Below are positions 1 to 64,000 of a stretch of 64,000 nucleotides of DNA, piece by piece. Positions within the stretch are counted from its first letter, which is position 1. Each line of letters starts with the position of its first letter. This DNA is from a virus (taxonomy: Duplodnaviria > Heunggongvirae > Uroviricota > Caudoviricetes). The position numbers and the translations under genes are program-made. The notes under the pieces were generated by a model. The model saw only the letters and a program-made list of their open reading frames with translations, was not told the DNA's origin and searched no databases. The stretch is taken from the IMG/VR virus record IMGVR_UViG_3300046786_000370, positions 15,927 through 79,926 of that record; one strand, given 5' to 3'.

Positions 1-40
1 GTTGATAGCAAAATTCAAAAGGCCATTGACAATCCATTGG

Positions 41-712
41 CTAATAAGTAATAGCGGCTTTAACTAGACTATCTATACTATTAACAATGGGCACACCATT
101 TTCTTCTGTTATCTTAATAGCCAAAGGCAGTTCTGTACAACCAAGTACAACTGCTTTTGCGCCTCTATCTATCAAACTTTGAATTACTGTCATTAACATA
201 GCATATGATTTAACCAAGTCTCCGGCTTTAATCAATTCTATAGAAGGCTGAACTAATGTAGTTATTTCTTCTTGACTAGGAACAATACACGCCCAATCAG
301 TTAAACGATTTTGATACAATTCAGATTGTATTGTACCTTGTGTGGCTATTATTCCAATGGTGCCAACGACATTAATATCACGCAACTCATTGGCAACACT
401 ATCCACAATATGAACAATAGGAACTTTAAGCTTGACTAATTCGTCATACCAGTAATGTGCTGTATTACAGGGAATAACAACCATACTACAGCCAACTGCT
501 TTTAATACCTGTATGCCTTGTAACAAGTATGGTAATGGTCTATCATCGCCATTGCGAATACTTGTGCTTCTATCTGGTATTCTTGGTTCATTCCATAATA
601 CAAATGGAATATGTTCTTGGTCACAACTTGCGGGAGTTTGTTGTATTAATCGTGTTACATACTCGGCACTGGCTGCCGGGCCCATGCCACCTAGTACGCC
701 TATGCGTTTCAT
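41..712 (-). CDS. aspartate racemase (Asp/Glu racemase family)
   Basis: Starts MKRIGVLGGMGP and carries CNTAHYW, the two conserved racemase blocks; 223 aa. Confidence 0.75.
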   Translation of the reverse strand: MKRIGVLGGMGPAASAEYVTRLIQQTPASCDQEHIPFVLWNEPRIPDRSTSIRNGDDRPLPYLLQGIQVLKAVGCSMVVIPCNTAHYWYDELVKLKVPIVHIVDSVANELRDINVVGTIGIIATQGTIQSELYQNRLTDWACIVPSQEEITTLVQPSIELIKAGDLVKSYAMLMTVIQSLIDRGAKAVVLGCTELPLAIKITEENGVPIVNSIDSLVKAAITY

Positions 713-1311
713 TTCTTAAATAATAGAGAAGAAGCAATAACCATCGCAGTCTGTGCCGCTTCTACATCATCTGGTTTTTCTTTCCAGCCTACACTAATCT
801 GTCCTATAAACACACCAGGTTCTGCAGGAACGCTGATACGACACATATAGTTTACTCCGTATTCTTTATATACAAATCCAATAAGACTTTGTGGTTTAAG
901 ATATGGGCTACATGGAATCTTACCAGACATTAAACCTATAACGTCATTGTTGTTGTCATAGTTTTTAGAAAACAGTCCAACTTCTAATCCGTCATTTCGT
1001 TTATCTCTGCCGCCACTGCGAGTAGATAAAAAAACTACCTTACGTGTATTGATTAGTGTATTAACTTCTAAGAACGCAACCATCTCTGCGTCTGTATTCT
1101 TTAATAAGAAATTTAATGCTTCTTCATACTTGCCGTTCATCTTAGGTAATGCTTGTTGAGCACGGTAGGATGCCATAAAAGCATCCTTTTCTGTGTAAAT
1201 GACCCAGCCACCAAATCCTAATATACAAAGGAAGACAACCGTGAATAGGCGAAATGGACTTTCGCCTATATATGTTAATAAACCTAATAAAAAGTCTTTA
1301 AGCTTGTCCAT
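709..1311 (-). CDS. hypothetical membrane-anchored protein
   Basis: ORF with N-terminal TM segment; start moved to the internal Met to avoid overlapping the symporter. Confidence 0.4.
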   Translation of the reverse strand: MDKLKDFLLGLLTYIGESPFRLFTVVFLCILGFGGWVIYTEKDAFMASYRAQQALPKMNGKYEEALNFLLKNTDAEMVAFLEVNTLINTRKVVFLSTRSGGRDKRNDGLEVGLFSKNYDNNNDVIGLMSGKIPCSPYLKPQSLIGFVYKEYGVNYMCRISVPAEPGVFIGQISVGWKEKPDDVEAAQTAMVIASSLLFKK

Positions 1312-2572
1312 GCTCTTTTTCGGTCTCGCAGACAAATGCGGTTACTGCTACATTGCCGTGTACATGGCTTGCTGTGCGAATCATATCCATCAATGGATCA
1401 ACTGCGATCAACAATACCAACACAGCTTCACTTGGTAGTTTTAACAAATCACAGACAACTGCTACAGTGGCAACTGTTAGAATACCTGTTGTACCTGCTG
1501 ATGCCAGACCAGCAAGGATACTACCAAATAATACAACTAACAATCCTGTTACACCCAATGGTGCGTCATAGATGTTAGCAATGAATACTGTAGCGATAGC
1601 ATAGTAAACAATACTACCAATACGGTTAACAGTGAAACTTAGTGGAACCGTTAACTCAACTCCACCTTTGTCAAACTTCAACTTGTGTAGTGCTTCCTGT
1701 GCGTATGGGATACAAGCCAATGAACTACGTGAGCTAACAGCAACAATTAATGTTTCTTTAGTTTCTTTAATAACAGTAGCAAGACTTAAACCGCTTCTTG
1801 CCCAAATTACTGCTGTACCTGCGGCAATAACTAAGAAACCGCCAATTGCTTGTTGCATTACAAAGTCAAACATGGTCATAAAGATACCAACGCCAACTTT
1901 ACCTACTTGCGCTGAAATCATTGCTAATAACGCAATAGGTAGAAAGTAGTTTAGGAATTTGAATATGCTAATACTTGCTTGTTGAATACTTTTTAGTACT
2001 TCAACTAACATCTTTTGGCCTTCTGTTTGTAAGTGTCCAAGAGCGACACCGAATATCAAACAGAAGATAACGATCTTCAAACTTTCACCGTTGTTTAGTG
2101 TATTGAAAATGTTTTCTGGAATAAACTTCTCTGCCATCTTGCCTGCACTAACAGTCGGAGCAACTGGCATTGGTTCTTTTAGAGTGATATTCAGGTCAGT
2201 GCCACTGTCTTTGTCATTGACTAAAACACCGAGTTGTGTTTTCTTTTCCGGAGTCATTTCAGATCCAGTAACTACAACTGTGCCTACACCAATAACTGCG
2301 GCAATAAACATACTACTGACAAAGCCTACGATAATTCTACGAATTAATGTTTGACTGCCTTCTTTTTGTAGCAAACCAATGATACCAACTAGAATAGTTG
2401 CTAACAAGAATGGTAGCACAACTACCTTTAGCAAACTAATATAGATACTACCGATACTTTCAAAGTTCATGCTGAACTCGGGAGCATATACTCCACTTAA
2501 TATACCTACGATGATTGATCCTAAAATAGTCCAAGGACTAACCAGGAAACTTTTTAAATGTGCTGTTGTCAT
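1298..2572 (-). CDS. dicarboxylate/amino acid:cation symporter (DAACS, GltP/DctA-like)
   Basis: 424 aa polytopic protein with the Gly-rich hairpin-loop regions typical of the Na+/H+-dicarboxylate symporter family. Confidence 0.7.
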   Translation of the reverse strand: MTTAHLKSFLVSPWTILGSIIVGILSGVYAPEFSMNFESIGSIYISLLKVVVLPFLLATILVGIIGLLQKEGSQTLIRRIIVGFVSSMFIAAVIGVGTVVVTGSEMTPEKKTQLGVLVNDKDSGTDLNITLKEPMPVAPTVSAGKMAEKFIPENIFNTLNNGESLKIVIFCLIFGVALGHLQTEGQKMLVEVLKSIQQASISIFKFLNYFLPIALLAMISAQVGKVGVGIFMTMFDFVMQQAIGGFLVIAAGTAVIWARSGLSLATVIKETKETLIVAVSSRSSLACIPYAQEALHKLKFDKGGVELTVPLSFTVNRIGSIVYYAIATVFIANIYDAPLGVTGLLVVLFGSILAGLASAGTTGILTVATVAVVCDLLKLPSEAVLVLLIAVDPLMDMIRTASHVHGNVAVTAFVCETEKEHGQA

Positions 2573-2581
2573 GATGTGTCC

Positions 2582-3400
2582 TTATTTCTTTTCAGCTTTA
2601 TATCTGTCCATTAACTTTTTAGTGTCAATGTTACTGTATTCATTTTTAATAACGTAATTAACAATGCTTAACAATTGAACAGCTCGTGGGTTTACCGCTA
2701 TAGCAATGTTGTCTACGCTGTCTGAAATCGTAATACTCTTAGTTGTAATTGCCGCGTCTGGTTTTTCAAAACTAATTTTCTTAATTTCAAACTCATCACG
2801 ATAAGCGGCTGCAATCTCGCCCTTAGTAACTTTATCAATGATCACATCCCATTTATCTTCAGGAAGGAATGTTGCGTTAGGGAAGTTTATGCGAGCAAAT
2901 GTATCATAACTTGAATTGCGAATAAAACTTATCTTGCCATTGAACTCTCTGATGACTTGATAAACTTCTCGACCCTGACTGTTATAACTTAACCATAAGC
3001 GATTAATAACTAAACTTTGTCTTAGTTTAACATAAGGATCGCTAAATCTAACAACTTGTAAACGTGGTCCTGTAACAGACAATTTACTAACTGCTATGTC
3101 TGCACGACCGTCTCTAACCTGTTCTACAACTTCTGCAAAACTTTCTGCATCGCGTCTAAATTGTACTGGTACTCCAAGTAGGACACCAATTCGTCGCGCG
3201 ATCTCGACGTCAAGACCTCGAATATCGTCACCTTCTCCTGAGAAGAATGGTGGAACATCTTTTTTGGTCATTGCTACAACAAGAACGTTGGCTTTCTTAA
3301 TTGCGGCAATATCTGCGGGTAGTGGTACTGTTGATGTCGGCATCTGAGCAGATGCTAATGACGTAACTAGTACAAAAAGTAGAGTGAATAGTTTTTTCAT
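2582..3400 (-). CDS. periplasmic amino-acid-binding protein (family 3 solute-binding)
   Basis: Signal peptide MKKLFTLLFVLVTSLASA followed by a family-3 SBP-like fold; 272 aa. Confidence 0.55.
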   Translation of the reverse strand: MKKLFTLLFVLVTSLASAQMPTSTVPLPADIAAIKKANVLVVAMTKKDVPPFFSGEGDDIRGLDVEIARRIGVLLGVPVQFRRDAESFAEVVEQVRDGRADIAVSKLSVTGPRLQVVRFSDPYVKLRQSLVINRLWLSYNSQGREVYQVIREFNGKISFIRNSSYDTFARINFPNATFLPEDKWDVIIDKVTKGEIAAAYRDEFEIKKISFEKPDAAITTKSITISDSVDNIAIAVNPRAVQLLSIVNYVIKNEYSNIDTKKLMDRYKAEKK

Positions 3401-3448
3401 AGTAATTATATTTATGCTTAATTACTATAAGTATACTGACAACCAATA

Positions 3449-3853
3449 TTACGGGGCTGTAGTAATTTTGTAACTTCCTTCGGGTCTGGCACTATCCCTG
3501 CCAAACAATCTAACACCAAACCATGCGGTCCATGCGCTTACTGGGTTCATCCCATCTTTTCTACAGAATTTACGCATAATCATGTCAGCAGTAGCTCTAT
3601 AATTACGATTAAGCCCATATTCACGCATAAGTTGATAAAGCGCATCATGGACTAATGCGCCTCTCATAAAGTTTTTTGTATCAATAGTGGGACCGCTTGG
3701 GCCATCCCAAGCGTATCCTTTTCTAATTAACAAAGATCCATTGGGACCAAGTTCTATAAAAGGGCTAATAATGTATTCACCAAAGATTTCAACTTCTGTT
3801 ATAAAATCTTTTTCTAGTTGATACTTGTAGCCCCGTGAATATGTTATTTTCAT
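3449..3853 (-). CDS. DUF1353-like protein
   Basis: YAWDGPSGP...VHDALY motif block. Confidence 0.45.
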   Translation of the reverse strand: MKITYSRGYKYQLEKDFITEVEIFGEYIISPFIELGPNGSLLIRKGYAWDGPSGPTIDTKNFMRGALVHDALYQLMREYGLNRNYRATADMIMRKFCRKDGMNPVSAWTAWFGVRLFGRDSARPEGSYKITTAP

Positions 3854-3856
3854 AGT

Positions 3857-4447
3857 TTACATGAATAAGAATACACCCTGAGCACTTAACAACATGCCAA
3901 GGCCAGCAACAAAAAAGCTACCCCAGAACATTGGCATACTGACAGCAAGAATACTTGCTGATAATACAACAATACTCAATTGATACATTGTACTAGCATA
4001 ACCAATCCACGGGCTACGTTTCTTGGCTTCGTCACGTTCAGCTTCTAATGCTCGTGCCTTTTCCATTAGCTCTTTCTTACCTTCGCCAGTCTTAGGATCA
4101 CTTTCGTAACGGTCAATCTTGGCCTGTAGCTTTTCAGCTTTGGCTGTGTCTTTACGATAAACAGCATCATCTAAACTTTGTTCAGCTAGAGTTTGTTTAA
4201 TACTCTTAGCTTGATAGAATGCCCAAATATTGTTTGAGGAAATAGTGTTGTTTAAGGTCTTACTGCTTAAAGTACCACCATACCAGCTGTTAACTGCTAG
4301 TAATAAAGCGAATACAGAAATGACCATACCTGCTTTGTCTTTTAGTTTAGCTTCGCGTTCGCTACGTGAACCGACTGGAGGCTTAGGTGCGTCCGGATCC
4401 TTTGGTTGTTTGTTAATTAAATTTAATACTGAATCTATCAATGCCAT
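3857..4447 (-). CDS. membrane protein with coiled coil (DUF4337-like)
   Basis: N- and C-terminal TM segments flanking a Lys/Glu-rich coiled coil. Confidence 0.35.
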   Translation of the reverse strand: MALIDSVLNLINKQPKDPDAPKPPVGSRSEREAKLKDKAGMVISVFALLLAVNSWYGGTLSSKTLNNTISSNNIWAFYQAKSIKQTLAEQSLDDAVYRKDTAKAEKLQAKIDRYESDPKTGEGKKELMEKARALEAERDEAKKRSPWIGYASTMYQLSIVVLSASILAVSMPMFWGSFFVAGLGMLLSAQGVFLFM

Positions 4448-4459
4448 TTTACTTTCCTT

Positions 4460-5335
4460 TTATAATCCACTGGCACCAGTAGTTGCCCATTCGCGAGCAC
4501 CACTTGGTAATGTGCGTTCACAGGCTAGTTGAGCCACTAATGTAGTCACCACACCTGCTACTACAGCCGCACAGCTTTGTGGTACAATCATTGCACCAGC
4601 TGCCGCATCCATTGACTTAGCCAATGTAAATGCGATCGCGTCTGTTAAAATTTGTTTGTTTGAATTGCCAATAGCTTTACGAATATCTGAACTGATCCAA
4701 ATTAATTCAACGAAAGCTGCCGCAGTTAAATCACAGGCAGCACCTAATGCCACAGCACCTACTGTTTCCTTAGCACTTAGATAAAGAATAGCCGTTGAGC
4801 TTAGTGGCGCCGTAGCCGCAGTAGTTGTTGCTTGACTGCTTGGTTCAGGGCGATATAGTAAAGCCGCAAAGATTGTGCCTAATGCGATACTGACACCAAT
4901 TTGGCAGTAGTTAGCTTCTACCCATTCAGCAATAAGTTCGCCACCTTGTTGGACAGCATACACGCCTTGTTTGGCACCTTGCTCCATGGCCCTGACAGCA
5001 AGTTTACTGCCAGCTTCAACGTCATTTAATGCGGCGCCAGCAACTTTGGCAGTGACCATGGCATTACGAGTAGCAATAGTCTTAGCCTGACCTGCTGAAC
5101 TAACTGCTATGTTCTTAACATTGTTTACAGTTTCGTTGGCAAAGTTAGTTGCTTCACTTGTTACGTTACCTGCTGTATCAACAATAGTTCTACCGGCAAC
5201 ATTAACTGCTTTGGTAGTTTCTTTTGCTACTGTGTTGGCAGTATTAGTAACTGTGTTGGCAACTGTGTTAGCCGCACCTGTTACGGCATTTGATACACTT
5301 TTCCAGCTTTTCTTTTTAAACGGATTCCATCCCAT
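4460..5335 (-). CDS. Ala/Thr/Val-rich hypothetical protein
   Basis: 291 aa ORF with low-complexity ANTVANTVTNTANTV repeats. Confidence 0.4.
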   Translation of the reverse strand: MGWNPFKKKSWKSVSNAVTGAANTVANTVTNTANTVAKETTKAVNVAGRTIVDTAGNVTSEATNFANETVNNVKNIAVSSAGQAKTIATRNAMVTAKVAGAALNDVEAGSKLAVRAMEQGAKQGVYAVQQGGELIAEWVEANYCQIGVSIALGTIFAALLYRPEPSSQATTTAATAPLSSTAILYLSAKETVGAVALGAACDLTAAAFVELIWISSDIRKAIGNSNKQILTDAIAFTLAKSMDAAAGAMIVPQSCAAVVAGVVTTLVAQLACERTLPSGAREWATTGASGL

Positions 5336-5556
5336 GATTATTTTTCCTTTTTAGCCTTGGGCTTTTTTGGTCCGGCTTCTTCAGCCTTCTTTTTAATTTC
5401 CTCTAGAATAGGACTAGAAGTTCTGTGTGGGTGTGTCTTTTCAGGCTCTTTAATATGCGGACGTCTTTTAAACCAACTCATATAAGCTCCTTAATATATA
5501 GTTATTTAGTAGGTTTTGGTTATAGCTATAGATAAATAATCATATAGGAGTCCATT

Positions 5557-6192
5557 ATGGAATTTACATTTGATTTTACTGCTGAACAATTAGCTCAGTG
5601 TATTACTAAGAACAAAAACCCGCAAGAATGGTATGAGGGTTTATACGAACAGCTACCAAAGTTTGCTATCGTGACACCTGCTCGTGTTGCTGGTTTTATC
5701 AGCCAATGCCAACATGAAAGCGCAGACTTTACTATTCTTACAGAAAACCTAAACTACGGTGCTAAAGGTTTGATGGGTATTTTTAAGAAATACTATCCAG
5801 ACGAAGCATTAGCCAAAGCACATGAACGCAAGCCACAGTTAATTGCTAATCGCGTTTACAGTGGACGCATGGGCAATGGGCCAGAATCCAGCGGAGATGG
5901 TTGGAAGTTCAGAGGGCGCGGCCTAGTTCAACTTACAGGTCGCAGTAACTACACACAATGTAGCAGAGACTTGTTTGGAGATGATTGTTTAGTTGATGAT
6001 CCAGATTTGTTGTTAAATCCAGAATGGGCCATTTTAAGTGCCTGCTGGTTCTGGCATAAGAATCGTTTAAATGATATCTGCGACAAGGGCGATGTTGTAT
6101 TACTAAGCAAACGCATTAATGGCGGTACAATTGGCCTTGCTGACCGTATCCATCACTGGAATAAGTGTCTGGAATTATTTGAGCCACATTAA
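5557..6192 (+). CDS. GH19 chitinase-like endolysin
   Basis: QCQHES...NY...GDGWKFRGRGLVQLTGRSNY, the GH19 catalytic signature; followed by a hairpin terminator. Confidence 0.75.
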   Translation: MEFTFDFTAEQLAQCITKNKNPQEWYEGLYEQLPKFAIVTPARVAGFISQCQHESADFTILTENLNYGAKGLMGIFKKYYPDEALAKAHERKPQLIANRVYSGRMGNGPESSGDGWKFRGRGLVQLTGRSNYTQCSRDLFGDDCLVDDPDLLLNPEWAILSACWFWHKNRLNDICDKGDVVLLSKRINGGTIGLADRIHHWNKCLELFEPH

Positions 6193-6362
6193 TGGAACAA
6201 TACATGGATGATTATGAAAGTTACAAGCGGTTCACTGCCGCTTGTAAATGTTCGGTTTGTAGTTGCCGACATCATTGTGGATCAAGTTGCAAGTGTGATA
6301 CTTGCCCTGACTGCGAATGTGAGCATTGTGTTACCAATGACGAATCACTCCGGCAACAATAA
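6192..6362 (+). CDS. small Cys-rich protein (metallothionein-like CxC repeats)
   Basis: 56-codon ORF whose start overlaps the endolysin stop (TAATG); CKCSVCSCRHHCGSSCKCDTCPDCECEHC. Confidence 0.35.
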   Translation: MEQYMDDYESYKRFTAACKCSVCSCRHHCGSSCKCDTCPDCECEHCVTNDESLRQQ

Positions 6363-6401
6363 AAATATTAGTTATAATATAACATAAGACAATACAAGAG
6401 C

Positions 6402-6431
6402 GGATAATAGCAATTTTATCCGCTTCTTTGT
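6402..6431. terminator. hairpin GCGGATAA-N8-TTATCCGC followed by a T-rich run
   Basis: Sits in the convergent gap between the endolysin and isocitrate lyase genes. Confidence 0.45.
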
Positions 6432-6479
6432 CTGTGGCTCCAGATTTTTCACCTAGAGCCTTTGCCCACAACCTCCACA

Positions 6480-7691
6480 TTAATGGAACTGATCTGCTTC
6501 TGTTGAATTGGCCAATGCTGTAGTCGATGTCGCACCAACTGCTGTGGCAATAGCATCAAAGTAAGGAACACCTGCTTCACGTTGGTGACGTACAGTTGTA
6601 AACTTACTATTGTTTCCTGTAGCGAATTCTAATTGTTGTAAATCAGAATACGCACCCATACCTTCTTCAGCATAGGCCTTAGCAAGACTAAATGTAGCTA
6701 GGTTAACTGAGTGGAATCCTGCAAGTGTAATGAACTGGAACTTATATCCCATCTTACCTAATTCAATTTGGAACTGTACACATTCTTCACGTGTCAAATG
6801 CTTACGCCAATTAAAACTAGGACTACAGTTATAAGCAAGCATTTGTTCAGGAAACTCAGCGTGGATGGCTTCAGCAAACTTGCGAGCTTGTGCCAAATCA
6901 GGCGTCGAAGTTTCAAACCATAAGAGATCAGCGTAAGGGGCATAAGCAAGACCTCGCCCAATACAAGCATCAATGCCGTTTTTAAATTTGTAAAAACCTT
7001 CTTCAGTACGTTCATTGATAATAAACTCCTTATCCAATGGATCGTGGTCGCTGGTAATCAGCGTGGCGGCTTCGGCATCAGTGCGAGCCATAATAACTGT
7101 GTCAACGCCTGCTACATCTGCGGCTAAACGTGCGGCATTTAATGTACGAATCATTTGACTTGTTGGTACAAGTACTTTACCACCTAAGTGACCGCATTTC
7201 TTTTCACTTGCCAATTGATCCTCAAAGTGTACGCCCGCGGCACCTGCTTCAATCATTGCTGTCATAAGTTCGTATGCGTTCAATGCGCCACCAAAGCCAG
7301 CTTCGGCATCAGCAACAATAGGAAGGAAGTAATCAGTTTCAACTTTACCTTCCAGGAATTCAATTTGATCAGCACGACGGAAAGCATTATTAATACCTTT
7401 AACAACTTTTGGCACACTATCAACAGGATACAAACTTTGATCCGGATATGTTGTGTTAGCAGTATTGTTAGCGGCAGCAACTTGCCAGCCGCTCAAGTAA
7501 ATTGCTTTCAATCCTGCTTTAGCATGTTGTACTGCCATTTGGCCATTGTAAGCACCTAGCGTGTTTACATAGTCTTCATTGGCTAATAGTTCACGCAACT
7601 TGGCGGCGCCACGTTTAGCTAACGTGTGTTCGATTAATACGCTACCTTGTAGTCGGCGTACATCTTCTTGTGTGTAGTTTCTCTTTTTCAT
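6480..7691 (-). CDS. aceA: isocitrate lyase
   Basis: KKCGHLGGK catalytic signature; 403 aa. Confidence 0.8.
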
Positions 7692-8372
7692 TTAGTTTCC
7701 TTTAATTTTAGTTCTATAATACTGTTTAGCGGTTAAAATAATTCCGCCTGCCCAAGGCAATATGTTTTCATAAAAGTCGTGCATCGGATCAAGATGATTA
7801 TCAATAAAAGGTTCGTGTACAATCATTTTAATTGCTACTACATATAATACAAATGCTCCAACAAAAATACTATCAGGATACTTGTCCATAATCTTAGAGA
7901 CTAATGTACTACCAAACAAGATAATAGGAACACTAACTAATAAACCAAATATAATCAACAACCAATTGCCACCAGCGGCTCCTGCAATAGCTAGAGCATT
8001 GTCAAGACCCATTACAGCGTCAGCCATAACGATCGTACCCATAGCACCCCAGAATGTAGTAGCGGCTTTAATATTATTATGATCTTCATTAGATGAAGTT
8101 AGTTTCCAAGCAATATAAATTAACATCAATCCACCAACTAATCTAAGTCCTGGAATCATCAGCAAATAAGTTAATGCGGCCACACAAACAAATCTAACTG
8201 CTACAGCACCAAAGGTACCCCATAGCATAGCACGTTTACGCAAATGTTCTGGCAGTTGTTTAGCCGCCATAGCAATGACTAATGCGTTTTCACCACCTAG
8301 AACTACGTCGATTAATATAATGGCTAGTAAAGCCCAAATAAATTCCATCATACAAACAAGTCCTCGTTCCAT
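7692..8372 (-). CDS. TerC-family integral membrane protein
   Basis: Duplicated GGENALVIA and DNALAIAGAA motifs; polytopic. Confidence 0.6.
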   Translation of the reverse strand: MERGLVCMMEFIWALLAIILIDVVLGGENALVIAMAAKQLPEHLRKRAMLWGTFGAVAVRFVCVAALTYLLMIPGLRLVGGLMLIYIAWKLTSSNEDHNNIKAATTFWGAMGTIVMADAVMGLDNALAIAGAAGGNWLLIIFGLLVSVPIILFGSTLVSKIMDKYPDSIFVGAFVLYVVAIKMIVHEPFIDNHLDPMHDFYENILPWAGGIILTAKQYYRTKIKGN

Positions 8373-8851
8373 TCACGATGACCTTCTCTGAAAGCCATAT
8401 TGCTTTGAGTTTCTCTAACTTCTACTCTATAGCACCACAAACGTTCTGCTTCACCTGGTCCCCACATCTCAGGGATATAAACTCCGTTAACATACTTATA
8501 AAGCATGTCGCTAAGACCCTCACAGCCCAGTCTAGGTAATACAACTACCTTGGCCATTTTCTTAGCTTCTAACAGTTTATAAGTTTCCATTTCTGGATCA
8601 TCTGCTGCCACAATAAGTGTATGATCAAATTGATCTTCTAGTGTTTTCTTTAGTTCTTTAAGCCCGCCATAGTCAGCGGCCCAATTGCGAACATCCAAGT
8701 TATCAGTACCAAAGTAAAACTTCATGCTAAACGAATAGCCATGTATTAGATTACAGTGACTATCAGCTCTCCACTGGCGATAAGCGCAAGGGAATGCATC
8801 GTGATATTCTTTTGTACTAGTGTACTTGTATGTTATAGGTTGATTTGCCAT
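8348..8851 (-). CDS. 6-pyruvoyl-tetrahydropterin synthase / QueD-like
   Basis: HCNLIHGYSF aligns to the QueD/PTPS zinc-site motif CxxxHGHSF. Confidence 0.5.
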   Translation of the reverse strand: MANQPITYKYTSTKEYHDAFPCAYRQWRADSHCNLIHGYSFSMKFYFGTDNLDVRNWAADYGGLKELKKTLEDQFDHTLIVAADDPEMETYKLLEAKKMAKVVVLPRLGCEGLSDMLYKYVNGVYIPEMWGPGEAERLWCYRVEVRETQSNMAFREGHREWNEDLFV

Positions 8852-8943
8852 CTCTAGTCTCCTTTAATAAGTAGCAAGTTTGACGACATGCAGAATTTAT
8901 ATAGCGGGGTGAATGACGTTGAAAAGGCCGCTGTCAATACTTA

Positions 8944-9777
8944 TTACGGCCTGCCTATTAGCATGACCCTTTTGTATCCTTTTAACTGTAGTTCTCCTTC
9001 AAAAAAGATTTCTTTCATAGGGAACTTCTTTTTCATATGATCCACACTATGAACACAATTAATGTGCTCAGGTATATCAAATAAATTATTACTTTGAATG
9101 GCTACAATAGGATTGCTTTCCAATTCTTTAAAACGAATTTGGTGAAACCATTCTTCACTCATATGCTCAGCACTGGTATTGATGATTAAATCTGGTAAAA
9201 ACTTTTCGCTGTACTTTGTGCTATCTTTGAAGTTTTCCACATCCCATTCGTAGCCATTTTTGTGCAGTGTTAATTCATTTATATTTGCGTTAACTGCTTT
9301 AACTTTATAGTTTTCTAAATTTGTAATGTTAAAAATATAGTCACTGGTTTCGCAGGCTTCTTTGTCTAATTCTATTATACGCATTTTACTGTATGTAAGA
9401 CGCTTGTCGTATATTGTTTTAATTTGACCAAACCATCCTGCCATAACTGCTACATTGTCATAGTTAGAATTAATCTTAGCCAACTCTTCTACCAGCCATA
9501 TTTTGCTACGCATTTGACTACGACTCATTGCATCTTGTATTGGCAAACCTTCATGCTTTTCTTTTAAGTAATTATTAATACCCCTGAAGATTTTATCATT
9601 GGGATTTCTTTTAGAAATAATTCTAACATAGCAAGCCAGCAATGCTTCTTCTATATTGTCAGTACCAAAAGCTTTGCCTATTTCGTTGGTAAGATATACA
9701 TCTTCATCGCTGTTACCGCAAAACTTTAAATACTCTTCTAAACCAAAGAATACTTCTCTAACACTTGTATTTTCCAT
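8944..9777 (-). CDS. hypothetical protein
   Basis: 277 aa ORF with no confident motif. Confidence 0.4.
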   Translation of the reverse strand: MENTSVREVFFGLEEYLKFCGNSDEDVYLTNEIGKAFGTDNIEEALLACYVRIISKRNPNDKIFRGINNYLKEKHEGLPIQDAMSRSQMRSKIWLVEELAKINSNYDNVAVMAGWFGQIKTIYDKRLTYSKMRIIELDKEACETSDYIFNITNLENYKVKAVNANINELTLHKNGYEWDVENFKDSTKYSEKFLPDLIINTSAEHMSEEWFHQIRFKELESNPIVAIQSNNLFDIPEHINCVHSVDHMKKKFPMKEIFFEGELQLKGYKRVMLIGRP

Positions 9778-10340
9778 TATTTTCTCTCAGGATATTTTGT
9801 TATATTTAGATTTCTAAAACAACTTTGTAAGGCAACAATTTGACTCCAACAATCCCAAGCGGCATGGTGTAGTCGAGGATTAGGACGCTCATGTTCTACA
9901 AGTCCATATACAGTTCTAGTATCTTTAACTTGCCAATACTGCCAAGGAAAACCTCTATGTAATTGTTTACAGACTTCTTCTAAAATAACAATATCAAAGG
10001 CAGGACCATTGGCCCACATTGTATTGTAGCCCCCGCACCAACGATGAAAGTCACGCATTACTTCTTGTATAGGATGTCTGTCTTCTTCTGTAAATGCTTC
10101 AAACTGAACTTCGGGACTTTGTTTAGCCCACCATGCTAGTGTATTATCATCAATATGTGCCGTGGGCCAATTAAAACTTTCGGGATCAATTCTACGATAA
10201 AATGTATCCATTAGAATAGTATCACCTTCAAAACTTTCACGGTCGTCGGCAAAAGGATCAAAGCGAATCGCGCCGATTGTAATTACTACACTTTGTGGTG
10301 TGGTGGCTAGAGTTTCGATGTCCACCATTATGTCTGCCAT
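9777..10340 (-). CDS. DEDDh 3'-5' exonuclease (RNase T-like)
   Basis: MADIMVDIETL...HHAAWDCW acidic and His blocks. Confidence 0.6.
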   Translation of the reverse strand: MADIMVDIETLATTPQSVVITIGAIRFDPFADDRESFEGDTILMDTFYRRIDPESFNWPTAHIDDNTLAWWAKQSPEVQFEAFTEEDRHPIQEVMRDFHRWCGGYNTMWANGPAFDIVILEEVCKQLHRGFPWQYWQVKDTRTVYGLVEHERPNPRLHHAAWDCWSQIVALQSCFRNLNITKYPERK

Positions 10341-10341
10341 A

Positions 10342-10575
10342 TTATGCCTTTGTTTGTTTACGTTCGAGGTCCTGCCAGGCTTCCTCTTCTTCTATTGTAA
10401 CACCAGGAAGTTGTTTTGTCAACTGCCAAGAACCGTTACCCAAATCTTTCCATTCCAGTATGTCACCTTCTTTCCAGCCAGTTTGGGCTAAAAGGTCTGC
10501 AGGAAACTCTAACATAGAATCGCCAGTTTTTGGATCTTCTTTTACGTCTAATACCCAACTTGTTTTATTCGTCAT
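10342..10575 (-). CDS. hypothetical protein
   Basis: 77 aa ORF tightly packed in the operon. Confidence 0.35.
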   Translation of the reverse strand: MTNKTSWVLDVKEDPKTGDSMLEFPADLLAQTGWKEGDILEWKDLGNGSWQLTKQLPGVTIEEEEAWQDLERKQTKA

Positions 10576-11062
10576 GTTTAATTACCTCTACTCCGCTTTG
10601 TTTAAGGAATTTGATTCCCGAATCATCACGATAGTCCGCACTATAATACACCCTGCGAATACCTGACTGAAAAATAAGTTTGGAACATTCCATACAAGGA
10701 GCGTGAGTAACAAATATGTCAGCGCCATCACCACTATCGTTAGACTTCGCCAATTTTGATACAGCATTTGATTCAGCATGTAATACCTCTGGTCTTGTTT
10801 TTAATTTGTAACGCCCATGTTCGTCTTCTAAGGGATATTCTTTGTAGGAATAAGCAAAGTAATTACCGTCGAAGTCTCTACTCAAATCGTAGTCTTTATA
10901 TTCGCAGTCGTTTTCCCAACCTGCGGGCATACCATTGTAGCCCATGCTGATAACTCTATCATCTTTGACAATAACTGCGCCAACTTGTAGTCTACGAGCA
11001 TGACTCATTTTGGCTACTTCATGGGCGATATTATTGTATAATTTTTGGAACTTAGGTTTCAT
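10565..11062 (-). CDS. dCMP deaminase
   Basis: HAESNA and PCMECSKLI zinc motifs. Confidence 0.75.
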   Translation of the reverse strand: MKPKFQKLYNNIAHEVAKMSHARRLQVGAVIVKDDRVISMGYNGMPAGWENDCEYKDYDLSRDFDGNYFAYSYKEYPLEDEHGRYKLKTRPEVLHAESNAVSKLAKSNDSGDGADIFVTHAPCMECSKLIFQSGIRRVYYSADYRDDSGIKFLKQSGVEVIKHDE

Positions 11063-11307
11063 TGTCTTAGCTTTAAATTAAGTGTGAAGTTTTCAACTAC
11101 TAATTTGGTAATTGTTGCCAGCATTATTGTTGTACGTTCATCTGGGTCCATGTCAGCCCATGTTGTATTATACTGCTCTAATAGTCCTGTCGCAATCATT
11201 TCTGTGGCCATGTTTTCATCTACTGCCAACATACCCCAATCAATTGGATCTTCGCTGTCTATTTCCTTGACTAAATCAAGAATATCAGTTACTGTGACTT
11301 TAACCAT
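11059..11307 (-). CDS. hypothetical protein
   Basis: 82 aa acidic ORF. Confidence 0.35.
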   Translation of the reverse strand: MVKVTVTDILDLVKEIDSEDPIDWGMLAVDENMATEMIATGLLEQYNTTWADMDPDERTTIMLATITKLVVENFTLNLKLRQ

Positions 11308-11792
11308 TCTAACATTCGTTCAGCTGAAGTGTTTTCAATTACACTAAAATCATCAGAGGTATGATGTTCAATTAATTCATTTTTAACAACTACAGCATAT
11401 CTAATTGATCTTACACTAAGTCCTTGATGTGTAAAATCCTGCTCTAATTTGTGTGCTCTAATAAAGAAAGCATCACCATCTCCGTAGAATTCCACAGCAG
11501 AATCGGGCACTGTTTCTTTAACGTGCTTGTCAAAATGATTCATAACAAAAGCATCTTGACAATACAGGCCATAAACATTGTCCACATATTTCAGCATTTC
11601 TCTGCTGAGTTTTGCGTAAGCTATGGCCTGCTCTGTGTCTAGTCTACTAAATGGCGCTGGACCTGCAAAAATAACAACACGTTTGTCCATGAGCAAATCC
11701 CTTGTCGGAACTGCTTGATGTACGCCGGAGGCATTTATTTTATAAACTGCACCAGCGCCAATCATGTCGCCTATTTTTAGGTCAAATGCCAT
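11289..11792 (-). CDS. hypothetical protein (possible redoxin-like fold, no Cys)
   Basis: 167 aa ORF. Confidence 0.35.
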   Translation of the reverse strand: MAFDLKIGDMIGAGAVYKINASGVHQAVPTRDLLMDKRVVIFAGPAPFSRLDTEQAIAYAKLSREMLKYVDNVYGLYCQDAFVMNHFDKHVKETVPDSAVEFYGDGDAFFIRAHKLEQDFTHQGLSVRSIRYAVVVKNELIEHHTSDDFSVIENTSAERMLEWLKSQ

Positions 11793-12464
11793 TTATTTTC
11801 TGTCTCCAAATAGATTTAGCAAGTTAATAAACAAGTTAATGAAATCCAAATACAATGTTAGTGCTCCACGAATCTCAGCAATACCGTCATTGTCATAACT
11901 AACTTCTTCGCGAATCTTTTGTGTGTCATAAGCTGTTAAACCCAAAAAGATAATAATTGCCAATGCGCTGACCACTGTTTGCATTACTGTGCTACCAATA
12001 AAGATATTAACAATACTGGCAATACAAATCGCAATTAAACCAATAAACATAAACTTGCCCAGACTGTCTAGACTTTGTTTAGTAAAGTATCCGTATCCAC
12101 TCATTACAGCAAACAAAATGGCGGCGCCCATAAAGGCGCTTACAATACTACCCATAGTGAATAGCGCAAATATTGTAGCAAAACTTAGACCCATTAATGC
12201 GGCAAAACCATGTAAACAAAGTTGGGCCATACCTTTAGTAGGGCTTGCGTTTAGTAAAATAGTTACACCAAAGATTGCTACCAATGGCGCAAAGATTACA
12301 ATCCATTTCATTACACCTGTAAAGAAAAATTGTAGTAGTTCTGGACTAGTACCTACAAAATAACTGACTAGCATACTAACAATAACTGCTAGGCTCATGT
12401 AGCCATAAACACGGCCCATGGCTGAGTTAATTTCACTGGCACTTCTATAAACTGCGTATTCCAT
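11793..12464 (-). CDS. Bax inhibitor-1/YccA family membrane protein
   Basis: 7-TM profile; N-terminus MEYAVYRSASE... Confidence 0.55.
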   Translation of the reverse strand: MEYAVYRSASEINSAMGRVYGYMSLAVIVSMLVSYFVGTSPELLQFFFTGVMKWIVIFAPLVAIFGVTILLNASPTKGMAQLCLHGFAALMGLSFATIFALFTMGSIVSAFMGAAILFAVMSGYGYFTKQSLDSLGKFMFIGLIAICIASIVNIFIGSTVMQTVVSALAIIIFLGLTAYDTQKIREEVSYDNDGIAEIRGALTLYLDFINLFINLLNLFGDRK

Positions 12465-12469
12465 TTTGA

Positions 12470-12793
12470 TTACCTTTCTAAAAGATCTCGTTTGTTGGGT
12501 TTACCATCCCATTGTTCAGCATCAGGCAAAGGTTCCCGTTGCTTGGTAATTTTAGGCCAAATCTTGGCCAATTCTGCGTTAATGGCTATAAATTCTCGTT
12601 GACTGTCCGGAATATCCAAGTCAGCGTGAATTGCTTCAGCCGGACATTCTGGTACACATACCGCACAGTCGATACATTCATCGGGATTGATTGCTAGAAA
12701 GTTTGGCCCTTCTACAAAGCAATCCACTGGACATACTGCCACGCAATCTGTATATTTACATTTGATACAATTCTCAGTTACTACGAATGTCAT
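12470..12793 (-). CDS. 7Fe ferredoxin (FdxA type)
   Basis: [18 protein letters not shown]...[12 protein letters not shown]; near-canonical Azotobacter-type ferredoxin I. Confidence 0.85.
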
Positions 12794-12956
12794 TATTATT
12801 TTCCTGTACTTCTATAAATGTTATTTGTTCGTTTACTTCTACAAATCCGCCACATCTTTGGCAGATTACATCTGGTTCTCCGGAGTCACGTGAAAAGGCA
12901 TAACCACATTTTGGGTTAGTACAATGCAGACTCCATTTGCTTATAGGTTGTTTCAT
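12774..12956 (-). CDS. zinc-ribbon small protein
   Basis: CTNPKCG...CQRCGG. Confidence 0.4.
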
Positions 12957-12964
12957 TCATCTAT

Positions 12965-13360
12965 TTACCTACGCATACTTGAAATAGACTTAGCTTCGTC
13001 GTCAGAGAAGATAGGTACGCTATTACTTTTATGCATAACTCCAATACCCAGCATCTTAGTGCCTGTATATTGTGGTGCTTCCTTACTGCTAATAGCACCC
13101 GTATGCCCCGTATCGCGGCTTTTAATGTTGTGGGTGGTACTGCGGCCTGCCGGAGCTGTTAAAGTGTACTGTAGGGGCTCTGCTGTCATTGCTCTACGAC
13201 GTTTCTTTTCATCCGCGTCAATGCCCCACTTCTTTTGAAGCTCACGCCAATCTTCGTCTAATTGCCTAGCTTTTTGGGCTTCGGCGCTGTTACGAAACTT
13301 AACTTTACCCTTGCGTTTGCCACCAAGTGACAGCGCAGGATGCGCTAAATGCATAGTCAT
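12965..13360 (-). CDS. hypothetical basic protein
   Basis: 131 aa ORF with a promoter module just upstream. Confidence 0.4.
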   Translation of the reverse strand: MTMHLAHPALSLGGKRKGKVKFRNSAEAQKARQLDEDWRELQKKWGIDADEKKRRRAMTAEPLQYTLTAPAGRSTTHNIKSRDTGHTGAISSKEAPQYTGTKMLGIGVMHKSNSVPIFSDDEAKSISSMRR

Positions 13361-13383
13361 ACTAATACTCCTATAATGCTATA

Positions 13384-13412
13384 ATTATAGCAGAATATTC
13401 AATTTGTGTCAA
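13384..13412 (-). promoter_or_regulatory. sigma70-like promoter TTGACAcaaatt-N17-TATAAT
   Basis: Exact -35 and -10 hexamers with a 17-nt spacer, upstream of the 12965..13360 gene. Confidence 0.6.
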
Positions 13413-13413
13413 T

Positions 13414-13665
13414 TTATTTGGATAAGTTATAAAGCATGATTGCTTCGTCTAAGGCCCGTTTAATTGTGGGATTAGTTTTTGCGGCTCTGCGTATGTTGCC
13501 CCACAATTTGCTTTCTTCTATCTCTTCCCTAAGGCTCTTAGAATCTTCGCTTTCCCATGCTAGCTTTCTACTTTGTACAGGACTGCCGGGCTCACGCATA
13601 TAAACGGTTTTGCCTCCATCTGGACTTTCGTAGATAACGGCTTCTGTAATTTTATTAACTATCAT
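13414..13665 (-). CDS. hypothetical protein
   Basis: 83 aa ORF. Confidence 0.35.
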   Translation of the reverse strand: MIVNKITEAVIYESPDGGKTVYMREPGSPVQSRKLAWESEDSKSLREEIEESKLWGNIRRAAKTNPTIKRALDEAIMLYNLSK

Positions 13666-14063
13666 TTATCGTCCCACGCTTGCGGAGTTGTCATTTGCTC
13701 ATTGTAAGTCTTAATAAGATCTTTCCAATCACCGATGTCCACTCTGAAATTAAAGTCCATGCCACGATCGCCTACTGTAATACGAACAGCATTGAAATGA
13801 ACTTTCTTCATGACAAACCAATATTGTCCAGCTTTTGATTTCAATTGAACTCCCCATTGTTCATTGGCAGGGTCAATTATATCATAGCCAGCAAATATAT
13901 GTTTAATTTCTTCATGAGTTAGTTTGTACGTAAGTACCAAACTTTTAGTAACCATGATACTCAAATCACAACGATCTGAATTCTTATAAGCATAAAGCTT
14001 GAATGTATCTTTAAATTCTTTAAACACTGAAACTACTCCCGCAACCGCAACTTGTTTGTGCAT
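13662..14063 (-). CDS. hypothetical protein
   Basis: 133 aa ORF. Confidence 0.4.
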
Positions 14064-14343
14064 TAGGATTTTGAATTACAAAATTACTACCTTCAAAATC
14101 TTCTTTGTAATCAATTGTAGCACCTTCTAAGTACTGCATACTCATTGCGTCAACAAGATATTTAACACCCTGCTGTTCAATGATAAAATCATCTTCATTT
14201 TGTACTGTTTCAAGTGTAAAGCCATACTGCATTCCGCTACAGCCTCCACCTTGAACGAATACTCTTAAACTAATGTTCGGATTATTTTCTTCTTGTAGTA
14301 TTTCTGCTACTTTTGTGTTCACGTTTTCTGTAATTGTAATCAT
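14020..14343 (-). CDS. Fe-S cluster insertion protein (IscA/ErpA/HesB family)
   Basis: GGGCSGMQY...CGCGSSF signature. Confidence 0.8.
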
Positions 14344-14344
14344 T

Positions 14345-14863
14345 TTAATTCTCCACTATCATCACTAAATGTAATCTTTTTTCTGTACTTCCATTCATGA
14401 AAGTATGCGGTTTAGTTGTATCCACCCACGTTGTACGACCATCTGCCGGCAAATGAAACATGACCATTGGATCTGTAATTAAAAAATTACATTGTGTATT
14501 AGTTACCAATGGCAAATGTAGTCTGGGACTATAGTCTTTGTGAATACTATAACATCCTTTTTCACGGGCTAACATTATTCTTGCTCTATACACAGGCACT
14601 GCCAGCCATTTAAAATAATCATCTATAGCAGTGCCTATTAGGCTAGGCTGTAAATGACAGAATTTATGTTCCCAGTCTTTAGTTTTAGCTGTACTATGTC
14701 CTGTGCCAGCTAACCAATTATCCACTGAAGGATCATCAGTTTGAATAGAAACTTGCCCGTCGGATCTATATTCCCAATCAACATATAATTTTGCTAGTTT
14801 TACGCATTGCTCGACTACTTCATTATAGCGAGGATACGCTGGCTTAAATTCTTTGTATAACAT
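14345..14863 (-). CDS. small 2OG-Fe(II)/cupin oxygenase (paralog family)
   Basis: [13 protein letters not shown], an HxD...H arrangement. Confidence 0.45.
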
Positions 14864-14871
14864 ACAATTAT

Positions 14872-15372
14872 TTATGAAAGTATGATATCCACTGCGGCAT
14901 CTTCACTGATATAATCATCAGTAGTAAAATGCGGATATTTCGCAAGAATTTTTGCTGTGCCTACATAAGCAAACCATCTATAATCAACTTTGCATTTTGC
15001 TACTTCAGCATAATGCTCTGACAGATATTTTAATGACGATTTCTCAGCATGATAATATCTAAGATGTCTATATTGCATACCAGTTAGTGAGTCATATTGT
15101 GCAATTCTACTGCCCACATTGATAATTCTTTTTTCAGGCAAATCTATCCAAGCATTTAACATATCAATTAACATATATGATTGTGCAAAATTTTCTGTGG
15201 CATTGTTTATAAACACGTCACAGTCGTAGCTTTCGTCGACAATTCGTTGCCTATCTTTTTTCTTATTAATGTCATAACCAGTGCTTCGACTGAATCCAAT
15301 TGAATTTGGGCTCAATCGTTCGAATGCTCTGAGTCCAATTCCTTCAGTATGGCCTGTAATCGCATATTTCAT
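14872..15372 (-). CDS. SDR-like NAD(P)-binding protein (paralog of 60945..61532)
   Basis: ITGHTEGIG glycine-rich N-terminus. Confidence 0.4.
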   Translation of the reverse strand: MKYAITGHTEGIGLRAFERLSPNSIGFSRSTGYDINKKKDRQRIVDESYDCDVFINNATENFAQSYMLIDMLNAWIDLPEKRIINVGSRIAQYDSLTGMQYRHLRYYHAEKSSLKYLSEHYAEVAKCKVDYRWFAYVGTAKILAKYPHFTTDDYISEDAAVDIILS

Positions 15373-16040
15373 TTATGTGCTATCCTTATACTAACGCCTA
15401 ATTTAGATTTACTCATCATTCTTCCTGTAGAATGTATGTGCTGACTGTCAAATACTATAGCTGATCCCGGAGTCCAGGAATATGCTGTTCCGCTCATGCT
15501 ATAAAAATAGTCACGTTCGAAGTGTTGACTGTCTATGTGTTGCCAAATTTCCTGGGGTAATTCAGTATTTGTACCACCTTGGAAAAATTCCCCATCACAG
15601 GGCCTTGAATTTGTTTTCTTATTACTGTAGAAATCACCGTCAATTTCAAAATTGCCTAGCCATGTAATATTCTTACCCTGCCAACGTTGATCAAATACAA
15701 TAAACTTTTGATCCTCTCTGGGCTCAAATCTTTGAATTGGTATAACAATATTCAACCATGCTTTATCTTCTATAGCGTCACAATGTGGAAAGTAACTGTG
15801 ACTGTGCTTATAAAAGTTGTCGCCTACAATTTTGTAGGGTTCATTTATGTTCAATTTGCGTTCAATCAAATTTGTAGCAAATTCATTGAATTCAATTTCG
15901 TCAAATGGCAACAATACTTTGTCCATGCCATGGCTGAATATGTGGTCATGACTGAGAAATATTTGCTTTAAATATTCTAATTCTGAATCAGTGACAATAT
16001 TTTCAACTAATTTGTGCATGTGTTTATTTAAGCCACGCAT
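15369..16040 (-). CDS. hypothetical protein (possible oxygenase)
   Basis: PHCDAIED...QHIHSTG looks like a loose HxD...H motif. Confidence 0.35.
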   Translation of the reverse strand: MRGLNKHMHKLVENIVTDSELEYLKQIFLSHDHIFSHGMDKVLLPFDEIEFNEFATNLIERKLNINEPYKIVGDNFYKHSHSYFPHCDAIEDKAWLNIVIPIQRFEPREDQKFIVFDQRWQGKNITWLGNFEIDGDFYSNKKTNSRPCDGEFFQGGTNTELPQEIWQHIDSQHFERDYFYSMSGTAYSWTPGSAIVFDSQHIHSTGRMMSKSKLGVSIRIAHK

Positions 16041-17043
16041 ACAATTTTTCAGCCTGGCCCTGTGTATGCCATTTATTGTCCCAATCTACGGCCCATTTCT
16101 TATATAAATCTATGCTTTTTAATTTGTCTGTGGTTAAATTAAAATATGGAAGATTTTTATCCCAATATTGTTCTGCGATATGCCTGGGAAATAGATTCAA
16201 TCCTGCGTGTTTCGGATATACAATTGGAAATGTATGTACAGGCAATTTCCAAAATTCCACAGTCTTCGGATAATCAGCTATAGTCCACGGCGTTACGCTG
16301 TAACTTATACTGGCATTACTGTTGTTTTTAATTATATCAACAGAGTCTAATAGTTCATCCCAGCTTGCGTCACGTCGAAACCATTCATAAGTGTCTTTGT
16401 AGCCTTCTATGCTAATGCTACATTGTACACTGGCCCAGCCTTTCCACAGATCCAATCTGGGTTTGATCAATCCATTTGTAATATAAACTAATTTACAATG
16501 ACTTCTATCGTAGTTACTTAAATGTTCTAATATTTTATAATGTGCGGGATCTAGAAATGGCTCGCCACCTGTGAATTTAATGTGATCCAAATTAGGCAAC
16601 AATTCGACTAATTCGGCCAGGAATTCATCTGTAACATCAAACGCATTTATAACATGTGGACTAATTCCCAACAATTTGCGCCAGCCACTGCTACGCTCGG
16701 GTCCACAATGAGCACAAGTCAATTGACATTTGTTGCTCATTTTAAATTGTATTGCACGAATTTCTCTTTGTTCACTGATAAATTTAGTGCCTGTACGCAG
16801 ACTCTGTTGTCCGTGTTCTTCTACTTGTCTACATCTATAACAAGCATATTCAGTGTCTGCGGTATAGCCTGTAGAATTTAAGTTTTCTCTCAGTGTTAAT
16901 AACTTAGGATGATTAAATGCTGTTTTAATTCCATTTTGAATTGGACTGATTCTGGCAGCATTGTCTGTTTCGCCACAGCAGGGTCTTGTCCAACCATCTG
17001 TTTCGATGCTAACCATGTTTTCTACCCAAGCACATTTTTTCAT
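16024..17043 (-). CDS. radical SAM enzyme
   Basis: CQLTCAHC (Cx3Cx2C) plus FTGGEPFL; Cys-rich N-terminal extension. Confidence 0.65.
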   Translation of the reverse strand: MKKCAWVENMVSIETDGWTRPCCGETDNAARISPIQNGIKTAFNHPKLLTLRENLNSTGYTADTEYACYRCRQVEEHGQQSLRTGTKFISEQREIRAIQFKMSNKCQLTCAHCGPERSSGWRKLLGISPHVINAFDVTDEFLAELVELLPNLDHIKFTGGEPFLDPAHYKILEHLSNYDRSHCKLVYITNGLIKPRLDLWKGWASVQCSISIEGYKDTYEWFRRDASWDELLDSVDIIKNNSNASISYSVTPWTIADYPKTVEFWKLPVHTFPIVYPKHAGLNLFPRHIAEQYWDKNLPYFNLTTDKLKSIDLYKKWAVDWDNKWHTQGQAEKLYAWLK

Positions 17044-17528
17044 AAGTTATTGGCCTCGCAGAATTCTTTGACTTGTTTGTAATTTAAAGGCTGATTAAAT
17101 CCCATGCTGAACATATATCTTAGATTGTTTCTGTTAATTACACCGTGCTTTTCATGTGTGTTTAAAAGATAATAACAATCTGGCTCATAGTTTAATTCAC
17201 GAATGTTCATGACTTCTTCTTCATCTGATTGTGTACCATAATATGTTTGACTATCATTACCCACTAATAGCATATTCAAGGCGCAACTTCTAATCGCATC
17301 TGTATGGAATCTATAGAATTGCCATGGTGGCATTCTAAATATAACAGGAACAGCATTAAATTGTTTGATTAATTTCACAATAACAGGATCATCTTTAATC
17401 AATGATTCGTGTACCATGGCAATATCAAAGGCATTTTTATGAATCCACTTAGTGTAATTGCTTTTTGCAAAATCAGTTAGTTGGATTCTACATGTACTTG
17501 TTGATGTTAATTTACTAAATTGTTCCAT
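17040..17528 (-). CDS. small 2OG-Fe(II) oxygenase-like paralog
   Basis: FHTDAIRS...HGVINRNN...R motif. Confidence 0.45.
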   Translation of the reverse strand: MEQFSKLTSTSTCRIQLTDFAKSNYTKWIHKNAFDIAMVHESLIKDDPVIVKLIKQFNAVPVIFRMPPWQFYRFHTDAIRSCALNMLLVGNDSQTYYGTQSDEEEVMNIRELNYEPDCYYLLNTHEKHGVINRNNLRYMFSMGFNQPLNYKQVKEFCEANNL

Positions 17529-18094
17529 GCCGCTAATCTTTTAAATGTGTTGTCGAAATTGTTGTCATGATATCTAATGCTAAAACAATATCTATATTCA
17601 TTGCTGTCATTGCTAATATTATGCGGTACACATACTTCTACCAGCGTTAATTTGTTTAAATTAACACCGTCTATTTTTTCACAGTCTGTGACATTAAAAG
17701 GCATATAACCAGTGCCTGCTTCTGTTACACTATATTTTGTATTAGAATTTAAAAGCCTGTACCAATTCATTGCGCCTATGCCGTTAACAACATAGTTAAT
17801 AGCACTTTTACTATCAAATGAATTGCCGTCGATGTGTATTCTTGTAAACGTTTTTGGCGGCGTTGTAAACATTTGAACTTCTCTTAGTTGAAATCCTAAT
17901 TGACTAAGTTTGTCAATTACTTCGTCAGTTAATACAACATTGGGCTGATATCTTCTAATTGGCTGAAATTCCCCGGGGATTTCAAAGTCACTGCGAATTG
18001 GATTGTAATCTGCAATTTCAAAATAATTCATTCTAGAAAATCCTTCCAATATTCCCTGGCATTGAACAATGGCTTTGGCACAGGAGGATCCCAA
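17507..18094 (-). CDS. small 2OG-Fe(II) oxygenase-like paralog
   Basis: IHIDGNS...PHNIS motif. Confidence 0.45.
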   Translation of the reverse strand: MGSSCAKAIVQCQGILEGFSRMNYFEIADYNPIRSDFEIPGEFQPIRRYQPNVVLTDEVIDKLSQLGFQLREVQMFTTPPKTFTRIHIDGNSFDSKSAINYVVNGIGAMNWYRLLNSNTKYSVTEAGTGYMPFNVTDCEKIDGVNLNKLTLVEVCVPHNISNDSNEYRYCFSIRYHDNNFDNTFKRLAAWNNLVN

Positions 18095-18588
18095 TTTAAA
18101 CTTATAGAAATTCTTTTACGTCCTGGTTCTATGCCACTGGCTGAATGCAGCTCTGGATTTACAGCAATGATATGCCATCTAAATGGTTCTACATGATGAC
18201 TTTCTATTATGTTTTTATCGTTGTCATACCAATGTGTCCATACATTGTCTCCGCCCGTGTCAATGAAATAATTAAATGCGTAATTGCGGCCATAGTCAAA
18301 ATGTATGGGATGACTTTCAGGACCTCTATCTGGGTTAGGTCTATGCTGTGATACGTGAATAAAAGGCATCATTAAATTTTGAGAAATATGTTTAAAATGT
18401 TTGAACACAATGTTTTCGTAGATCCACTTTTGTGCCATGGCAGGTACATAAGTTAGCCTAACAGCCTGTCCTTCTAATTCATTGACCTTCTTTAAAAAAT
18501 TGCTGGATTCAATTAGAGGCACCATATTTAAACATGGCTGTATAAACTCTTGTGGTATCTTGGGGAAATTTACATAACTAAAGTTCAT
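18028..18588 (-). CDS. hypothetical protein (possible oxygenase paralog)
   Basis: IHFDYGRN...HHVEP motif. Confidence 0.35.
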   Translation of the reverse strand: MNFSYVNFPKIPQEFIQPCLNMVPLIESSNFLKKVNELEGQAVRLTYVPAMAQKWIYENIVFKHFKHISQNLMMPFIHVSQHRPNPDRGPESHPIHFDYGRNYAFNYFIDTGGDNVWTHWYDNDKNIIESHHVEPFRWHIIAVNPELHSASGIEPGRKRISISLNWDPPVPKPLFNAREYWKDFLE

Positions 18589-18591
18589 AAA

Positions 18592-19215
18592 CTATTTACT
18601 TTTAATAGTCTCCCAATTAAAGTTCCATGCTGTGTCTAATTTTTCATAGATGACCCATTGTGATGTGTATTGTATAGTAACTGGGAAAGTAACTTCGTTG
18701 AAGTTGCTATAACAGAAATGACGTGGCTCTCTGGGTGTTCGACTTTCTCCCAGTCTAGTTCGCTTCCATATAGCAATGATGTTTTTGTTGTAGTCATTGA
18801 ATGTTAGAGCAACTTGTTTACAGTTGTTTTTAATTGCCCATTGTTTATGCTCTGGTAACAAATAGTTTCTAGCAATGTTTTGATTTCTGTATTCTTCTGA
18901 TATCCATGTTCTAGTGCCAGCTAGTGCTATCAGTGAATTTGTTGCCAGTTTAGCAACACCGCCGCAGGCAATCGCTTTCTTGCCATCATAGACTACATAA
19001 AATGCACCTTCTTGTCCTTGGTATTTGTTTGTTTTTATTAGGATATAAGGCAGGGTGTTGGGTTTGGTATCCCAATGATCGTCCCACATATTTGCCCACG
19101 CAGGATCATCTGTTGTTTGTTGTTCTCGGAGAAAGTTAAAAAACTCAGTGACTTTTTTATCGCTGAGTTTGTAAAAGTCAATGACCTTCATTTTCGTATA
19201 ATTTGAATAACCCAC
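18592..19215 (-). CDS. hypothetical protein
   Basis: 207 aa ORF. Confidence 0.4.
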   Translation of the reverse strand: MGYSNYTKMKVIDFYKLSDKKVTEFFNFLREQQTTDDPAWANMWDDHWDTKPNTLPYILIKTNKYQGQEGAFYVVYDGKKAIACGGVAKLATNSLIALAGTRTWISEEYRNQNIARNYLLPEHKQWAIKNNCKQVALTFNDYNKNIIAIWKRTRLGESRTPREPRHFCYSNFNEVTFPVTIQYTSQWVIYEKLDTAWNFNWETIKSK

Positions 19216-19928
19216 TTAGTCACGTCAAATTCCCACCACTTGACTTGAAAACTGTAGTTGTAAGGATCGCCATGATGATTGTTGTGCCATCCTTCGCCCC
19301 AAGCAATTAAACCAGCAATCCAATTGTTTTTACTTTGTTCTCTTGTATCAGGATAATTTCTATAACCATACTTGTGTCCTAGATAATTAACTAGGCCCAT
19401 AGCAGTCCATAGTATAAAGCTAGGGAATACGTGGAATACCATCCAAGCATGAACTCCGCCGATTAGGTATAACGCAATGGCATAAGCGATGTTTATTTTC
19501 CAATAGTTTTCGTGAACTTTAAGCTGAAATTTATCACGAAGCAAATCAGGAACATATCTAACCTTAGGTTCAGCAAACATACTGCCATAAAAGCAATGTA
19601 CAAAACCCATGTATCTATTTGGAGTATGTGGATCATCTAGTTCTTTGTCGCTGTAACGATGATGTTGTCTATGAACGCTGACCCATCCAATGCTGGATCC
19701 AACACCGCCCAGTGTGCCTAATACTGTGCCAATTTTGCGAAATATATCCAGCGTTTCATAGCTTTTATGTGTAAGCAATCTATGAAAAGTAACTGTAATG
19801 CCTAGACAGCCTGTGATAAAGTAGACGGCAAAAGCGGTTGCATAGTCTATAGATGTAAATGTCATTATACAATAAATGACTGATACGTGGCAGAATAATT
19901 GCCACAAAGGTAGTTTGTATTGTTCCAT
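19188..19928 (-). CDS. membrane fatty-acid desaturase
   Basis: His boxes HRLLTH, HRQHHRY and WHNNHH. Confidence 0.75.
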   Translation of the reverse strand: MEQYKLPLWQLFCHVSVIYCIMTFTSIDYATAFAVYFITGCLGITVTFHRLLTHKSYETLDIFRKIGTVLGTLGGVGSSIGWVSVHRQHHRYSDKELDDPHTPNRYMGFVHCFYGSMFAEPKVRYVPDLLRDKFQLKVHENYWKINIAYAIALYLIGGVHAWMVFHVFPSFILWTAMGLVNYLGHKYGYRNYPDTREQSKNNWIAGLIAWGEGWHNNHHGDPYNYSFQVKWWEFDVTKWVIQIIRK

Positions 19929-19929
19929 G

Positions 19930-20502
19930 TCAGTATTTATCGGGGTCGCTGTCCAAGACTTCCCAGCCTAGCTTTTTCAAATCTGCTTTAATTTCATCTG
20001 TTACAACACTTTCGCTGACATAGGATTTAGATTCAATATATTGTTCTTGCTGTTCTTTGCTTAGTTCAGCAAACTGCTCGTCTAATAGCACAGGGCTATC
20101 GTTACGAATACCACTACAGTACCAATCAATATAGTCGCCTTGTTCGCGCATATCAGCAACAATTCCACCAGCATGGCGCCAACTACAACTCCAAGTCTTG
20201 CCTGCTAGCTTAGGCATAAATTCATTCTTTTGAAAGTCGTTGTTGCACATGGCCGCATAGAGATTCTGAGCATACGATTCTTTAGCACGAACCTTTTCAA
20301 GTATCCAATCAGTACTGCGAAGATCATACTCCATGTTATTTTCCTGCCATTCGGGATCTTCCATGTTAGCTTGATCCTGTTCCCTCCATGACTTGTACAT
20401 ATTAATGTAGTCTTGGTTAGGCAATTTACCTTGTTCTTCACAGCGTTTCACATATCCTTCTTTTTGAAAGGTATGACGATCTGGACTAGTTGATATTTTC
20501 AT
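19930..20502 (-). CDS. hypothetical protein
   Basis: 190 aa ORF. Confidence 0.4.
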   Translation of the reverse strand: MKISTSPDRHTFQKEGYVKRCEEQGKLPNQDYINMYKSWREQDQANMEDPEWQENNMEYDLRSTDWILEKVRAKESYAQNLYAAMCNNDFQKNEFMPKLAGKTWSCSWRHAGGIVADMREQGDYIDWYCSGIRNDSPVLLDEQFAELSKEQQEQYIESKSYVSESVVTDEIKADLKKLGWEVLDSDPDKY

Positions 20503-21227
20503 TATTCAAATTCCGGTAAACTAGGAGCATATACTCCCAAATGTCGAACTGTCACGGCGGCAGCTCTATTCGCATACATTATAGCATCTTCTATGTTATT
20601 TGTCTTTAAGTAAAAATAGCACAGAGTTGCCAAAAATGTATCCCCGGCGCCACAGACATCCACAACTTCTACTAGGGGCGCCGGGTACATTTTCTCTTTA
20701 TATAAACAACCATCTTTGCCCATTGTAACAATTATGTCTGTGGGTACCGAGGTTGTTGTGCTATGTTCAAAATCATTGATCTTAACATAGCATCCTTCAA
20801 ATCTTTTTAAATCTTTTTTCTTTGTATCTACGAAAATTGGACCCGAATATTGTTGCCTGAGTTGTTCGACAAATTCATAGGTTATAGTTCCTTTACAATA
20901 GTCGCTGACTACTATGGCATCATACAAACTTAAATCTACATCAACTTTGAGTGCTGTACAATTTTTGTCTTCGTCTATTCGTAGCATGTGTTGATGACTT
21001 TTAATGTCTAACATTCTTGTTTTAACATTAGTGTCTGTGTGTCTGTAATCAACTGTACAGTGCAATGCTTGTAGATTGCGTTTGACATTCCCAGCCATGC
21101 CAGGAATCTTTTGATAGTGATCCAATTTAACAATTGGAACCGGAGCTTCAGGGCTTAATCGTTCTACGTGACCGTATTGATATATGTCAACACAATCGTC
21201 CCCGCATAATAAAATTTTATAGCTCAT
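20502..21227 (-). CDS. PfkB-family sugar kinase, HldE/RfaE domain-I-like
   Basis: N-terminus ILLCGDDCVDIYQYG...LSPEAPVPIVKL matches the heptose-7-P kinase block; DVCGAGDTF ATP-site motif. Confidence 0.6.
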   Translation of the reverse strand: MSYKILLCGDDCVDIYQYGHVERLSPEAPVPIVKLDHYQKIPGMAGNVKRNLQALHCTVDYRHTDTNVKTRMLDIKSHQHMLRIDEDKNCTALKVDVDLSLYDAIVVSDYCKGTITYEFVEQLRQQYSGPIFVDTKKKDLKRFEGCYVKINDFEHSTTTSVPTDIIVTMGKDGCLYKEKMYPAPLVEVVDVCGAGDTFLATLCYFYLKTNNIEDAIMYANRAAAVTVRHLGVYAPSLPEFE

Positions 21228-21279
21228 ATCCTGTTTTATTTAACTTGGAATTTCGTTATCCATATCTATAAATATTATT

Positions 21280-21834
21280 ATGAAATTGCACACAGAAATA
21301 GATATCCCTGACGTAGAATCAATTAGAACACAGGCTTTAAAAATTATCAGTCCTGATAATTATAACGATGCCAAACCTTTATTTGCTAATATACCAGATA
21401 GCAAAAACGTATTTTTAGGCATACCCGAACTTAAACGATTCTTAGACCGCCAGGGCTGGACTGGATATATTACAGGAATAATGTTCAATGTTATTCAAGC
21501 TAAAACTGTGTCATTGATACATACCGATGCGCCTATGTTCAATAAAAGTTTCAATATACCGCTATGTGGATATGAAGAATCTTATGTTGATTTCTTTGCC
21601 AAAAAAGCTGAACCTACTCTTGTCAATGATGGTAACAATGCTATTTCAACTGAATTTAGATATTGGACATTTGAAAGAGAAGATGTAGAATTAATTGAAC
21701 GTTACAAAACTTCTGGTCCGTATATGCTAAGAACTGAGGTGCCGCATCAAGTAATAAATGATGGACCATCTAAACGTGTTAACTTGTTAGTAAGACTAAG
21801 TCACAAATTAGATATATCTAAGCACTATGTTTAA
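21280..21834 (+). CDS. small 2OG-Fe(II) oxygenase-like paralog
   Basis: IHTDAP...NIPL...PHQVIN...RVNLLVR. Confidence 0.5.
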   Translation: MKLHTEIDIPDVESIRTQALKIISPDNYNDAKPLFANIPDSKNVFLGIPELKRFLDRQGWTGYITGIMFNVIQAKTVSLIHTDAPMFNKSFNIPLCGYEESYVDFFAKKAEPTLVNDGNNAISTEFRYWTFEREDVELIERYKTSGPYMLRTEVPHQVINDGPSKRVNLLVRLSHKLDISKHYV

Positions 21835-21837
21835 AAT

Positions 21838-21914
21838 TGGTCGGAGTACAAGGATTCGAACCTTGGACCCCCTGGTCCCAAACCAGGTGCGCTACCAGAC
21901 TGCGCTACACTCCG
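21838..21914 (-). tRNA. tRNA-Pro (TGG)
   Basis: Cloverleaf folded by eye with GGTTCGAATCC T-arm, anticodon loop TTTGGGA and encoded CCA. Confidence 0.65.
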
Positions 21915-21921
21915 AATTAAT

Positions 21922-21996
21922 TGGTGGGTGATGAGAGGATCGAACTCCCGACAAACTGCGTGTAAGGCAGCGACTCTACCGCTGAGCTAATCACCC
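21922..21996 (-). tRNA. tRNA-Val (TAC)
   Basis: Folded by eye: acceptor GGGTGAT/ATCACCC, loop CTTACAC, CCA encoded. Confidence 0.65.
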
Positions 21997-22003
21997 TGTA
22001 TTT

Positions 22004-22216
22004 TTATTTAACTTCTTGCTTCTGTAGTTTATCAAACTTTGAAACTAATCGTTCATCGTTATAAACTTCTGTAACAGAAGGATCTGTTTTCTTTTCAGCT
22101 TCTATTTCCTTAGAGACTTTATCTCTGCCGAAAATAATGTCCCATCTATTGTTATACTCTTCTTGTGTAACGCTAAATGGGCGTGGTGCTGAACCTTTAC
22201 CTGCTTCATGTGCCAT
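22004..22216 (-). CDS. hypothetical small protein
   Basis: ORF trimmed to the internal Met (MAHEAGKGSAPRPF) because the longer form overlaps tRNA-Gly. Confidence 0.35.
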   Translation of the reverse strand: MAHEAGKGSAPRPFSVTQEEYNNRWDIIFGRDKVSKEIEAEKKTDPSVTEVYNDERLVSKFDKLQKQEVK

Positions 22217-22237
22217 AATGAATCCTTTATAATAATT

Positions 22238-22311
22238 TGGAGCGGGATAACAGAATCGAACTGTCAGCATTAGCTTGGAAGGCTAAGGTATTACCACTAT
22301 ACGAATCCCGC
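22238..22311 (-). tRNA. tRNA-Gly (TCC)
   Basis: GCGGGAT acceptor, loop CTTCCAA, T-arm CAGTTCGATTCTG. Confidence 0.65.
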
Positions 22312-22597
22312 ATCTTATTGAAACACACTTAAACCGTTCTTCAGTGCTATGGACACTATCTCCTAATCCAAGTAGGCGTAGGGTATGTGCTTCAATAAAA
22401 TGTCTAGCTACTCTCACCACAAGAGCCCTAGACCGAGCTGTTACTCTGTCCACGTGCTTTTCCATTTAGACGGGCAACGTCCCCGCCTTTGTGATTTCTC
22501 AAGTCGCTTTAAACAAGCCTTGCGGTAGATCCAATGCACCGTGCCGTTAAGGTGTAGCAATTACCTAACTCTGTTACGTTGAGTTAACACGGGGTTT

Positions 22598-22672
22598 GGT
22601 TGCGGAGGATGGATTCGAACCACCGTCTCCCAGGTTATGAGCCTGATAGTCTGACCTCTGACGTACTCCGCG
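22598..22672 (-). tRNA. tRNA-Met/Ile2 (CAT)
   Basis: Loop CTCATAA, T-arm GGTGGTTCGAATCCATC. Confidence 0.6.
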
Positions 22673-22684
22673 GTAAATATATTT

Positions 22685-23230
22685 ATGGTTAACTGTCTTA
22701 ATATAAACTTAGATATAAATCCTCTGAGAGAAGGTTTAGATATAAATTCATTTGACAAAATTAGACATGTCAAATTTTCGTTTGATGATATCAATCCTAA
22801 ATTAATTTCATTTTTTAATAATTTAAATTTAACAGTAACATGGGCAGAACTATTTTATGTTCCATCTTTCTTTTGTACTACAATACACACTGACATCGAC
22901 TGGCGTGGCAAAGAAAATGACTACACTAAAATAAACTATGTGTTCGGCGGCAAAGATAGTCGAATGTATTGGTGGAAGATTAAACCCGGAGTATCAAATA
23001 CAATTGAACGTACAGCCTTAAGTAGTCAGTATATAAATTACAAACAGGACCAAGTTGACCTAATCGAAGAACAATCTATTGGCTTTCCTAGTATAGTTCA
23101 AGCTGGGATACCACACAATATACGAACTTTTTCAGAAGCTAGACGCTGCCTAAGTTTAGTATTAAGAAAAGAATATAATACTAGATTAACTATGGCAGAG
23201 TCTATAGAAATATTCAAAGAATATTTATAA
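22685..23230 (+). CDS. small 2OG-Fe(II) oxygenase-like paralog
   Basis: IHTDIDW...PHNIRT...R. Confidence 0.45.
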   Translation: MVNCLNINLDINPLREGLDINSFDKIRHVKFSFDDINPKLISFFNNLNLTVTWAELFYVPSFFCTTIHTDIDWRGKENDYTKINYVFGGKDSRMYWWKIKPGVSNTIERTALSSQYINYKQDQVDLIEEQSIGFPSIVQAGIPHNIRTFSEARRCLSLVLRKEYNTRLTMAESIEIFKEYL

Positions 23231-23794
23231 CAATGCCTCTGCCATCAGCGTTTGAACTGTGTCTGCGTTAAGAACAATGTCTGTACGCACATTCAATTCC
23301 AACACTTCGTCTTGAAGCTTTTGTTTAGCTTTTTTAGCCAATCCAACAAATACTTTAAAACCTTTAATGTCTGCTTCTGTAAAAACAGTAGTAGTCACTG
23401 TGCTTTCAAAACCGTAGATACTGCGAGTATCTTCTTTACGGTTCTTAATCTTGTCCAACTTACCAAGTACAACTGCTTCTTGTTCGCGAACTTCATTACC
23501 AGCTAGTGCTGTATAATTTTGAATCTGCTTTTCAAGATAAGCAATCTCTGTAAGTTTGTCGTCAACACCCACACGACTGTTAGCGGCGCTAACTTGCTTG
23601 CGAATGTCATAGAGTGCTTTAACCAAAGAATCACGACGATTCAAATTAGTTTTGAACTCTGTTGTAGCCTTGTCAATTTCCATGATAGGACTATGGAACT
23701 CTGTTAGGCTAACTTGACCCTTTAGGTCAATACCTTTGATAGCATCATTGATGCTGTTTTGCAAAGCACTGGCTTTGCGTAGACTGATATTCAT
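23225..23794 (-). CDS. coiled-coil hypothetical protein
   Basis: 189 aa ORF. Confidence 0.4.
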   Translation of the reverse strand: MNISLRKASALQNSINDAIKGIDLKGQVSLTEFHSPIMEIDKATTEFKTNLNRRDSLVKALYDIRKQVSAANSRVGVDDKLTEIAYLEKQIQNYTALAGNEVREQEAVVLGKLDKIKNRKEDTRSIYGFESTVTTTVFTEADIKGFKVFVGLAKKAKQKLQDEVLELNVRTDIVLNADTVQTLMAEALL

Positions 23795-23968
23795 TTATTT
23801 CTTTTCCTTAAAGTTTCGGTTCTTACTCTGATGAGCATCCGAGATCAACACTTGCACATAACTGCGAATAAATGCGCCACGTTTATGTGCGTCAACAATA
23901 GTTGCCGAACGGCGTTTAATTGCTTTGGGTAGCTTAACTGCTTTGCTATCGTATCCTGTACATGACAT
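23795..23968 (-). CDS. small basic protein (57 aa)
   Basis: ORF MSCTGYDSKAVKLPKAIKRR... below the size cutoff of the ORF track; preceded by TTGACT-N17-TATAAT and an AAGGAAA RBS. Confidence 0.4.
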   Translation of the reverse strand: MSCTGYDSKAVKLPKAIKRRSATIVDAHKRGAFIRSYVQVLISDAHQSKNRNFKEKK

Positions 23969-24284
23969 TGTGTGTTTCCTTTAAAAAATATATTATACAA
24001 CAAAATAAAAGCGGAGTCAAGAAAGTAAGTAACCAACTGGACAAATAACATGCGGATTAGCTTTCACTAAAATCCTGACAAGTCACAATGCACAAGGCAC
24101 AGAGACTTGTATATGTCTGGTCAGCAAATCACAAAGTTGATAGTTAACACCAGTTCACACAAGCACGAGGCGTTTTCAAGGCGCCAGCCAGAGTATTGTT
24201 CGTAATCGCATGAAGCGATAACGGATGTTAGTTCTCGTCTCTTTCTTTTCTCCTAGTATGTAGCATAACTACCTACCTAACTAG

Positions 24285-24323
24285 TATTATAGCAAAGTAT
24301 TTGAATAATGTCAACTAAATTGG
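24285..24323 (-). promoter_or_regulatory. sigma70-like promoter TTGACAttattc-N-TATAAT (distal)
   Basis: 17-nt spacer; would give a ~300-nt leader before the 23968 gene. Confidence 0.4.
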
Positions 24324-24382
24324 CAAACTAAATTTTAGATATAACAACTTAAATAGTCATATACATTTTTAATGAGGTAACT

Positions 24383-24739
24383 ATGTACACAGTGAATGTT
24401 AATTGGATTGGCGGGCCTGAATGGGACAACGAAGCACCCAGCATGTTTAATCCAAACAAAAAGAAAAGCGCCACAGAGCATTTAATTGAAACTGGCGGAC
24501 AATCAATCGATGACGCTATTGAAAGCTTTGATAAATTTAGAAACTATCCTATTAAGGTAGAACAATATAAAAAGCCTGGAGTTAATTGGGTAACAGCTCT
24601 TCACGTCACTGAACAAGATGATGTCAAAGCTTTGGCCATCGTAGAAGAATTAGTTGTTAAGTATAAAAAGAAACAAGAAGAACTTGCTACCAATTCTTCC
24701 GGTTATGCCATTGAAATTGATGTTGTTTCTGATCAATAA
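24383..24739 (+). CDS. hypothetical protein
   Basis: 118 aa ORF; GAGG RBS. Confidence 0.45.
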   Translation: MYTVNVNWIGGPEWDNEAPSMFNPNKKKSATEHLIETGGQSIDDAIESFDKFRNYPIKVEQYKKPGVNWVTALHVTEQDDVKALAIVEELVVKYKKKQEELATNSSGYAIEIDVVSDQ

Positions 24740-25482
24740 GTTGTCAGGTTATCAATACCTAACTTTTGCTTAAACTCGTCAGTAAACACTCCATCAATTC
24801 TCAACGACCAAGTCATACACTCATTTGTATCTCCTCCGTGCATATCTAAATCATTAAAAAAGATAACGGGGGAGTTTACATCGTGTCTTTCTTGCGTGTC
24901 TTCATTATAAACATAAAACTTTTTAATACCTGTTGGATTAATCCACAGAAATTCATTCTTATGCGGTACTTGGGCAACACCATCTCTGTGTACTGGTAAC
25001 TGGCAATCATGCTCATGTAAGAAGAATAAAATTCTTCCATATTCTTTAAATACAGTACCTATCAAATTATCCAGCCAGCTTTTTAGCGTGGGGAAATTAT
25101 TGATATTATTCGTCCAATCAAATGAGTCTGCGTAAGCTTTCTTACGATAAGCAACTAACGGGTCTATGCCCTTTTTATTTTCTCTTAGATAAACAACTGT
25201 GCTAGGATTATAAAGATGAAAGTATAACTTAGCAAAAACATTTTGCTGATTATGAGTCATTGTATTCCAGCCGTATTGATCGCCTTCTTCGCGGGCCAGT
25301 TTACTTTTCATAAGCATAAAGTTACCATAGCGTTCACTTTCCTGAACCCCTGGACCATATACGCCTGCTTTAATATCGCTTTTTGCAATACCCAAGCATA
25401 TTTCCATGTTTATATCTTTAAGTGTTTGTATGTCTAGATGCTCTTGGCAATCTACAAACGGCTTGTTGCCGATGCCTCTCAT
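24733..25482 (-). CDS. hypothetical protein (possible oxygenase)
   Basis: 249 aa ORF containing HEHDCQLPVHRDG. Confidence 0.4.
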   Translation of the reverse strand: MRGIGNKPFVDCQEHLDIQTLKDINMEICLGIAKSDIKAGVYGPGVQESERYGNFMLMKSKLAREEGDQYGWNTMTHNQQNVFAKLYFHLYNPSTVVYLRENKKGIDPLVAYRKKAYADSFDWTNNINNFPTLKSWLDNLIGTVFKEYGRILFFLHEHDCQLPVHRDGVAQVPHKNEFLWINPTGIKKFYVYNEDTQERHDVNSPVIFFNDLDMHGGDTNECMTWSLRIDGVFTDEFKQKLGIDNLTTY

Positions 25483-25483
25483 A

Positions 25484-26032
25484 TTATTCCTTTATTAAAA
25501 AGTCTGGATCAGTTTTAAATCGAAAAGTTAACAACCCTCTTAAATGAGTTGTATTGTTCCATGCGCTGTGTGGTTTAGTTATATTAAGTAATACCGGACA
25601 AAACGATTTGTATTCTCCGATCTTTTCAACATACTCAGGCTCTACTTTAGAGTATACGACTTTGTCTCCATCTCTATGATTGATTTCTACTCGACGATCG
25701 CCAAGGAATTCATATACTCGTGTTGTAGAGGCGCCAGCCAAAGGTGTCAATGGTATATTGATAGCCAATTTTGGCCCGTCTTGCTCTTCATAGTCTACAT
25801 GAATATCTTGTTTAAATCCTGGTCTATGATTTATTAAAAATATCTGTGTGACTACTAGATCGTGTTTACCAAACCAATCAAACAAAGAAGGCATGAGATC
25901 TTTGACTTCTGATACTTCCATTTGCTGGAATTTGGATTCCGTTAATGGCCATTTATTAAGAAAATTATCAATGTCTTGTTTGTTATAATCAATGTACAGA
26001 TACTTAAAATAAAAGTCCGAGTTCTTTTGCAT
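25484..26032 (-). CDS. small 2OG-Fe(II) oxygenase-like paralog
   Basis: IHVDYEE...NIPL...PHSAWN...R. Confidence 0.45.
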   Translation of the reverse strand: MQKNSDFYFKYLYIDYNKQDIDNFLNKWPLTESKFQQMEVSEVKDLMPSLFDWFGKHDLVVTQIFLINHRPGFKQDIHVDYEEQDGPKLAINIPLTPLAGASTTRVYEFLGDRRVEINHRDGDKVVYSKVEPEYVEKIGEYKSFCPVLLNITKPHSAWNNTTHLRGLLTFRFKTDPDFLIKE

Positions 26033-26844
26033 TACGTTCTTTTCTTAATCAAATCAATGACAACGCCGCTGGGATCTACTTCCCACCAATTAACACGACC
26101 GAAATGGTATGCCTTTACGTCACCGTGGTGATTGTTATGCCAACATTCGCCTAATACCAATGGAAATAATATAGGTGCGTTGACGCTATTATCTCCGGTT
26201 TCATAATTTTTATAACCTAAGCTTTGGAAATGATTCAAGCAATTAGTTGCCGCATAGCTGTGAAATGTGATAAAGCTAGGAACTATGACAAACCAAATCC
26301 AAAAATCAAAACTAACTAATGCTATGATTAAATTTACTGCCCAGTACATTGGCATATAGTATTTGTGGCAAAATGCGTAAAAAGGTACTTTAAGTAAATC
26401 AATGATGTCTTTATAGTTAATGTCTTTTTCTTCAACTTTCCACAACCATAAGAACCAACTAGTAGCAATACCTTTTTTAGGTGTATGCGGATCTTTGTCT
26501 CCATCGCTATAAGGATGATGTAAGTTTCTGTGTATAGCGGTCCAGAATATAGGACTGCCCTGTCCTGCTAGCATGGCAAAGAATAGTATAACATATTTAA
26601 TAGGTGCCCAAGTTTCAAAACTCTTGTGACTAACATATCTATGATATCCGATAGTCACGCCTAGAACCATGATACAGAAGTAGCCCATGGCCAAATATAA
26701 CCAATAAATGTTTTGCCAATAACCCATGAATGCGCCAACAATAGCACTTACTGCAATTAAATTCATAGGTATTAAACCTCCCCATAAATTTTTATACTTA
26801 AAGGTTAAAGTTATAAATTCTTTGAATGTTAATTTGTTACGCAT
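26032..26844 (-). CDS. membrane fatty-acid desaturase
   Basis: His boxes HRYVSH, HRNLHH and WHNNHH. Confidence 0.75.
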   Translation of the reverse strand: MRNKLTFKEFITLTFKYKNLWGGLIPMNLIAVSAIVGAFMGYWQNIYWLYLAMGYFCIMVLGVTIGYHRYVSHKSFETWAPIKYVILFFAMLAGQGSPIFWTAIHRNLHHPYSDGDKDPHTPKKGIATSWFLWLWKVEEKDINYKDIIDLLKVPFYAFCHKYYMPMYWAVNLIIALVSFDFWIWFVIVPSFITFHSYAATNCLNHFQSLGYKNYETGDNSVNAPILFPLVLGECWHNNHHGDVKAYHFGRVNWWEVDPSGVVIDLIKKRT

Positions 26845-28015
26845 TTTTATTCCAGTTATAGGTTTTAGGCACCAAGTGTTCCCACTTTTTCGTACCAGTT
26901 CTTACTCTTATTTCACTATTTAGTAGAACTTTGCCCATGCTACCCCAAACCCAGTCTATGTCGGGCTGTGTGTTGGGAGGAACAATAATACTCCATTCAT
27001 AGTCATATGAACTGTCTATTTCTTTAAAATATCTATCTGCCACAGCCTGATATCTTCTGCTGTTTGTAGCAGGGATAACCATGTGCCATTTCTTTAAGCC
27101 GAAGCCTTCGCAGACTTCAAACATCTTAGTCCATAACTCTAGCATGCCGTTTGTTCTCACTGTATAACCAGGACGGCTTTTTAAATTACCTACTACCCAG
27201 CCATCGTTGTATGGTGCCGGTAAATCACATCTCCAACTCATACAACTAACTAACAAATCATCTTCGAAGTATCCATATAAGTGATGTACACTATCTTGAG
27301 GTTCTAAATACCACTTTTGCATGCCTTCTAGCCAGCGTGTTCTATATCGTAGAATGTCGCCAACATCATCAGCAAGCACATCGGTGATATTACCTTTTGT
27401 GTTGACTAAATCTTTTAATTGACCAAAGTCACTCATTGTTAGTCTGTGTATGCCGTTCTTTTTAGGATCTTCAACGTTTTTCCAGTCACTGATTTTACTA
27501 ACATCACCGTGATATATAATCTTTTGCCAGCACGATTCATCTTGTTCATTATTACAAGTTAAAAACTTTTCATCTGGAAGATAAAATTGTAGCCCAGTCA
27601 TTGCTGTCAGCTTTTTAGAAGCCCATCTTTGCCACTTACCGTCGCCTTGACGACTCATGAATACACCGTCGGCTTTTCTAAGTTCACACCAATTGATTTG
27701 ATCTTCTAATACCTTGGCAAATCCTTCATTGATATCAAAAATAGGATTAGACAAAATGTTTGGCTTCCATAGCCTATTTAGAATACGATAAGTGTTGTCT
27801 GGCCAACACGGTCTTTGTAATATGCTACAAACTATCTCGGGCTCTCCTGAATGTCCCCAATAAATAGTCTTAGCACTAACTTCACTGACATGATCCGGGC
27901 TGTAGTTTTTGTATAATCGATGTCCAACTTTGAGATAATGTAATTTTCTCAACTCTTCGTATATACCGTCTAATACTGGATCTGATACCCAAGTTACTGC
28001 TTGATTCTTATACAT
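26837..28015 (-). CDS. hypothetical protein
   Basis: 392 aa ORF. Confidence 0.45.
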   Translation of the reverse strand: MYKNQAVTWVSDPVLDGIYEELRKLHYLKVGHRLYKNYSPDHVSEVSAKTIYWGHSGEPEIVCSILQRPCWPDNTYRILNRLWKPNILSNPIFDINEGFAKVLEDQINWCELRKADGVFMSRQGDGKWQRWASKKLTAMTGLQFYLPDEKFLTCNNEQDESCWQKIIYHGDVSKISDWKNVEDPKKNGIHRLTMSDFGQLKDLVNTKGNITDVLADDVGDILRYRTRWLEGMQKWYLEPQDSVHHLYGYFEDDLLVSCMSWRCDLPAPYNDGWVVGNLKSRPGYTVRTNGMLELWTKMFEVCEGFGLKKWHMVIPATNSRRYQAVADRYFKEIDSSYDYEWSIIVPPNTQPDIDWVWGSMGKVLLNSEIRVRTGTKKWEHLVPKTYNWNKNA

Positions 28016-28186
28016 AATTTAAAAATGAAATTAATTCCTAGTCCTTGCAAAAGTATTTGTAGAATTCAAAACAATGTTTGTGTTGGTTGTAAACGCACTA
28101 AAGACGAAATTAACACTTGGTCTAAGTTGTCTAACGAACAGAAAAAAATCATTGTTGATAGAATTTCTAATCAATCTACTAATTAA
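28001..28186 (+). CDS. DUF1289-like small Cys-rich protein
   Basis: CKSICRIQNNVCVGCKRTKDEINTW pattern; plus-strand ORF in an inter-gene gap. Confidence 0.35.
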   Translation: MILIHNLKMKLIPSPCKSICRIQNNVCVGCKRTKDEINTWSKLSNEQKKIIVDRISNQSTN

Positions 28187-28830
28187 AGATATTTACACCT
28201 GTTAGGGTATTTTTCAGCACTTCTTTTAAAATGCTCTATCATCAAATCTTTGTCTTTGAGATTGTGTAGAGTTAACAAAATAATTTTGTTCACGCCATCT
28301 TCTCTATTAGAGCCATGTAAACATGTTGCATTGTTGTACGCAAACATATTTGTTTCTTTTGGCAAATCCGCATAGTTTACACCGCCTTGTGGATGATAAA
28401 CCTTGAAAGTTGGCAATGGATTTTCGTTGTAGATCATCGATCTAATAGCCACTGCTTCTGGAGCATAATCTCTGTGATATGGTATAGGTTGATTGCTCAT
28501 CCACAATCTACAAAATATAATCTCAGCCCATGGACAGGCCGCTTCTAAGTCTTCTATTACATTTGGAAATATTTCTTTGTAATCTAAAAAAGGCACTTCC
28601 CAGTGATTGTTTTCTAACATACTACTGTGTTTAGCGTAGATGTTTAAGCCTTTAAAGAAATCAATCTTTTTAGAATTTTCCGATGCTGTATTTCCAGCTG
28701 GATCGCTTTTTACAATATGACTAGAACCAGCATGTTTATTCCATGCGTTCCAGAAAAAGTCCCAATCATTTGGCTGTATCGGGGGTGCGTCTAATACAGT
28801 CCACACTAAATTTTCTTCATTAATATTCAT
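28183..28830 (-). CDS. cupin/2OG-Fe(II) oxygenase-like protein (tandem triplet member 1)
   Basis: YHRDYAP...CLHGSNRE. Confidence 0.45.
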   Translation of the reverse strand: MNINEENLVWTVLDAPPIQPNDWDFFWNAWNKHAGSSHIVKSDPAGNTASENSKKIDFFKGLNIYAKHSSMLENNHWEVPFLDYKEIFPNVIEDLEAACPWAEIIFCRLWMSNQPIPYHRDYAPEAVAIRSMIYNENPLPTFKVYHPQGGVNYADLPKETNMFAYNNATCLHGSNREDGVNKIILLTLHNLKDKDLMIEHFKRSAEKYPNRCKYL

Positions 28831-29495
28831 TGTAATTCCCAGGCTAGACCTTTGTCTTTAGATTCTTGTACTTGTTTTAACAATAAACCTTGATCTTTAA
28901 CTCTGCCAAAACTCTTCATCAATACTTTATAGTGACTAGGATCATAATCCGCACCATGGAAGAATTTTAGATTATTAAAGGCAAAGGTATTACGTTCTTG
29001 ATTATATGGAACGTATTTCTCTTCTCTAGTTTCGTTGCTACGTAGTTTAAATGTAGGACTTGGATTGTTGTCATATATTAAACTACGAACAGCCACAGGA
29101 GCAGGCTGTAATGGAGCAGGATCGATGTGATAAAACACTGGCTTAATACAAGCCCATAACACAACTACTTCACATTCGTACCATGGAAGTTTTTCTTCCA
29201 TTTCTTCTACATAAGCATTCCACATCTCAGGAGCATCTAATACAATGTTTTGCTTCCATGTACTACCTTTGAGATAGCTGTCATTCTTCATCCATGTAAT
29301 CATACCTTCGAAGTTGGCAGTATTATAAAGCAGTTGCAAATCATTGCCGCCACTGCTTAAATCTCCTAGGTTGTCTTTTTTCATTTTTGTTAACAACTCT
29401 TTTTTATCATTCCATATGTCCCAAAACAGAGGCATATTATTAGGATATAAAGGTGCAACGTCTGGTATGAAATATCCTATCTTGCTTAAATCCAT
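28827..29495 (-). CDS. cupin/2OG-Fe(II) oxygenase-like protein (tandem triplet member 2)
   Basis: FYHIDPAP...FFHGADYD; ATGA coupling with its neighbour. Confidence 0.45.
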   Translation of the reverse strand: MDLSKIGYFIPDVAPLYPNNMPLFWDIWNDKKELLTKMKKDNLGDLSSGGNDLQLLYNTANFEGMITWMKNDSYLKGSTWKQNIVLDAPEMWNAYVEEMEEKLPWYECEVVVLWACIKPVFYHIDPAPLQPAPVAVRSLIYDNNPSPTFKLRSNETREEKYVPYNQERNTFAFNNLKFFHGADYDPSHYKVLMKSFGRVKDQGLLLKQVQESKDKGLAWELQ

Positions 29496-30139
29496 TATTC
29501 TATTCCTTCATATTTCGAGCCGGCAGCTATTTCATTATTTATATAAGCTTTCAGTCCTTCTGGATCTACTAATGGTCCGTCTATTCTAACTAATACTTTA
29601 CGACCGTTCATCGGTGCATGCGCTCCATGTAGATAGTTTTCATTATTAAACAAAAATAAATTCGGACCTGTTCTTAACTTAGGTGTCAATAATTTGTATC
29701 TTGCTTTACTGACAAGAAAAAATGTATCATTTTCACATTCGTCTAACAACGCAATCCTCGGAGCACTTGGAAATAAATCCTTGGGCAATCCGTCGTGATG
29801 TGCTTTTATTTGTTGCTTGTTTGACCATAACGTGATTCCATGTATGTCATACCACGGCAAAGATTCTAAAATCCTTTTATTCATTTCGCCAAACAATTCA
29901 TCATTTGGTTTGTAGTTAACACGCCAAACAATTTGATTCTGGTAGCCGGGCTTTTGCCATACTGTTACGCCATCCCAAAACTCGCCTTCAAAGCCGCCAC
30001 CATTACCTCTGCTGTCTTTTTGTATTCTTTTAATTGGGATATTAACTTCATTCCACCATGCCCATAATTTTTCGCTGTCGATTTCAAAGCGAGGCAAGTT
30101 TGGTACAATGTATCCTAATTTAGATAAATCATCAACCAT
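29495..30139 (-). CDS. cupin/2OG-Fe(II) oxygenase-like protein (tandem triplet member 3)
   Basis: KAHHDGLP...YLHGAHAP. Confidence 0.45.
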   Translation of the reverse strand: MVDDLSKLGYIVPNLPRFEIDSEKLWAWWNEVNIPIKRIQKDSRGNGGGFEGEFWDGVTVWQKPGYQNQIVWRVNYKPNDELFGEMNKRILESLPWYDIHGITLWSNKQQIKAHHDGLPKDLFPSAPRIALLDECENDTFFLVSKARYKLLTPKLRTGPNLFLFNNENYLHGAHAPMNGRKVLVRIDGPLVDPEGLKAYINNEIAAGSKYEGIE

Positions 30140-31538
30140 TACTTTTTCCTTCTATCAAATGCCATGGGTCATTATAAAATCTAAAACTCAAACTTACTCT
30201 AGGTTTGTCTGTGTTGTTTACTACGCTGTGAACTTTTTTAACATTTAAAATAACCGGCTTATCTAACACATAATTAGCCTGTGGATCAACCCCGCTGACC
30301 AAATATCTATAATAAGGTATATATGTTCCCTTAGTCATTAATTTAATAGACGTTAGACCTTCTTCATCCCACATTTCAGTTGTTACTTGATCAGTATTTG
30401 TAACAGGAAAGTTGATAGCTAAAATCTCGTCGCCGTCATCTAGATGAGGACTTTGCCTTGTGTTTGGCGGCGTAGATATATAAGCAACCTTAATAGGATT
30501 AATTTTATTTGCTGTACACCACTTTTTAAAACTAGGCAATGCTTCTAAAACTTTACGACAGTCGATTATTTTAAAATAACTATCTGGTACAGGATTGTCT
30601 ATGTAAAACTGATCTATTTCTTTTTTGATATCTTCAAAGGCACCGATACCTAAATAATTATAGTAAAATTTTTCGGCACGCCAGTACGGTGCTAGGCCTA
30701 TCCTTCTGTTATGTTTGTCATAAGCAAACAGAATACTCTTTGTCGGAGTTAGATTATACTTTAAACAAATGTTTTCTAATTTGTTTCCGTAAGTATCCCA
30801 CCAATAAGTCAGTGGCATTTTTTCTAATAGCTTAGTAGCTAAATTAACCCCAGATAAATTCACGTAACCTATCCAATTAAGAACCTCTAACTCTGGTATT
30901 TCTTTTTTAGAATATAAAAGACTAATTCTATTGTAAGGTATAGACAGTGATTTACTAAAACTTACGCTAATAGTTTCGAAGGCAGATACATCAATTTGAT
31001 CAGGTTCAGTTAAACCTAAATAAGCGCAATCTAAATGCACTCTCTTAGGATTACATTGTAATGCAAAATCTAGTTCGGTTCTGTCGCCTTGACTATATCC
31101 GGGCCAGGAAACTACCATATCGTCGACATTTTTAGGCTCTTCTAAAATCTGACATTGTTTGCCAGACTTTTCATGCCAGTGAGAATAATAACTATAATCT
31201 CCTTTTTTAAATGCAATGTTACCAACACGTCTGAACAATTCGTCAAGACTGTGCGAATTGCCATTCATAACATATACATACGGGAAATTTCTTTTGGTAA
31301 GATTAAAGAGCCAGTTGCTGGCCCATTGTGTTGCTAATTTTTTTAATTTTGCTGTTGTATCCCATCGTTCTTTCCAATGGAATTCTCTATCCCATGGGCT
31401 ATACATTTCGATAGTATTAGCCTCACGGATAATGTCAGAGACAAAATCATCTCTGATGGGCTTTATAAGTGTTTTATAAAACTCATCTATATGATTTAAA
31501 TCTCTGTGTTCGTCTGCTTTTAAAACGTCATTAGACAT
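30132..31538 (-). CDS. large hypothetical protein
   Basis: 468 aa ORF sitting between the oxygenase triplet and ACP. Confidence 0.45.
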   Translation of the reverse strand: MSNDVLKADEHRDLNHIDEFYKTLIKPIRDDFVSDIIREANTIEMYSPWDREFHWKERWDTTAKLKKLATQWASNWLFNLTKRNFPYVYVMNGNSHSLDELFRRVGNIAFKKGDYSYYSHWHEKSGKQCQILEEPKNVDDMVVSWPGYSQGDRTELDFALQCNPKRVHLDCAYLGLTEPDQIDVSAFETISVSFSKSLSIPYNRISLLYSKKEIPELEVLNWIGYVNLSGVNLATKLLEKMPLTYWWDTYGNKLENICLKYNLTPTKSILFAYDKHNRRIGLAPYWRAEKFYYNYLGIGAFEDIKKEIDQFYIDNPVPDSYFKIIDCRKVLEALPSFKKWCTANKINPIKVAYISTPPNTRQSPHLDDGDEILAINFPVTNTDQVTTEMWDEEGLTSIKLMTKGTYIPYYRYLVSGVDPQANYVLDKPVILNVKKVHSVVNNTDKPRVSLSFRFYNDPWHLIEGKSNG

Positions 31539-31758
31539 TTAAATGATCCAGCAAATGGCCAACAGTTCTGATGTCATTTTCTGGGTCTGGAATTTCTACG
31601 TTATATCGTTTTTCAAATTCCATTTGAAGTTCAACAATATCTAAACTGTCTAATCCAAGATCTTGGATTGGTGTGTCTCTGTTAATTTCTGGAAGTTGCT
31701 TTTTAAATAAATCATCGAAGGCCGATTTTAAAAAGTCAAATTTTTCTTGGTCTGTCAT
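31531..31758 (-). CDS. acyl carrier protein
   Basis: LGLDSLDIVEL phosphopantetheine-attachment motif; 75 aa acidic protein. Confidence 0.7.
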   Translation of the reverse strand: MTDQEKFDFLKSAFDDLFKKQLPEINRDTPIQDLGLDSLDIVELQMEFEKRYNVEIPDPENDIRTVGHLLDHLNV

Positions 31759-31804
31759 GTTGTCCTCATTAAAAAATTATAAAGTATTTAAGAAATTGTG
31801 CCAC

Positions 31805-33235
31805 TTATTTTAATTGGTCGAAGATGTAATTAGAAATAAATGCATGATGTTTGATGCCCATTTCTTTCCAATTTAAATCTACTACCTTTGTGTTTCTTAC
31901 TTCGTCGTAGTCATAGCCTAAATTAGCATAGTTAGGTATGTACCATGTCATAGGCTTTACCATGTTTATTCGCCTGTCGTCATAGTTTAATTTTTGAGCA
32001 ATCGTGATGGCATCTTTAAAATTGTAAGTGCTGTGTTCCCAATAGTCTGTGTCTGCGGGATTAGGAAATGTTATTCCATAGTCAGAGGCATGTTTTTCAA
32101 ACTCTGTGCCTTTGCCGTTTTTATTTAAAAACAATTGAAGGAAGAACCAATTGTCTGCTACTTTGTTTTCTAACAACCATTCCTGTGTTTCTAACAATGA
32201 TTGTTCTGTTTCATAAGGCAAACCTGCGATAAAACTACAAGTAATAGATACGTCGTCTTTCCAAATATCTTTTAGTTTTAATAAAAAGTCTTTGCCGTAC
32301 TTGCCATTCCAGCCTTTGCCTAGACAAGAACTTGCTTCTGGATGAAAACTTTCTATGCCAAAATATGTTGATTTAAGTCCACTTAATTTTAACAGTTCAA
32401 TGGTATGCGGATTAACGCCGATGACATCTAATCTATTATAACCCAGCCATTCAAATTTAAACGGCATTTTTTCTGCAATTTTAGCCAGCCTTTCTATTTT
32501 AGATGAGCTTTCATTTACAGTATCATCCATGATTTGATATCGAGTAGTGCCAAACATTTCATAGTTACGCAGTAATTCATCTTCGATATGAGACTCATCT
32601 CTTAGATAAGTATCTACCTTTTTTCCCACTAATGGATAGCTACAAAATTTACATCTAAACTGACAGCCACGTGCAAGTTCTATGGGCAACGATTCTCCTG
32701 GCTGAATACTAGCATCATCATAAAAACATGCTGTTAAATTTTTAATATCAAAAGGTGAATATGCTGGTGTATTTTCAGTCTTTTCATTCATGTACTTTAA
32801 AAGACTGTCTTCGGCAAAGCTAACAAATTTTCTCCATTTAAATCTGTCTTCTTTACCCAAGTGGCCTACACCTGTATGGCCTCCTAATAACCAATCTAAC
32901 TTTGGATGTTTGATTTGTAGAATAAATCTAGCTGATTGTACCCATTGCGGTTCATAATACTGATCTTGATTTAAGTCGTAGTAATCTTTATGTTGCCTAT
33001 TTGAGTAAGCAGTAGGCTTCCAAAAAGTTGAACTAACGCCAATGGCAATAGTTTCAGGACCAATATGTTTTTGTGTAATTTCTATTAGTCTTCGAGTGGG
33101 TATAGCATGACAAAAATCAATAACCTTTGCGGTATATCCGTGCTGTCGTAGCCAATGAGCTAGAATGTGCGGTCCGATTGGTCTAGTTACGTTTACTGGT
33201 TCGTTAAAACTATTCCATAAAATTATTTGTGCCAT
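31805..33235 (-). CDS. B12-binding-domain radical SAM enzyme
   Basis: CQFRCKFC (Cx3Cx2C) at residue ~190 after an N-terminal B12-binding-like domain. Confidence 0.65.
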   Translation of the reverse strand: MAQIILWNSFNEPVNVTRPIGPHILAHWLRQHGYTAKVIDFCHAIPTRRLIEITQKHIGPETIAIGVSSTFWKPTAYSNRQHKDYYDLNQDQYYEPQWVQSARFILQIKHPKLDWLLGGHTGVGHLGKEDRFKWRKFVSFAEDSLLKYMNEKTENTPAYSPFDIKNLTACFYDDASIQPGESLPIELARGCQFRCKFCSYPLVGKKVDTYLRDESHIEDELLRNYEMFGTTRYQIMDDTVNESSSKIERLAKIAEKMPFKFEWLGYNRLDVIGVNPHTIELLKLSGLKSTYFGIESFHPEASSCLGKGWNGKYGKDFLLKLKDIWKDDVSITCSFIAGLPYETEQSLLETQEWLLENKVADNWFFLQLFLNKNGKGTEFEKHASDYGITFPNPADTDYWEHSTYNFKDAITIAQKLNYDDRRINMVKPMTWYIPNYANLGYDYDEVRNTKVVDLNWKEMGIKHHAFISNYIFDQLK

Positions 33236-33284
33236 GCGTGTCTATTGTAAAGTATAGTCTATTTATATCATAAGATATTAAAAA

Positions 33285-33378
33285 TTTATATTAAAGCACA
33301 CTAATGTCCTGTAGCTTTAACAGGCCTCAGACTTTTTCAAATCTCGCAGTCACACGTCAATGTGCTTTAATATAAATG
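33285..33378. repeat. inverted repeat TTTATATTAAAGCACAC ... GTGTGCTTTAATATAAA
   Basis: About 17-nt arms separated by ~55 nt; the core TTAAAGCAC also appears in the inverted repeat at 46645-46690. Confidence 0.55.
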
Positions 33379-33379
33379 C

Positions 33380-33600
33380 TCTGCATCCCCCGGCGGTAAT
33401 TATAGAGTATCAAGATACGATGCTATCGTACCCATCACACACTCCTTCCACCCGCTCCCCGCAGGGACCGTTCTCGCATTGCCAGCGGCCTTTCGGTTTA
33501 AAGACTACCACCCGTAGTTGTCACGCTACTTCTCATCGTGTGGGTCACACTATCCGGAGACACCCGGAACGTTCTTTCGCATAAATATTTTATGCGTCCA
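33380..33600. other. GC-rich ORF-poor island (candidate structured RNA)
   Basis: Locally GC-rich compared with the AT-rich flanks; several hairpins; contains CCGCAG and GTTTAAAGACTAC, which weakly resemble group-I intron Q/R elements. Confidence 0.3.
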
Positions 33601-33741
33601 TCTAATATAGATAACTTCTTAATGTTGTATAAAAACAATAACAAAGAGCCTTATCGTATAGATAGTAGATTCAAACCTGACGAGTTATTACACTTGCCTA
33701 AAAAAGAATTCATACCAGATGAATTAATTCATCCAAATACT

Positions 33742-33816
33742 TGGAAGAGCCACGGGGAATCGAACCCCGCTTCTCAGGATGAAAACCTGATGTCCTAACC
33801 GATAGACGATGGCTCC
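33742..33816 (-). tRNA. tRNA-Glu (TTC)
   Basis: Loop TTTTCAT, T-arm GCGGGGTTCGATTCCCCG. Confidence 0.65.
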
Positions 33817-33897
33817 ATATAGAAACACACTAGAGTCCCTCGGGCTATACTACCCAAAGTTAACATATCCCTATGACAACTACAATGTGTTTTTATA

Positions 33898-33973
33898 TGG
33901 TGGAGGAGACAGGGATCGAACCTGCGACCTATTGCTTGCAAAGCAACCGCTCTCCCAACTGAGCTACACCCCC
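33898..33973 (-). tRNA. tRNA-Ala (TGC)
   Basis: G3:U70 pair, loop TTTGCAA, D-arm GCTCAGTTGGGAGAGC. Confidence 0.65.
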
Positions 33974-33983
33974 ACATAAAAAT

Positions 33984-34058
33984 TGGCTCCAGAGGCAGGG
34001 ATCGAACCTACGACCAATTGATTAACAGTCAACTGCACTACCGCTGTGCTACTCTGGA
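33984..34058 (-). tRNA. tRNA-Asn (GTT)
   Basis: Loop CTGTTAA. Confidence 0.6.
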
Positions 34059-34435
34059 ATATTGAATTTGTAAGTAGTATCACCATCGTTATTGATACCA
34101 TTCACCCAAGTATATAAAGCCGGCTGGGACTCGGTACGTCACTTGGGATACTAGTCCAGTTAGCAACCAATCTGCGGAGATCTTCCGATCTCCCGGGAGT
34201 TGAACCCGTCCCCTTTTACTATTTCGGTAGTTCGAACTTACCTAGATAGCGTGACATTCTCTTGCTGACACTTACAAAAATGGCGGGAGCCTAACTATCT
34301 TGTTGTTAGCAAGCCTCGTTAGATTGTCTCGAATAGGCAAGTTTATACACCCATCAATCATACTATAGTGTCATCACAGTTAACCCCACTGTGACTAGAT
34401 TGACAGGGACTCAAACCTATCGTCTATCCCATAAT

Positions 34436-34512
34436 TGGCGCACCGGAGGGGACTCGAACCCCTGGCCTCCGCCGTGACAGGGCGGCGTTATAACCAACTT
34501 AACTACCGGTGC
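34436..34512 (-). tRNA. tRNA-Asp (GTC)
   Basis: Loop CTGTCAC, acceptor GCACCGG/CCGGTGC. Confidence 0.65.
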
Positions 34513-34602
34513 AAAATCGTATCGCAATCGGATCAGTACTCCGATATCTATACTAAGGTACCTTAGTATTGTTTTGTTCTAGTATTAAACTATGCGAATT
34601 CT

Positions 34603-34692
34603 TGGTGGAAGACTAGGGAGTCGAACCCTATGACCGTATTACTACAGTCTACAGATTAGCAATCTGCTGCATTACCGTCCTGCCCGTCTTCC
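34603..34692 (-). tRNA. tRNA-Ser (GCT), type II
   Basis: 90 nt with a long variable arm; loop TTGCTAA. Confidence 0.6.
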
Positions 34693-34915
34693 GGTAACCA
34701 TATTAAAACACACTAAGGGAACTAGAACAAATACATAGCACCGTCTGCTGGTTCTTTGTTTTCGTCATTACTGCCTAACTGCCCGTCACGTTCCACTGCA
34801 CGGCTTACACCGTCGTCTATACGCTTCATGTAACTCTATGCGAAGCCAGTCCGTCAACTGGTTATACTTCCATAGAGTACCTAACGGATTAAGTAACCCT
34901 TAATATATTTTAATA

Positions 34916-34992
34916 TGGTGCCCAGGGCGAGACTCGAACTCGCAAAATTTGGCTTCTAAGACCAACACGTATACCAATTCCATCACCTGGGC
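34916..34992 (-). tRNA. tRNA-Leu (TAG)?, type-I-like
   Basis: Loop CTTAGAA but a short variable arm, which is unusual for Leu. Confidence 0.45.
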
Positions 34993-35053
34993 GAAAAAAA
35001 TACTTTACAACATTTTAAAGAACAATTACATCAATTTCTTAATGTATACATGT

Positions 35054-35082
35054 ATTATACATGTTCAGTTAATTTGTGTCAA
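35054..35082 (-). promoter_or_regulatory. sigma70-like promoter (TTGACAcaaatt-N-TATAAT) upstream of the tRNA island
   Basis: 17-nt spacer; a second copy lies at 35138..35166. Confidence 0.55.
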
Positions 35083-35137
35083 CTAATTCTTTTTACTTTT
35101 GTAAAAGTCTTTGCTAACACATTTAACTAACTTAAAT

Positions 35138-35166
35138 CTATTATAGCAAAATAATTGATTTGTGTC
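35138..35166 (-). promoter_or_regulatory. sigma70-like promoter module, tandem copy
   Basis: TTGACAcaaatc-N17-TATAAT. Confidence 0.55.
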
Positions 35167-35318
35167 AATTATCTTCCTTGAATTTTTCGCAGTAGCTTTA
35201 GCCAATAAAACCTAAAGCCACGGAATGTGAGTATGTCAAAGTCAATATTGACCATTGGTTCTTTGGGAATACTTCCATAAGCTTTGTCTAATGTGTCAGA
35301 TATTTTTTTTGGCATACG

Positions 35319-35918
35319 CTATTTATTTCCGTGGTTCTTAAAGCCTACTTGGCCACCTTCTGCTTCAATGCGTTTGATCACATCTTCAAATAATATAGGA
35401 GCAAAGTCAGGAGTCTGTTCCACGCATACACAATGATAACGAACATCTATTTCATCACCATATAAAACTTCTCCTGTCTTAGCATCGACACCACGAGCCT
35501 TACGAACGCGATTAGCGTGAGTATGTCCATGTATGTTAACGCCAAAGCGACCAATTGAATCACTGTGTACAGGAATGTGACTTAAAATCATTCCGTTCAT
35601 TACATGATAAGCACGTAACTCACGAAAGTATTGTCTATATTCGTCATCACGGAAGATATCGTGGTTACCGCGGATTAACACTTTGTCGCCATTTAAGCGA
35701 GCTAACGTAGATAATGACTTGCGGTTAATAACAACATCACCTAAGTGATAAACCTTATCTGTGGGCTTGACACGTTCGTTCCAAGCCTTGACCATTTCTT
35801 CGTCCATCTCGTTGGCGTCATCCCATGGGCGAAGTTTTGTAACTCCATCGTTACGAGTGAATCTACAAACTCCGGTATGCCCGAAGTGTGTGTCACTGAC
35901 TAAAAATACTGAAGGCAT
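35319..35918 (-). CDS. calcineurin-like metallophosphoesterase
   Basis: DTHFGH...GDVV...GNHD...GHTH motifs; start sits 2 nt after the release-factor stop (TAATATG). Confidence 0.65.
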   Translation of the reverse strand: MPSVFLVSDTHFGHTGVCRFTRNDGVTKLRPWDDANEMDEEMVKAWNERVKPTDKVYHLGDVVINRKSLSTLARLNGDKVLIRGNHDIFRDDEYRQYFRELRAYHVMNGMILSHIPVHSDSIGRFGVNIHGHTHANRVRKARGVDAKTGEVLYGDEIDVRYHCVCVEQTPDFAPILFEDVIKRIEAEGGQVGFKNHGNK

Positions 35919-35919
35919 A

Positions 35920-36591
35920 TTAACTCCAAAGTAGGTCAAAGTTTCCTTGTAGCACTTTTTTTGTACTGGATACTTTGTCGGTTATGTGATCTTGTACCCT
36001 ATCATCTTGAAAGCGGTACGTTCTTATTTTATCTCCTCGCATCCCGGAACCAACTTGTTCTCGTCTATTTGAGGCTATACTGTTATTATACTCTGCGCTG
36101 ACTATGTTGTCAACTTTATTGGTTATTGTAGACATTGCTTCGTTATAACTGTTTTCTCTACTGCGGCATTGTGCTGTAGCAACTATACCAGAAGGTATGT
36201 GTGTTATGCGGCAACTGTTTTGATGTTTATTGCGATGTTGTCCGCCAGCACCAGTTCCGCTGTACCATTCTATTTTAAGATCCCGTTCAGCGATAGTTGT
36301 TTTAACTATTTCGGGATCTACAATGGCCACGGTTACTGTGCTGGTATGTACTCTGCCTTTACGTTCAGTGGGAGGAACACGTTGTATTCTATGTCCGCCA
36401 CTTTCGTTATACAAGCCTGATAAATCAGCACCCTCGACTAATATATGTACTTCGCCAAGATACTCACCTATTAGGCGGGTAGTTCAGCCAAGTTTACCAG
36501 CGAATTTTGTATATGCTTGAGCAAGGTCTTTGACAAACAACTTGCTGTCTTCGCCGCCTTCTGCGGCTCTAATTTCTATAACTCGTTTCAT
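35920..36591 (-). CDS. class-I peptide chain release factor homolog (RF1-type PPT motif, GGQ; lacks domain 1) with one in-frame TGA
   Basis: Hand translation: MKRVIEIRAAEGGEDSKLFVKDLAQAYTKFAGKLG-TGA-TTRLIGE...ESGGHRIQRVPPTERKGRVHTS...GTGAGGQHRNKHQNSCRITHIPSGIV...RTYRFQDDRVQDH; a single frame from 36591 to 35920 broken only by TGA at 36486..36484. Confidence 0.7.
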
Positions 36592-36830
36592 ACTCTTTCC
36601 TTTTTAACACGACCAATTCTACTGGCCTTATTCCAATCGTATTTAACACCGTCAGGACATAATCCATCTTTAACGCTGTCAACTCCAAACTTGCCGCAGA
36701 CTTCAAAGTTTGGACCTACAATAGATACAAACTCGTTTAATGCTTTGGCGTGTGCCATTGCTGAATCTAAGTCAGCAAACTCTTTTTCTTTAATTTTAAA
36801 TATCACCTTCTCGTTCCTTAGGAAGAACAA
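36588..36830 (-). CDS. hypothetical protein
   Basis: 80 aa ORF; ATGA-coupled to the release-factor start. Confidence 0.4.
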   Translation of the reverse strand: MFFLRNEKVIFKIKEKEFADLDSAMAHAKALNEFVSIVGPNFEVCGKFGVDSVKDGLCPDGVKYDWNKASRIGRVKKERV

Positions 36831-37287
36831 AGCCCCAATCAGTGGTCACGCCATTGATAGTATGGGGCTCGTTTTCGTCGTAGGTCCAACCCAAGACTTT
36901 CATCATCTTGTGCTTGACCATTAAGTTAGGGCTACGAAAAACTTCAGTGTCATCAAAGCCCATCATCACACCAACTTCGCAGACTGCGCCACTACGGCAA
37001 ACACCTGCTACACAATGAACAACTACATTCATTCTTTTATCAAGAGCATGTTGCAATAGCTTAACTAGCTGTTCTGCTTGAGCATCTGTTACTTTAAACT
37101 CTTCGCCAAAAGCATCGCCTTGCTCAAGATCCAGAAACTCAAACTGATGTGTCTCTTTGAACTTGTGAATAGGACTAGGAAACTCCATAGCAGGATCTAC
37201 AATTTGTATCAGCATGGAATTTTCACCAGCATTGTGATGACGACCCTTTGGGATATCTCCCAAGCTAACATTTTCAATCCATGGCAT
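36796..37287 (-). CDS. Cys-based protein-tyrosine/dual-specificity phosphatase
   Basis: VHCVAGVCRSG (HCx5R) P-loop. Confidence 0.7.
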   Translation of the reverse strand: MPWIENVSLGDIPKGRHHNAGENSMLIQIVDPAMEFPSPIHKFKETHQFEFLDLEQGDAFGEEFKVTDAQAEQLVKLLQHALDKRMNVVVHCVAGVCRSGAVCEVGVMMGFDDTEVFRSPNLMVKHKMMKVLGWTYDENEPHTINGVTTDWGFVLPKEREGDI

Positions 37288-37296
37288 ACATTATCC

Positions 37297-37650
37297 TTAT
37301 TTGACTAATTTAAACAATTCTTCCCATTGTTTTTCTGGGTTTGTGCCTGCTTCTAGGCCACGCAGAGCCAGCAACATCTTTTCATCATCTGGAACTTTGA
37401 AGTAAATGTCTGCGTAAGTGTTATCGAAGTCTCCATCCTCATCATGACTGTACCAAGGATGATCTTCAACCCAATCCGGAAAGTAGTCATCTCGATTGTT
37501 ACCACCACAACGAGTGTGAACAACGATAAAACCATCTTCCATATAAACATTGCGAAAACGTCCAAAATCTTCACGTGTTGAATCCAGCAAAGCCAACAAT
37601 TTGTCAGCGTCTGGATTCATTCCAAAAACCAAGTTATATAGACTCATATT
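37297..37650 (-). CDS. hypothetical protein
   Basis: Start moved to MSLYNLVFG, which has a TAAGGAGA RBS. Confidence 0.45.
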   Translation of the reverse strand, partial: NMSLYNLVFGMNPDADKLLALLDSTREDFGRFRNVYMEDGFIVVHTRCGGNNRDDYFPDWVEDHPWYSHDEDGDFDNTYADIYFKVPDDEKMLLALRGLEAGTNPEKQWEELFKLVK

Positions 37651-37657
37651 ATTCTCC

Positions 37658-37849
37658 TTAAAAACAAAATTCACGAACCCATTCAAAACGAGTGCTAGCA
37701 GGCACCCATCGGAATTGGCTTTTCTTACGTTCAGCCTGTTCAAAGTCAAAGCATACCATAACCCAGCCACGCTCTTGTGAGAAGGCAACTGTGTCTGCTG
37801 TGCGAACTACTTCGACAACTCTGTCATTCATTTTTGCTACTACAGTCAT
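37658..37849 (-). CDS. hypothetical small protein
   Basis: 63 aa ORF. Confidence 0.35.
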   Translation of the reverse strand: MTVVAKMNDRVVEVVRTADTVAFSQERGWVMVCFDFEQAERKKSQFRWVPASTRFEWVREFCF

Positions 37850-37875
37850 TGGCTTCTCCTTTCAAATTATAGTGT

Positions 37876-37904
37876 ATTATACAACCAAAACCAATTTGTG
37901 TCAA
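37876..37904 (-). promoter_or_regulatory. sigma70-like promoter TTGACAcaaattgg-N-TATAAT
   Basis: 17-nt spacer. Confidence 0.55.
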
Positions 37905-38180
37905 TCAAACGACTCCAGCCAATTGCGCTATGAAAATCATTTCTTCGTCTCTGACACCAATATAGTATGGCCGTGGAGTGTGTTTACCTGGCTTGCCCCA
38001 ATGAGTCTTCCAAGGTCCATAACTGTTATAAGCATATTCACTGCCGTATCTTTCCCGCAGGAATTTCTCCACCTTGCCAATTTCTGAGGTCCACGAACTA
38101 AATCTAATGGCGTGAGAACACCCATGTTCTTTATACAGTTTATATCGTCTGTTTAATTTGATTACTTTAACTTTGTTCAT
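37905..38180 (-). CDS. hypothetical protein
   Basis: 91 aa ORF. Confidence 0.4.
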   Translation of the reverse strand: MNKVKVIKLNRRYKLYKEHGCSHAIRFSSWTSEIGKVEKFLRERYGSEYAYNSYGPWKTHWGKPGKHTPRPYYIGVRDEEMIFIAQLAGVV

Positions 38181-38391
38181 AATCTTCTTCTTCTATTGTG
38201 TGTTCATGATATTCCCAGCCTTTTCCGCCAAGAGCTTTCATAAGATCGTATTTGTTCTTTTCTTCTCGACATTCTTGTGGCTGTCCGATGCTACCAACCA
38301 CTGCCATACAGGTCCAGCATCGATAACTATAGTCACCATCGAATTCAGCGATGCTACTGCAGGGCAATTTAATATTAGGTAATACGTTCAT
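38167..38391 (-). CDS. hypothetical Cys-containing small protein
   Basis: 74 aa ORF. Confidence 0.35.
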   Translation of the reverse strand: MNVLPNIKLPCSSIAEFDGDYSYRCWTCMAVVGSIGQPQECREEKNKYDLMKALGGKGWEYHEHTIEEEDYEQS

Positions 38392-38400
38392 GTTTAATAA

Positions 38401-38425
38401 AAAGCCCCTTGCGGGGCTTTTGTAG
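38401..38425 (-). terminator. rho-independent terminator AAAGCCCCGCAAGGGGCTTTTT
   Basis: GC hairpin followed by a T-run, just downstream of the 38430 gene on the minus strand. Confidence 0.5.
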
Positions 38426-38429
38426 TACT

Positions 38430-38636
38430 TTAGACTCTACCTTCGTAGTCTGCTCTCACATACCATTCAGGAACATAATCTAGGTTGTTGTGTTCTTTGT
38501 TGTAGTTAATAGCCCATTGACGGGCTTCAGCTTCATCATCAAAATACTTTGTATCCCAATGCTTCTGACCACTAAACCGATCATACTCAGTTAGAACAAC
38601 TTTGAACAGAGCCTTATTAAGAGTGACTTGTGCCAT
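38430..38636 (-). CDS. hypothetical protein
   Basis: 68 aa ORF. Confidence 0.4.
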   Translation of the reverse strand: MAQVTLNKALFKVVLTEYDRFSGQKHWDTKYFDDEAEARQWAINYNKEHNNLDYVPEWYVRADYEGRV

Positions 38637-38676
38637 ATCGTCTTCCTTTCTCGGGGTTATTAACTACTGTATATAC

Positions 38677-38705
38677 AGTATAACGCCAATTGGAATTTGT
38701 GTCAA
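38677..38705 (-). promoter_or_regulatory. sigma70-like promoter TTGACAcaaattcc-N-TATACT
   Basis: 17-nt spacer. Confidence 0.5.
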
Positions 38706-39071
38706 TTAATCTGCCTGACGTGTTATATAATATTCTCTAATCGCACCAGTGTCAAAATGTTTGATTACACTTTGCTTAACTGTTTCTTTGTCAAACTTTT
38801 TACAACTGAAAACATCTAAATATATCTGTTTTGTACTATCGACAAAATGTGCTGATATGTGCGATGTTACAATAGCTTGTATAGCTGTGTATCCACCTTT
38901 ATCTGGTTGATCCATTGCTACTTGCGTGATCCACGGTTCGCCCACTGGCTCCATGTCAATATTATTAACTAGACTTTTAATCCAGTGTTCGATATTATCT
39001 TTGTCCTGCATTTTTTTAAGATCGCATTGTCCGCAATCCAACATCAGATGATGACCCCAATATTTTTTCAT
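38706..39071 (-). CDS. S-adenosylmethionine decarboxylase-like (SpeD/SpeH family)
   Basis: HLMLDCGQCD...SHISAHF...YLDVFSCKKFD. Confidence 0.55.
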   Translation of the reverse strand: MKKYWGHHLMLDCGQCDLKKMQDKDNIEHWIKSLVNNIDMEPVGEPWITQVAMDQPDKGGYTAIQAIVTSHISAHFVDSTKQIYLDVFSCKKFDKETVKQSVIKHFDTGAIREYYITRQAD

Positions 39072-39179
39072 ACTAACTCCTTATATAATATATAATTAAT
39101 TATGGTAAAGGTTGGTAATTTATCTAATACTTAATACATACACCGTCTTTTTTATTTTTGTGTATATAAATATCGCTAT

Positions 39180-40361
39180 ATGATTAATAAGAAACTAGGG
39201 TACTATACTGTAGGCGAATTCGAATTTGATTCAAAGATACAGGCCTGCTTATTTGCTAATAAAAACAATCAAGAAGTTTCTTGGCACTTTAACGAAAACG
39301 TTTTTAAAAACTATCCGTGGTCCAAAGAGCCTAGTGAATCATTGGATCAACTCTACGATCGTCGAACTAGACAACTTAGAGAAGAATACGATTATATCAT
39401 TATCAGCTATAGTGGCGGCGCTGATAGTCATAATATTGTAGAAAGCTTTATACGTCAAGGTTTACACATCGACGAGCTTATAATCAATACCATGGAAAAA
39501 GGCAGTAGCAAATTTACTGTTGTTGATCCTAACATAAAGAATCCAGAAAATGCGGCCGCAGAGCATCAACTACAAACAATACCAAGACTTAAAGAAATAC
39601 AAAATCGTATTCCAAAAACTAAAATAACTATTTTAGACCTGACGGATCACCTGTTTGATAGTTGGCTTAATGTTGGCGATGCCAGTTGGGTTATGGATAA
39701 GAGAGAAGGCTTGAATCCACTAAATGTAACCAGATTTAACTACATGCATTTCAGTGATGTAAGAAAACAATTTGACAAAGACAAAAAGATTGCGCTAATA
39801 CTAGGCGTCGAAAAGCCCAGAACATTTATTCATTCTAATAATAAGTTTTATATACGATTCACTGATAGAGCAACAAACATCATTACAATAGCCGAACACA
39901 TAAAAGAATACCCAAACGCTGTTGTTGAGTATTTTTATTGGAGTCCCGATAGCTGTGATATTTTATGTAAACAAGCTCATGTAATTAAACGTTGGCTGGA
40001 AGCCTTTCCGGAGAATCAGCCAATGTGGTTTCATAAAAATATGACTGCTGAATCTTTTAGATTAACGCACGAACGAATACTAAGAAATCTCATGTATACA
40101 ACGTGGGATCCTACATGGTGGCAAGCAGACAAAGCGACCAAAGACTGGTACAGTGAATTCGACTCTTGGTTTATCAAAGGATATGCGGGTACTAAACAAC
40201 ATAGTATTTGGTTAGAGGGTATCAACTACATAAGAGATAATGCCAGTAACTTTGTTAACAATAGTCACGGTTACGATGATGGACTCAATGTATTTGCTTA
40301 TAACTTTCCTGTAGCAGAAATGAATCCGCCAATCAACGTCGACAAGTTGTTAAACAATTAA
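39180..40361 (+). CDS. PP-loop ATP pyrophosphatase family protein
   Basis: IISYSGGADS (SGGxDS) motif; 393 aa. Confidence 0.6.
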   Translation: MINKKLGYYTVGEFEFDSKIQACLFANKNNQEVSWHFNENVFKNYPWSKEPSESLDQLYDRRTRQLREEYDYIIISYSGGADSHNIVESFIRQGLHIDELIINTMEKGSSKFTVVDPNIKNPENAAAEHQLQTIPRLKEIQNRIPKTKITILDLTDHLFDSWLNVGDASWVMDKREGLNPLNVTRFNYMHFSDVRKQFDKDKKIALILGVEKPRTFIHSNNKFYIRFTDRATNIITIAEHIKEYPNAVVEYFYWSPDSCDILCKQAHVIKRWLEAFPENQPMWFHKNMTAESFRLTHERILRNLMYTTWDPTWWQADKATKDWYSEFDSWFIKGYAGTKQHSIWLEGINYIRDNASNFVNNSHGYDDGLNVFAYNFPVAEMNPPINVDKLLNN

Positions 40362-41290
40362 ATTTTATATTTCTCTGCTCTGAGATCGTTTGGACATGGG
40401 CAATACTTAAATGGACATAGTATATCTTTTTTATCTAAGATAAAATTATTGATACGTCCCAATGATTTTGCCTTACATAAGCCTGCGCTAACTTCGCCAT
40501 TAAATCTAACTACCAAGCTTTGACTGGTTACCTTACAACGCCAGCCTTCAAATTCATTCCAATTATTAATAGTAATTTTACCTAGAGATAATTCTTCTAT
40601 AGAACCATCGTCGAAATAGACCATTGAGTTAACAAAGTTATCAGAACTAGTTGGTGCACCCATGTGAGTTTTGATCCACGTAGACTGTTCGTCTGTGTAT
40701 ATATAATTCTTTTTTGTATCTGTACCTATATAATTTAAAACCTTGGGCATTACAACACCACGAAGACTTGGAGTTATATTGTTATACAATTCTAAAACTG
40801 TGTCCCAGTTAGCAGGGTCGCAACTAAGGTTAAACAGAATAGAAGTGCCCGAATCAACTATAAGCTTTGATACTGCGTTTACTTTGTCTATTTTTGTAAA
40901 CTCTGGATGTAAGGATATTGTTACGTTATCTAAAAAAGGTAACGCTTCTTCCCACCATTCTTCACTTCTAGATCCGTTTGTTGTTACACCTATATAAACT
41001 TTTTCTGAGTGCATGTATTTTATAATGTCTAGAAAATTAGGATGTAACGTTGGCTCACCACCACCAAATTGAAGATTTATATGTGTTCCTTCTTCGGCCA
41101 ATGATTTTAATGTGTTCATAAAGACTGTAATGTCTTCATAGGATGGAAAGCCGGGTACTTTACCAGTGGCAAATTTTCCATTATGTAAAAAATCCGGACA
41201 GTAATTACATTTAAAATTACAAAAATCCGTAAGCATCCAATATACGTTAACAGTTGGTTTCTTAGGTATTATTTTAATAGGCTGTTTCAT
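40358..41290 (-). CDS. radical SAM enzyme with a Cys-rich (SPASM/twitch-like) C-terminal region
   Basis: CNFKCNYC plus GGGEPTL; C-terminal CKAKS...CPFKYCPCP; start trimmed to avoid tRNA-Phe. Confidence 0.6.
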   Translation of the reverse strand: MKQPIKIIPKKPTVNVYWMLTDFCNFKCNYCPDFLHNGKFATGKVPGFPSYEDITVFMNTLKSLAEEGTHINLQFGGGEPTLHPNFLDIIKYMHSEKVYIGVTTNGSRSEEWWEEALPFLDNVTISLHPEFTKIDKVNAVSKLIVDSGTSILFNLSCDPANWDTVLELYNNITPSLRGVVMPKVLNYIGTDTKKNYIYTDEQSTWIKTHMGAPTSSDNFVNSMVYFDDGSIEELSLGKITINNWNEFEGWRCKVTSQSLVVRFNGEVSAGLCKAKSLGRINNFILDKKDILCPFKYCPCPNDLRAEKYKI

Positions 41291-41305
41291 TCTATTATTT
41301 ATAAG

Positions 41306-41380
41306 TGGTGCCACAGACTGGACTCGAACCAGTAACACAAGAATTTTCAGTCCTCTGCTCTACCATTGGAGCTACTGTGG
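41306..41380 (-). tRNA. tRNA-Phe (GAA)
   Basis: Loop CTGAAAA, D-arm GCTCCAATGGTAGAGC. Confidence 0.65.
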
Positions 41381-41382
41381 CT

Positions 41383-41916
41383 TTATATGTGATTGGTTTC
41401 TCGTAACATATCAAGAGTTTGATCAAAATTGTATTTGTAAGATTGTAGCACCAATGCAATTCTATCTACTGGCTCTGTGCCTATGTTTTTAACACTATGC
41501 GGATTAGACACATTTAATAACCACGCATCTCCGGATTCAGCTATAAACGATCCAGTAAATTCTAAATCATCTTCTTTGAATGTTCTGCCAGTTGTTTGTG
41601 TTGTCATTTTTACGCCGATATCACTGTCTACATTTTTATAAAAATTAGTTTTACAGTCTTTGGCTCTGACATAAAAATTTATTGTAGCAGATACATGACT
41701 GTCTGTATGCGGTGGAATATTATAATTTATTTTCATCTCGCGCACAAAAAAATCATCTCTGTACCTCTCGGGGATAACTGATAAAATTAAATCTTTATTA
41801 TAATCATCTACACCATACAATGAAATGCCTTTGCCATTGATAGCGTATGCGTTAATCAAGTTGGTTTCAGTAAATTTTCCAAGATCGAACTTTTTATTGA
41901 GTTTGGCGAATTGCAT
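41383..41916 (-). CDS. small 2OG-Fe(II) oxygenase-like paralog
   Basis: PHTDSH...NPHSVKN...R. Confidence 0.45.
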   Translation of the reverse strand: MQFAKLNKKFDLGKFTETNLINAYAINGKGISLYGVDDYNKDLILSVIPERYRDDFFVREMKINYNIPPHTDSHVSATINFYVRAKDCKTNFYKNVDSDIGVKMTTQTTGRTFKEDDLEFTGSFIAESGDAWLLNVSNPHSVKNIGTEPVDRIALVLQSYKYNFDQTLDMLRETNHI

Positions 41917-41945
41917 GATTATATTTATAAGGTATAAATATTTTA

Positions 41946-42491
41946 ATGAATAACCCCGACTTTTACCGACCGATACATATTGAAAACCTTAAAGAAATTC
42001 AAGAAGAGGTAATGAATCTGTTGCCAGAAAAATTACTCACTTACTCAAGCTTAACTTATATAGAAAATAATAAAGAAATTTTTTTAAGTTCTAATAAATT
42101 ATCTGATTACTTAAAAAGTAAAAAAATATATGATACTACTGGCGCCATTGCAGTTAATATTACTAAGGGTTTCGGTGCCGGAACTTATCACGTAGATAGC
42201 GGTCCGTATAAACATAGTCTAAATATACCGATTTCTGGCTGCGAAAATACTTGGATTAATTTCTTTAAAGTCAATAGTGATTATACCACCGTTACAGTAG
42301 AAAATGACGGGTTAGCTCATCGTTATTTTAGATACACAGAAGATCAGTGTGAATTAATCTATGAAGCAGAAACATCAGTGCCTTATCTACTTGGAACAAA
42401 AACTCCGCATCGTGTTATTAATAAATCAAACAATACAAGAGTTATGCTATTAGTAAGATTATTTTCTAGTCCTTATATAAATGAGTTATAA
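41946..42491 (+). CDS. small 2OG-Fe(II) oxygenase-like paralog
   Basis: YHVDSGP...NIPI...PHRVIN...RVMLLVR. Confidence 0.5.
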   Translation: MNNPDFYRPIHIENLKEIQEEVMNLLPEKLLTYSSLTYIENNKEIFLSSNKLSDYLKSKKIYDTTGAIAVNITKGFGAGTYHVDSGPYKHSLNIPISGCENTWINFFKVNSDYTTVTVENDGLAHRYFRYTEDQCELIYEAETSVPYLLGTKTPHRVINKSNNTRVMLLVRLFSSPYINEL

Positions 42492-43013
42492 TAGACTCAA
42501 TGGCTGACATTTAAACCCTATAGTAGCTGATAATCTTATATCAGTATTCTCTTCATTTATAAACACCTTGTGCGGGATTCCAGAATCAAAGACTATAGGT
42601 TCTGTTAATTCTAATTCATCAGATACTGTACATAATTCAGGATTCGAAATTTCTATATAAGGTAAATTATTAACACCCAATTTTTTTTGTAATTTAGAAT
42701 CATTTAGATTATAAAATACTGTTTTAGAACCACGACAGTTATGTACTGGCCACAGAAATCTTACATCACCGGCATAATCAACATGTAATATTCCTGAGGC
42801 AGTTAATTTAACTACAGCAATCATACTAATTTCTAAGTTAAATGAATCAGCCACTGCTTTTAGTTCGGGTATTGATTTCAGTACTTTTTTATAATTTAAT
42901 TCATTCCATGTTACTTTAGAATCTAGTACACTAGTATCATTTACAATATAATCATATAATTTATTTGATATGATTTGATGGTCGACTAAATTTAAAAATT
43001 TAAAAGGCTTCAT
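42486..43013 (-). CDS. small 2OG-Fe(II) oxygenase-like paralog
   Basis: LHVDYAGD...PHKVF. Confidence 0.45.
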   Translation of the reverse strand: MKPFKFLNLVDHQIISNKLYDYIVNDTSVLDSKVTWNELNYKKVLKSIPELKAVADSFNLEISMIAVVKLTASGILHVDYAGDVRFLWPVHNCRGSKTVFYNLNDSKLQKKLGVNNLPYIEISNPELCTVSDELELTEPIVFDSGIPHKVFINEENTDIRLSATIGFKCQPLSLL

Positions 43014-43027
43014 GCTGTTATTTAAGT

Positions 43028-43101
43028 TGGTGCCCCACGACAGAATCGAACTGCCATATTCGGATTACAAAACCGACGTAATGCCATTATACGAGTAGGG
43101 C
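43028..43101 (-). tRNA. tRNA-Thr (TGT)
   Basis: Loop TTTGTAA. Confidence 0.55.
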
Positions 43102-43108
43102 TAAAATT

Positions 43109-43184
43109 TGGGGTAAAGGATGGGACTCGAACCCACAACAACTGGAATCACAATCCAGGGCTCTACCATTGAGCTACCTTCACC
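43109..43184 (-). tRNA. tRNA-His (GTG)
   Basis: Extra G-1 opposite C73, loop TTGTGAT. Confidence 0.65.
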
Positions 43185-43185
43185 A

Positions 43186-43260
43186 TGGTGGTGATAGTTA
43201 GATTCGAACTAACGACCGGCCGCGTATGAAGCGGATGCACTACCACTGTGCTATATCACC
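43186..43260 (-). tRNA. tRNA-Met/Ile2 (CAT)
   Basis: Loop TTCATAC, acceptor GGTGATA/TATCACC. Confidence 0.6.
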
Positions 43261-43265
43261 TAATA

Positions 43266-43832
43266 TTATTGAGGAATAAAATACTGTCCTAATTCAGCAA
43301 CTAGTTTATCCCAAGTTGCGAATTCTCCAGTTTCGTTATCACCTATTGAATAACTAACACACCAACGTCCTTCGTCAGTGCTGTTAAATACTGTGTGAGG
43401 TATGCCTCCTTGTACAATACAAGGATGTTTTATTTCTGTTTCGTACAATAGGTTGCATTTGTCTTTATTAAAGACATAAGCGTATGTACCAGCTTTAGTA
43501 GTTCTTAATGCAGGCGTGTAGTCGGGTTGTACTTCGTACCATTTCATAGTACTACCATCAGCACCATATACCCAATTAAACTTAAACAAGTCTATGCCTA
43601 TAGTTTCGCCGTCGATATGAATCGTACGCCAAGTTTGCGGTGCTGTATAAAATAATTCAGAGAATACTATATTCAGTCCATGGTCATCTAAAAATTTAAT
43701 TACATCTGGATCGCGTTCGGATTTTGGTATCGGAAAATGCTGTGTAGAAGCTGTAGGATCTACACGAAGTTGTCGAACCATATTATAATTTGCTCTATGT
43801 GGTATAGATAATTCTTGAAATAACTTGTTCAT
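43266..43832 (-). CDS. small 2OG-Fe(II) oxygenase-like paralog
   Basis: IHIDGET...PHTVFNS; start trimmed to avoid tRNA-Arg. Confidence 0.45.
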   Translation of the reverse strand: MNKLFQELSIPHRANYNMVRQLRVDPTASTQHFPIPKSERDPDVIKFLDDHGLNIVFSELFYTAPQTWRTIHIDGETIGIDLFKFNWVYGADGSTMKWYEVQPDYTPALRTTKAGTYAYVFNKDKCNLLYETEIKHPCIVQGGIPHTVFNSTDEGRWCVSYSIGDNETGEFATWDKLVAELGQYFIPQ

Positions 43833-43856
43833 ATAACTATTTAGTAATCTTATAAC

Positions 43857-43933
43857 TGGCCGGCCCTGAGAGATTCGAACTCCCAACTTCCAGTTTCGAA
43901 GACTGGCACTCTATCCAATTGAGTTAAGGACCG
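43857..43933 (-). tRNA. tRNA-Arg (TCG)
   Basis: Loop CTTCGAA. Confidence 0.6.
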
Positions 43934-43937
43934 TTAT

Positions 43938-44027
43938 TGGTGGAAGCGGTGAGATTCGAACTCACGGACCGTTGCCAGTCGACAGTTTTCAAGACTGTTG
44001 CAATAAACCGGGCTCTGCCACACTTCC
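43938..44027 (-). tRNA. tRNA-Ser (TGA), type II
   Basis: 90 nt; loop CTTGAAA. Confidence 0.6.
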
Positions 44028-44029
44028 TA

Positions 44030-44215
44030 TTATGCTTGTTTATCTACGTTGCGACCTTTGTCGGGTTCTTCTATACGACCTTCTTTGGTGTATAGATATT
44101 GTACAACTTCGATGATTTTCTTTTGTGTGATAGGATCTTCCAAAGTTTTATATACAGTATTGCGATACTGATTATAAATCGTGTCCCATGCGTTATGTAT
44201 ACTTTGGATGATCAT
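44030..44215 (-). CDS. hypothetical small protein
   Basis: 61 aa ORF lying between tRNAs. Confidence 0.3.
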   Translation of the reverse strand: MIIQSIHNAWDTIYNQYRNTVYKTLEDPITQKKIIEVVQYLYTKEGRIEEPDKGRNVDKQA

Positions 44216-44221
44216 ATTATT

Positions 44222-44295
44222 TGGAGCGGGATAGGAGAATCGAACTCCTAACTAAACCTTGGCAAGGTTTCGTTTGACCATTAAACTAATCCCGC
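44222..44295 (-). tRNA. tRNA-Gly (GCC)
   Basis: Loop TTGCCAA. Confidence 0.6.
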
Positions 44296-44301
44296 ATTTT
44301 A

Positions 44302-44841
44302 TTATTTAATAAGATATTCTGGACTAATACCTTTAAAGCTACAAGTAAAACTTATTCTAGGACCTGGCAAGTCGGGTGGTGTGTAGACACCGTGCGGTAT
44401 ACCCGGATCAAAGAAAACTGGCTTTAATAATTCTAATCGATCTATTTCTTTAAGTGGAAAATCTTTGCCTATTCTCCACCAAACGTTGCCTTTTCCTTCG
44501 ACTACTCTTGTTATTGTATTGCCATTTAGATCATAAAATTTAGTATATGATCTTTGACAATTTCTAACAGGAAATAAAAACCTAATGTCTTTACCATCAT
44601 CTATGTGTGTTTCTTCATAGCCAATGCGTCTAAAAACAAACGCACTTATATCAACTGGCTGGTCGACAAATTTTTTAAGCTCGATGAACAACTCTGGAAT
44701 ATAGTTTTGTAATACACTAGTTGACACTGGTGTCCAATCTCTTTTTGCTTGTAAAATATCTGTACGATTTACAACAAAATCATAGAGCTTGTTTGCTATT
44801 AAAGTTTCATTTTCGATGTCAACGAATTTGTATATTGCCAT
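44302..44841 (-). CDS. small 2OG-Fe(II) oxygenase-like paralog
   Basis: THIDDGKD...PHGVYTP. Confidence 0.45.
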   Translation of the reverse strand: MAIYKFVDIENETLIANKLYDFVVNRTDILQAKRDWTPVSTSVLQNYIPELFIELKKFVDQPVDISAFVFRRIGYEETHIDDGKDIRFLFPVRNCQRSYTKFYDLNGNTITRVVEGKGNVWWRIGKDFPLKEIDRLELLKPVFFDPGIPHGVYTPPDLPGPRISFTCSFKGISPEYLIK

Positions 44842-44855
44842 GAAAATATTTAGTC

Positions 44856-44929
44856 TGGCATACCCCCAAGGATTCGAACCTTGACCAGCGGTTTTGGAGA
44901 CCGATATGCTGCCATTACACTAGGGATAC
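44856..44929 (-). tRNA. tRNA-Trp (CCA)
   Basis: Loop CTCCAAA. Confidence 0.55.
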
Positions 44930-44932
44930 ACA

Positions 44933-45010
44933 TGGAGTAGGGGGTCGGATTTGAACCGACGGTTTTAGGGATTTGCAATCCCTTGCATTGGGCCGCTCTG
45001 CCACCCCTAC
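44933..45010 (-). tRNA. tRNA-Cys (GCA)
   Basis: Loop TTGCAAA, acceptor GTAGGGG/CCCCTAC. Confidence 0.6.
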
Positions 45011-45083
45011 ATAAATTGGCCACGATTTTTGTCATTTTAACTCAGGCTAACGACGACTCCCTGAGATTAGTTGCAACACAACT

Positions 45084-45158
45084 TGGTAGCCATGGACAGT
45101 TTCGAAATGTCGACCTATCGCTTATCAAGCGATTGCTCTTCCTCTGAGCTACACGGCT
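45084..45158 (-). tRNA. tRNA-Ile (GAT)
   Basis: Loop TTGATAA. Confidence 0.6.
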
Positions 45159-45162
45159 AAAT

Positions 45163-45238
45163 TGGTCTCGCATGTAGGACTCGAACCTACGATGTCTCCG
45201 CCCCAAACGGAGTGGTATAGCCACTAACCGAATGCGAG
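45163..45238 (-). tRNA. tRNA-Pro (TGG), second copy
   Basis: Loop TTTGGGG; sequence differs from the copy at 21838. Confidence 0.55.
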
Positions 45239-45245
45239 ATAAAAT

Positions 45246-45320
45246 TGGTATCACTGGATGGAATCGAACCACCGTTCCGAACTTCGTAGGATCGTGTATT
45301 CTCCACTATACGACAGTGAT
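45246..45320 (-). tRNA. tRNA-Arg (ACG)
   Basis: Loop CTACGAA. Confidence 0.55.
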
Positions 45321-45325
45321 GTATT

Positions 45326-45399
45326 TGGCAGAGGGTACAAGAATCGAACTTGTGACAACGGAATCAAAATCCGTGGTTATACCATTTAACTAACCCCCA
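45326..45399 (-). tRNA. tRNA-Gln (TTG)
   Basis: Loop TTTTGAT; acceptor stem imperfect. Confidence 0.5.
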
Positions 45400-45407
45400 A
45401 CAAAAAC

Positions 45408-45483
45408 TGGTACCTGGTGTAAGGATCGAACTTACGACATCCCACTTGTAAGGAGGGTGCTACTACCTCTGAGCTAACCAGGC
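45408..45483 (-). tRNA. tRNA-Val (TAC), second copy
   Basis: Loop CTTACAA. Confidence 0.55.
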
Positions 45484-45486
45484 AAA

Positions 45487-45575
45487 AATTGGTGCAGCCA
45501 AAGGACTCGAACCTTTGTGGCAACTAGTATTAGACGCTCGTCGCTCGTTGCCGGGCGCCCGCCTTCTCCATCACT
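45487..45575 (-). tRNA. atypical tRNA-like element (type II or degenerate)
   Basis: Good T-arm AAAGGTTCGAGTCCTTT and CCA end, but the body carries a GC palindrome (GCCGGGCGCCCGCC) and a CGCTCG direct repeat; no clean anticodon arm. Confidence 0.3.
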
Positions 45576-45583
45576 GCTTAACT

Positions 45584-45658
45584 TGGTGGACCAGTAGGGA
45601 CTCGAACCCTAATTCACGACGTGCAAAGCCGTTGTAATTCCCTCTATACTACAAGCCC
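45584..45658 (-). tRNA. tRNA-Ala (TGC), second copy
   Basis: G3:U70 pair, loop TTTGCAC, and the same position-6/67 mismatch as the first Ala copy. Confidence 0.5.
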
Positions 45659-45777
45659 ATATAGAAACACTTTCGATATTAGTTCAATGCTGGCACATTG
45701 AACCGTTCGCTACTGCCAGGTAACCGAATAATACACCGCGCCATTGCGATGCCATACCCGTCAAAAATGTTTTTATA

Positions 45778-45852
45778 TGGCGACTCGTGGGAGAATCGAA
45801 CTCCCGTCTACGGATAGACAATCCGCGATAATAACCACTATATGAACGAGCC
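45778..45852 (-). tRNA. tRNA-Asp (GTC)?, second copy
   Basis: Loop TTGTCTA, which has a pyrimidine at position 37. Confidence 0.45.
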
Positions 45853-45858
45853 TAAATT

Positions 45859-45933
45859 TGGCACTCGGTACGGGAATCGAACCCGTCTTTACAACTTGAA
45901 AGGCTGTCGTCCTAACCGATAGACGAACCGAGT
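45859..45933 (-). tRNA. tRNA-Glu (TTC), second copy
   Basis: Loop CTTTCAA; shares the TCGTCTATCGGTTAGGAC D-arm with the copy at 33742. Confidence 0.55.
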
Positions 45934-45938
45934 ATATA

Positions 45939-46014
45939 TGGTAGGACCAGCGAGATTCGAACTCGCGACCAATGGATTAAAAGTCCACTGCTCTACCAGC
46001 TGAGCTATAGTCCC
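45939..46014 (-). tRNA. tRNA-Lys (TTT)
   Basis: Loop CTTTTAA, D-arm GCTCAGCTGGTAGAGC. Confidence 0.65.
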
Positions 46015-46028
46015 ATTAAAAAGATTTA

Positions 46029-46400
46029 TTGTCGATAAGTATTCTTACTATGTACTTTGGATATCACTTAATGCTAGATTGTAGCGGATGCGCTAACATC
46101 GACAACAAAGAGAACATTTACAATTTCGTAAAAGATCTCGTTAAACAAATTGATATGGTTGCTCATGGAGAACCTATCATTGAATATTTGTTACCTGGAG
46201 ATCCTAAACAAGGTTATAGCTTAATGCAACTAATAACCACAAGTAATATCTGTGGACACTTCATGGAACTTGATGGTACTGCTTACTTTGATATTTTTAG
46301 TTGTAAACAATACGACATCGAAGTAGCCAAGAAAGTTGTACAAGAATACTTTAATCCTGCTAAAATGCGAGTTAATTTCATAACTCGCAATGCTTCTTAA
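46029..46400 (+). CDS. S-adenosylmethionine decarboxylase-like (second paralog)
   Basis: HLMLDCSGC...NICGHFME...YFDIFSCKQYD; paralog of 38706..39071. Confidence 0.55.
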   Translation: MSISILTMYFGYHLMLDCSGCANIDNKENIYNFVKDLVKQIDMVAHGEPIIEYLLPGDPKQGYSLMQLITTSNICGHFMELDGTAYFDIFSCKQYDIEVAKKVVQEYFNPAKMRVNFITRNAS

Positions 46401-46403
46401 AAT

Positions 46404-46490
46404 TGGTGGAGACGACTGGAGTCGAACCAGTAGTGCCTTTCGGGCGGCGGATTTACAGTCCACTGGGGTTACCAATTTTCCTACATCTCC
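46404..46490 (-). tRNA. tRNA-Tyr (GTA), type II
   Basis: 87 nt; loop CTGTAAA; long variable arm GCCCGAAAGGC. Confidence 0.6.
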
Positions 46491-46494
46491 AATT

Positions 46495-46586
46495 TGGTAC
46501 CCCCGGCGGGAATCGAACCCACATGAACCAATTATCTGTTGCTTACGGGATATAAATCCGCCGTTTTACCGTTAAACTACAGGGGC
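46495..46586 (-). tRNA. atypical 92-nt tRNA-like gene (anticodon loop TTTATAT, anticodon TAT?)
   Basis: Good acceptor, D-arm and T-arm, but a 22-nt extra region without a clean variable stem. Confidence 0.35.
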
Positions 46587-46644
46587 ATATTTGTAAACAC
46601 ACTGTCTGCGACATTTCAGTCCATGCCAGCTCAATGTGTGTATT

Positions 46645-46690
46645 AAAGCACTCTAGGGGTCTGTGTTCTAGATTGCTCTAGACTAGAGTG
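46645..46690. repeat. inverted repeat GTATTAAAGCACTCTAG ... CTAGAGTGCTTTAATAC
   Basis: 17-nt arms; shares the TTAAAGCAC core with the inverted repeat at 33285. Confidence 0.5.
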
Positions 46691-46804
46691 CTTTAATACG
46701 AACTAATTTTTCCTCCCACACAAGGGATTCCATCCTAGTCGCCGCCCGTTTGCTCCATGTTTTAAGTGCGGAGCCAGGACCTCGTTTCCTGCTATTCACA
46801 CTTT

Positions 46805-46972
46805 GCGATCATCGATGTTTGTGAAGGAACATCTCCCGCTTTGATAAAGCTAAGTGCATTTCTTCAGCACGTTTTAACTTATTAAGAATCAGTTGTTTAG
46901 TCTGATCCTGAGTTAAAGTATTCTGTCGAAGCCACTCTACTTCTTTTAATTTTTTAATATCTGTCTCTGTCA
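46805..46972 (-). CDS. hypothetical small protein (56 aa)
   Basis: ORF MTETDIKKLKEVEWLRQN... with AAGGAAT RBS; shorter than the ORF-track cutoff. Confidence 0.35.
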
Positions 46973-47007
46973 TAATTCCTTGTTACAAACAAAAAACCCT
47001 AGGGTTT

Positions 47008-47040
47008 TTAAGCCTAGGGTCCTTGGAAGTTAAAATGTAA
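47008..47040 (-). terminator. rho-independent terminator CCCTAGG-loop-CCTAGGG followed by TTTTTT
   Basis: Hairpin plus T-run on the minus strand, downstream of the 47063..47200 gene. Confidence 0.5.
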
Positions 47041-47062
47041 TATTATTACACTTTGGTCTCCT

Positions 47063-47200
47063 GGACCCTAATTTGCTCCGGTGTGCGATCATAACTAATT
47101 TCAATAGATATCCAATTAGATGAAGGCACGAAGCCCATCTGCTTGGCAGTATTAAAATGTTTATGACATACAATCGTTTGCATCTTTTTATTTCCTTTAC
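47063..47200 (-). CDS. hypothetical small protein (45 aa)
   Basis: ORF with AAAGGAAATAAAAAG RBS; promoter module at 47225..47253. Confidence 0.35.
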
Positions 47201-47224
47201 ACGCTTTCTTTAGCGTATGTGTCT

Positions 47225-47253
47225 ATTATATACTTATTTAGTCTTTGTGTCAA
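47225..47253 (-). promoter_or_regulatory. sigma70-like promoter TTGACAcaaag-N-TATAAT
   Basis: 17-nt spacer. Confidence 0.5.
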
Positions 47254-47285
47254 TATCTTTTGGACATCAACATAAAAATATTTTT

Positions 47286-47359
47286 GGTGCCCAATGTCTG
47301 ATTCGAACAGACGACCTACCGCTTACAAGGCGGTTGCTCTACCCCTGAGCTAATCGGGC
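47286..47359 (-). tRNA. tRNA-Thr (TGT), second copy
   Basis: Loop CTTGTAA, D-arm GCTCAGGGGTAGAGC; promoter-like TTGACA-N17-TACAAT ends about 10 nt upstream. Confidence 0.6.
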
Positions 47360-47407
47360 TTTGTTTAACTTGTATCTATTGTATGTTATTTACTAGTTTG
47401 TGTCAAA

Positions 47408-48166
47408 TTATTTCTTAACTTCTACTAATTTAATTAGCCAAGCTAATGGATCTATTTCCCAGAACTTGTGTCTAGTACTATAATTTTTTGCATCACTATG
47501 GTGATTGTTGTGCCATGCTTCGCCTAGTATGATGGGCCACAACCAAGCATTGTTTCTACTTTGATCTTTTGTTTCATAATTCCTATAACCGTGTGTGTGA
47601 CCAAAATAATTGAAGTTGCTGGTACTAAGCTGAATTAACATAGCAGGAACAATCCAAGACCAATATAAAAATTCCAAGTCAATGATTCCTACAACAACTA
47701 CAACGGGCAACAATAAAAGCATATACCACTTATGTATGAATAACTGTGCGGGAGTCATTAGTTCCTTGACTAAGAAAATCTTCATTTCACCTTCCTGTTT
47801 TTTCATATGACCAAAGCCAAATAGTTTATAGCCAAGGTTGTAAGGGCTATGTGGATCTTTTTCTTCATCACTGTAAGCATGATGTAGTCTATGTAAATAA
47901 ACCCAACCTAATACACTACCGCGGCCCGCCAGTAATGCTATAGCAGAAAACAACCAATGAAGAACAGGATTTAATTCAAAGCTTTTGTGGCTATAATATC
48001 TATGTAACGTCATCCATATGCCCAGGATGTTTAATACATAGAAACTAATTAACATCAGTAATATATTACTTAATGTGTAGTCAACAAAGAATAAACCAAC
48101 AATACTTACTATGAAAAGAAAAATTGTTAGTATTCCTATATTTCTACTAGTAGATCCAAATGTCAT
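47408..48166 (-). CDS. membrane fatty-acid desaturase
   Basis: His boxes HRYYSH, HRLHH and WHNNHH. Confidence 0.7.
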   Translation of the reverse strand: MTFGSTSRNIGILTIFLFIVSIVGLFFVDYTLSNILLMLISFYVLNILGIWMTLHRYYSHKSFELNPVLHWLFSAIALLAGRGSVLGWVYLHRLHHAYSDEEKDPHSPYNLGYKLFGFGHMKKQEGEMKIFLVKELMTPAQLFIHKWYMLLLLPVVVVVGIIDLEFLYWSWIVPAMLIQLSTSNFNYFGHTHGYRNYETKDQSRNNAWLWPIILGEAWHNNHHSDAKNYSTRHKFWEIDPLAWLIKLVEVKK

Positions 48167-48942
48167 TTGCGTATAACTTCTATTATTCTAGCTGTGGGAT
48201 CAAACTCCCACCACTTGCCGCTAGTACCTGTACCAAAATCATAGTTACCAGGACGAGCATGATGGTTGTTATGCCATCCTTCGCCAAATGTAAAAATAGC
48301 GTTGATCCATAAGTTACGACTGTTGTCAGTTGTTTCGAAGTTTCTATAACCCCACTTATGGTTCATATAGTTGCTGGTTGTACTACTCCATACGCTGATA
48401 ACTGCAGGAATAATAACAACGTGAATGGCTAACACAGGATCAATCAATGCCCATAATAGCGTCCATAACAATAGTAAACCAAAGTACCATTTATGCATAA
48501 AAACATGATACTTGTCAAAAATTAAATGACGAATCTTCCATTTGTTTGGTTCATAGTCATATGCGGCTACCAGCATCTTAGGACCGCTGACTAATGGGCT
48601 ATGCGGATCGCCAGGCTTATCGCTGTATTTGTGATGGTCTCTGTGCATACCTACCCATCCAATGGCACTACCTGTAAATGCCAAGGCGCCCCAAGTAGAA
48701 CAAAAGTATTCCCAGAATTTAGTTGTCTTGAAACTTTTATGTGTTAGTAGCCTATGAAAGCCAATGCTAATACCAAAACAGCCGATACCTACGTACATTA
48801 GCACACTTAATAGCCAAAGCGATGCTATTTGTGGAAATGAAAATGCATAGAGTAAAACAATTACTGTTGCAGTAATTTGAACGCCGGGTAAGTATTCTGT
48901 GTTAGACGCAAATACGTTGTTAATGATTCTTTTATAGGACAT
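48163..48942 (-). CDS. membrane fatty-acid desaturase
   Basis: His boxes HRLLTH, HRDHH and WHNNHH; ATGA-coupled to the neighbouring desaturase. Confidence 0.7.
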   Translation of the reverse strand: MSYKRIINNVFASNTEYLPGVQITATVIVLLYAFSFPQIASLWLLSVLMYVGIGCFGISIGFHRLLTHKSFKTTKFWEYFCSTWGALAFTGSAIGWVGMHRDHHKYSDKPGDPHSPLVSGPKMLVAAYDYEPNKWKIRHLIFDKYHVFMHKWYFGLLLLWTLLWALIDPVLAIHVVIIPAVISVWSSTTSNYMNHKWGYRNFETTDNSRNLWINAIFTFGEGWHNNHHARPGNYDFGTGTSGKWWEFDPTARIIEVIRK

Positions 48943-48972
48943 AAACGTATTTATCGACTAACAATTTTATAA

Positions 48973-49047
48973 TGGTCCGGCCAGCAGGAATCGAACCCAC
49001 ATTCGCGAGGTAGAAGCTCGCTGTATTATCCATTATACTATGGCCAG
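48973..49047 (-). tRNA. tRNA-Arg (TCT)
   Basis: Loop CTTCTAC. Confidence 0.55.
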
Positions 49048-49053
49048 GTAAAT

Positions 49054-49128
49054 TGGTGCGCCCACGTGGGATCGAACCACGACTCAAGGGATTATGAGTC
49101 CCCTGCTTTACCATTAAGCTATAGGCGC
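49054..49128 (-). tRNA. tRNA-Met/Ile2 (CAT), third CAT tRNA
   Basis: Loop CTCATAA; GGG/CCC pairs in the anticodon stem. Confidence 0.55.
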
Positions 49129-49135
49129 AATTATT

Positions 49136-49219
49136 TGGTGCCCGGGGCCGGACTCGAACCGGCATGCCTTTCGACGGGAGATTTTAAGTCTCCTGTGTAT
49201 ACCATTTCACCACCCGGGC
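49136..49219 (-). tRNA. tRNA-Leu (TAA), type II
   Basis: 85 nt; loop CTTAAAA; acceptor GCCCGGG/CCCGGGC. Confidence 0.65.
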
Positions 49220-49267
49220 AATTAATTTTAAAGAACGTTTCAGTTATTTCTAACTGTCTAAGTATCT

Positions 49268-49296
49268 ATTATAGCAGTTCTTCGTATTTGTGTCAA
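49268..49296 (-). promoter_or_regulatory. sigma70-like promoter upstream of the Leu/CAT/Arg tRNA trio
   Basis: TTGACAcaaatacg-N-TATAAT with a 17-nt spacer. Confidence 0.5.
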
Positions 49297-49323
49297 CATT
49301 ATTTAATTTTATTTTTCACTATA

Positions 49324-49510
49324 TTATCCACCCCATCGTAGTACGAACATTAACGCATCTTTTTCGTCGCTGAAAAAATAATCAATCTTAGTATGATCGT
49401 AGGTGTTATATCCATCCTGATGCATATCGTTTGTGATATAACTTGGACAATGTTCTTTGGCCCATACCAAAGGTTCCCAAAACGGATCGTATGGTATAGT
49501 AACTGTCATG
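49324..49510 (-). CDS. tandem-array small protein 1 (C-terminus LRWGG)
   Basis: ATGA-coupled; C-terminal DALMFVLRWGG. Confidence 0.45.
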
Positions 49511-49763
49511 AAAACTTCAATGCAAACATAAATGCTTCTTCGTCGCATTCAAACTCAATAAACTTTTCCATAAGATAACCAGGACTGTGATAATAACCAT
49601 GCTTACAGTTTTCTTCAAGCCACTTGTTTACAATATAATCCTTGTAGCTTATTTGCCACTGTGCTTGTACACGGTCAACAGTTTTAGCGTAGACTACTTT
49701 GTGCAACACCGGCATCTTGAGGATTAGACTGCCAATTTCATGATCCTTGTATGTTACAGTCAT
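49506..49763 (-). CDS. tandem-array small protein 2 (C-terminus LKFS)
   Basis: C-terminal EAFMFALKFS. Confidence 0.45.
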   Translation of the reverse strand: MTVTYKDHEIGSLILKMPVLHKVVYAKTVDRVQAQWQISYKDYIVNKWLEENCKHGYYHSPGYLMEKFIEFECDEEAFMFALKFS

Positions 49764-50176
49764 TCTCCGCCCCAAGTTAGCTTAAACATAAAAGCATCAT
49801 TGACATCTTTAAACGCAAAGAATAACACATCTCCTCCGCCAATATCGTTCATTTCCCAGTTGCCCCAGTAATCTTGGATAACTCGGTGTATATCAGTTTG
49901 CCATTTACCATCACAGTTTTCTTCACACCAAGTCTCTATGGTTGTATATGCTTGTATCCAACTAGGATATCTCGTCCATGGATCACCCTGTGAACTTTCA
50001 AATGCTACAATGTGAGGATAGCCGTGATAATAATCTTTAATACGACTAGCACGTAGATTTCTATCAGGATCGTTAACATCTTGATAGTGTTCTTCTGTCC
50101 AGCCCATTTTCTTTAAGTAAGCGGCATGACGATAAAAGTTCCACTTACTTTTTAAGTCTTTTAAGAATGGTATCAT
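49760..50176 (-). CDS. tandem-array small protein 3 (C-terminus LTWGGE)
   Basis: C-terminal DAFMFKLTWGGE. Confidence 0.45.
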   Translation of the reverse strand: MIPFLKDLKSKWNFYRHAAYLKKMGWTEEHYQDVNDPDRNLRASRIKDYYHGYPHIVAFESSQGDPWTRYPSWIQAYTTIETWCEENCDGKWQTDIHRVIQDYWGNWEMNDIGGGDVLFFAFKDVNDAFMFKLTWGGE

Positions 50177-50415
50177 GACCACCTCAGTACAAATAGCATA
50201 AACTTTTCTTTGTCAACTATTTTGCACGTTACAATATCTTTAAAGTCTTTTGTTAGTTCTAATTCTAGTCCACTGGCATCTTGAAAGTAATGCATTTGAC
50301 CGTCTGATTTGTAACTGCCAGTAAGAACCTTTGCTTCCGGAGGACAATGTGTTATTTTGAAGCCTTCTTCAACGGCCCATTTCCACATTAGTTTTTTTAT
50401 AAATTCTAAATCCAT
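50173..50415 (-). CDS. tandem-array small protein 4 (C-terminus LRWS)
   Basis: C-terminal EKFMLFVLRWS. Confidence 0.45.
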   Translation of the reverse strand: MDLEFIKKLMWKWAVEEGFKITHCPPEAKVLTGSYKSDGQMHYFQDASGLELELTKDFKDIVTCKIVDKEKFMLFVLRWS

Positions 50416-50624
50416 TAACTCCACCTCAGAGCAAATAGTGTAGCATCGCTACTTTCACGAAAGTAAAAATATGTATGTTTAAATTGATAAACAACATTCC
50501 ACCGACCTTTGAATGTACCCAACTGTTCTCCCAACCATACTTCCATTTCAGTAACATTAGTAGTAAACTCATCCCCATTAACCTCAACTTTGTAAGGCCA
50601 CAGTTCTTTCTTTAATGTTCTCAT
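50415..50624 (-). CDS. tandem-array small protein 5 (C-terminus LRWS)
   Basis: C-terminal DATLFALRWS. Confidence 0.45.
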   Translation of the reverse strand: MRTLKKELWPYKVEVNGDEFTTNVTEMEVWLGEQLGTFKGRWNVVYQFKHTYFYFRESSDATLFALRWS

Positions 50625-50926
50625 GACCACTTCAGTGTAAACATTACAGCATCTTCTTTATTTTTAAACAACCATTGCCCTTTAAGCAATTTATAATCGT
50701 CAGTGGCATTGATATGAATCCATTCAGCTGTGTTAGCATACCAATCAATTTCATTGACAATAGAACCATTACCATATGCAGGATTAATATTGGTAACTGC
50801 CCAGCCTTCGTCTTTGAGCACATCAATCATAATTGTATCCACAATCTCTTTATCTATTTGTTTAGCAAGATCTTTTCCAGCCTGATCAAGCATTTCATCT
50901 AAGAGCTTACTCAATCTCCACCCCAT
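50621..50926 (-). CDS. tandem-array small protein 6 (C-terminus LKWS)
   Basis: C-terminal DAVMFTLKWS. Confidence 0.45.
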   Translation of the reverse strand: MGWRLSKLLDEMLDQAGKDLAKQIDKEIVDTIMIDVLKDEGWAVTNINPAYGNGSIVNEIDWYANTAEWIHINATDDYKLLKGQWLFKNKEDAVMFTLKWS

Positions 50927-51144
50927 CGTAACTTAAACAAGACAGCAGGTTCATGTCTTTCGAATTGAATTTCTCTTTTACCATCTTGGCGTGTGTTTAA
51001 CCAGTTAATATAAAATCTATCAAAGCATTCTAATCCCGGGTGTTCCTGTAGCCAACCATACATTTCAGCACTAGGACCAGACACCCATACTGTATATCTA
51101 AATCTAGGATTCTGTGCTCCTCCGCCGCCGTAGTATAGTTCCAT
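50911..51144 (-). CDS. tandem-array small protein 7 (C-terminus LRWGGD)
   Basis: C-terminal PAVLFKLRWGGD. Confidence 0.45.
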   Translation of the reverse strand: MELYYGGGGAQNPRFRYTVWVSGPSAEMYGWLQEHPGLECFDRFYINWLNTRQDGKREIQFERHEPAVLFKLRWGGD

Positions 51145-51488
51145 TATTTGCCAAACCTCAACACTATCATCATATACAGTTCTTCTGGCATGTCGAAGAT
51201 GTTTTTATACATCGTCCAATTAGAATCAATATGTTCCATCCAATCAGTATGATTTTTTCTGATCCACTCTGCAACTTCTGACGAACATTGAACTGTATGC
51301 CACGGTTTGCCGTCTACTTGGGCACTAGTGATAATTTTATATTTTGGTTGTTGGGATTCTTGCATACTATGCCATTGATTAATATATTGATTAATAGTGC
51401 TTTTACCCATGCGACGTCCAGCGGTATAGTGTATGTCTGCTTTATTAAGTCTATCAAGAATATGTTCTTGGAACGGGGTTAATTTCAT
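51144..51488 (-). CDS. tandem-array small protein 8 (C-terminus LRFGK)
   Basis: C-terminal LYMMIVLRFGK. Confidence 0.4.
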   Translation of the reverse strand: MKLTPFQEHILDRLNKADIHYTAGRRMGKSTINQYINQWHSMQESQQPKYKIITSAQVDGKPWHTVQCSSEVAEWIRKNHTDWMEHIDSNWTMYKNIFDMPEELYMMIVLRFGK

Positions 51489-51697
51489 GACCATTTCAAT
51501 ATCGCCAACATTCTATCTTTTTCATTTTTAACATACCATAAGTCTGAACCACTTAAAGTTCCATGATATTCGGTTTCTATGTGATTAGTTTGACACCAAT
51601 CCCAATACATTTTTCTTTGTTTTGAACTGATAGTAAACCCACGAGGATCTCCCACTAATTTAACTCTTCCTTTTTCGACGAAAACTTTAGTTGTCAT
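51485..51697 (-). CDS. tandem-array small protein 9 (C-terminus LKWS)
   Basis: C-terminal DRMLAILKWS. Confidence 0.45.
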   Translation of the reverse strand: MTTKVFVEKGRVKLVGDPRGFTISSKQRKMYWDWCQTNHIETEYHGTLSGSDLWYVKNEKDRMLAILKWS

Positions 51698-52050
51698 GAC
51701 CACATTAGTTTAGCAATTATAGCATAGTCTTGGTATTTTCGCCTAATTTTTATGGTTAACCGATTTTCTGCGGCATCATTGTTAGCTATACCCCAGTTCC
51801 AATCCCAACCTTGTCGACCTACGTGTTTTTCCATCCAGGGTCTATAATGATCGTTGGGATCAGCTGATTCCACAGCAGTCTGACCACCATCTGGGTCTTC
51901 ATCTAGTACAGCCCAGCCAGTGGGCCAACGTACATTGATAATAACGCCTGGCATAAAACGCCACCAAAGTTGGTGTACAATGTTAAGACCGCAGGGAAGA
52001 TATCTTCCCGAGGGCATTTGAAAAAGACCGTTGACTTCCCACTTACTCAT
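51694..52050 (-). CDS. tandem-array small protein 10 (C-terminus LMWS)
   Basis: C-terminal YAIIAKLMWS. Confidence 0.45.
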   Translation of the reverse strand: MSKWEVNGLFQMPSGRYLPCGLNIVHQLWWRFMPGVIINVRWPTGWAVLDEDPDGGQTAVESADPNDHYRPWMEKHVGRQGWDWNWGIANNDAAENRLTIKIRRKYQDYAIIAKLMWS

Positions 52051-52259
52051 GACCACTTCAACTTAAACATTAAATATCCAGGACCTTCTGTTTTTACACT
52101 GAATCCGTATCCTTGCGGACCTGTAAACTCGTGTAGATAGTCTACATCATTTTCCCACATCCATTTAATGATGGAATGGAATTCGGGCATAGTCTTAACT
52201 CTATAAACATCACCACGATGACTGCGATGATAAGGCCAGCGTTCTACTTGAATATTCAT
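52047..52259 (-). CDS. tandem-array small protein 11 (C-terminus LKWS)
   Basis: C-terminal GYLMFKLKWS. Confidence 0.45.
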   Translation of the reverse strand: MNIQVERWPYHRSHRGDVYRVKTMPEFHSIIKWMWENDVDYLHEFTGPQGYGFSVKTEGPGYLMFKLKWS

Positions 52260-52486
52260 GACCATTTCAACTTAAAAAACATAGCATCCTCTGCTTTTTC
52301 AAAAGCAAAGCGACTTAGATAACCTTGATAGTAATTAGAAATATAATTACCCATGGTATTTCTATCAGCCCATATACACAAGCCAAAATGACTGACAGGA
52401 TGTTTACTCCTATCATCGATACCCATTTCGACTACATGCCAGCCGCTTCTTTGGGCTTTTGTGACACTACGGAAATTTGTTGTCAT
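52256..52486 (-). CDS. tandem-array small protein 12 (C-terminus LKWS)
   Basis: C-terminal DAMFFKLKWS. Confidence 0.45.
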   Translation of the reverse strand: MTTNFRSVTKAQRSGWHVVEMGIDDRSKHPVSHFGLCIWADRNTMGNYISNYYQGYLSRFAFEKAEDAMFFKLKWS

Positions 52487-52887
52487 GCTGCCAAAGATCT
52501 AATCATTGTGTAATGATTCCATGCTTCGCGCACACTTTCATTATCTGTCATTGGACTAGGCATAATGTCATACCAAGTGTCTTTTAGGCTATGAGCGTTA
52601 CCCCAAACTTGACTACCCACTACTCTGGGTTGATGTAGCTTGCCATTTTCAAACAACCGTTGAGCTACGGCACAAGCTTCTTCTAAACTGTATGCGCTCA
52701 TATCGTAGGCTTTTTCTCTGGGCATATGAGTGCCTTGATATTGGTAGTAGTATTCTTCAATGACACCCATTAGCTTAACCAAATCTGGACACTTGGTATT
52801 GCTAACAACAAACAATACATCTTCTTCTTTAACTTCGCCAGCAAGGATACTTTTAACACACTTGCCGAGACTTGTTCCGATTTTCAT
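52483..52887 (-). CDS. hypothetical protein
   Basis: ATGA-coupled on both sides; start taken at MKIGTS. Confidence 0.4.
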   Translation of the reverse strand: MKIGTSLGKCVKSILAGEVKEEDVLFVVSNTKCPDLVKLMGVIEEYYYQYQGTHMPREKAYDMSAYSLEEACAVAQRLFENGKLHQPRVVGSQVWGNAHSLKDTWYDIMPSPMTDNESVREAWNHYTMIRSLAA

Positions 52888-53027
52888 TTGTTCTTCCAAA
52901 GAAATTTTAGAGTCAGGCCGTCAATGAGACCTTGTTTAAAAGATGTGTCTGGTGCCCATAAAATGTATCCAACCATAAGGCCCTGCGTAAACATCAAGGT
53001 GGCAACCATTGCTATTTCAATATCGTT
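52884..53027 (-). CDS. small hydrophobic peptide (47 aa)
   Basis: ORF MNDIEIAMVATLMFTQGLMVGYILW... with one TM segment; ATGA-coupled. Confidence 0.3.
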   Translation of the reverse strand, partial: NDIEIAMVATLMFTQGLMVGYILWAPDTSFKQGLIDGLTLKFLWKNK

Positions 53028-53152
53028 CATTCTTTTTCCTTAACGCAAGAGATTTTGTCCGGGCTATACATCATTACAAAATTACCCACACCAAATGCTC
53101 CAAGGATGCCCAGAGCTACAGTAAACGCACCTACAATAGCAAACATTGTTTT
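53027..53152 (-). CDS. small hydrophobic peptide (41 aa)
   Basis: ORF MKTMFAIVGAFTVALGILGAFGVGNFVMMY... Confidence 0.3.
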   Translation of the reverse strand, partial: KTMFAIVGAFTVALGILGAFGVGNFVMMYSPDKISCVKEKE

Positions 53153-53427
53153 CATTCTTCAACTCCAAAATGTAGTATACCACCTCGCCCATTGTCAAAA
53201 TGCTGTTCAATACGCATAGCGTAATGGTCTCCTTCTTTGGTGCCATCCATCACAGCATTAACACATTCTAACACAAGCAACTCGGCGAACTTTTCAATCT
53301 TATCATCCCACAGCTCGATAGATTCTATATGTTGAACAGGATTACTTGCTAAATTTCGCATAGAAATATGTCCGCCAGACTGTTTAACAAGTTCTTTAAT
53401 TCTATCGTTCATCTGGATCTTTCTCAT
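53152..53427 (-). CDS. NERIKEL-family small protein (paralog A1)
   Basis: NDRIKELVKQ...KFAELLVLECVNAV. Confidence 0.4.
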   Translation of the reverse strand: MRKIQMNDRIKELVKQSGGHISMRNLASNPVQHIESIELWDDKIEKFAELLVLECVNAVMDGTKEGDHYAMRIEQHFDNGRGGILHFGVEE

Positions 53428-53617
53428 AACAAGTTAAACATACTGCATCATATCGCGGACCCATACAATGATAGATACTACCATTACAATACTTACAAAG
53501 GATAAATGCATGAGTAACAATATAACCTTTGCCAGGCGCATACAAAGGATAAAATCCTTCTTCACGTTCTGTATAGCCAATTAGCTTAGGTTCATCCATC
53601 ACTTGCTCCTTACGCAA
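53402..53617 (-). CDS. zinc-ribbon small protein
   Basis: CKYCNGSIYHC...CLTCYEKDPDER. Confidence 0.4.
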   Translation of the reverse strand: MRKEQVMDEPKLIGYTEREEGFYPLYAPGKGYIVTHAFILCKYCNGSIYHCMGPRYDAVCLTCYEKDPDER

Positions 53618-53826
53618 CGATAAGCGTCTGTTTTCAATCCAAGTTGTTGCGCGGCATCTTCACACATTTGTCGAGCATTCTTGCCTATATCAACTGAATT
53701 ATAAAATTCACCTAGAGGTCGCCAATCAGCTACCTTGCCGCCTATACCATGACGATCACCGCCTACAGCAACTACCGTCCAAATCATTAGAATGTAAATC
53801 ATTGTGCCTCCGCTGTCATAGGACAA
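53599..53826 (-). CDS. hypothetical small protein
   Basis: 75 aa ORF. Confidence 0.35.
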   Translation of the reverse strand: MSYDSGGTMIYILMIWTVVAVGGDRHGIGGKVADWRPLGEFYNSVDIGKNARQMCEDAAQQLGLKTDAYRCVRSK

Positions 53827-54116
53827 TCACTTGTTATTGCCGCGGCGTGACCTTTTGGACATACATCTTTAGTTCTGTCAATACCGCACTTGGGGCAAAC
53901 CCAACCTTTAGATTTTTCAACTCCGAAATGTTGTTTAAGCATATATGAGATATGATTACGTGAATCCGTTTCCCACACTTCCACTTTATTAATACATTCC
54001 TTAATAATCAACTCAGCATACTTTTCCAAAGCCTTTTCCCACTTGTCTCGCCTGGCGCCAAGGCCGAAGATTTCGAGTTTACTTTCTTTTTCAAATTCTC
54101 TTAATCGTTCGTTCAT
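53799..54116 (-). CDS. NERIKEL-family small protein (paralog A2) with a C-terminal Zn-ribbon
   Basis: MNERLREFEKE...KYAELIIKECINKV...CPKCG...CPKGH. Confidence 0.4.
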   Translation of the reverse strand: MNERLREFEKESKLEIFGLGARRDKWEKALEKYAELIIKECINKVEVWETDSRNHISYMLKQHFGVEKSKGWVCPKCGIDRTKDVCPKGHAAAITSDCPMTAEAQ

Positions 54117-54317
54117 TTATGTACCACCATAATATTTGATAACTTCTGTAAACGCACCAATCAATCGTGCATTGTTTTGTTGATCCTCTGGATGTAAATA
54201 GTCTCCGCTTTCTAGCATATCAACGAGATACTTTCTATGGTCATTTAAACTTATTAAAGCCAAGCGATCCAATGTATCTAAGTCTAATTCTACTTTGTCA
54301 TTCTTCTTCATTTTCAC
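54117..54317 (-). CDS. hypothetical small protein
   Basis: 66 aa ORF. Confidence 0.35.
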   Translation of the reverse strand: MKMKKNDKVELDLDTLDRLALISLNDHRKYLVDMLESGDYLHPEDQQNNARLIGAFTEVIKYYGGT

Positions 54318-54864
54318 TTTCCCATTCGGCCATTTGTTCGCTGATACTAAATTCTTCGTCTATCTCTGTGGGCAATGTATCTTTGACTTCTTCACTGTCC
54401 ATGCTAGACAAGTCATAACAGTCATCTTCGCCGTCGTAATATTGACCTGCAAACATCACGCCTGGTTCATAATAAAATGCGTTGATAGCAAAGCCCAAGT
54501 CTTCCAGTTTCCTGTATGCTTCTACTGGAGGACTCCAAGCACTTTGGAAATAAAACTTAACATTGTTCTTGTCGATTTTATTAACGTCGCCTCCACCTAT
54601 GTCCCATTTAGTACCCCACTCGCCAATGGCAAAGTCATACCAAGTTGAATAACCATAGTTCTTTACATTACTTGCTTGCTGGGCCATGAGCAGAGCTTGT
54701 TCTTCTTTATCACCAAAACTACCCGAAGTTGTATCCGATAGTTCTTTGGGACAAGGAATAAACTCATTTAAGAATGTGCTATTTTCAAAAGAGCGAATAG
54801 CTCGTTTAATCATAGCAGGGTCATCGTGTGTTAGTGTCAAACTGTTATCGCACCAATTCGGCAT
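54298..54864 (-). CDS. hypothetical protein with an acidic C-terminus
   Basis: 188 aa ORF. Confidence 0.4.
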   Translation of the reverse strand: MPNWCDNSLTLTHDDPAMIKRAIRSFENSTFLNEFIPCPKELSDTTSGSFGDKEEQALLMAQQASNVKNYGYSTWYDFAIGEWGTKWDIGGGDVNKIDKNNVKFYFQSAWSPPVEAYRKLEDLGFAINAFYYEPGVMFAGQYYDGEDDCYDLSSMDSEEVKDTLPTEIDEEFSISEQMAEWESENEEE

Positions 54865-54878
54865 ATTAGCCTCCGTGT

Positions 54879-55676
54879 TTATTTGTTCAACATCAAACCA
54901 GTCATGTTACTAGGAACAATGATAGTATTAACCTTACCAGCTTTGATACCTTCGGAGATGTTAAGCGCGGCTTGTGCGTTCATGTAAGCGATAGAGCTAG
55001 CACTTTGGTTACTCAATGCCTGCATACGACGAGCTTCTGCTTCAGCTGTCTTAACTTCAACTTCTTTCTGCTTGAGCTCGTTCTTAGCACGAACCAAGTC
55101 GTTGGCACTTTGAACCACGCTATCAGCAGGAACAACATTACGAACAAGAACTTGACTGATAGTCAACGAACCATCTAGCTTTTCTTCTACCAATGCCTTT
55201 TGCATCAGTTCTTTAACTTTGGTTTCGATAGATTGACGATTGTCTGCCATATCCAACGCTTCGTAATCACGTGCGGCTTTATAGATACTATTGCGAGCAA
55301 TTTGCATGACATAGTTATACATCAAGTAAGTGTCGCCTTTGTGTTCAATGTGAAATGCTCGGCTCTTAGAGTTATACAACTCCGCGACCTGTGCTTGGTT
55401 CAAGTTATAGATAACCACAGCATCAAAGTCTTTCATTGTGCTATTGTCTTTGGCCAAAGGAGTCATGTCATCAAGTTTGACGTTAACGTCTTTGACTGGG
55501 AAAGTCATAACCTCGCCGATGATAGTTTGATTCCAAGAACCAGGCAAGAGTTCTTGTGTACTAACTTGTTTACTGATATCACGACGGAGACCAACCTCGC
55601 CGGTTTCAATGCGAGTACAACCTGTTGCGACTACAACTGCGGCCATAATCAAACCAATTTTAAAAACGTTTTTCAT
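54879..55676 (-). CDS. SPFH/band-7 domain lipoprotein
   Basis: Lipobox VATGC followed by an SPFH-like coiled-coil region. Confidence 0.55.
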   Translation of the reverse strand: MKNVFKIGLIMAAVVVATGCTRIETGEVGLRRDISKQVSTQELLPGSWNQTIIGEVMTFPVKDVNVKLDDMTPLAKDNSTMKDFDAVVIYNLNQAQVAELYNSKSRAFHIEHKGDTYLMYNYVMQIARNSIYKAARDYEALDMADNRQSIETKVKELMQKALVEEKLDGSLTISQVLVRNVVPADSVVQSANDLVRAKNELKQKEVEVKTAEAEARRMQALSNQSASSIAYMNAQAALNISEGIKAGKVNTIIVPSNMTGLMLNK

Positions 55677-55773
55677 TTTAGAGGATACCTTTTACAAAGA
55701 GAAAGAAACAAAAAATAAAACCAAGTACGAAATACAATGGTCTAACCAAAAAGTCAGTAAACATATTGATCCT

Positions 55774-55950
55774 TAGAAGAGAATTACTAAACCAAACATT
55801 AGCAAGATTGCTACTGTAGAACTAATTATAGCTTGAACTGCTATTTTTGTCAAGTTAAGTGCTTGCTTACCTGACATCTTTTGTACTGCGATCATGCCCA
55901 AATAAACGAGCACACTCAGTACCAAAAACAAAAATACTACTCTAATCATA
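55774..55950 (-). CDS. small membrane protein (58 aa)
   Basis: ORF MIRVVFLFLVLSVLVYLGMIAVQ... with two TM segments, immediately downstream of the SPFH gene. Confidence 0.3.
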
Positions 55951-56622
55951 TCATACCACCTTTACACGAGTTAACCAAGATTCTTTTACTCCATTGCGAT
56001 CATTGACGCTGTTACGCTTTACTGTGCCTTTAAGTGTAACCTTGCCGTTAAGTGGAAACAATTCTTTATCTTTACTGGTAAAGAATTTAACAACATTGCC
56101 TCCTGCGATAGCAGTGACAATGAGACTTTCATATTTTCTGCTGTAAAAGGTTTCAAGAATTTCAGCAGTGATTTCTTGCTTACTACCTTCTTGGCCAAGA
56201 TATTCACTGTTAGCTGTAAGTAAATCCATTTTTTCTTTATGCTGTTCTCGAACCAAGTCTTTGCGGTAAACATTTACCAAACAAGCCATACAAGCGATTT
56301 CATATTTGCCCACAGTTTCCATGCCAACAATGTTAGCAATGGTGCTCATAAAGCCATTGGCAATTGGACCTGACAAAGTTTTGAACAGTAGGCCTGAAAA
56401 GTGACTGGCGAGTTTTTCGCCCATGGCCTTGTCTTCGTCGGTGAGATTAAAAGGACTGATACAAAAATCAAGAGCTAAGTCTTTGTTGAGTTTGAAAACA
56501 GGGTCACCGCTGTAAAGGGTGTTAATATATTTGCCTTCATTGATACGATCGGCACCGGCAATTGCCGCCCATACAAGTGAAATTGGAAAAGGTTTTTTGT
56601 TTACTGTCTTTGCGTTGGACAT
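55951..56622 (-). CDS. hypothetical protein
   Basis: 223 aa ORF; promoter module at 56654..56682. Confidence 0.45.
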   Translation of the reverse strand: MSNAKTVNKKPFPISLVWAAIAGADRINEGKYINTLYSGDPVFKLNKDLALDFCISPFNLTDEDKAMGEKLASHFSGLLFKTLSGPIANGFMSTIANIVGMETVGKYEIACMACLVNVYRKDLVREQHKEKMDLLTANSEYLGQEGSKQEITAEILETFYSRKYESLIVTAIAGGNVVKFFTSKDKELFPLNGKVTLKGTVKRNSVNDRNGVKESWLTRVKVV

Positions 56623-56653
56623 AAAAAATTCCCCGTTGTTTAACTATACTTGT

Positions 56654-56682
56654 ATTATAGCATAACGGGGAATTTGTGTCAA
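56654..56682 (-). promoter_or_regulatory. sigma70-like promoter TTGACAcaaattcc-N-TATAAT
   Basis: 17-nt spacer. Confidence 0.55.
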
Positions 56683-56689
56683 TTTAAAA

Positions 56690-56992
56690 TTAAATTGTTG
56701 TGATCTGTCTTTCGCCTGCGAAAATACCATTTGCGTTATTATAACTAGCAAATTTGGCAAGATAACTTTGAACAATTGGATCAACCATAAAAGCATCATA
56801 GTGTTCACGACTAGTGATATCCGATGACAAAGTTGCTGTTAGTTTGTCTTGGCTAAGCGAACTCGACGGATTAGTTATTCTTGAGCCATAGTTCTGTAAT
56901 TTGTAATTACCGTACGCGATTCCATCTGCAGTATCATACCAAAATGGAACATTAGTATTTGGTCGGATTTGTGTCATAGTTACTCTAATCAT
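56690..56992 (-). CDS. hypothetical protein
   Basis: 100 aa ORF. Confidence 0.4.
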   Translation of the reverse strand: MIRVTMTQIRPNTNVPFWYDTADGIAYGNYKLQNYGSRITNPSSSLSQDKLTATLSSDITSREHYDAFMVDPIVQSYLAKFASYNNANGIFAGERQITTI

Positions 56993-57039
56993 AAGAGTTT
57001 CTCCTTTATTAATAAATTTATTTATCTAGAAATATAAAA

Positions 57040-57342
57040 TTACCTAGTCATACAAGAGTTATAGTAATTTCGTTCACTAGCCTGACATGTTCGTTCGTCG
57101 TAAGTTGTTCGCAATCCGCTACAATTAGCATATCTACGCAGATAAATCTCGCACTGAGCATACCTATTAGGATTAACTGGGTGTATTACTTGCTGTTCGA
57201 CATAAACCCTGGGCTGTGATTGTTGAGCCATACCGTAGCCAATAACTCCGCCGACAACGGCAGGACCTACCCAATGTTGTTGATGCCCGCAACCAGCTAA
57301 ACCGGCTACTAGGGCTGTAATTAGTGCTACTTTCTTAAGCAT
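57040..57342 (-). CDS. putative lipoprotein
   Basis: MLKKVALITALVAGLAGCG signal and lipobox; start moved to the internal Met. Confidence 0.4.
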   Translation of the reverse strand: MLKKVALITALVAGLAGCGHQQHWVGPAVVGGVIGYGMAQQSQPRVYVEQQVIHPVNPNRYAQCEIYLRRYANCSGLRTTYDERTCQASERNYYNSCMTR

Positions 57343-57694
57343 ATTCTTTCTCCTTGACATGCTTGCAGGTTCGACGAAATTGAAAACCACTACAAGTACA
57401 ATGACTTTTGCCACTATCAATGGTTACAGTATAAGTGTCACCTTTACTGCCTTTGACTGTAAAGGTTTTTACCGCAGATACTCGATGTTCCATTACTTGA
57501 TTATTTATAGAAACAATCAGTGACTTTTGAATCACTCTAAATGGAAACTCTGGATTGCCTGTGCTCAAGGCAATCTCTCCAGGTTTTAACCATTTAACTT
57601 GAACTTCATTACCTTCGAATTCAAAGAATTCGGGCTGGTCAAACATCCAAATACCAGGACGATTAAACTGCGGATTTTGTACTTTAACTTTCAT
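57335..57694 (-). CDS. SWIM-type zinc-finger protein
   Basis: C-terminal HCTCSGFQFRRTCKH (CxCxnCxH); promoter -10 abuts the ATG, so the transcript may be leaderless. Confidence 0.45.
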   Translation of the reverse strand: MKVKVQNPQFNRPGIWMFDQPEFFEFEGNEVQVKWLKPGEIALSTGNPEFPFRVIQKSLIVSINNQVMEHRVSAVKTFTVKGSKGDTYTVTIDSGKSHCTCSGFQFRRTCKHVKEKEYA

Positions 57695-57700
57695 ATGTAA

Positions 57701-57729
57701 AGTATAACACCGAACCCAATTTGTGTCAA
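57701..57729 (-). promoter_or_regulatory. sigma70-like promoter TTGACAcaaattgg-N-TATACT
   Basis: 17-nt spacer. Confidence 0.5.
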
Positions 57730-58239
57730 TTAAGCTGTTAAACGTTCTAATTGTTCACGTAATACTTGCTCAATAAAATCGTTGAATGTCATATCACGCT
57801 CATGTGCCATTTTAAATAGAACCATAAGTTCTTCTTCGGGCAAGTCGATGGGAATACTTACGCGAGTATCGTAGTCTTCTCCTGCCGCAATAGCCAATGC
57901 CTTTTGAATCCAATCATCGTCTGACTCTAAATCAACATAGTTGACATCGTCCCATGCTTCGTCTAATGACACATCTCGTTCGGTGCTTTCGCTATCTCGT
58001 TGATCCTTAAAGTCTGGATTAATTCTACGATAAGCACGGTCGTTTTTAAAATCATGACTTTGAACTTCGTAGACTGTTTGTGTCTTAGTATCAAAGATGA
58101 TAGTAAAACTGCGGCCATCGTGGTCGCCATCCCAACTGTCTAAGCTGTAAGCATTGGGTCCATAACATTGCCAACAAAATGTGCTACCTTCAGTAACACG
58201 GTACTCTACTACTTCCATCCATTCTTTCAACGTAATCAT
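57730..58239 (-). CDS. hypothetical acidic protein
   Basis: 169 aa ORF. Confidence 0.4.
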   Translation of the reverse strand: MITLKEWMEVVEYRVTEGSTFCWQCYGPNAYSLDSWDGDHDGRSFTIIFDTKTQTVYEVQSHDFKNDRAYRRINPDFKDQRDSESTERDVSLDEAWDDVNYVDLESDDDWIQKALAIAAGEDYDTRVSIPIDLPEEELMVLFKMAHERDMTFNDFIEQVLREQLERLTA

Positions 58240-58247
58240 ATTAGTCC

Positions 58248-59096
58248 TTAAATTTCAATAAACATTTTAACGTTCCAACCACTGTCAGGTTCGTGTCCTT
58301 CATAGCCACGTGGGTTACATACGACACGAGTTTCACCAATAACATAATCAAAACAATGATGAGTATGACCATGTGTCCACAGTTTAATCTGTGGACGATC
58401 CATAATGAATTCTTCTAAGTTGCTGTGGTAAGCACCATTCATTATGTATTCTCCCTTGTACCACTCGTGAGTGCTTTGATGACTAGGACTGTGATGCCCT
58501 ACTACAACGCACTTCTTATCTTTGTTTTCATCAACTATCAATTTAATATAGTCAACTGTTTGTTTATGACGCATAGCGGTATCAACTGGCTTTAGTCGAG
58601 TAAAATCCAAATCGTCTCGTTTGATAACTTTGTAGTCATTCATCATATCACGGACGCCATGTAGCGTCAATGGATCACCTTTGTTTAGGTCAGTCCATAA
58701 TGTTCCGCCAACAAATACTACATCGTCGATGACTTTACAGTCACGCTCTAGGAAATAAACGTTAGGAAACTTAGCACATTCTTTTCGCAGATGCGTTAAA
58801 CTACCAATCCAACGTCCATGATAAAATTCATGATTGCCTGCTACATAGATGACATGAGGGAATTGAAAACTCACACGTTTTAAGAAGTCCCTAAACCTTA
58901 AAGCAGTTTGTTGCCTGCGTCCAAGATCAGCAAGGTTGACATTGCTGTACATACCGTAATCCATTTCTGGATGGTCGTGGAGATCTTGAGCAACCATAAT
59001 ATCTCCACTAAGGATGAGAACATCGCAGTTCTCATCATTTGAGATATTAACGTCACTGAACTCTAAATGGAGGTCTGATACTACTTTAATTTTCAT
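58248..59096 (-). CDS. calcineurin-like metallophosphoesterase
   Basis: DLH...GDI...GNHE...GHH...GHTH motifs. Confidence 0.6.
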   Translation of the reverse strand: MKIKVVSDLHLEFSDVNISNDENCDVLILSGDIMVAQDLHDHPEMDYGMYSNVNLADLGRRQQTALRFRDFLKRVSFQFPHVIYVAGNHEFYHGRWIGSLTHLRKECAKFPNVYFLERDCKVIDDVVFVGGTLWTDLNKGDPLTLHGVRDMMNDYKVIKRDDLDFTRLKPVDTAMRHKQTVDYIKLIVDENKDKKCVVVGHHSPSHQSTHEWYKGEYIMNGAYHSNLEEFIMDRPQIKLWTHGHTHHCFDYVIGETRVVCNPRGYEGHEPDSGWNVKMFIEI

Positions 59097-59107
59097 AGTT
59101 CATTATA

Positions 59108-59524
59108 CTATGAAGTTGCTGATTGTGTCAACCTTTGTTGGCGTTCAGCTTCGTGTTCATCGCAGAGTGTTTTGATCCAACCACCACTACGTTGATAGCC
59201 AGGCCGGCCACATGTTTCACAAGTATTTCCTGCCCATACTTCTGCCATAGTGACCATGCCTCGAACAGTATCGTCGCCACCATCGTAGTAAAACCGTAGG
59301 CCGCCAAACTTTTCTTTAATTTGTGCCACAACTACTTGAGGAACAACTTCAGAAGTTTTATTCTTCCAATCTAGATGATGTTGAATATTAGCACAAAGGT
59401 TAGTCAGGATCGGCCACCATCCTTCACCACAGCAAAATCCGCCGTAGGGCTCGCTAAACATTTTTGGAAAACGAGTTTCCATTTGTTTAGCGAACTCATC
59501 ATACTTTTCAAATTCGTCAGTCAT
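59108..59524 (-). CDS. hypothetical Cys-containing protein
   Basis: 138 aa ORF with CCGEGW...CETCGRPG. Confidence 0.4.
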   Translation of the reverse strand: MTDEFEKYDEFAKQMETRFPKMFSEPYGGFCCGEGWWPILTNLCANIQHHLDWKNKTSEVVPQVVVAQIKEKFGGLRFYYDGGDDTVRGMVTMAEVWAGNTCETCGRPGYQRSGGWIKTLCDEHEAERQQRLTQSATS

Positions 59525-59751
59525 TTTTTAATTCCAAAGTGCTCTTTAAGTTTGGTAGACATAACATCATAGCGTAAATATCTACCTTGATTTTCTACTA
59601 TATTGGCACATTCTGTAATAATCAACTCGGCATATTTTTTGTTATAATTATCTATTGTCCAATTAGGAATATTATTTCTACAAAAATTATCAGCCTCCTC
59701 AGCAAGCTCTTTGATTCGTTCGTTCATGCTAAACTCCAAACAATACGTCAC
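59521..59751 (-). CDS. NERIKEL-family small protein (paralog A3)
   Basis: MNERIKELAEE...KYAELIITECANIVE. Confidence 0.4.
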   Translation of the reverse strand: MTYCLEFSMNERIKELAEEADNFCRNNIPNWTIDNYNKKYAELIITECANIVENQGRYLRYDVMSTKLKEHFGIKK

Positions 59752-59950
59752 CTGCTAGCTTATCAAATGGTACTCCATAGTCTGCGATGTGTTGGGCATC
59801 ATCTCGTTCGTTTTGCCCTTGACCTACACCAATGTAGTATTTAAAATTAGCTAGCCCTGTTTGACGATAAGTATCACGCTCATGCTCTTGCACAATTTGT
59901 ACAATGCCAATACATTCATTACCAGCATACCAACGCATACCTGTAATCAT
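59729..59950 (-). CDS. hypothetical small protein
   Basis: 73 aa ORF. Confidence 0.35.
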   Translation of the reverse strand: MITGMRWYAGNECIGIVQIVQEHERDTYRQTGLANFKYYIGVGQGQNERDDAQHIADYGVPFDKLAGDVLFGV

Positions 59951-60064
59951 ATTTACTCCTAATTTTTTATATTGCTGCCAACCAAAAGATAAAAACTGCT
60001 ATCCAAGGATGACCAGTAAAGGCAACGAACAATGCCAGAACGGTTCCTAGGAATAGTTTATCGC

Positions 60065-60304
60065 TCATACTTCAAAGTGATCTCGTAGGTCTACTGAAGC
60101 TGCCTTTAGCATAGATGCTACTGCGTCATTGTCATGATCTCGAGCTTTTGATTTAATGATATCCGAGCACTCATTAACTGTAGCAGAAATTACCGCAAGT
60201 ACATAAGCATCGATGGTAGTCTCTAGATTAGTCATATCAATTTTTTTGCCAGCAGTAACTTTGTTATAAGTTTCAGTGGCAATTCGTCTTACATTTTTAT
60301 TCAT
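60065..60304 (-). CDS. hypothetical small protein
   Basis: 79 aa ORF. Confidence 0.35.
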   Translation of the reverse strand: MNKNVRRIATETYNKVTAGKKIDMTNLETTIDAYVLAVISATVNECSDIIKSKARDHDNDAVASMLKAASVDLRDHFEV

Positions 60305-60516
60305 TTTTTAAGTTTTTCCATTAAACGTTCATGTAACCATTCTTCTTCGCCAACAAATGTCGGACATCCTTCAATGAGATCTTCTACAAGAAATTTAACT
60401 TCCATTAATTTCTTTTTAAGTTCAAATGCCGAATATCCGTCATTGCCTGGCCAAGAACATTCATAGGCAATCATTTGTAGATTGCCTTTGATTTCGCTAA
60501 TGCTCCAACTTGGCAT
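60301..60516 (-). CDS. hypothetical small protein
   Basis: 71 aa ORF; ATGA-coupled. Confidence 0.35.
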   Translation of the reverse strand: MPSWSISEIKGNLQMIAYECSWPGNDGYSAFELKKKLMEVKFLVEDLIEGCPTFVGEEEWLHERLMEKLKK

Positions 60517-60518
60517 TA

Positions 60519-60698
60519 TGCAAATTCTGGCTTACGAACACGAACACGTTTAATCTTGCCCAGGTTAGTTTTAATCTCTGCGGCTCGGTCTTGCAACCAG
60601 CTTTCCTTTTCAGCATCTGCCTTAGCACTCTGAAAGTCCTGATAGGTTTTACGAAACTTACCGCATGTTACTGTCCAAGTCATTCCACTCATTTTAAA
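60519..60698 (-). CDS. hypothetical small basic protein (59 aa)
   Basis: ORF MSGMTWTVTCGKFRKTYQDF... with GAGGTA RBS. Confidence 0.35.
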
Positions 60699-60780
60699 TA
60701 CCTCAAAAGTTTAAAAACACAGCCTGATTATACGATGATTCAGATGGGCTGTCAACATCTAAATTCTTCAATAAATAATG

Positions 60781-60954
60781 TATGTTAGAAAAAGTTGACG
60801 AACAAGAAAAAGAAAGACGTTTAAGCATTTGTCGAGAATGTCATCATTATGTTAGTAGAGTCAGTTCTTGTGGTTTTTGTTGGTGTTACTTGCCAATGAA
60901 AACTAGCTATAAACGTAATTCTTGTCCTATTCGTAAATGGGGTTCTAAGAGTTA
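60781..60954 (+). CDS. Cys-rich zinc-ribbon-like small protein (57 aa)
   Basis: Plus-strand ORF in a gap between minus-strand genes; CRECHHY...CGFCWCY...CPIRKW. Confidence 0.3.
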
Positions 60955-61532
60955 AATTTAGGATACATTGATATTTCAGTTATACGCATTGTATCTAAAT
61001 TTGTAAAAGCAAAATCAAATACCTTCATAACTTGATCAATATCAAGTTTACCAATGTCAGGCCAATTAGTACTGTCTTTAGCAACATCGGGCCAACGAGC
61101 ATTTACCCATTCAGTGGCTACCCAGTAAGGTTTTAAGTTGATGGTATGCAATTTCTTTGTTGTATGACTTACAAGTTTCAAATGTCCGTCCTGGTGGCTC
61201 TTATTAATATTATAAGGTACTTTGTTGCCAGGAAAGTCTCCGCCGATACTAGAAACGTTAACAATTAATTTAGATTGATTTTCCCAAATTGTAGTCATTG
61301 ACCTTAGTACCAGTGTTTGGCCAGCATCGTCAGTTTTAAAATTATAAGCATTGTTAACAAAAATATCTGCGTTTTTTGATTCGTTGATAACACGGACTCT
61401 GCCTTCTTCTGTTGAAATGTCATAGCCATTACTTCTAGAAAAACCAAGTACTTGATAATTTTTAGCAATAAAATAATCAGACATAGCTTTACCGATACCA
61501 GCTGTATGTCCTGTTATCGCAACTAATGGCAT
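60945..61532 (-). CDS. SDR-like NAD(P)-binding protein (paralog of 14872..15372)
   Basis: ITGHTAGIG N-terminus. Confidence 0.4.
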   Translation of the reverse strand: MPLVAITGHTAGIGKAMSDYFIAKNYQVLGFSRSNGYDISTEEGRVRVINESKNADIFVNNAYNFKTDDAGQTLVLRSMTTIWENQSKLIVNVSSIGGDFPGNKVPYNINKSHQDGHLKLVSHTTKKLHTINLKPYWVATEWVNARWPDVAKDSTNWPDIGKLDIDQVMKVFDFAFTNLDTMRITEISMYPKFNS

Positions 61533-61849
61533 TATTCTAATCCGTATTTTTTAAGTTCATCGGAATCTGCAACAATCACAGCATCTTTAAATCTGTCGGC
61601 ACACTTCTTTTTGATCTCATTGATATCAGAACCTTGTGCAATAAACCTATCAGTTTCTCTTTCATAAAGATAAAACACACTTCCATGTTTTTCTACATTA
61701 ACATGAATAATTTTATCCTTAAGCTTCTTTGTCAAGTCGTCGATTTCTTCTTGAAGTATCTCGTTTTTTGCTTGAAGATAAAATAAGATAAACTTAGATG
61801 CTAGCCAAACTAAAGCGCAGATGATAATAAATTCTACAGCAAAATCCAT
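61532..61849 (-). CDS. hypothetical protein with an N-terminal TM segment
   Basis: 105 aa ORF. Confidence 0.4.
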   Translation of the reverse strand: MDFAVEFIIICALVWLASKFILFYLQAKNEILQEEIDDLTKKLKDKIIHVNVEKHGSVFYLYERETDRFIAQGSDINEIKKKCADRFKDAVIVADSDELKKYGLE

Positions 61850-62436
61850 TATCTGCTTTCAATAACTTTGTCTGCCAAACCATATTCCATTGCTTGATGT
61901 GCGCTCATGAAATAATCTCGTTCCATGTCACGAGCAAGAGTTTCGTAGTCTTTGCCACGGCTATTATGTCTGACATAAATGTTAGTAAGATTCTTCTTCA
62001 TTTCCAAAATCTCATTAACTTGGATCTGCATATCCGTAGCTTGTCCACGTGCTCCGCCACTGGGTTGGTGAATCATGTGTCTTGCGTTGGGAAGGATGAA
62101 CCGTTTACCCGGCGCTCCGGCTTGGGCGAGTAAACTACCCATTGAGCAGGCCTGCCCCATAACATAAGTGGATACATCTGGTTTGATAAACTGCATTGTA
62201 TCATAAATTGCCATCCCGGCTGTGACACTACCACCTGGGCTGTTAATAAACATTGTAATATCTCTGCTGGCATCTTCGCTTTCCAAGAATAGAAGTTGAC
62301 CTACAATAAGGTTAGCCATTTGATCATGGACTTCGCCTTCCAATAAAATAACACGATCTCGCATTAAGCGACTATACAAATCCATGGCACGTTCACTGTT
62401 GCCAGTACGTTCAAGGACCATTGGGACTAGACTCAT
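61849..62436 (-). CDS. clpP: ATP-dependent Clp protease proteolytic subunit
   Basis: GQACSMGS (catalytic Ser) and HQP (catalytic His) blocks; 195 aa. Confidence 0.8.
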
Positions 62437-62440
62437 TTAA

Positions 62441-62611
62441 TTTCCTTTTGTTTAAGTTGTTCTTTAATTGTAACAGGAATATTGTTTTTGTTCAACCTTA
62501 TCTCGTCCATAATGCGTTCAAGATAAGGATCACGATGTTCGTTGTGAGGAGTGTCAGATAAATCTGCAGGAGTTTTTAGTCGGCGAAGGAAGAATTTTAG
62601 CATAATTGTAT
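62441..62611 (-). CDS. hypothetical small protein (56 aa)
   Basis: ORF MLKFFLRRLKTPADLSD... Confidence 0.3.
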
Positions 62612-62628
62612 TTAAATGATTTTGCCAA

Positions 62629-62964
62629 TTATGCTACCACCTCCAGCATATTAGCAGGGACGTTCCACTTTGAAACACCATTCTCTAGAACTGTAATGTT
62701 TTTAATTTTAATTTTTAGCACTGAGCCAGTATGAACTCGACCTGTTTTAGGATGAGTGAACTTAACAGTACTACCTACTGTCACATTTCGCTTGGTTTGC
62801 TTTGTAAGCTGAGCCCGATAGTATCGAATTGCTTCGCCAATGCTAGTCAATTCTTCGTTGGTAAAAGAGCCAAACATAATAGCTTGATTGATTTCTTTAA
62901 TAGACAACATGTCAAATTCCTTATTTGCGAGTAACTGTAGCGATAGCAAAACCTTTGAGTACAA
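62629..62964 (-). CDS. hypothetical protein
   Basis: 111 aa ORF. Confidence 0.4.
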   Translation of the reverse strand: MYSKVLLSLQLLANKEFDMLSIKEINQAIMFGSFTNEELTSIGEAIRYYRAQLTKQTKRNVTVGSTVKFTHPKTGRVHTGSVLKIKIKNITVLENGVSKWNVPANMLEVVA

Positions 62965-63100
62965 TCACAGCACACCATGTATCAAGGTTATAAGGGATTG
63001 CCAAAGCAGGGAAAATTGTATTCAATGCCCATAGTGTAGCAAATGGACCAAGTACAATTAGAGCAAGTGCGACAAGAATAACAACTAGTTCTTTCATTTT
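62927..63100 (-). CDS. small membrane protein (58 aa)
   Basis: ORF MKELVVILVALALIVLGPFATLWALN... Confidence 0.3.
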
Positions 63101-63109
63101 AGTCTCTTA

Positions 63110-63268
63110 AGAGTTAATAGTTTCAAATGGGCTAAGTTCGTCTTGCTCAACTTCCTCAAATACCCAAGTAATAGGTACGTCAAGTTCTCGAGCAATGGTC
63201 ACTGGCAAGTAACCTTCTTCTAGCATATCTTTAATTTCCACGGACAGTTCTGACATTCTGCTCATTGT
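63110..63268 (-). CDS. hypothetical small acidic protein (52 aa)
   Basis: ORF MSRMSELSVEIKDMLEEGY... Confidence 0.3.
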
Positions 63269-63274
63269 TTTTCC

Positions 63275-63538
63275 TTAGGCAAATTCATACATATACTGAG
63301 CAACACTAGGATCCAATTGGATCAACTGTTTTGCGGCAGTAGTCAATTCTTTGTAACGACGATCGACTTCTGCTCGGGGCAATTCGCCATCGCAGGTCAA
63401 GTTCTCAGGACTCAAACTAGAATCAATCATTTCTGCGACTCGACGACGACCTTGAGCAGTTTGAATTTCATACTGTTCGCCTTTGAAAAAACTGTTCCAG
63501 TGATTCTTGTCTGCGATGAATTTGTTTAGTGCTTTCAT
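63275..63538 (-). CDS. hypothetical protein
   Basis: 87 aa ORF. Confidence 0.4.
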   Translation of the reverse strand: MKALNKFIADKNHWNSFFKGEQYEIQTAQGRRRVAEMIDSSLSPENLTCDGELPRAEVDRRYKELTTAAKQLIQLDPSVAQYMYEFA

Positions 63539-63552
63539 TATGAGCTCCTTAA

Positions 63553-63930
63553 TTAAGCGGCTTTACGGAAATATTGATAGGGCAAACCCAAAGTCCAAGC
63601 AAGGTAATCATTGTCGCCTTGCGTACCTTCAGCTTCGTGAATCCAACGCATAGCCATTGCCATGTCCTTGGCACCAATGCTGATCAATTCAGCACAACGG
63701 CGTTCGAACTTTTCAATTGCTTTAGCTTCTTCGATGCCTTGCTGGATATCGTTGGCTTTCATAATCTCAACCAACTCAGCAAACTCTTGGTCGAACTGCT
63801 CCAGGGTCCAAGTAGAAGTATCAATGTGACGAGGACGAATGCCATGGGCATCTTTGTACATATCAGAAAAAGTGGCTTGGGCCTGCTCCAATGGAGTGTA
63901 ATCTTCCCAGCTCTTAAATTCGTTGCTCAT
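63553..63930 (-). CDS. hypothetical protein
   Basis: Start at MSNEFKS with TAAGGAG RBS; perfect promoter immediately upstream. Confidence 0.45.
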   Translation of the reverse strand: MSNEFKSWEDYTPLEQAQATFSDMYKDAHGIRPRHIDTSTWTLEQFDQEFAELVEIMKANDIQQGIEEAKAIEKFERRCAELISIGAKDMAMAMRWIHEAEGTQGDNDYLAWTLGLPYQYFRKAA

Positions 63931-63947
63931 CTTGTGCTCCTTATTAC

Positions 63948-63986
63948 TTACTATACTTCGTATTATACAGTAGGACCCAATTTGTG
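63948..63986 (-). promoter_or_regulatory. consensus sigma70 promoter TTGACA-N17-TATAAT
   Basis: Minus-strand sequence TTGACAcaaattgggtcctactgTATAAT, followed about 30 nt later by TAAGGAG and the ATG. Confidence 0.65.
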
Positions 63987-64000
63987 TCAATTAAACGTAT

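Follow-up and report, generated by a model that had tools for sequence, protein, structure and literature searches.

The region at positions 14345–33235 of the 64,000-nucleotide viral stretch analysed here (the window) was tentatively interpreted as two or three modules that would tailor a thiotemplated acyl chain, lying inside a larger accessory-gene island and not forming one classical biosynthetic gene cluster (BGC). All gene classes named in the headline of the first-pass annotation were confirmed in this region, and the genes were real: an acyl carrier protein (ACP) that retains the serine of its DSLD motif, a radical SAM enzyme of the cobalamin type (B12-rSAM), a radical SAM enzyme with an N-terminal twitch domain (N-twitch rSAM), desaturases of the SCD1 type, a minimal SDR, and an HldE-domain-I kinase that is truncated. 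Their enrichment was far above chance, partly as a product of paralog expansion. The folds and catalytic residues of the proteins, the linkage of the genes and their co-conservation were established. The virus is an uncultured jumbo phage with relatives on contigs of 290–356 kb, and the region lies in its accessory arm. The phage cassettes are conserved and virus-only, and their most likely role during infection is to modify a fatty-acyl or lipid-like molecule.

The region had been described as one 19-kb minus-strand stretch, but it was broken by four tRNA genes (21838–22672), four plus-strand genes (21280–21834, 22685–23230, 24383–24739, and 28025–28186), and a consensus promoter, a sigma70-like site (12/12) at 24314–24286. 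Instead of a single contiguous BGC, at least two to three transcription units were found within an accessory island of at least 35 kb, which also contained 34 tRNAs and unrelated auxiliary metabolic genes (AMGs). Isocitrate lyase, a dicarboxylate symporter, TerC, dCMP deaminase, a QueD-like protein, Bax1-I, and ClpP were encoded in the same arm. Module 1 (33235 to 24733) was composed of the B12-rSAM, the ACP, a PLP aminotransferase/2OG oxygenase fusion, three cupT paralogs, a tandem GNAT, an SCD-type desaturase, and two more oxygenase-like genes, cupA and cup24; its genes overlapped by 1–8 nt. Module 2 (21227 to 14020) contained a kinase-like protein, a desaturase, a GNAT, three cupA genes, the N-twitch rSAM, cup15, the SDR, a further cupA, and ErpA. 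Within each module the genes overlapped or abutted. The sequence TATAAATA was located at 33260–33267, immediately upstream of the B12-rSAM gene, and at 21267–21274, by the plus-strand cupA paralog at 21280–21834. The splitting of the modules by tRNAs, opposite-strand genes and a promoter, and the unrelated AMGs around them, count against an acyl-tailoring function.

The first gene of module 1 encodes the B12-rSAM (31805–33235, minus strand; Pfam Radical_SAM), a class B-like enzyme carrying the CxxxCxxC motif as CQFRCKFC. Its family profile matched CysS (8e-15) and TokK (1.4e-14), and the alignment extended into the N-terminal GG Rossmann region. CysS and TokK methylate unactivated carbons. These best solved relatives (E ~1e-14) have the Rossmann domain at the N terminus and the CxxxCxxC core in common with the phage enzyme, whereas the similarity is low (~57 bits), and substrate and cobalamin binding are putative here. 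Partial NCBIfam matches were obtained to the PhpK, ladderane, and HpnJ B12-rSAM families, with every equivalog cut-off missed by a wide margin. The enzyme is probably a C-methyltransferase.

The ACP (31531–31758, minus strand) matched PP-binding with 45 bits and scored under the AcpP equivalog cut-offs of NCBIfam. The attachment serine was intact in LGLDSLD, so that the protein is not the degenerate homologue that had been considered; 26/61 residues were identical to E. coli AcpP, and the pI was 4.3. It is predicted to be a dedicated acyl carrier protein. Its gene overlapped the following gene by 8 nt. The 468-aa product of the latter (30132–31538, minus strand), previously left as a possible acyltransferase or glycosyltransferase, was identified from an AF2 model (pLDDT 86.7), Foldseek and profiles as a HisC-like PLP aminotransferase (residues 1 to ~290) fused to a cupA-type Fe(II)/2OG oxygenase domain (~291 to 468), and not as a glycosyltransferase. 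The best Foldseek matches were HisC and other class I/II aminotransferases (1e-10), the family profile matched HisC 3hdo at 4e-4, and no alpha-oxoamine synthase was among the top 50 fold matches of the aminotransferase domain. Residues N94, D170, S195, K196, N203, and R204 were invariant in 47 homologues and Y173 nearly so, and the whole set of PLP-binding residues was thus conserved. The C-terminal half was recruited into the cupA family at 2e-35. In relatives, the aminotransferase was also found as a stand-alone protein of ~275 aa, with a separate cupA gene often coming directly after it; the fusion here and the adjacency elsewhere form a Rosetta-stone link. Cellular relatives of the aminotransferase and N-twitch rSAM families were not found at the sensitivity of the scan, which indicates that these are not simple host-derived AMGs.

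The window encoded four desaturase paralogs of the SCD1/DesC membrane type, with 34–38% identity and three His boxes each. The desaturase at 19188–19928 (minus strand; FA_desaturase 1.5e-19) matched mouse SCD1 (4ymk) at 4e-19, and the alignment brought the His boxes into register. That at 26032–26844 (minus strand; 3.6e-14) contained the His boxes HRYVSH, HRNLHH, and HNNHH and TM-like segments. The other two formed a tandem pair (47408–48942, minus strand), the orthologues of which adjoined the acyltransferase GNAT2 in the related loci L001, L011, L013, and L016–18. The 392-aa protein GNAT3 (26837–28015, minus strand) was a tandem GNAT-fold acyltransferase with a C-terminal domain homologous to stand-alone ~200-aa proteins; an acyltransferase had been guessed correctly, and a glycosyltransferase incorrectly. 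GNAT2 (207 aa; 18592–19215, minus strand; weak Acetyltransf_1 match), which was absent from the earlier gene list, likely starts at 19191, giving a 4-nt overlap with the desaturase gene. Its profile matched the GNATs 3jvn and 1tiq at 3e-3, and its family (647 members) is named GNAT by JGI. GNAT2 was usually located beside desaturase pairs, but its most widespread variant (L048/49) adjoined TctC/NMO genes without a desaturase, which suggests that the GNAT2 linkage is positional rather than functional.

Cyanophages encode DesC-like delta-9 lipid desaturases (vFAD; Roitman et al. 2018, PMC5776448), which are likewise phage-borne SCD/DesC-type membrane di-iron enzymes with three His boxes and a dependence on ferredoxin and O2. 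Those have been regarded as AMGs that stand alone and act on the glycerolipids of the host, whereas the four paralogs here were paired with GNATs among ACP, aminotransferase, rSAM, and oxygenase genes. Bacterial polyyne pathways (cay/pgn) resemble the phage set in using a designated ACP and several membrane desaturases on one carrier-bound acyl chain (PMC9828172). However, they require a fatty acyl-AMP ligase as well as a thioesterase, neither of which was found among the proteins scanned here, and the phage set, which is viral, also contains a PLP aminotransferase, GNATs, rSAMs of the cobalamin and twitch types, and numerous 2OG oxygenases. A further related case is that of the JamABC-type alkyne cassettes.

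HxD...H oxygenase-like genes numbered 13 inside 14345–33235 and 18 in the window. The cupin triplet noted earlier was a true paralogous trio (28183–30139), but a large undercount, with ten more HxD...H genes overlooked. The members of this trio, cupT (29495–30139, 28827–29495, and 28183–28830, all minus strand), were recognized by paralogy and motif; residues H123, D125, R137, and H180 were invariant in 14 family members and K190 nearly so. Sequence matches of cupT in Pfam and the PDB were absent, and a weak in-register hhalign alignment to cupA and cup24, together with the motifs, suggests an oxygenase. The cupA gene of module 1 (25484–26032, minus strand) was assigned as Fe(II)/2OG oxygenase-like by an iterative HMM (1e-30) and the invariant H, D, H, and R. 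Iterative HMM and motif also identified the paralogs at 22685–23230 and 21280–21834 (plus strand) and at 18028–18588, 17507–18094 (likely true start ATG at 18031), and 17040–17528 (minus strand). Five more, interleaved with tRNA genes, were located at 41383–41916 (minus), 41946–42491 (plus), and 42486–43013, 43266–43886, and 44302–44841 (minus). The cupA member at 14345–14863 (minus strand) was the sole paralog over the Pfam threshold for Asp_Arg_Hydrox (PF05118; 25.2 bits, cut-off 22.6). The 13 cupA paralogs were only 23% identical, yet HxD...H...R was invariant. The nearest solved relative of cupA was Cpz10, a small AspH-family Fe(II)/2OG beta-hydroxylase of caprazamycin biosynthesis that acts on a small molecule (PMC9814697). 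Cpz10 and the LpxO/OlsC enzymes (PF05118) share with cupA a size of ~180 aa, the HxD...H triad, and a distal Arg, whereas the match to Cpz10 was marginal (E=1.4e-3) and 13 divergent paralogs occur here per 64 kb.

The more distant cup24 (24733–25482, minus strand) was aligned to cupA by hhalign with 78% probability and the motifs in register, and it followed Des-cupA in L021, L024, and L031. The HxD...H motif of cup15 (15369–16040, minus strand) was read by eye; the motif and a non-significant hhalign match to cupA make it a candidate oxygenase-like protein. In relatives, the copy number of cupT varied from 2 to ~7. A run of 13–18 oxygenase paralogs that vary in copy number does not resemble a fixed pathway, and the 18 paralogs are more than a fixed acyl-tailoring pathway would be expected to need.

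The N-twitch rSAM (16024–17043, minus strand; Radical_SAM) scored 168 bits for N_Twi_rSAM against a cut-off of 170. Residues C4, C22, C68, C71, C106, C110, and C113 were invariant, with four invariant Cys in the N-terminal domain. It was flanked by cupA and cup15 homologues in 9/9 IMG/VR loci, and cup15 was its constant partner, with homologues beside it in L001 and L003–L011. The minimal SDR-like reductase (166 aa; 14872–15372, minus strand) contained TGxxxGIG, NNA, S, and YxxxK, matched FabG-type SDRs at 1e-9 to 1e-10, and came after the N-twitch rSAM and cup15 in L009–L011. The HldE-domain-I/PfkB-like sugar kinase (20502–21227, minus strand; PfkB C-terminal match) reached 144 bits for rfaE_dom_I, below the cut-off of 345, and is thus truncated; homologues with 50% identity were found in L014, L018, and L019, and its membership of module 2 is uncertain. 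The gene reported as IscA exists, but is better described as an ErpA/IscA-type Fe-S insertion protein (14020–14343, minus strand; Fe-S_biosyn; ErpA 164 bits, cut-off 117) and starts 2 nt beyond the region; an Fe-S_biosyn gene was also near the cluster in L053. Likewise, the ferredoxin exists as an FdxA-type 7Fe protein (12470–12793, minus strand; Fer4 and DUF3470; FdxA_Protbact 168 bits, cut-off 135), but lies 1.5 kb outside the region. It is a possible electron donor.

About 50 related viral and metagenomic loci held the same families together in reshuffled order. The families were kept in divergent relatives (33–55% identity) despite extensive rearrangement, and the lack of co-conservation that might have been expected of independently acquired genes was not observed. 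GNAT3 was followed by a same-strand desaturase in 14/21 non-redundant cases (p ~8e-16), and the ACP was directly upstream of the aminotransferase in 8/14 lineages (p ~6e-12), with both p values computed ignoring shared ancestry. No ACP was near the aminotransferase in the other 6/14 lineages, and the ACP adjoined GNAT3/Des in L014, L015, L045, and L053. The gene order was cup15-x-NTwi-GNAT2-Des-Des-B12rSAM in L001, ACP-GNAT3-Des-cupA-cup24 in L053, and GNAT3-B12rSAM-Des-KS-aminotransferase in L051, where KS is a ketosynthase. Such ketosynthases, FabF-like with Cys/His/His motifs, were adjacent to the aminotransferase in two lineages. Some relatives also encoded FA_hydroxylase and GDSL lipases as extra lipid-type enzymes, an alpha/beta-hydrolase beside the ACP, a carbamoyltransferase, and TylF-type O-methyltransferases, and PF05118 matches were found in L025, L052, and L053. 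Acyl-ACP synthetase/FAAL, PPTase, thioesterase, and glycosyltransferase were found neither in ~70 larger window ORFs nor in 49 proteins embedded in the relatives' clusters.

The substrate, the order of steps, and the type of product given below are inferred. The phage ACP would be primed by a host PPTase and loaded with a host-made acyl chain, which in relatives with a ketosynthase may be extended by the phage. The aminotransferase would replace an oxo group, such as the 3-oxo group that remains after ketosynthase action, by an amine and, if the amino donor were glutamate, would release 2-oxoglutarate for the fused or adjacent oxygenase. The GNATs would transfer the acyl chain, each coupled to a membrane desaturase adding double bonds, while the cobalamin rSAM might methylate unactivated carbons, the 2OG oxygenases hydroxylate, and ErpA and FdxA provide clusters and electrons. 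In the infected cell, these steps would yield a modified membrane lipid, an aminolipid, or a small lipid-like molecule. The scheme leaves priming, loading, and release unexplained since no loader, PPTase, or thioesterase was found in the ORFs and clusters scanned. The proposal of a BGC for a modified acyl chain is partly supported: the co-conserved families and the intact ACP speak for it, but one contiguous unit was not supported, and the scans found no glycosyltransferase.

Iturin/mycosubtilin-type synthetases combine ketosynthase, aminotransferase, and carrier logic for beta-amino fatty acids. Similarly, the ketosynthase gene of L051 lies directly before the aminotransferase, and the ACP takes that place in most other lineages. 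In contrast, the aminotransferase of those synthetases is a class III domain in a megasynthase, the phage enzyme is HisC-like, of class I/II, truncated, and free-standing, and the window itself contained no ketosynthase. Coccolithovirus EhV has a virus-encoded sphingolipid pathway, and the bacterial ceramide route is Spt-ACP-bCerS(GNAT)-CerR(SDR). Both resemble the phage set as multi-gene lipid pathways with a PLP enzyme, ACP, GNAT-type N-acyltransferase, SDR, and desaturases or hydroxylases. However, the PLP domain here resembles HisC-type aminotransferases and not alpha-oxoamine synthases, the phage infects a bacterium, and the phage set yielded no marker specific to ceramides.

Rather unlikely, but best placed among the alternatives, is an accumulation of independent AMGs and expanded paralog families in a hyperplastic tRNA-rich arm, with synteny arising from descent and a shared insertion hot spot; the desaturases alone would tune host membrane fluidity as in cyanophages, and the oxygenases would hit assorted host targets. 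The 34 tRNAs and unrelated AMGs of the arm, the tRNAs, plus-strand genes and promoter interrupting the modules, and the highly variable oxygenase copy number agree with this, as does the variable island bordered by GNAT2, which held TctC/NMO in L048/49 and desaturases and rSAM in L050 and L012–17. Loader, PPTase, and thioesterase genes were not found in the scans, and phage desaturases that stand alone are well established as AMGs (PMC5776448). Such an accumulation accounts poorly for the close coupling of same-strand genes, in which stop and start codons overlap, the aminotransferase–oxygenase fusion, the ketosynthase–aminotransferase operon of L051, and the GNAT3-Des and ACP-aminotransferase adjacencies kept in 14/21 cases and 8/14 lineages despite otherwise scrambled gene order. 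It also leaves two families, the aminotransferase and the N-twitch rSAM, that lacked cellular relatives at the scan's sensitivity.

The enzymes could also act on the outer membrane of the host, remodelling LPS, lipid A, or a different glycolipid, for example by LpxO/OlsC-type hydroxylation and core-heptose chemistry, which could block superinfection or change the cell surface. The cupA family is linked to PF05118, to which LpxO and OlsC, hydroxylases of lipid A and ornithine lipids, belong, but this similarity was marginal, with one paralog alone over threshold, and the closest solved cupA relative hydroxylates a nucleoside antibiotic and is not LpxO. The region encodes an HldE-domain-I-like kinase, but it is truncated and far under the HldE cut-off. 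The presence of ErpA, FdxA, and TctC suggests that the host is proteobacterial and thus Gram-negative, and the carbamoyltransferase and TylF-type O-methyltransferases of relatives are typical of glycan tailoring. No glycosyltransferase, Lpx-type acyltransferase, or heptose adenylyltransferase domain was found in the window ORFs and relatives' clusters scanned. Overall, glycolipid remodelling is improbable. Maturation of a ribosomal peptide, or modification of phage or host proteins, by rSAMs, AspH-like hydroxylases, GNATs, and a carrier protein (C-methylation, beta-hydroxylation, N-acylation) is very improbable: SPASM/twitch RiPP maturases and a cyclopropyl synthase structure (8vpo) were among the secondary matches of the N-twitch rSAM, the B12-rSAM and the ACP weakly matched RiPP C-methyltransferase families and a peptide-maturation ACP-related family, respectively, and PF05118 enzymes classically hydroxylate proteins, but all RiPP-family scores were far under cut-offs, no precursor-peptide gene was evident, the sole short conserved gap ORF encoding a DUF1289 Cys-rich protein, and SCD-type desaturases, ketosynthase, FA_hydroxylase, and GDSL lipases are lipid enzymes.

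That small DUF1289-like protein (28025–28186, plus strand) occupies the apparent gap between the cupT genes and GNAT3. It shared 63% identity with a protein of L024 annotated PF06945 in the same position, and the family was also found in L030. Two further families travelled with the cluster in relatives. The PP-loop (SGGxDS) ATPase p393 (39180–40361, plus strand) has counterparts directly upstream of ATl or the ACP in L041, L021, and L025, and a third radical SAM enzyme, rSAM3 (40358–41338, minus strand), is of a type located upstream of the ACP in L024 and L031.

The source of the region at 14345–33235 was treated as an uncultured jumbo phage. The window had a GC content of about 38%, and nearly all of its transcription ran from the minus strand. 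When the whole region was compared by megablast with 50,697 GenBank phage records, only tRNAs were matched and no close relative was found; its cobalamin-type radical SAM enzyme and its 468-aa protein gave no tblastn match. An identical copy of the 468-aa protein was found on a 79.9-kb JGI contig and on a short Logan contig, and homologues with 54–72% identity were located on contigs of 290–356 kb. The sequences of ErpA and FdxA, which scored above proteobacterial equivalog cut-offs, together with TctC genes in the relatives, give a hint of a proteobacterial host. All 34 tRNA genes of the window were minus-strand genes between 21838 and 49219, interleaved with oxygenase paralogs. Several anticodons were duplicated (e.g. 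Pro-tgg, Val-tac, Ala-tgc, Asp-gtc, Glu-ttc, and Thr-tgt), and Met-cat was present three times.

Based on longest-ORF gene calls, the region was composed of two tightly packed modules rather than the single contiguous, co-directional cluster described in the first-pass annotation. In module 1 (33235 to 24733), neighbouring genes overlapped by 1–8 nt with two exceptions, a 46-nt spacer after the radical SAM gene and a 167-nt interval containing an opposite-strand DUF1289 gene. Module 2 (21227 to 14020) was packed in the same way. The modules were separated by a sigma70-like site, four tRNA genes (21838–22672), and plus-strand genes, of which the region as a whole contained four. The intergenic site was a perfect 12/12 sigma70 consensus (TTGACA, 17-nt spacer, TATAAT) with an extended −10 TG at 24314–24286 on the minus strand, and a second site, matching at 11/12, was located at 24020–23992; overall enrichment of sigma70-like sites was absent. 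The T4-late-type sequence TATAAATA was rejected as a general promoter because it showed no enrichment, with 9 sites where 8.7 were expected. Five of these sites lay 5–25 nt upstream of start codons of cluster genes, at 33260–33267, 21267–21274, 39165–39172, 41922–41929, and 41933–41940.

Past module 2, the same strand continued into unrelated genes, encoding a Bax1-I homologue, a redoxin, a dCMP deaminase, an Rv2179c-like exoribonuclease, a PTPS/QueD-like protein, TerC, isocitrate lyase, and a sodium:dicarboxylate symporter. Upstream of module 1, at 39–49 kb, further members of the same families were found, namely a PP-loop ATPase with a third radical SAM enzyme (39.2–41.3 kb), five oxygenases of the family named cupA here, and a desaturase pair. 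The interruptions, the run-on of the strand, and these upstream members indicate that the borders of the region are arbitrary and that it is not one cluster. The genes past module 2, with SBP_bac_3 and FdxA, formed a host-like metabolic run at 1298–12793. The isocitrate lyase in this run (403 aa) scored 344 bits, and the carriage of isocitrate lyase and a dicarboxylate transporter by a phage is unusual.

The gene classes in the heading of the first-pass annotation were all found where it placed them. The acyl carrier protein (ACP) of module 1 (31531–31758), recognized at first pass, scored 45 bits against the PP-binding cut-off of 20.8 (PF00550). The phosphopantetheine-attachment Ser, in the D-S-L motif that opens helix II, was intact (LGLDSLDIVEL). 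The protein had a pI of 4.3 and was identical to E. coli AcpP at 26 of 61 residues. It was not a housekeeping AcpP equivalog, with 48 bits for TIGR00517 (cut-off 70.45), and it fell below the cut-offs of the remaining AcpP equivalogs as well; the protein is therefore a divergent, dedicated carrier. The window yielded no PPTase gene, and priming of the ACP would therefore fall to a host PPTase.

The 468-aa protein (30132–31538, minus strand), listed at first as an unknown, was a fusion of an N-terminal HisC-like aminotransferase with a cupA oxygenase, which formed its C-terminal half. Its metagenomic homologues numbered 87, mostly stand-alone proteins (about 275 aa) matching the N-terminal 58%, a few of which carried PF00155. 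The AlphaFold model (pLDDT 86.7) matched histidinol-phosphate and other class I/II aminotransferases with E values of about 1e-10, and the sequence profile matched HisC in an alignment that brought the D..Y, SxSK, and R motifs into register. Residues Asn94, Asp170, Ser195, Lys196, Asn203, and Arg204, which align with the PLP-contacting motifs of HisC, including the Schiff-base Lys of SxSK, were invariant among 47 homologues, and Tyr173 was nearly so. The domain had about 275–290 aa, compared with about 350–400 aa for the full two-domain enzyme, and the target-normalised Foldseek TM-scores of about 0.5 reflected such a truncated variant. The top 50 Foldseek matches and all PDB profile matches were of the HisC, AspAT, KAT, and CobD types. 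None was an alpha-oxoamine synthase (SPT, BioF, or KBL), and the idea of a serine palmitoyltransferase was therefore rejected.

The triplet of cupin oxygenases reported at first pass (28183–30139) consisted of three real paralogs, here named cupT, but was an undercount, with 13 oxygenase-like genes in the region and 18 in the window. The cupA family, united by an iterative HMM, included 13 window proteins, eight inside the region and five at 41.4–44.8 kb. Only the product of 14345–14863 passed the Pfam Asp_Arg_Hydrox cut-off (PF05118; 25.2 against 22.6), and the other 12 were joined to it by the iterative local HMM. Residues His87, Asp89, His158, and Arg168 were invariant among the 13 paralogs, which were about 23% identical, and correspond to the 2-His-1-carboxylate triad and a 2-oxoglutarate-binding arginine. 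The nearest solved relative was Cpz10, a small 2-oxoglutarate-dependent beta-hydroxylase of caprazamycin biosynthesis (E = 1.4e-3). The cupT proteins formed a separate family with invariant His123, Asp125, Arg137, and His180 and a nearly invariant Lys190, and had no Pfam or PDB sequence match. Two further HxD...H proteins, cup15 (15369–16040) and cup24 (24733–25482), lacked a Pfam match. The hhalign probability to cupA was 78% for cup24, 20% for cupT (weak, in register), and 13% for cup15 (not significant). Placing every HxD...H protein in one superfamily was well based for cupA and cup24, weak for cupT, and not established for cup15.

Both radical SAM enzymes named at first pass were present. 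The B12-type enzyme (31805–33235, 476 aa) contained the motif CQFRCKFC, with Cys191, Cys195, and Cys198 invariant in 11 homologues, and its family profile matched the cobalamin-dependent methyltransferases CysS and TokK with E values of about 1e-14. The alignment began in the N-terminal Rossmann domain of CysS and TokK, which includes a GG motif, and the Pfam B12-binding model gave no match. The related enzyme AprD4 has such an N-terminal domain but is not known to use cobalamin. The second enzyme (16024–17043, 339 aa), here called the N-twitch radical SAM protein, had four invariant Cys residues in its Cys-rich N-terminal domain; both of its Cys sets were invariant, and it scored 168 bits against the N_Twi_rSAM (NF033640) cut-off of 170. 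A profile scan of 185,579 species genomes, for which one of the two profiles was narrowed, gave no relatives of this enzyme or of the aminotransferase. At 39180–41338, a 393-aa PP-loop protein (SGGxDS) was paired with the third radical SAM enzyme. It was 72% identical to its homologue in locus L001 (14223–15428), whereas the adjoining cluster genes were just 34–44% identical. In loci L041, L021, and L025, PP-loop genes immediately preceded the gene of the aminotransferase or of the ACP.

The membrane desaturases, two in the region and two at 47.4–48.9 kb as first counted, were of the SCD1/DesC type (PF00487). All four paralogs had three His boxes (HxxxxH, HxxHH, and HxxHH) and hydrophobic, transmembrane segments. 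Their Pfam scores were 54–71 bits against a cut-off of 29.7, and mouse SCD1 (PDB code 4ymk) was matched with an E value of 4e-19. A desaturase match also led to locus L054 (GenBank CAKLQH020000002.1, ‘Acinetobacter phage MD-2021a’), where the surrounding genes were trpB/trpC, btuB, baeSR, and aidB; these surroundings resemble a bacterial chromosome, and the locus was rejected as a phage relative.

The 392-aa protein (26837–28015, minus strand), for which an acyltransferase or a glycosyltransferase had been suggested, was a tandem GNAT (GNAT3), which agrees with the former and rules out the latter. The alpha/beta fold was that of a GNAT, and no subfamily-specific match defining an acyl donor (acyl-CoA, acyl-ACP, or aminoacyl-tRNA) or an acceptor was found. 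A second GNAT of 207 aa (GNAT2, 18592–19215, minus strand), overlooked at first pass, belonged to a family of at least 647 metagenomic members. GNAT2 and GNAT3 are not one family, as hhalign gave no relation between them. GNAT2 often lay where a conserved block (p190, endolysin) gave way to a variable island. Its most widespread variant adjoined TctC, NMO, and PP-loop genes and had no desaturase in its vicinity. In loci L048 and L049 (1–6600), this commonest variant (56 index blocks) was preceded by three TctC receptor genes, one NMO-family gene, and two PP-loop paralogs, and was followed by genes for a 479-aa methyltransferase, CMD, AhpC, and NifU; these loci represent other cargo in the same genomic slot. 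The longest-ORF start of GNAT2 is probably too long, and a start at 19191 (JGI call of 199 aa) would give a 4-nt ATGA-type overlap. The start of 17507–18094 is probably too long as well, with an ATG at 18031 giving the same overlap, which was typical of the remaining genes of module 2.

The SDR-like reductase proposed earlier (14872–15372, 166 aa) contained the TGxxxGIG, NNA, and YxxxK motifs, and its profile matched FabG-type SDRs at 1e-9. The sugar kinase (20502–21227) was related to HldE domain I but truncated, with 241 aa instead of about 315, and its TIGR02198 score of 144 bits against 345 was split over three stretches. Two other first-pass assignments needed correction. The protein taken as IscA was present but was really ErpA (14020–14343), 2 nt beyond the region, and the ferredoxin was FdxA (12470–12793), 1.5 kb beyond it.

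About 50 related loci, drawn from IMG/VR viral contigs and other metagenome assemblies, were viewed over about 10 kb on each side, and their ORFs were labelled with family HMMs built from the same loci. Co-conservation, on which the cluster proposal depended, was observed: the families persisted together in lineages at 33–44% identity while their order was reshuffled. Without exception, the N-twitch enzyme had homologues of cupA and cup15 as flanking neighbours, often together with the SDR. In 14 of 21 non-redundant cases, the gene immediately after GNAT3 encoded a desaturase and had the same orientation. In 8 of 14 lineages, the gene just before that of the aminotransferase encoded an ACP, and in L014, L015, L045, and L053 the ACP stood beside GNAT3 and desaturase genes. 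Of 11 aminotransferase cases, 5 had a cupA partner, either fused to the protein or encoded by the following gene. Naive binomial p values, which ignore shared ancestry, were about 1e-15 for GNAT3–desaturase and about 1e-11 for ACP–aminotransferase. More weight attaches to the persistence of the set through reshuffling in the divergent lineages. Locus L001 carried cup15, an unlabelled gene, the N-twitch enzyme, GNAT2, two desaturases, and the B12-type enzyme in one operon. The order in L051 was GNAT3, B12-type enzyme, desaturase, ketosynthase, and aminotransferase. In L053, ACP, GNAT3, desaturase, cupA, and cup24 genes lay opposite two cupA genes and an aminotransferase gene, with an Fe-S_biosyn gene nearby. 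Ketosynthases, with the Cys/His/His motifs of elongating FabB/F enzymes, were found in two lineages.

Among 49 otherwise unlabelled proteins embedded in these loci were TauD dioxygenases, nitroreductases, TylF O-methyltransferases, Rieske proteins, and GDSL lipases, besides one FA_hydroxylase, one ATP-grasp enzyme, and one class II aldolase. None of the 49 was an AMP-binding ligase, thioesterase, PPTase, or glycosyltransferase, and neither a loading enzyme (FAAL or AasS) nor a releasing thioesterase was found among them or in the window. The sole release-type candidate was an alpha/beta-hydrolase adjoining the ACP in L029–34. A NodU/CmcH-type carbamoyltransferase (L045, 13388–14908), an ATP-grasp ligase (L015, 11055–12278), and a TylF-type O-methyltransferase (L021, 12706–13413) were also encoded in relatives; such tailoring enzymes are typical of natural-product or glycan pathways.

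These folds, catalytic residues, and linkages point, with some hesitation on our part, to a thiotemplated acyl-tailoring mechanism, the chemistry of which we infer. The dedicated ACP would be loaded with an acyl chain, made by the host or extended by a phage ketosynthase where one is present. The minimal HisC-like enzyme would convert an oxo group into an amine by transamination, and its position directly after the ketosynthase in L051 suggests a 3-oxoacyl intermediate. With glutamate as donor, 2-oxoglutarate would be released and would serve the fused or neighbouring cupA oxygenase as co-substrate; this in-situ supply is a simple biochemical hypothesis that would explain the aminotransferase–cupA fusion. 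The GNATs may pass the acyl group to an acceptor, working with their partner SCD-type desaturases. The CysS/TokK-like enzyme would add methyl groups to unactivated carbons, cupA, cupT, and cup24 would hydroxylate, and ErpA and FdxA would serve the Fe-S and di-iron enzymes. The predicted product is a modified membrane lipid, an aminolipid, or a lipid-like effector. A precedent for the phage set is given by bacterial polyyne pathways, in which a designated ACP acts together with several membrane desaturases (PMC9828172).

The phage set was rated as a joining of viral lipid auxiliary genes with bacterial thiotemplated fatty-acid tailoring, with a putative function. To our knowledge, phage lipid auxiliary genes have so far been mainly single desaturases, and multi-enzyme lipid pathways are known from giant eukaryotic viruses only. 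A search of the available literature found no described phage ACP, desaturase, and radical SAM cluster, and PHROGs had no family for the 392-aa, 207-aa, cupT, p190, p189, and p393 (PP-loop) proteins. Each part belongs to a known superfamily, and the aminotransferase, GNAT2, GNAT3, cupA/cupT, and N-twitch subfamilies are uncharacterised. A conserved module would show that phages can carry natural-product-like, carrier-protein-dependent chemistry for host-lipid remodelling or for production of a lipid effector, and would provide a testable functional context for the large virus-only families of the aminotransferase (~275 aa), GNAT2, GNAT3, cupA, and cupT.

Independent auxiliary genes and paralog expansions could instead have gathered in a hyperplastic, tRNA-rich arm, a somewhat unlikely explanation. 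The interrupted modules and their unrelated neighbours, the varying copy number of the oxygenases, the missing loader, PPTase, and thioesterase, and the GNAT2 variant with TctC and NMO genes and no desaturase are consistent with such an island, and stand-alone desaturases are established in cyanophages (PMC5776448). This explanation leaves the aminotransferase–cupA fusion unaccounted for, and the overlapping cassettes that persist through reshuffling argue against it. If true, it would still document an extreme expansion of Fe(II)/2-oxoglutarate oxygenases in a tRNA-rich jumbo-phage arm.

The thiotemplated reading can be extended to a freshwater-type jumbo-phage lineage with its own carrier-protein pathway, built largely from virus-only families, for a new lipid bearing amino, methyl, and hydroxy groups and double bonds; this is an unlikely form of it. 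Extension or loading on the phage ACP would be followed by oxo-acyl transamination feeding 2-oxoglutarate to the fused oxygenase, (N-)acyl transfer by a GNAT with dedicated desaturases, and C-methylation by the cobalamin-type enzyme, giving an aminolipid, a ceramide-like lipid, or a lipid signal. If so, a thiotemplated system for lipid biosynthesis would be described for the first time in a bacteriophage.

Remodelling of LPS or lipid A is improbable: the HldE-like kinase, a link to the LpxO family, and the carbamoyl- and O-methyltransferases encoded in relatives suggest it, but the set includes neither a glycosyltransferase nor an Lpx enzyme. Modification of peptides or proteins is more improbable still, because the weak matches of the radical SAM enzymes to RiPP maturases are countered by the lipid enzymes and by the lack of a precursor gene in the intergenic gaps, where the search yielded just the conserved, Cys-rich DUF1289 protein (28025–28186, plus strand).

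Elsewhere in the window, a 164-aa ORF (35920–36414) retained the last part of a PCRF domain together with an RF-1 domain, representing a truncated release-factor-like protein. An SPFH/Band7 protein (54879–55676), a ClpP protease (61849–62436, 265 bits), and a GH19-like putative lysin (5557–6192) were also encoded. The acidic 190-aa protein p190 (19930–20502) had no family match, yet its gene was the best conserved of the neighbourhood (52–65% identity), and in relatives it was often located near the cluster edge or the endolysin block.

Follow-up and report, generated by a model that had tools for sequence, protein, structure and literature searches.

A tRNA gene array covering all 20 amino acids, with divergent same-anticodon copies, in a probable huge phage

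The 64,000-nt stretch of DNA analysed here (the window) carries 34 tRNA genes between positions 21838 and 49219, all on the minus strand. On the reading that we consider quite probable, taken as a whole, the array belongs to an uncultured huge (jumbo) phage, owes its divergent tRNA copies to long-term turnover and serves phage translation. ARAGORN and the Rfam model RF00005 return an identical set of genes, each given below as an ARAGORN call with its RF00005 bit score; every gene ends in an encoded CCA, scores span 44.7–74.1 bits (gathering score 29), and a permissive Rfam scan of 21–50 kb found no further tRNA-like matches. The 26 anticodons cover all 20 amino acids and the initiator; TGG, TAC, TTC, GTC, TGC and TGT occur twice each and CAT three times. 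An earlier note on this DNA had described about 35 genes for all 20 amino acids, with Pro, Val, Glu, Asp, Ala and Thr doubled and three CAT tRNAs. The automated search bears out the array, its exact end points, its coverage and the anticodons of the duplicates; the 33 genes listed are right gene for gene, and the one missed is a 92-nt tRNA with anticodon TAT (46495–46586).

The islands at 21.8–41.4 kb hold 11 tRNAs, for 10 amino acids plus the initiator: tRNA-Pro(UGG) copy 1 (21838–21914, 66.0 bits), which has 100% identical copies in three related loci (L193, L166 and L164); tRNA-Val(UAC) copy 1 (21922–21996, 61.7 bits); tRNA-Gly(UCC) (22238–22311, 60.5 bits); an initiator-type tRNA(CAU) (22597–22672, 54.3 bits), in which a C1xA72 mismatch, purine11:pyrimidine24 and G30G31:C39C40 are read from the sequence; tRNA-Glu(UUC) copy 1 (33742–33816, 55.4 bits); tRNA-Ala(UGC) copy 1 (33898–33973, 65.9 bits); tRNA-Asn(GUU) (33984–34058, 67.3 bits); tRNA-Asp(GUC) copy 1 (34436–34512, 71.0 bits); tRNA-Ser(GCU) (34603–34692, 44.7 bits); tRNA-Leu(UAG) (34916–34992, 59.0 bits); and tRNA-Phe(GAA) (41306–41381, 62.3 bits). 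The tRNA-Leu(UAG) is only 77 nt long and lacks the long variable arm, having a 5-nt variable loop despite a Leu-type D arm and A73; such short Leu tRNAs form a family in related arrays.

The group at 43.0–49.2 kb holds 23 tRNAs for 18 amino acids and is without Asn, Phe and the initiator. It begins with tRNA-Thr(UGU) copy 1 (43028–43101, 54.2 bits), tRNA-His(GUG) (43109–43183, 65.9 bits) and a tRNA(CAU) (43186–43260, 69.1 bits) assigned to elongator Met by elimination, the comparison with E. coli being ambiguous. There follow tRNA-Arg(UCG) (43857–43933, 63.5 bits), tRNA-Ser(UGA) (43938–44027, 53.4 bits), tRNA-Gly(GCC) (44222–44295, 65.4 bits), tRNA-Trp(CCA) with U11:A24, as read from the sequence (44856–44929, 55.3 bits), tRNA-Cys(GCA) (44933–45010, 59.4 bits) and tRNA-Ile(GAU) (45084–45158, 59.6 bits). 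A run with most of the second copies comes next, each given with its identity to copy 1: tRNA-Pro(UGG) (45163–45238, 52.3 bits, 56.8%), tRNA-Arg(ACG) (45246–45320, 52.8 bits), tRNA-Gln(UUG) (45326–45399, 58.7 bits), tRNA-Val(UAC) (45408–45483, 53.8 bits, 71.4%), tRNA-Ala(UGC) (45584–45658, 52.4 bits, 61.5%), tRNA-Asp(GUC) (45778–45852, 50.9 bits, 62.0%) and tRNA-Glu(UUC) (45859–45933, 57.6 bits, 67.1%). [quoted passage not shown]

The tRNA-Ile(UAU) carries an inserted extra arm, a hairpin with loop CAGAUAA, on a core that is invariant across its family; the acceptor and T stems are 7/5, an arrangement that compensatory changes support at 10 of 12 pairs. Its pattern is virus-restricted: a search of 185,579 species genomes turned it up in only three arrays, all phage-like, and our literature search found no description of an extra-arm tRNA-Ile. 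Which amino acid does it carry? Positions of AUA in the phage genes correspond to Ile in 56% of cases in relatives and to Leu in 8%. Bacteria without TilS, of the Mycoplasma mobile type, use an ordinary 76-nt tRNA-Ile(UAU) with an adapted IleRS; they too read AUA through a UAU anticodon and not lysidine, but the phage tRNA has the inserted hairpin and is accompanied in its array by an Ile2(CAU) gene. In nematodes, nev-tRNA(UAU) also has a long variable arm and A73 besides its UAU anticodon, but it derives from tRNA-Leu and is leucylated (PMC3333845); the body of the phage tRNA is class I, and its AUA codons align with Ile. Bacterial allo-tRNAs, some of them in phages, likewise combine a long variable arm with UAU, one of their commonest anticodons, but their stems are 8/4 or 9/3 (PMC5389517).

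The tRNA genes are interspersed with other elements. Two structured RNAs of 215–240 nt, common to many huge-phage contigs and on the same strand, are supported by covariation: 'F', between tRNA-Asp and tRNA-Asn (34055–34295; both sides change in 35 of 48 pairs), and 'A', downstream of tRNA-Glu (33355–33580; 28 of 54 pairs). Neither matched an Rfam family. The stable RNAs called species 1 and 2 in the T4 tRNA cluster are comparable, being structured RNAs other than tRNAs that are embedded among the tRNA genes and probably processed out of a shared precursor, but no sequence or Rfam relationship to 'F' or 'A' was found. A release-factor-1-like gene (35920–36591, minus strand) has a conserved in-frame TGA at codon 36; TGA terminates many genes of the window. 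Stop-codon-recoded phages encode code-change modules in standard code, with a UCA suppressor tRNA (10.1101/2021.08.26.457843); an RF1-type factor near tRNA genes recalls these modules, but here the UGA lies within the RF1-like gene itself and a UCA tRNA is absent. A protein with a 2OG/Fe(II) oxygenase fold is encoded inside the tRNA cluster (44302–44841, minus strand) and has plus-strand paralogs at 21280–21834, 22685–23230 and 41946–42491.

The tRNA genes share their strand with the surrounding early genes. Allowing at most one mismatch, the window holds 19 sigma-70-like promoters, all on the minus strand, vs 2.6 expected on both strands, and 4 of the 19 directly precede tRNA islands. Three islands begin 19–148 nt downstream of near-consensus promoters: a 12/12 consensus promoter (49268–49296) lies 49 nt upstream of tRNA-Leu(UAA), an 11/12 match (47378–47406) 19 nt upstream of tRNA-Thr, and two consensus promoters (35054–35168) 62 and 148 nt upstream of tRNA-Leu(UAG); another consensus promoter (47225–47253) is 639 nt upstream of tRNA-Ile(UAU). 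Host RNA polymerase would thus transcribe the islands soon after infection as multi-gene precursors, which host RNase P and 3' nucleases would trim to the encoded CCA.

Arrays of this kind have precedents in KVP40, Atu_ph07, XacN1 and T5, and huge phages of the Al-Shayeb type reportedly carry them as well. The present array resembles those of huge phages in having tens of clustered same-strand tRNA genes, together sufficient for most or even all amino acids, that are mixed with small genes of unknown function in an early or accessory region. It differs in belonging to a clade without a cultured member and in its extra-arm tRNA-Ile(UAU), arm-less tRNA-Leu, two family-less RNAs and release-factor-like gene. 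The literature credits huge phages with tens of tRNAs (10.1101/2025.02.27.640493). Complete code-reading sets are already known in huge phages, and the extra-arm tRNA-Ile(UAU) is the odd member here.

The window itself contains no virion or other phage structural gene, so the phage assignment comes from relatives and gene content. Its isocitrate lyase has homologs at 82–93% identity in more than 200 IMG/VR viral contigs of up to 374 kb, and the nearest matches of its metallophosphoesterase are jumbo-phage proteins; a search for a close cultured phage relative found none. Could the DNA instead come from a cellular genome, from a plasmid or from a giant virus of eukaryotes? The missing virion genes and the many metabolic genes (isocitrate lyase, a symporter, TerC, desaturases, radical SAM enzymes) would fit such an origin, but it is highly improbable given relatives that are viral contigs, an extra-arm tRNA pattern confined to phage-like arrays, CCA encoded in the tRNA genes, one-stranded promoters of bacterial sigma-70 type, and a majority of proteins without a known family.

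How did the array come to hold two very different copies of one tRNA? The same-anticodon copies are 57–71% identical, as the earlier note had seen when it called them clearly different, vs 57.8 ± 4.9% between different-anticodon tRNAs of the window; being no more alike than unrelated tRNAs, they are therefore not recent in-place duplications, which supports an old and independent origin of the copies. That note had suggested two independently acquired sets; independent origin of the copies is supported, but two sets fit only in part. Two arrays from two donors, with the duplicates as their overlap, would explain this divergence and why one run of seven adjacent genes (45163–45933; chance ~0.008 by simple arithmetic) contains the second Pro, Val, Ala, Asp and Glu genes. 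These five second copies also get lower scores from the general tRNA model (50.9–57.6 vs 55.4–71.0 bits), all of them but Glu copy 2, which has 17, have at most one pool relative at ≥80% identity, and the partial order Asp-Ala...Val...Pro recurs in both groups. We nevertheless regard this origin as rather unlikely: neither group is complete, they share only 5 of the 26 anticodons, the Thr pair lies entirely within the 43.0–49.2 kb group, and none of the related loci compared has both copy types. Each tRNA finds its best match, often at 96–100%, in a different related contig, even for neighboring genes; because the closest relatives are so scattered, the array is a mosaic assembled out of a tRNA pool that phages share. 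Divergent same-anticodon duplicates recur in the 50 related loci holding at least 15 tRNAs (CAT 33, Glu 9, Pro 7, Asp 7, Ala 6), although the sample behind these frequencies and behind the mosaic picture is biased, the fetched loci being partial (up to ~21 kb) and picked via one tRNA motif. The pattern looks like turnover, gene by gene or in small blocks, from a pool common to a large huge-phage clade, and the seven-gene run speaks for the arrival, or the retention, of at least this block as a unit. Overall, the divergent copies would reflect long-term turnover, not two packages.

Why such copies are kept is a separate question. A divergent second isoacceptor may be insurance against host tRNA-targeting nucleases or modifying toxins, an explanation that we consider possible though somewhat doubtful. 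It agrees with published work in which phage tRNAs rescue infection from PtuAB, PrrC and PARIS and in which anticodon-loop changes are seen in phage tRNAs (PMC10264068, PMC11555353, PMC12409363), and strong early promoters precede the tRNAs, as published for T5 tRNA-Tyr. The loops of paired copies differ only at positions 32, 37 and 38 (e.g., U37 in Asp copy 2), which fits; however, the differences are distributed over the whole molecule and are not concentrated in the loop. Moreover, the best-known nuclease targets (Lys, Tyr, Arg, His, Asn and fMet) are single-copy here, and Pro, Val and Ala are doubled. Gene dosage, with tRNAs doubled for the most-used codons, is unlikely: Val, Ala, Asp, Glu and Thr each make up a fair share of residues (5.5–6.7%) and GAA is the top codon (52 per 1000), but Lys (6.9%; AAA 49 per 1000) and Asn (5.8%) have one gene each, Pro (4.0%) has two, and near-identical duplicates, a simpler route to dosage, are not seen in the array.

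The favored reading, turnover of an array that serves phage translation, accords with the composition of the set: two-codon sets have one tRNA each and four-codon boxes a U34 tRNA each, Ile can be reached by three routes, and there is both an initiator and an elongator Met tRNA. For each codon ending in A there is a cognate tRNA, AUA (used at 19.3 per 1000 codons) included, and by wobble the 26 anticodons could read every sense codon of the AT-rich phage genes. The duplicated tRNAs keep in both copies G3.U70 (Ala), C1:G72 and A73 (Pro), G1:C72 and C2:G71 (Thr) and G73 (Asp), which we take to be identity elements of these tRNAs. Host synthetases would charge the phage tRNAs, and the array would sustain phage translation in the face of host tRNAs that are poorly matched, depleted or cleaved.

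The tRNA genes of the window were called in two ways that agree: ARAGORN predicts 34 genes between 21838 and 49219, every one on the minus strand, and the Rfam tRNA model recovers an identical gene set, scoring 44.7-74.1 bits where the gathering threshold is 29; a permissive Rfam scan of 21-50 kb gives no additional tRNA-like match. All 34 genes end in an encoded CCA, and their 26 distinct anticodons cover 20 of 20 amino acids. The earlier note, made from the sequence by eye, had claimed a near-complete complement of about 35 genes in this interval with several isoacceptors duplicated in divergent form, and that observation stands in full: each gene and anticodon it named is present as stated in the automated tRNA search, although its list overlooked a 92-nt gene with a TAT anticodon (46495-46586, minus strand). 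The duplicates are equally real: TGG, TAC, TTC, GTC, TGC, and TGT are each the anticodon of two genes and CAT that of three, with same-anticodon copies 57-71% identical against a background of 57.8 ± 4.9%, the average for window tRNAs with different anticodons. As a complement, the 34 genes are a further example of a known pattern, huge phages with their own decoding set, and will not surprise a specialist.

Where do the divergent duplicates come from, and why are they kept? The earlier note had suggested two independently acquired tRNA sets or, alternatively, insurance against host tRNA-cleaving defenses, an interpretation that is partly supported. The window tRNAs were compared with a pool of 119 related tRNA-array loci, gathered by a 27-mer of the overlooked tRNA and then scanned with ARAGORN. 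Their best matches, often at 96-100%, are scattered over different loci (Pro copy 1 in L193, L166, and L164; Val copy 1 in L109 and L115; Ala copy 1 in L108; Tyr in L193; Thr copy 2 in L124), and tRNA gene order varies widely among these loci. Divergent same-anticodon pairs recur in the 50 related loci with at least 15 tRNAs, where they were counted for CAT (33), Glu (9), Pro (7), Asp (7), Ala (6), Ile-GAT (6), Asn (6), Tyr (5), and Thr (3), with median identities of 54-66%; both window copy types together are found in no related locus. The scattered best matches and the frequency of pairs elsewhere argue that divergent duplicates are a general property of this phage tRNA pool and that the array is a mosaic, which speaks against two acquired sets. 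Yet a single seven-gene run (45163-45933) contains five of the second copies (Pro, Val, Ala, Asp, and Glu), an arrangement with a chance of 261/33649 = 0.008 by our own arithmetic for 5 of 23 genes falling within a 7-gene run, and this clustering favors a block event.

Both copies of each pair appear to have been retained as working tRNAs: both Ala copies have G3.U70, both Pro copies C1:G72 and A73, both Thr copies G1:C72 and C2:G71, and both Asp copies G73, identity features whose preservation suggests that the two are probably functional. tRNA-Asp copy 2 (45778-45852, minus strand) has U37 in its anticodon loop, UUGUCUA, at a position where a purine is almost universal. Gene dosage fits only partly as a reason to carry a tRNA twice: Lys and Asn are more used than Pro, yet their tRNAs are single-copy. 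Insurance against host tRNA-targeting defenses would be in line with published cases in which phage tRNAs are set against such systems (PMC10264068, PMC11555353, PMC12409363).

What does the set decode? Window ORFs favor A- and U-ending codons, and each A-ending codon is matched by a cognate phage tRNA. Every four-codon box is served by a U34 tRNA and every two-codon set by one tRNA, C34 being confined to the CAT and CCA anticodons; Arg is read by ACG, UCG, and UCU, and Gly by UCC and GCC. Provided that U34 wobbles broadly, the window tRNAs would constitute a minimal complete set; such wobbling fits the scarcity of most uncovered C-ending codons (CUC 2.8, UCC 1.7, and ACC 4.7 per 1000), the exceptions being GCC (12.3 per 1000) and GUC (7.9 per 1000), which are not rare though uncovered. 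No CUA-anticodon tRNA is found among the 34 window tRNAs; three related arrays carry such an amber suppressor (L085:4321-4395, L128:1747-1821, and L204:12132-12208).

The three CAT tRNAs appear to differ in kind. Initiator tRNAs have an unpaired 1:72, a purine11:pyrimidine24 pair, and an anticodon stem with G:C pairs at its base. The tRNA at 22597-22672 reads C1xA72 and G11:C24, because of which, and with two of the three G:C pairs also in place, it is predicted to be an initiator-type tRNA-fMet. tRNA-Ile2 combines a CAU anticodon with TilS determinants; the tRNA at 49054-49128 carries C4:G69, C5:G68, and G27.U43, and in E. coli it is most similar (80%) to a gene annotated as tRNA-Ile, which makes it a predicted Ile2/lysidine type. 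The tRNA at 43186-43260 would, by elimination, be the elongator Met.

The overlooked gene, a 92-nt tRNA-Ile(UAU) at 46495-46586, combines features of two tRNA classes. It has a normal 7/5 cloverleaf with anticodon UAU, U33, and A37, and a 22-nt variable region that folds into a hairpin of 5 bp, with a single bulged G, closed by the 7-nt loop CAGAUAA: this is the long stem-loop variable arm of class II tRNAs. Its body is not of the Leu, Ser, or Tyr kind: once the hairpin is taken out, the nearest families are CAT, TGT, GAT, GAA, and TAC, which places it nearest to class I. At least 119 IMG/VR contigs contain the defining 27-mer without a mismatch and a second subtype occurs in 36 further contigs, the whole family, with members in L081-L199, L210-L245, L200, and L201, extending over more than 150 viral contigs. 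Such a tRNA is also present in about 41 cultured phage records, among them those of Vibrio phage henriette 12B8 and the T5-like Thalassavirus, whose annotation calls it simply tRNA-Ile. A search of 185,579 species genomes gave five places with the pattern: three phage-like arrays in metagenome bins and two chance matches outside tRNAs. In the literature that we searched, mostly outside subscription journals, a phage tRNA-Ile(UAU) bearing an additional arm is nowhere described.

Across 60 distinct copies, the two ends of this molecule have evolved very differently from its core. Six of seven acceptor pairs and four of five T-stem pairs change on both sides while remaining 99.8-100% paired, whereas positions 8-63 are invariant except for Y/G at position 16; approximately 29 of the invariant positions fall outside the 27-mer used to gather the copies. 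Compared at equal acceptor-stem divergence, the D regions of the extra-arm family comprise 5 distinct sequences with a mean identity of 0.98, against 13-60 distinct sequences and identities of 0.56-0.87 for other families from the same loci. The arm pair G45.Y60 tolerates U or C, as in the second subtype, in which pair 31:39 is A.C, G.U, or G:C. The anticodon of the arm-bearing tRNAs is UAU without exception.

Which amino acid does a tRNA with such an arm deliver? Two known systems offer themselves for comparison, the nev-tRNA (PMC3333845) and the allo-tRNA (PMC5389517), and because the hairpin-less body is nearest to class I, the extra-arm tRNA is neither. An allo-tRNA needs an 8/4 or 9/3 acceptor/T stem; here the geometry is 7/5, with 10 of 12 pairs covarying. 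A missense tRNA of the nev type, reading AUA as Leu, would leave its mark on coding sequences, but AUA sites do not behave as Leu sites: at window ATA codons, homologs have Ile codons (ATT/ATC/ATA) in 56%, Val in 11%, and Leu in 8% of cases (n = 167 cells), whereas Leu-codon columns in the same comparison are 70-82% Leu; thus, AUA is used as Ile. Charging with Leu or Ser, in the manner of nev- or allo-tRNAs, is disfavored by the 7/5 geometry, the class I body, and the AUA-site pattern alike.

The loop of the arm suggests what it may do instead. In tRNA-Ile(GAU), the identity set within the anticodon loop is GAUAA, and in related arrays the loops of this tRNA read UUGAUAA or CUGAUAA. The extra-arm loop contains GAUAA, and with it AUA, the cognate codon; the true anticodon loop of the same tRNA has U34 and either U or C at position 38, and thus neither G34 nor A38. 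The extra arm is likely linked to AUA decoding, as an element that a protein recognizes in a sequence-specific manner. A more specific proposal, which we consider rather improbable, is that the virus reads AUA without the host lysidine pathway, the GAUAA hairpin mimicking the Ile(GAU) anticodon loop for IleRS or an Ile-specific factor: by presenting this loop, the tRNA would persuade host IleRS, or another Ile-specific factor, to accept or protect a molecule that would otherwise be rejected. Geometry is a real objection to IleRS being the reader. If true, mimicry would explain both why the D, anticodon, and extra arms are frozen in more than 150 viral contigs in which the acceptor stem and the T stem are free to drift, and why the extra arm is restricted to the UAU anticodon. 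A 393-aa PP-loop protein with the motif SGGADS (39180-40361, plus strand) was considered as a phage TilS, an identification that is unsupported: the protein has no Pfam match and no PDB match, and its similarity to a WbuX amidotransferase is weak (E 0.023). The relative L246 has a PF01171 PP-loop gene nearby.

Leu tRNAs in the same arrays can lack the arm that they would be expected to have. tRNA-Leu(UAG) (34916-34992, minus strand) is 77 nt long and has a Leu-type D arm and A73, with a 5-nt variable loop in place of the long arm; in the pool, such short forms make up 27 of 75 UAG, 31 of 34 CAA, and 8 of 81 UAA Leu tRNAs. The short-Leu family in related arrays spans UAG, CAA, UAA, GAG, and AAG anticodons.

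The tRNA genes are interspersed with other structured RNAs, all on the minus strand. RNA F (34055-34295, ~240 nt), located between tRNA-Asp and tRNA-Asn, begins directly after the upstream CCA, contains a T-arm-like hairpin (CGGGUUCAACUCCCG), and has full-length matches in 23 of 99 other loci searched (114-264 bits); RNA A (33355-33580, ~225 nt), downstream of tRNA-Glu, is present in 17 related loci. In RNA F, both partners have changed in 35 of 48 pairs and 95.6% are paired, as against 33-48% with slid partners; in RNA A, the same holds for 28 of 54 pairs and 97% are paired, percentages that are somewhat inflated by the fitting of each alignment to its own model. The T-arm-like hairpin made tmRNA and Y RNA candidates for RNA F, but the likeness is limited to a 15-nt T-arm match and ARAGORN reports no tmRNA; neither F nor A has an Rfam family or a cultured-phage match. 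Three further minus-strand spacers between tRNA genes are also conserved at the DNA level: 22394-22596, 45659-45777, and 46587-47284, in 20, 9, and 20 related loci, respectively. The first, the one checked for coding potential, holds no convincing minus-strand ORF.

A protein gene between the tRNA islands poses a decoding puzzle of its own. Class I release factors of the RF1 type are marked by a GGQ motif and a PxT codon-recognition tripeptide; the 223-codon gene at 35920-36591 (minus strand) encodes GGQ and P-P-T and matches Pfam RF-1 (1.5e-20) and the end of PCRF (3.3e-10). Its frame is neither full-length nor uninterrupted: it starts inside the PCRF domain, without the N-terminal domain, and codon 36 (36484-36486) is an in-frame TGA, which is kept in four homologs that are ~70% identical (L106, L124, L139, and L166). 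This codon falls at a conserved Trp position of RF1. Because of the in-frame TGA, genome-wide reading of UGA as Trp (code 4) was tested and rejected for the window: elsewhere in it TGA is an ordinary stop, closing 19 of 77 long ORFs, which would be only a few codons longer under code 4. A suppressor tRNA with a UCA anticodon is absent from the 34 window tRNAs and from 2053 tRNAs of related loci. How, then, could the protein be made? The gene can be completed only by UGA read-through; we infer that this read-through is programmed, which would link the output of the gene to weak RF2 termination.

Four small paralogs, at 44302-44841 (minus strand), 21280-21834, 22685-23230, and 41946-42491 (the latter three on the plus strand), lie in or beside the tRNA islands. 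H79, D81, H150, and R162 are invariant among them, forming the HxD...H metal triad and the 2OG-binding Arg that such enzymes carry on a double-stranded beta-helix, and the predicted structure of a 179-aa paralog (pLDDT 90.4) has 2OG oxygenases as all of its top PDB matches; motif and modeled fold together identify the four as putative 2OG/Fe(II) oxygenases. For the plus-strand ORFs, a role as homing endonucleases that mobilize tRNA cassettes in the manner of T4 SegB had been considered; it was dismissed on account of the HxD...H...R motif and the 2OG-oxygenase fold. Three of the four paralogs are encoded on the strand opposite to everything else, and in the related locus L202, an oxygenase homolog likewise directly follows tRNA-Cys.

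How the islands are expressed is suggested by their promoters. TTGACA-17-TATAAT with at most one mismatch occurs 19 times in the window, always on the minus strand, against 2.6 over both strands of shuffled sequence; most of the 19 share the extended form TTGACAcaaat...TATAATa (near-consensus σ70 examples are at 63962-63990, 56654-56682, 37876-37904, and 13384-13412, minus strand). Four σ70 promoters are located directly upstream of tRNA islands, 49 nt from tRNA-Leu(UAA), 19 nt from tRNA-Thr at 47359, and, in a pair, 62 and 148 nt from tRNA-Leu(UAG); the tRNA islands therefore resemble early units transcribed by host RNA polymerase, and the window as a whole looks like an early region read by that polymerase, as predicted from its promoters. 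Expression and charging of the tRNAs during infection would thus have indirect support, from promoters 19-148 nt ahead of three islands, from the identity elements, and from the compensatory changes. This type of promoter points to a host with a classical σ70 and hence away from Bacteroidota. One related array sits on a contig that was binned with a Bacteroidetes MAG.

The window, which contains no virion gene, is probably part of an uncultured huge phage. Relatives with an isocitrate lyase at 82-93% identity are found in more than 200 IMG/VR viral contigs, some of 338-374 kb, and the window phosphoesterase is nearest to jumbo-phage proteins (33-38% identity); both bear on this assignment, as do traits reported for huge phages, for which tens of tRNAs are stated (10.1101/2025.02.27.640493) and from which isocitrate lyase has also been reported. 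Cultured phages match the window in nothing beyond single tRNAs, a 468-aa window protein found no viral relative, and most window proteins have no recognized family. Metabolic and auxiliary genes (1298-8372, 16024-20502, 26032-33235, 38706-41338, and 47408-48942) encode isocitrate lyase, a DAACS (dicarboxylate/amino-acid) symporter, a solute-binding protein, TerC, four fatty-acid-desaturase-like proteins, three radical SAM proteins, a PfkB kinase, an SPFH protein, two metallophosphoesterases, a cysteine phosphatase, an AdoMet-decarboxylase-like protein, and a GNAT protein. The isocitrate lyase gene has zero ATA codons. Twelve small overlapping genes in tandem (49324-52486, minus strand; 71-140 aa each) form one family at ~20-30% identity with no Pfam match; nearly all end in [FLI]xL[KRTM][WF][SG] and several start with MVM.

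Within a large uncultured phage clade, tRNA genes thus form a common pool that is shared and reshuffled, and this pool holds unusual architectures, an Ile(UAU) tRNA with an added arm and a frozen core and Leu tRNAs without theirs. The arrays also hold conserved structured RNAs that match no family and a release-factor gene interrupted by UGA. The value of the array is that of an entry point, and the interest lies in its members and companions rather than in the complement itself: these elements bear on the means by which phages take translation over or insulate it.

Follow-up and report, generated by a model that had tools for sequence, protein, structure and literature searches.

Genomic Context of the Intergenic Region

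The window, i.e., the whole 64,000-nt stretch of Caudoviricetes DNA analyzed here, carries 34 tRNA genes, all on the minus strand, as are nearly all of its other genes. The region under study is a gap of about 500 nt (33236-33741) between a tRNA-Glu gene and a radical SAM gene (Table 1). These flanks had been named by the first-pass annotation, which was right about the tRNA and the radical SAM gene; the "B12" label that it gave to the latter is unverified, because a B12-binding domain was not detected. The gap contained only short ORFs of odd composition, none of them credible, and a GC-rich island with 54-58% GC in 100-nt windows at 33400-33550 vs. 23-39% in the flanks, both as previously noted. 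The gap encodes two separate RNA modules on the minus strand: RNA1, which corresponds to the island, and element A, which corresponds to an inverted repeat. The fold energy of the region was -148 kcal/mol for the minus strand vs. -112 kcal/mol for the plus strand.

The stretch upstream of RNA1, from 33581 to 33741, gave no blastn match in any compared locus. A weak sigma-70-like site at 33633-33604 scored only 9/12. The string TATAAATA, considered as a late promoter, was not enriched in the window (9 occurrences vs. 8.65 expected), and therefore no promoter is claimed.

Table 1. Positions of the RNA modules, their parts and the flanking genes in the window.
Feature	Position	Strand	Remarks
Radical SAM ORF	31805-33235	(-)	PF04055
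Element A	33285-33376	(-)	three-way-junction hairpin; 20-bp outer stem, 33357-33376 with 33285-33304
RNA1	33376-33580	(-)	~205 nt, the GC-rich island; covariance model R1, 219 bits, E 4e-70
RNA1 3' tail	33377-33384	(-)	single-stranded GCAGAGCA; invariant columns; no pairing partner found
RNA1 3' domain	33385-33468	(-)	Pa, Pb, Pc, K-turn-like internal loop, variable-length hairpin Pd; covariation
RNA1 core	33469-33513	(-)	near-invariant, 46 nt: GGGUGGUA, H4, H5, then AGAACG; columns invariant in 59 sequences
RNA1 H3	33514-33529	(-)	hairpin; loop GUGACA kissing the H1 loop; 4/5 pairs change on both sides
RNA1 H2	33538-33550	(-)	hairpin GUGUG[ACC]CACAC; invariant ACC-containing loop; 99.3% of cells paired; 2 pairs change on both sides
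RNA1 H1	33553-33568	(-)	hairpin UCCGG[GUGUCU]CCGGA; 5/5 pairs change on both sides; loop kisses the H3 loop
Small hairpin	33576-33596	(-)	GCGCAUAAA/UUUAUGCG; just upstream of RNA1; read from the sequence; not conserved elsewhere
tRNA-Glu(UUC)	33742-33816	(-)	upstream neighbor of RNA1 on the transcribed strand
Element B	33817-33897	(-)	long-stem hairpin; fills the whole tRNA-Ala/tRNA-Glu spacer; arms 77-88% identical to A; z -3.1
Element D	34701-34915	(-)	19-bp stem (UAUUAAAAUAUAUUAAGGG/CCCUUAGUGUGUUUUAAUA); z -4.0; conserved in 20 loci
Element E	22312-22402	(-)	18-bp stem (UAUUGAAGCACAU...), three-way junction; immediately 5' of tRNA-Gly; z -4.9
Element C	46640-46699	(-)	perfect 17-bp stem GUAUUAAAGCACUCUAG; z -9.6

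Consensus Structure of RNA1

Structure statistics for RNA1 were computed on 59 diverse members. Under the consensus, 96.2% of cells paired, vs. 81.3% when shuffled and 37-47% when slid, and compensatory changes (on both sides) were found in 25 of the 48 pairs. The covariation score was 0.437 vs. 0.169 (0/500). Folded alone as a single sequence, RNA1 was not more stable than its shuffles (z about -1), and the structural case therefore rests on the comparative evidence.

The helices of RNA1 have the topology of nested hairpins, with three hairpins at the 5' side (H1-H3), a near-invariant center holding GGGUGGUA and two small hairpins (H4 and H5), and a 3' domain in which three helices (Pa, Pb, and Pc) are nested. 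The kissing loops of H1 and H3 covaried in three classes, UGUC/GACA, AUCA/UGAU, and AACG/CGUU (permutation test, 0/1000). H4, with the sequence GUCUUU[AAACCG]AAAGGC (loop in brackets), is backed by a variant at locus L137, where a 71-nt insertion in the H4 position contains the hairpin CAGUU[AAACCG]AACUG, read by eye, in which the AAACCG loop is kept. H5, CGC[UGGCAAU]GCG, is backed by a C-G to U-A switch at columns 104/112. Ribozymes, riboswitch aptamers and RNP scaffolds typically show conservation of this degree.

Within the 3' domain, Pa (GUCCCU/GGGGAU) was 100% paired with five of its six pairs compensatory, Pc (GGAGUG/UACUCU) had three compensatory pairs, and the middle pair of Pb (GCGG/CCGC) was seen as C-G, U-A, and A-U. 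The RNAalifold consensus for Pb, pairing 182-186 with 285-289, was rejected, as it breaks four sequences at U184/G287; the register used instead, 179-182 with 285-288, showed perfect C-G/U-A/A-U covariation. The K-turn-like loop consists of a UGU bulge followed by G.A/A.G (e.g., Pc, then UGU, then GA//UGA); its GA/UGA signature, which is one of sequence and not of geometry, was present in 43 of the 59 members and absent or replaced in the rest, about a quarter. Many of the conserved pairs are G-U, for which the plus-strand equivalent would be A-C. Taken together, covariation strongly supports the GC-rich island as a gene for a structured minus-strand RNA of ~205 nt.

The least credible reading considered here is that the island encodes a small protein, for instance from the 74-aa ORF on the plus strand at 33360-33584. 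In 24 of 87 homologues an antisense frame was open from one end of the element to the other, yet the ORF runs opposite to all neighboring genes and is of odd composition, and the homologue lengths varied out of frame (41/28/18 by length mod 3, n = 87). Furthermore, substitutions in the helices were pairwise compensatory, and insertions of 20-70 nt in homologues were located at the hairpin tips.

RNase P, tmRNA, 6S, SRP, hammerhead, and glmS RNAs, considered on the basis of eye-read motifs (GAAAGG, GAUGAG, and ACC loops), were rejected, with no Rfam match and a topology that is nested and not P4-like.

Element A and Related Long-Stem Elements

The inverted repeat previously reported at 33285-33378 is real, though not with the length of 17 nt that it had been given: its arms, at 33284-33307 and 33354-33377, each span 24 nt, with 88% complementarity. 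Besides the outer stem, element A contains hairpin 1 (33329-33344), with a GNRA loop, and hairpin 2 (33308-33324), and its fold energy was -33.7 kcal/mol (z -5.2). The family was found in at least 12 IMG/VR contigs. In an alignment of nine sequences only, 91.6% of cells paired, vs. 82.7% when shuffled and at most 45% when slid, and 13 pairs were compensatory; hairpin 1 was wholly replaced in compensatory fashion (AGAUUU[GAAA]AAGUCU vs. UCACUG[GCAA]CAGUGA). In other loci, element A lies 3-14 nt before a tRNA. At locus L002, RNA1 follows tRNA-Tyr, with element A at a distance of more than 1 kb, shortly before the radical SAM gene, which shows that the two are separate modules. From its pattern of substitutions, the inverted repeat is predicted to be a second conserved RNA hairpin, separate from RNA1. 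A structured non-coding RNA had been among the roles suggested for the region in the first-pass annotation, and covariation lends this strong support for both the island and the repeat: each is conserved in related genomes, contrary to the lack of conservation that had been named as a refutation, and each shows compensatory changes.

The core of the repeat, TTAAAGCAC, recurs at a second locus, as had been noticed. It occurred five times in the window vs. 0.94 expected (0/100 shuffles), and four of these occurrences are accounted for by the arms of two repeats, namely this one and a perfect 17-bp one at 46640-46656/46683-46699. Three more related repeats, missed by the earlier inspection, were found at 33815-33900, 34701-34915, and 22312-22402, so that the tRNA islands of the window hold five long-stem elements (A-E), among which the stem sequence recurs and the arm spacing ranges from 26 to about 180 nt. 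Element C is the terminal hairpin of another conserved RNA (about 46632-46826), and across many phages that RNA family keeps the stem sequence itself in its terminal hairpin. Between tRNA-Leu and tRNA-Ser, a structured RNA of ~180 nt is closed by the stem of element D, and the spacer around element E was conserved in 31 loci.

It had also been proposed that the region is a remnant of a group I intron or homing element, in which the inverted repeat would be the end of a mobile element or a DNA site for a regulator. In line with mobility, modules are shuffled among otherwise different phages with up to 95% identity, a GIY-YIG/NUMOD3-like ORF occurs in the tRNA region of L004, and at L003 the 5' arm of one element A type is joined to the 3' arm of another, suggesting recombination at the repeats. 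Nevertheless, this reading is very unlikely. No group I or group II intron model of Rfam matched at E ≤ 10 on either strand, six further members gave no group I match either, and there was no P3-P7 pseudoknot. No split exons were found, RNA1 being placed between intact tRNAs or between a tRNA and an ORF, and the window has neither interrupted host genes nor an adjacent endonuclease gene. The strings CCGCAG and GTTTAAAGACTAC, which had been likened to group I Q/R elements, are read on the antisense strand. Compensatory changes preserve pairing at the RNA level, including minus-strand-specific G-U pairs. A regulator-binding DNA site is unlikely as well, since the arms covary to preserve pairing and their variable spacing is unfit for a dimeric DNA-binding protein.

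Distribution of the RNA1 Family

Covariance model R1 detected a single copy of RNA1 in the window, which was 79-81% identical to the copies at L002 and L008, located there directly after tRNA-Tyr. A 21-base pattern of the RNA1 core matched at least 119 IMG/VR viral contigs, and four loci without the exact core pattern (L137, L139, L140, and L142) were matched by the covariance model. All matches were on viral or metagenome contigs, and some of the carriers come from genomes above 300 kb.

The Rfam scan that had been recommended did not assign RNA1 to any family: Rfam 15 had no match to it at the gathering threshold over the whole window or at E ≤ 10 over 33100-33900. With six other RNA1 members scanned at E ≤ 1, the matches reported overall were tRNAs and a non-significant one to RAGATH-6, which in the window lay over the inverted repeat (23.9 bits vs. 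a cutoff of 170). The gap region had no blastn match among 50,697 GenBank phage records, and the radical SAM protein had no tblastn match in GenBank phages. Exact look-ups of a 28-mer in IMG/VR and of the radical SAM protein were likewise negative. The core pattern gave 0 matches in 185,579 species genomes; three matches of a second pattern, drawn from the 3' domain, in the same genomes were dismissed as chance, as they lay inside coding sequence and had no covariance model score. A literature search for the RNA1 core strings, or for a tRNA-array RNA of this kind, found no description. RNA1 is thus present in well over a hundred phage contigs, yet absent from Rfam and from these GenBank records and species genomes. 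The family to which it belongs is widespread in phage tRNA arrays, is not catalogued and, as far as these databases show, is confined to uncultivated phages.

Association of RNA1 With tRNA Arrays

tRNAs were present at 115 of the 124 RNA1 loci, the other nine having no tRNA in the DNA compared. At 67 of the 124, RNA1 begins within 15 nt of the 3' end of a same-strand tRNA, usually 0-5 nt after the encoded CCA, and at 43 a tRNA lies within 60 nt downstream. The copy in the window abuts no tRNA and lies 166 nt from tRNA-Glu. Downstream of RNA1 there is often a further tRNA or a long-stem hairpin; stems with 14 or more pairs lay within 4 nt after RNA1 in 27 of 81 distinct flanks, as compared with 4 of 122 random positions. 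At loci lacking a preceding tRNA, a search for an RNA1 promoter met heterogeneous hairpins and A/U-rich linkers upstream, usually a hairpin with such a linker. No conserved partner protein was found within 4 kb on either side, the top clusters being spurious ORFs that overlap tRNAs, and the genes downstream of RNA1 were unrelated to one another across loci.

This context already contradicts a cis-acting leader or riboswitch, e.g., one sensing cobalamin or SAM, that would control the downstream radical SAM gene. Such a role would fit a highly structured region directly 5' of the radical SAM ORF and on the same strand. However, at more than 120 loci RNA1 is followed by tRNAs or by ORFs that are unrelated, and no cobalamin, SAM or other riboswitch match was obtained at E ≤ 10. 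At L002, a tRNA and more than 1 kb of DNA lie between RNA1 and the radical SAM orthologue, and the close relatives L004, L007, and L008 carry the gene without RNA1 in front of it. A riboswitch is accordingly an extremely improbable reading. L001, a distant radical SAM relative, carries no tRNAs and was uninformative.

The position of RNA1 after tRNAs might alternatively be that of a large ribozyme that cleaves itself at its 5' end or close to it and so frees the mature CCA end of the upstream tRNA. At the 67 loci described above, the conserved 5' end of RNA1 leaves no room for exonucleolytic trimming, the 46-nt invariant core and the pseudoknotted tertiary contacts are typical of catalytic RNAs, and theta ribozymes at the 3' ends of phage tRNAs offer a precedent (PMC10879173). 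Against this, about half of the members, the window copy included, have no tRNA directly upstream, the leader sequence varies between subtypes (AACGU vs. ACCCG), and the 5' end opens with local hairpins rather than with an HDV-type P1/P2 double pseudoknot. In addition, no Rfam ribozyme model matched the window or six other members, and ~200 nt is far beyond the size required for self-scission. We regard self-cleavage as rather unlikely.

Proposed Role of RNA1 and the Long Stems

The reading favored here, to which we give a probability of about 0.55, is that RNA1 is a stable RNA that would be co-expressed and co-processed with the phage tRNAs and have a tRNA-related role, with the long stems serving as processing or stability elements. 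Judging from gene order, RNA1 would be co-transcribed with the tRNAs, excised by the tRNA machinery, with RNase P acting at the tRNA that follows and endonucleolytic 3' processing on the one before, and accumulate as a stable trans-acting RNA. Its most likely role would be to bind tRNA, or a host factor that handles or attacks tRNA, during infection. A tRNA-related target is suggested because RNA1 inhabits tRNA arrays, has invariant UGG-containing single strands, and has a T-loop-like loop in H5; UGGU is complementary to the tRNA 3' ACCA. The nucleotides on which the proposed binding of tRNA ends rests are invariant, and hence outside the reach of covariation.

The long AU-rich stems (17-24 bp) most likely act as processing sites of the RNase III type, as end-protecting stems, or as both, and would bracket the non-tRNA modules of the array. 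They could also be simple stabilizers, leaky terminators or recombination sites.

A bolder and more tentative possibility, which we consider less likely than the role proposed above, is that RNA1 founds a new class of catalytic or tRNA-binding RNAs that mature, protect or regulate the tRNAs of large phage arrays, where it would be only one of at least five conserved RNA modules new to science. RNA1 might then cleave at tRNA 3' ends, or capture NCCA ends or host defense factors that target tRNAs. If so, the tRNA islands would be "RNA operons" in which a common long-stem processing signal brackets a hidden repertoire of RNAs other than tRNAs.

That RNA1 is so closely tied to tRNA arrays is relevant to the question of why large phages have dozens of tRNAs, to how the arrays are processed, and to their protection from host defenses directed at tRNAs. 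The family provides a concrete candidate RNA that can be synthesized, and the "spacers" of these arrays hold several further conserved RNAs awaiting description. In the window, other spacer modules lie at 34059-34435, 34701-34915, 22312-22596, and 46632-46826.

Comparison With Known Systems

RNA1 shares GGGUGGUA with the T-box consensus, and its second GGGUGGA...ACCGCC is similar to a T-box sequence split in two. The tRNA-related theme adds to the likeness, as does a K-turn-like motif at the foot of a long hairpin. In the T-box antiterminator, UGGN sits in a bulge, whereas RNA1 uses its second GGGUGG in helix Pb, where the GG is base-paired to the CC of ACCGCC. A T-box riboswitch was rejected: there was no RF00230 match, RNA1 has no specifier loop, no terminator/antiterminator switch, and no downstream aminoacyl-tRNA synthetase gene, and it is found in tRNA arrays and not in a 5' UTR.

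Elements A-E, with about two turns of mostly regular dsRNA (17-24 pairs, some stems imperfect) whose strands flank a module within what would be a polycistronic transcript of stable RNAs, recall the RNase III stems of the rRNA operon spacer and the hairpins of the T7 early region. Unlike typical RNase III stems, some of the elements enclose only 26-55 nt. We know of no requirement of RNase III for a conserved stem sequence, and the stem UAUUAAAGCA is conserved in one family. Cleavage of elements A-E by RNase III is a conjecture.

The theta (HDV-like) ribozymes of gut phages lie immediately 3' of tRNA genes, and a part in the maturation of tRNA 3' ends has been proposed for them (Kienbeck et al., 2024; PMC10879173). 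The window copy of RNA1, with its 166-nt gap, is not placed in this way, unlike the copies at the 67 loci that begin next to a tRNA. Theta ribozymes are minimal HDV-like double pseudoknots, whereas the RNA1 fold is without the P1/P1.1/P2/P3/P4 arrangement, and the HDV-family models of Rfam had no match in the window or in six other members.

GOLLD and ROOL are RNAs of complex fold, roughly 600-800 nt in size, that often occur in phages or prophages beside tRNA genes, and GOLLD was found in lake metagenomes. RNA1 is similarly found in phage DNA beside tRNA genes. It differs in its length of ~200 nt and in its helix plan, and the models of the two families matched neither the window nor six other members. 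A cryo-EM paper on GOLLD and ROOL mentions tRNA arrays (PMC12286853).

The setting of RNA1 is also that of the species 1 and species 2 RNAs of phage T4 (rnaC and rnaD), which are stable small RNAs encoded within the tRNA cluster of that phage. They are shorter than RNA1 (119 and 139 nt), and covariance model R1, run with filters off, scored at best 4.4 bits on the T4 tRNA region. The analogy is one of position only: rnaD begins 1 nt after tRNA-Arg, with rnaC 6 nt further on, and both are presumably released by tRNA-processing enzymes, the same habit of an extra gene in a tRNA array as that of RNA1.

Two Conserved RNA Modules in a tRNA Array

The region between tRNA-Glu and the radical SAM gene held two RNA modules, each conserved, structured, and on the minus strand; their habitat is tRNA arrays, and neither has a cognate neighboring gene. 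No credible ORF was found across this region, as the first-pass annotation had stated, and its GC-rich island, here RNA1, was real (54-58% GC versus 23-39% in the surroundings). The fold energy of the region was -148 kcal/mol on the minus strand versus -112 kcal/mol on the plus strand. The inverted repeat noted beside the island, here element A, also exists, with arms longer than reported (24 nt; 33284-33307 and 33354-33377). The core it was said to share with a second repeat, TTAAAGCAC, indeed occurred five times in the window versus 0.94 expected, four of the five copies being the arms of element A and of the perfect 17-bp repeat of element C.

The window was a phage-like genome segment whose minus strand carried almost every ORF and all of its 34 tRNA genes. 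Many isoacceptors were duplicated (among them Met, present three times, and Pro, Val, Ala, Asp, Glu, Thr, Ser, and Gly, each present twice). In the stretches 46495-46586 and 46404-46490 (minus strand), ARAGORN called a tRNA-Ile(UAU) of 92 nt, unusually long for a tRNA-Ile. Auxiliary genes encoded isocitrate lyase, a sodium:dicarboxylate symporter, several (at least three) radical SAM enzymes, an acyl carrier protein, and, within the tRNA region, a short release-factor-like protein with an RF-1/PCRF domain. The acyl carrier protein gene adjoined the radical SAM gene; in relatives both lie in a syntenic block with fatty-acid desaturase genes.

Features of the window, followed by the parts of RNA1 from 5' to 3'
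Feature	Position	Strand	Description
Region under study	33236-33741	-	Transcribed strand is minus; tRNA-Glu and radical SAM ORF on either side
tRNA-Glu	33816-33742	-	Flank of region
Radical SAM ORF	33235-31805	-	Flank of region
Element A	33285-33376	-	Long stem
Element B	33817-33897	-	Occupies whole tRNA-Ala/tRNA-Glu spacer
Element C	46640-46699	-	Terminal hairpin of conserved RNA at ~46632-46826
Element D	34701-34915	-	19-bp stem closing ~180-nt RNA
Element E	22312-22402	-	Adjoins tRNA-Gly; three-way junction and long stem, like element A
Auxiliary genes	1298-2572, 6480-7691, 16024-17043, 31531-33235, 35920-36414, 40358-41338		Unusual for a phage
RNA1	33376-33580	-	Structured ncRNA, ~205 nt
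Leader			GAACGU (window copy)
H1			UCCGG[GUGUCU]CCGGA
H2			GUGUG[ACC]CACAC
Linker			GAUGAGAA
H3			GUAGC[GUGACA]ACUAC
Invariant segment			GGGUGGUA
H4			GUCUUU[AAACCG]AAAGGC
H5			CGC[UGGCAAU]GCG
AGAACG segment			Precedes nested helices
Pa, Pb, Pc			Nested helices
Internal loop			K-turn signature: 3-nt bulge, then G.A/A.G
Pd			Variable hairpin
UAUAAUUA			Follows Pd
Tail			GCAGAGCA, invariant

Extent and Fold of RNA1

Rfam 15 found only tRNAs in the window, and the GC-rich island had no match even at E ≤ 10; among GenBank phages, no DNA resembled the region and no protein its radical SAM protein. Relatives came from the contigs of radical SAM orthologs, a graded series of 93-52% identity by protein search. 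By blastn, window positions 33576-33374 matched L002:2553-2749 at 81% identity and L008:611-793 at 79% (L-numbers denote other viral loci or contigs), in both of which RNA1 started immediately 3' of tRNA-Tyr. At least 119 viral contigs of IMG/VR contained a 21-base pattern, GGTAGTCTTTNAACCNAAAGGCC, from the invariant core; among 185,579 species genomes of bacteria and archaea, none did. An independent second pattern produced three matches only, all by chance within coding regions. RNA1 thus forms a large family, seen so far only in phages and metagenomes. A covariance model (R1), built from an alignment (A2) of 59 members with mutual identity <93%, found exactly one copy in the window (219 bits) and also detects members lacking the exact core pattern.

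Helices were taken from compensatory changes in A2, in which standard pairs filled 96.2% of cells, versus 81.3% when shuffled and 37-47% with partners slid. Both sides changed in 25 of 48 pairs, and the covariation score was 0.437 versus 0.169 (0/500). Because many conserved pairs are G-U, the strand must be minus. The RNAalifold register of Pb broke four sequences and was rejected; in the register adopted, the variable pair was C-G, U-A, or A-U with zero exceptions. The H1 and H3 loops covaried in three classes (UGUC/GACA, AUCA/UGAU, and AACG/CGUU; permutation test, 0/1000) in the manner of a kissing interaction. H4 did not vary anywhere in A2; in the L137-type variant a 71-nt insertion replaces it, inside which a hairpin, CAGUU[AAACCG]AACUG, can be read that keeps the H4 loop. 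The K-turn signature was present in 43 of the 59 members. We put the probability that RNA1 is a real structured RNA gene at about 90%; that it is so conserved and complex speaks for an important function.

Element A and Other Array RNAs

Element A folded (-33.7 kcal/mol, z -5.2) into a three-way junction made up of a 20-bp outer stem and two hairpins, one of them with a GNRA loop. The L002 homolog of 33375-33250 lies at 3873-3990, directly 5' of the radical SAM gene and >1 kb from RNA1, so element A is a separate module. A junction-derived pattern occurred in at least 12 IMG/VR contigs, where element A usually lay 3-14 nt 5' of a tRNA (Cys, Leu, or Ser). Within a small sample of nine distinct sequences, 91.6% of cells were paired versus 82.7% shuffled and ≤45% slid, with 13 compensatory pairs; one hairpin was wholly replaced (AGAUUU[GAAA]AAGUCU versus UCACUG[GCAA]CAGUGA). 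In L007 and L008, a tRNA-Cys and a canonical terminator took its place ahead of the radical SAM gene. Compensatory pairing in RNA1 (59 members) and element A (nine sequences) supports the structured ncRNA initially proposed, and both island and repeat are conserved in related genomes. In L003, whose radical SAM protein is identical to that of L002, element A combined an L136-type 5' arm with an L002-type 3' arm, and its outer stem therefore cannot form; this suggests recombination inside the element or an assembly chimera.

All five long-stem elements of the window (A-E) were on the minus strand and in tRNA islands. The element C hairpin kept its stem sequence, GUAUUAAAGCA, across many phages while its loop varied, which makes the shared core meaningful. 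It ends a conserved ~190-nt RNA upstream of tRNA-Ile(UAU), found in at least 13 loci and also containing CAGGAAACGAGGUCCUG, AAACGGGCGGC, and GGAUGRA. The tRNA-Leu/tRNA-Ser spacer of element D folded as a structured ~180-nt RNA (z -4.0; 70-83% identity in 20 loci) and recurred directly 3' of RNA1 in L034 and L057. The tRNA-Met/tRNA-Gly spacer (22312-22596, minus strand), whose 3' part is element E, was 84-87% identical in 31 loci; a unit related to it or to element E lies 3' of RNA1 in L028, L040, L108, and L121. The 377-nt tRNA-Asp/tRNA-Asn spacer (34059-34435, minus strand), conserved in 34 of the viral loci compared, appears to comprise two modules: one shares ~95% identity with L128, L123, L124, and L075, the other 91% with L029. 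A T-arm-like GGGACGGGUUCAACUCCCGGG lies in this spacer, and ARAGORN and Rfam made no call there. RNA1 3' flanks opened within 4 nt on a stem of at least 14 pairs in 27 of 81 distinct cases versus 4 of 122 random positions. The arrays resemble chains of closed units (tRNAs, or RNAs closed by long stems), between which RNA1 stands as a unit with open ends.

Genomic Surroundings and Possible Role of RNA1

tRNA genes were present at 115 of 124 RNA1 loci. At 67 of the 124, a tRNA on the same strand lay 15 nt or less ahead of the RNA1 start, which usually came 0-5 nt past the encoded CCA, and at 43 another tRNA followed within 60 nt; the commonest tRNAs ahead of RNA1 were tRNA-Tyr (26 loci) and tRNA-Ser(GCU) (16 loci). 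No protein family was common to the neighborhoods, and downstream ORFs, where present, were mutually unrelated, which excludes both a leader or riboswitch tied to one gene and a dedicated protein partner encoded alongside.

The window copy was atypical, lying 166 nt from tRNA-Glu with a non-conserved AT-rich stretch and small hairpin between. Directly after tRNA-Glu came an AT-rich hairpin, GGAUGAAUUAAUUCAUCU, and a U6 run (33700-33734, minus strand; conserved in no other locus), then a weak sigma-70-like site (33633-33604, 9/12 score), so this copy may have a transcript of its own, apart from the tRNAs upstream. A motif absent from the window, GCACUAGGUCCUGCAACC...CUCUCCC, recurred upstream of element A or RNA1 (L003:92-120, L017, and L135-L142) and may be the 3' end of another array RNA. 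In close relatives (L002:3467-3540 and L008:1533-1606), the gap from RNA1 to the radical SAM gene held a tRNA whose UUA anticodon makes it a candidate ochre suppressor, as well as one whose anticodon ARAGORN gives as four bases (tttt).

RNA1 would be transcribed together with the tRNAs and released by RNase P and tRNA 3'-processing enzymes, by analogy with T4 rnaD and rnaC. These stable RNAs lie directly 3' of tRNA-Arg and are presumably released by tRNA-processing enzymes. Several features suggest a tRNA-related target: the single strands GGGUGGUA and GUGGAA (UGGU being complementary to the tRNA 3' ACCA), the H2 and H4 loops, both containing ACC, and the H5 loop, which has 7 nt and is T-loop-like. 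Since none of them varies, covariation is unable to probe their role, and we hold the specific trans-acting, tRNA-related role with moderate to low confidence. Self-cleavage at tRNA 3' ends, as in theta ribozymes (PMC10879173), is a live rival; however, the upstream tRNA is not adjacent in about half of RNA1 members, and the fold is not HDV-like. The long AU-rich stems, whose dimensions match RNase III substrates, may act as processing or end-protection signals, and recombination between them may also shuffle modules (cf. the chimeric L003 arms).

Comparison With Known RNA Families

The first-pass annotation had also proposed an intron or homing-element remnant or a regulator binding site. The group I intron membership test failed (Rfam); the region is a structured ncRNA and neither an intron remnant nor a DNA operator. 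Membership tests of RNA1 likewise failed for HDV-like ribozymes, T-boxes, cobalamin and SAM riboswitches, GOLLD, ROOL, and T4 rnaC/rnaD, and text searches across 8 million papers found neither its core strings nor a description of such an RNA. By all tests applied, RNA1 is a new RNA family; what it has in common with GOLLD, ROOL, and T4 rnaC/rnaD is genomic habit only.
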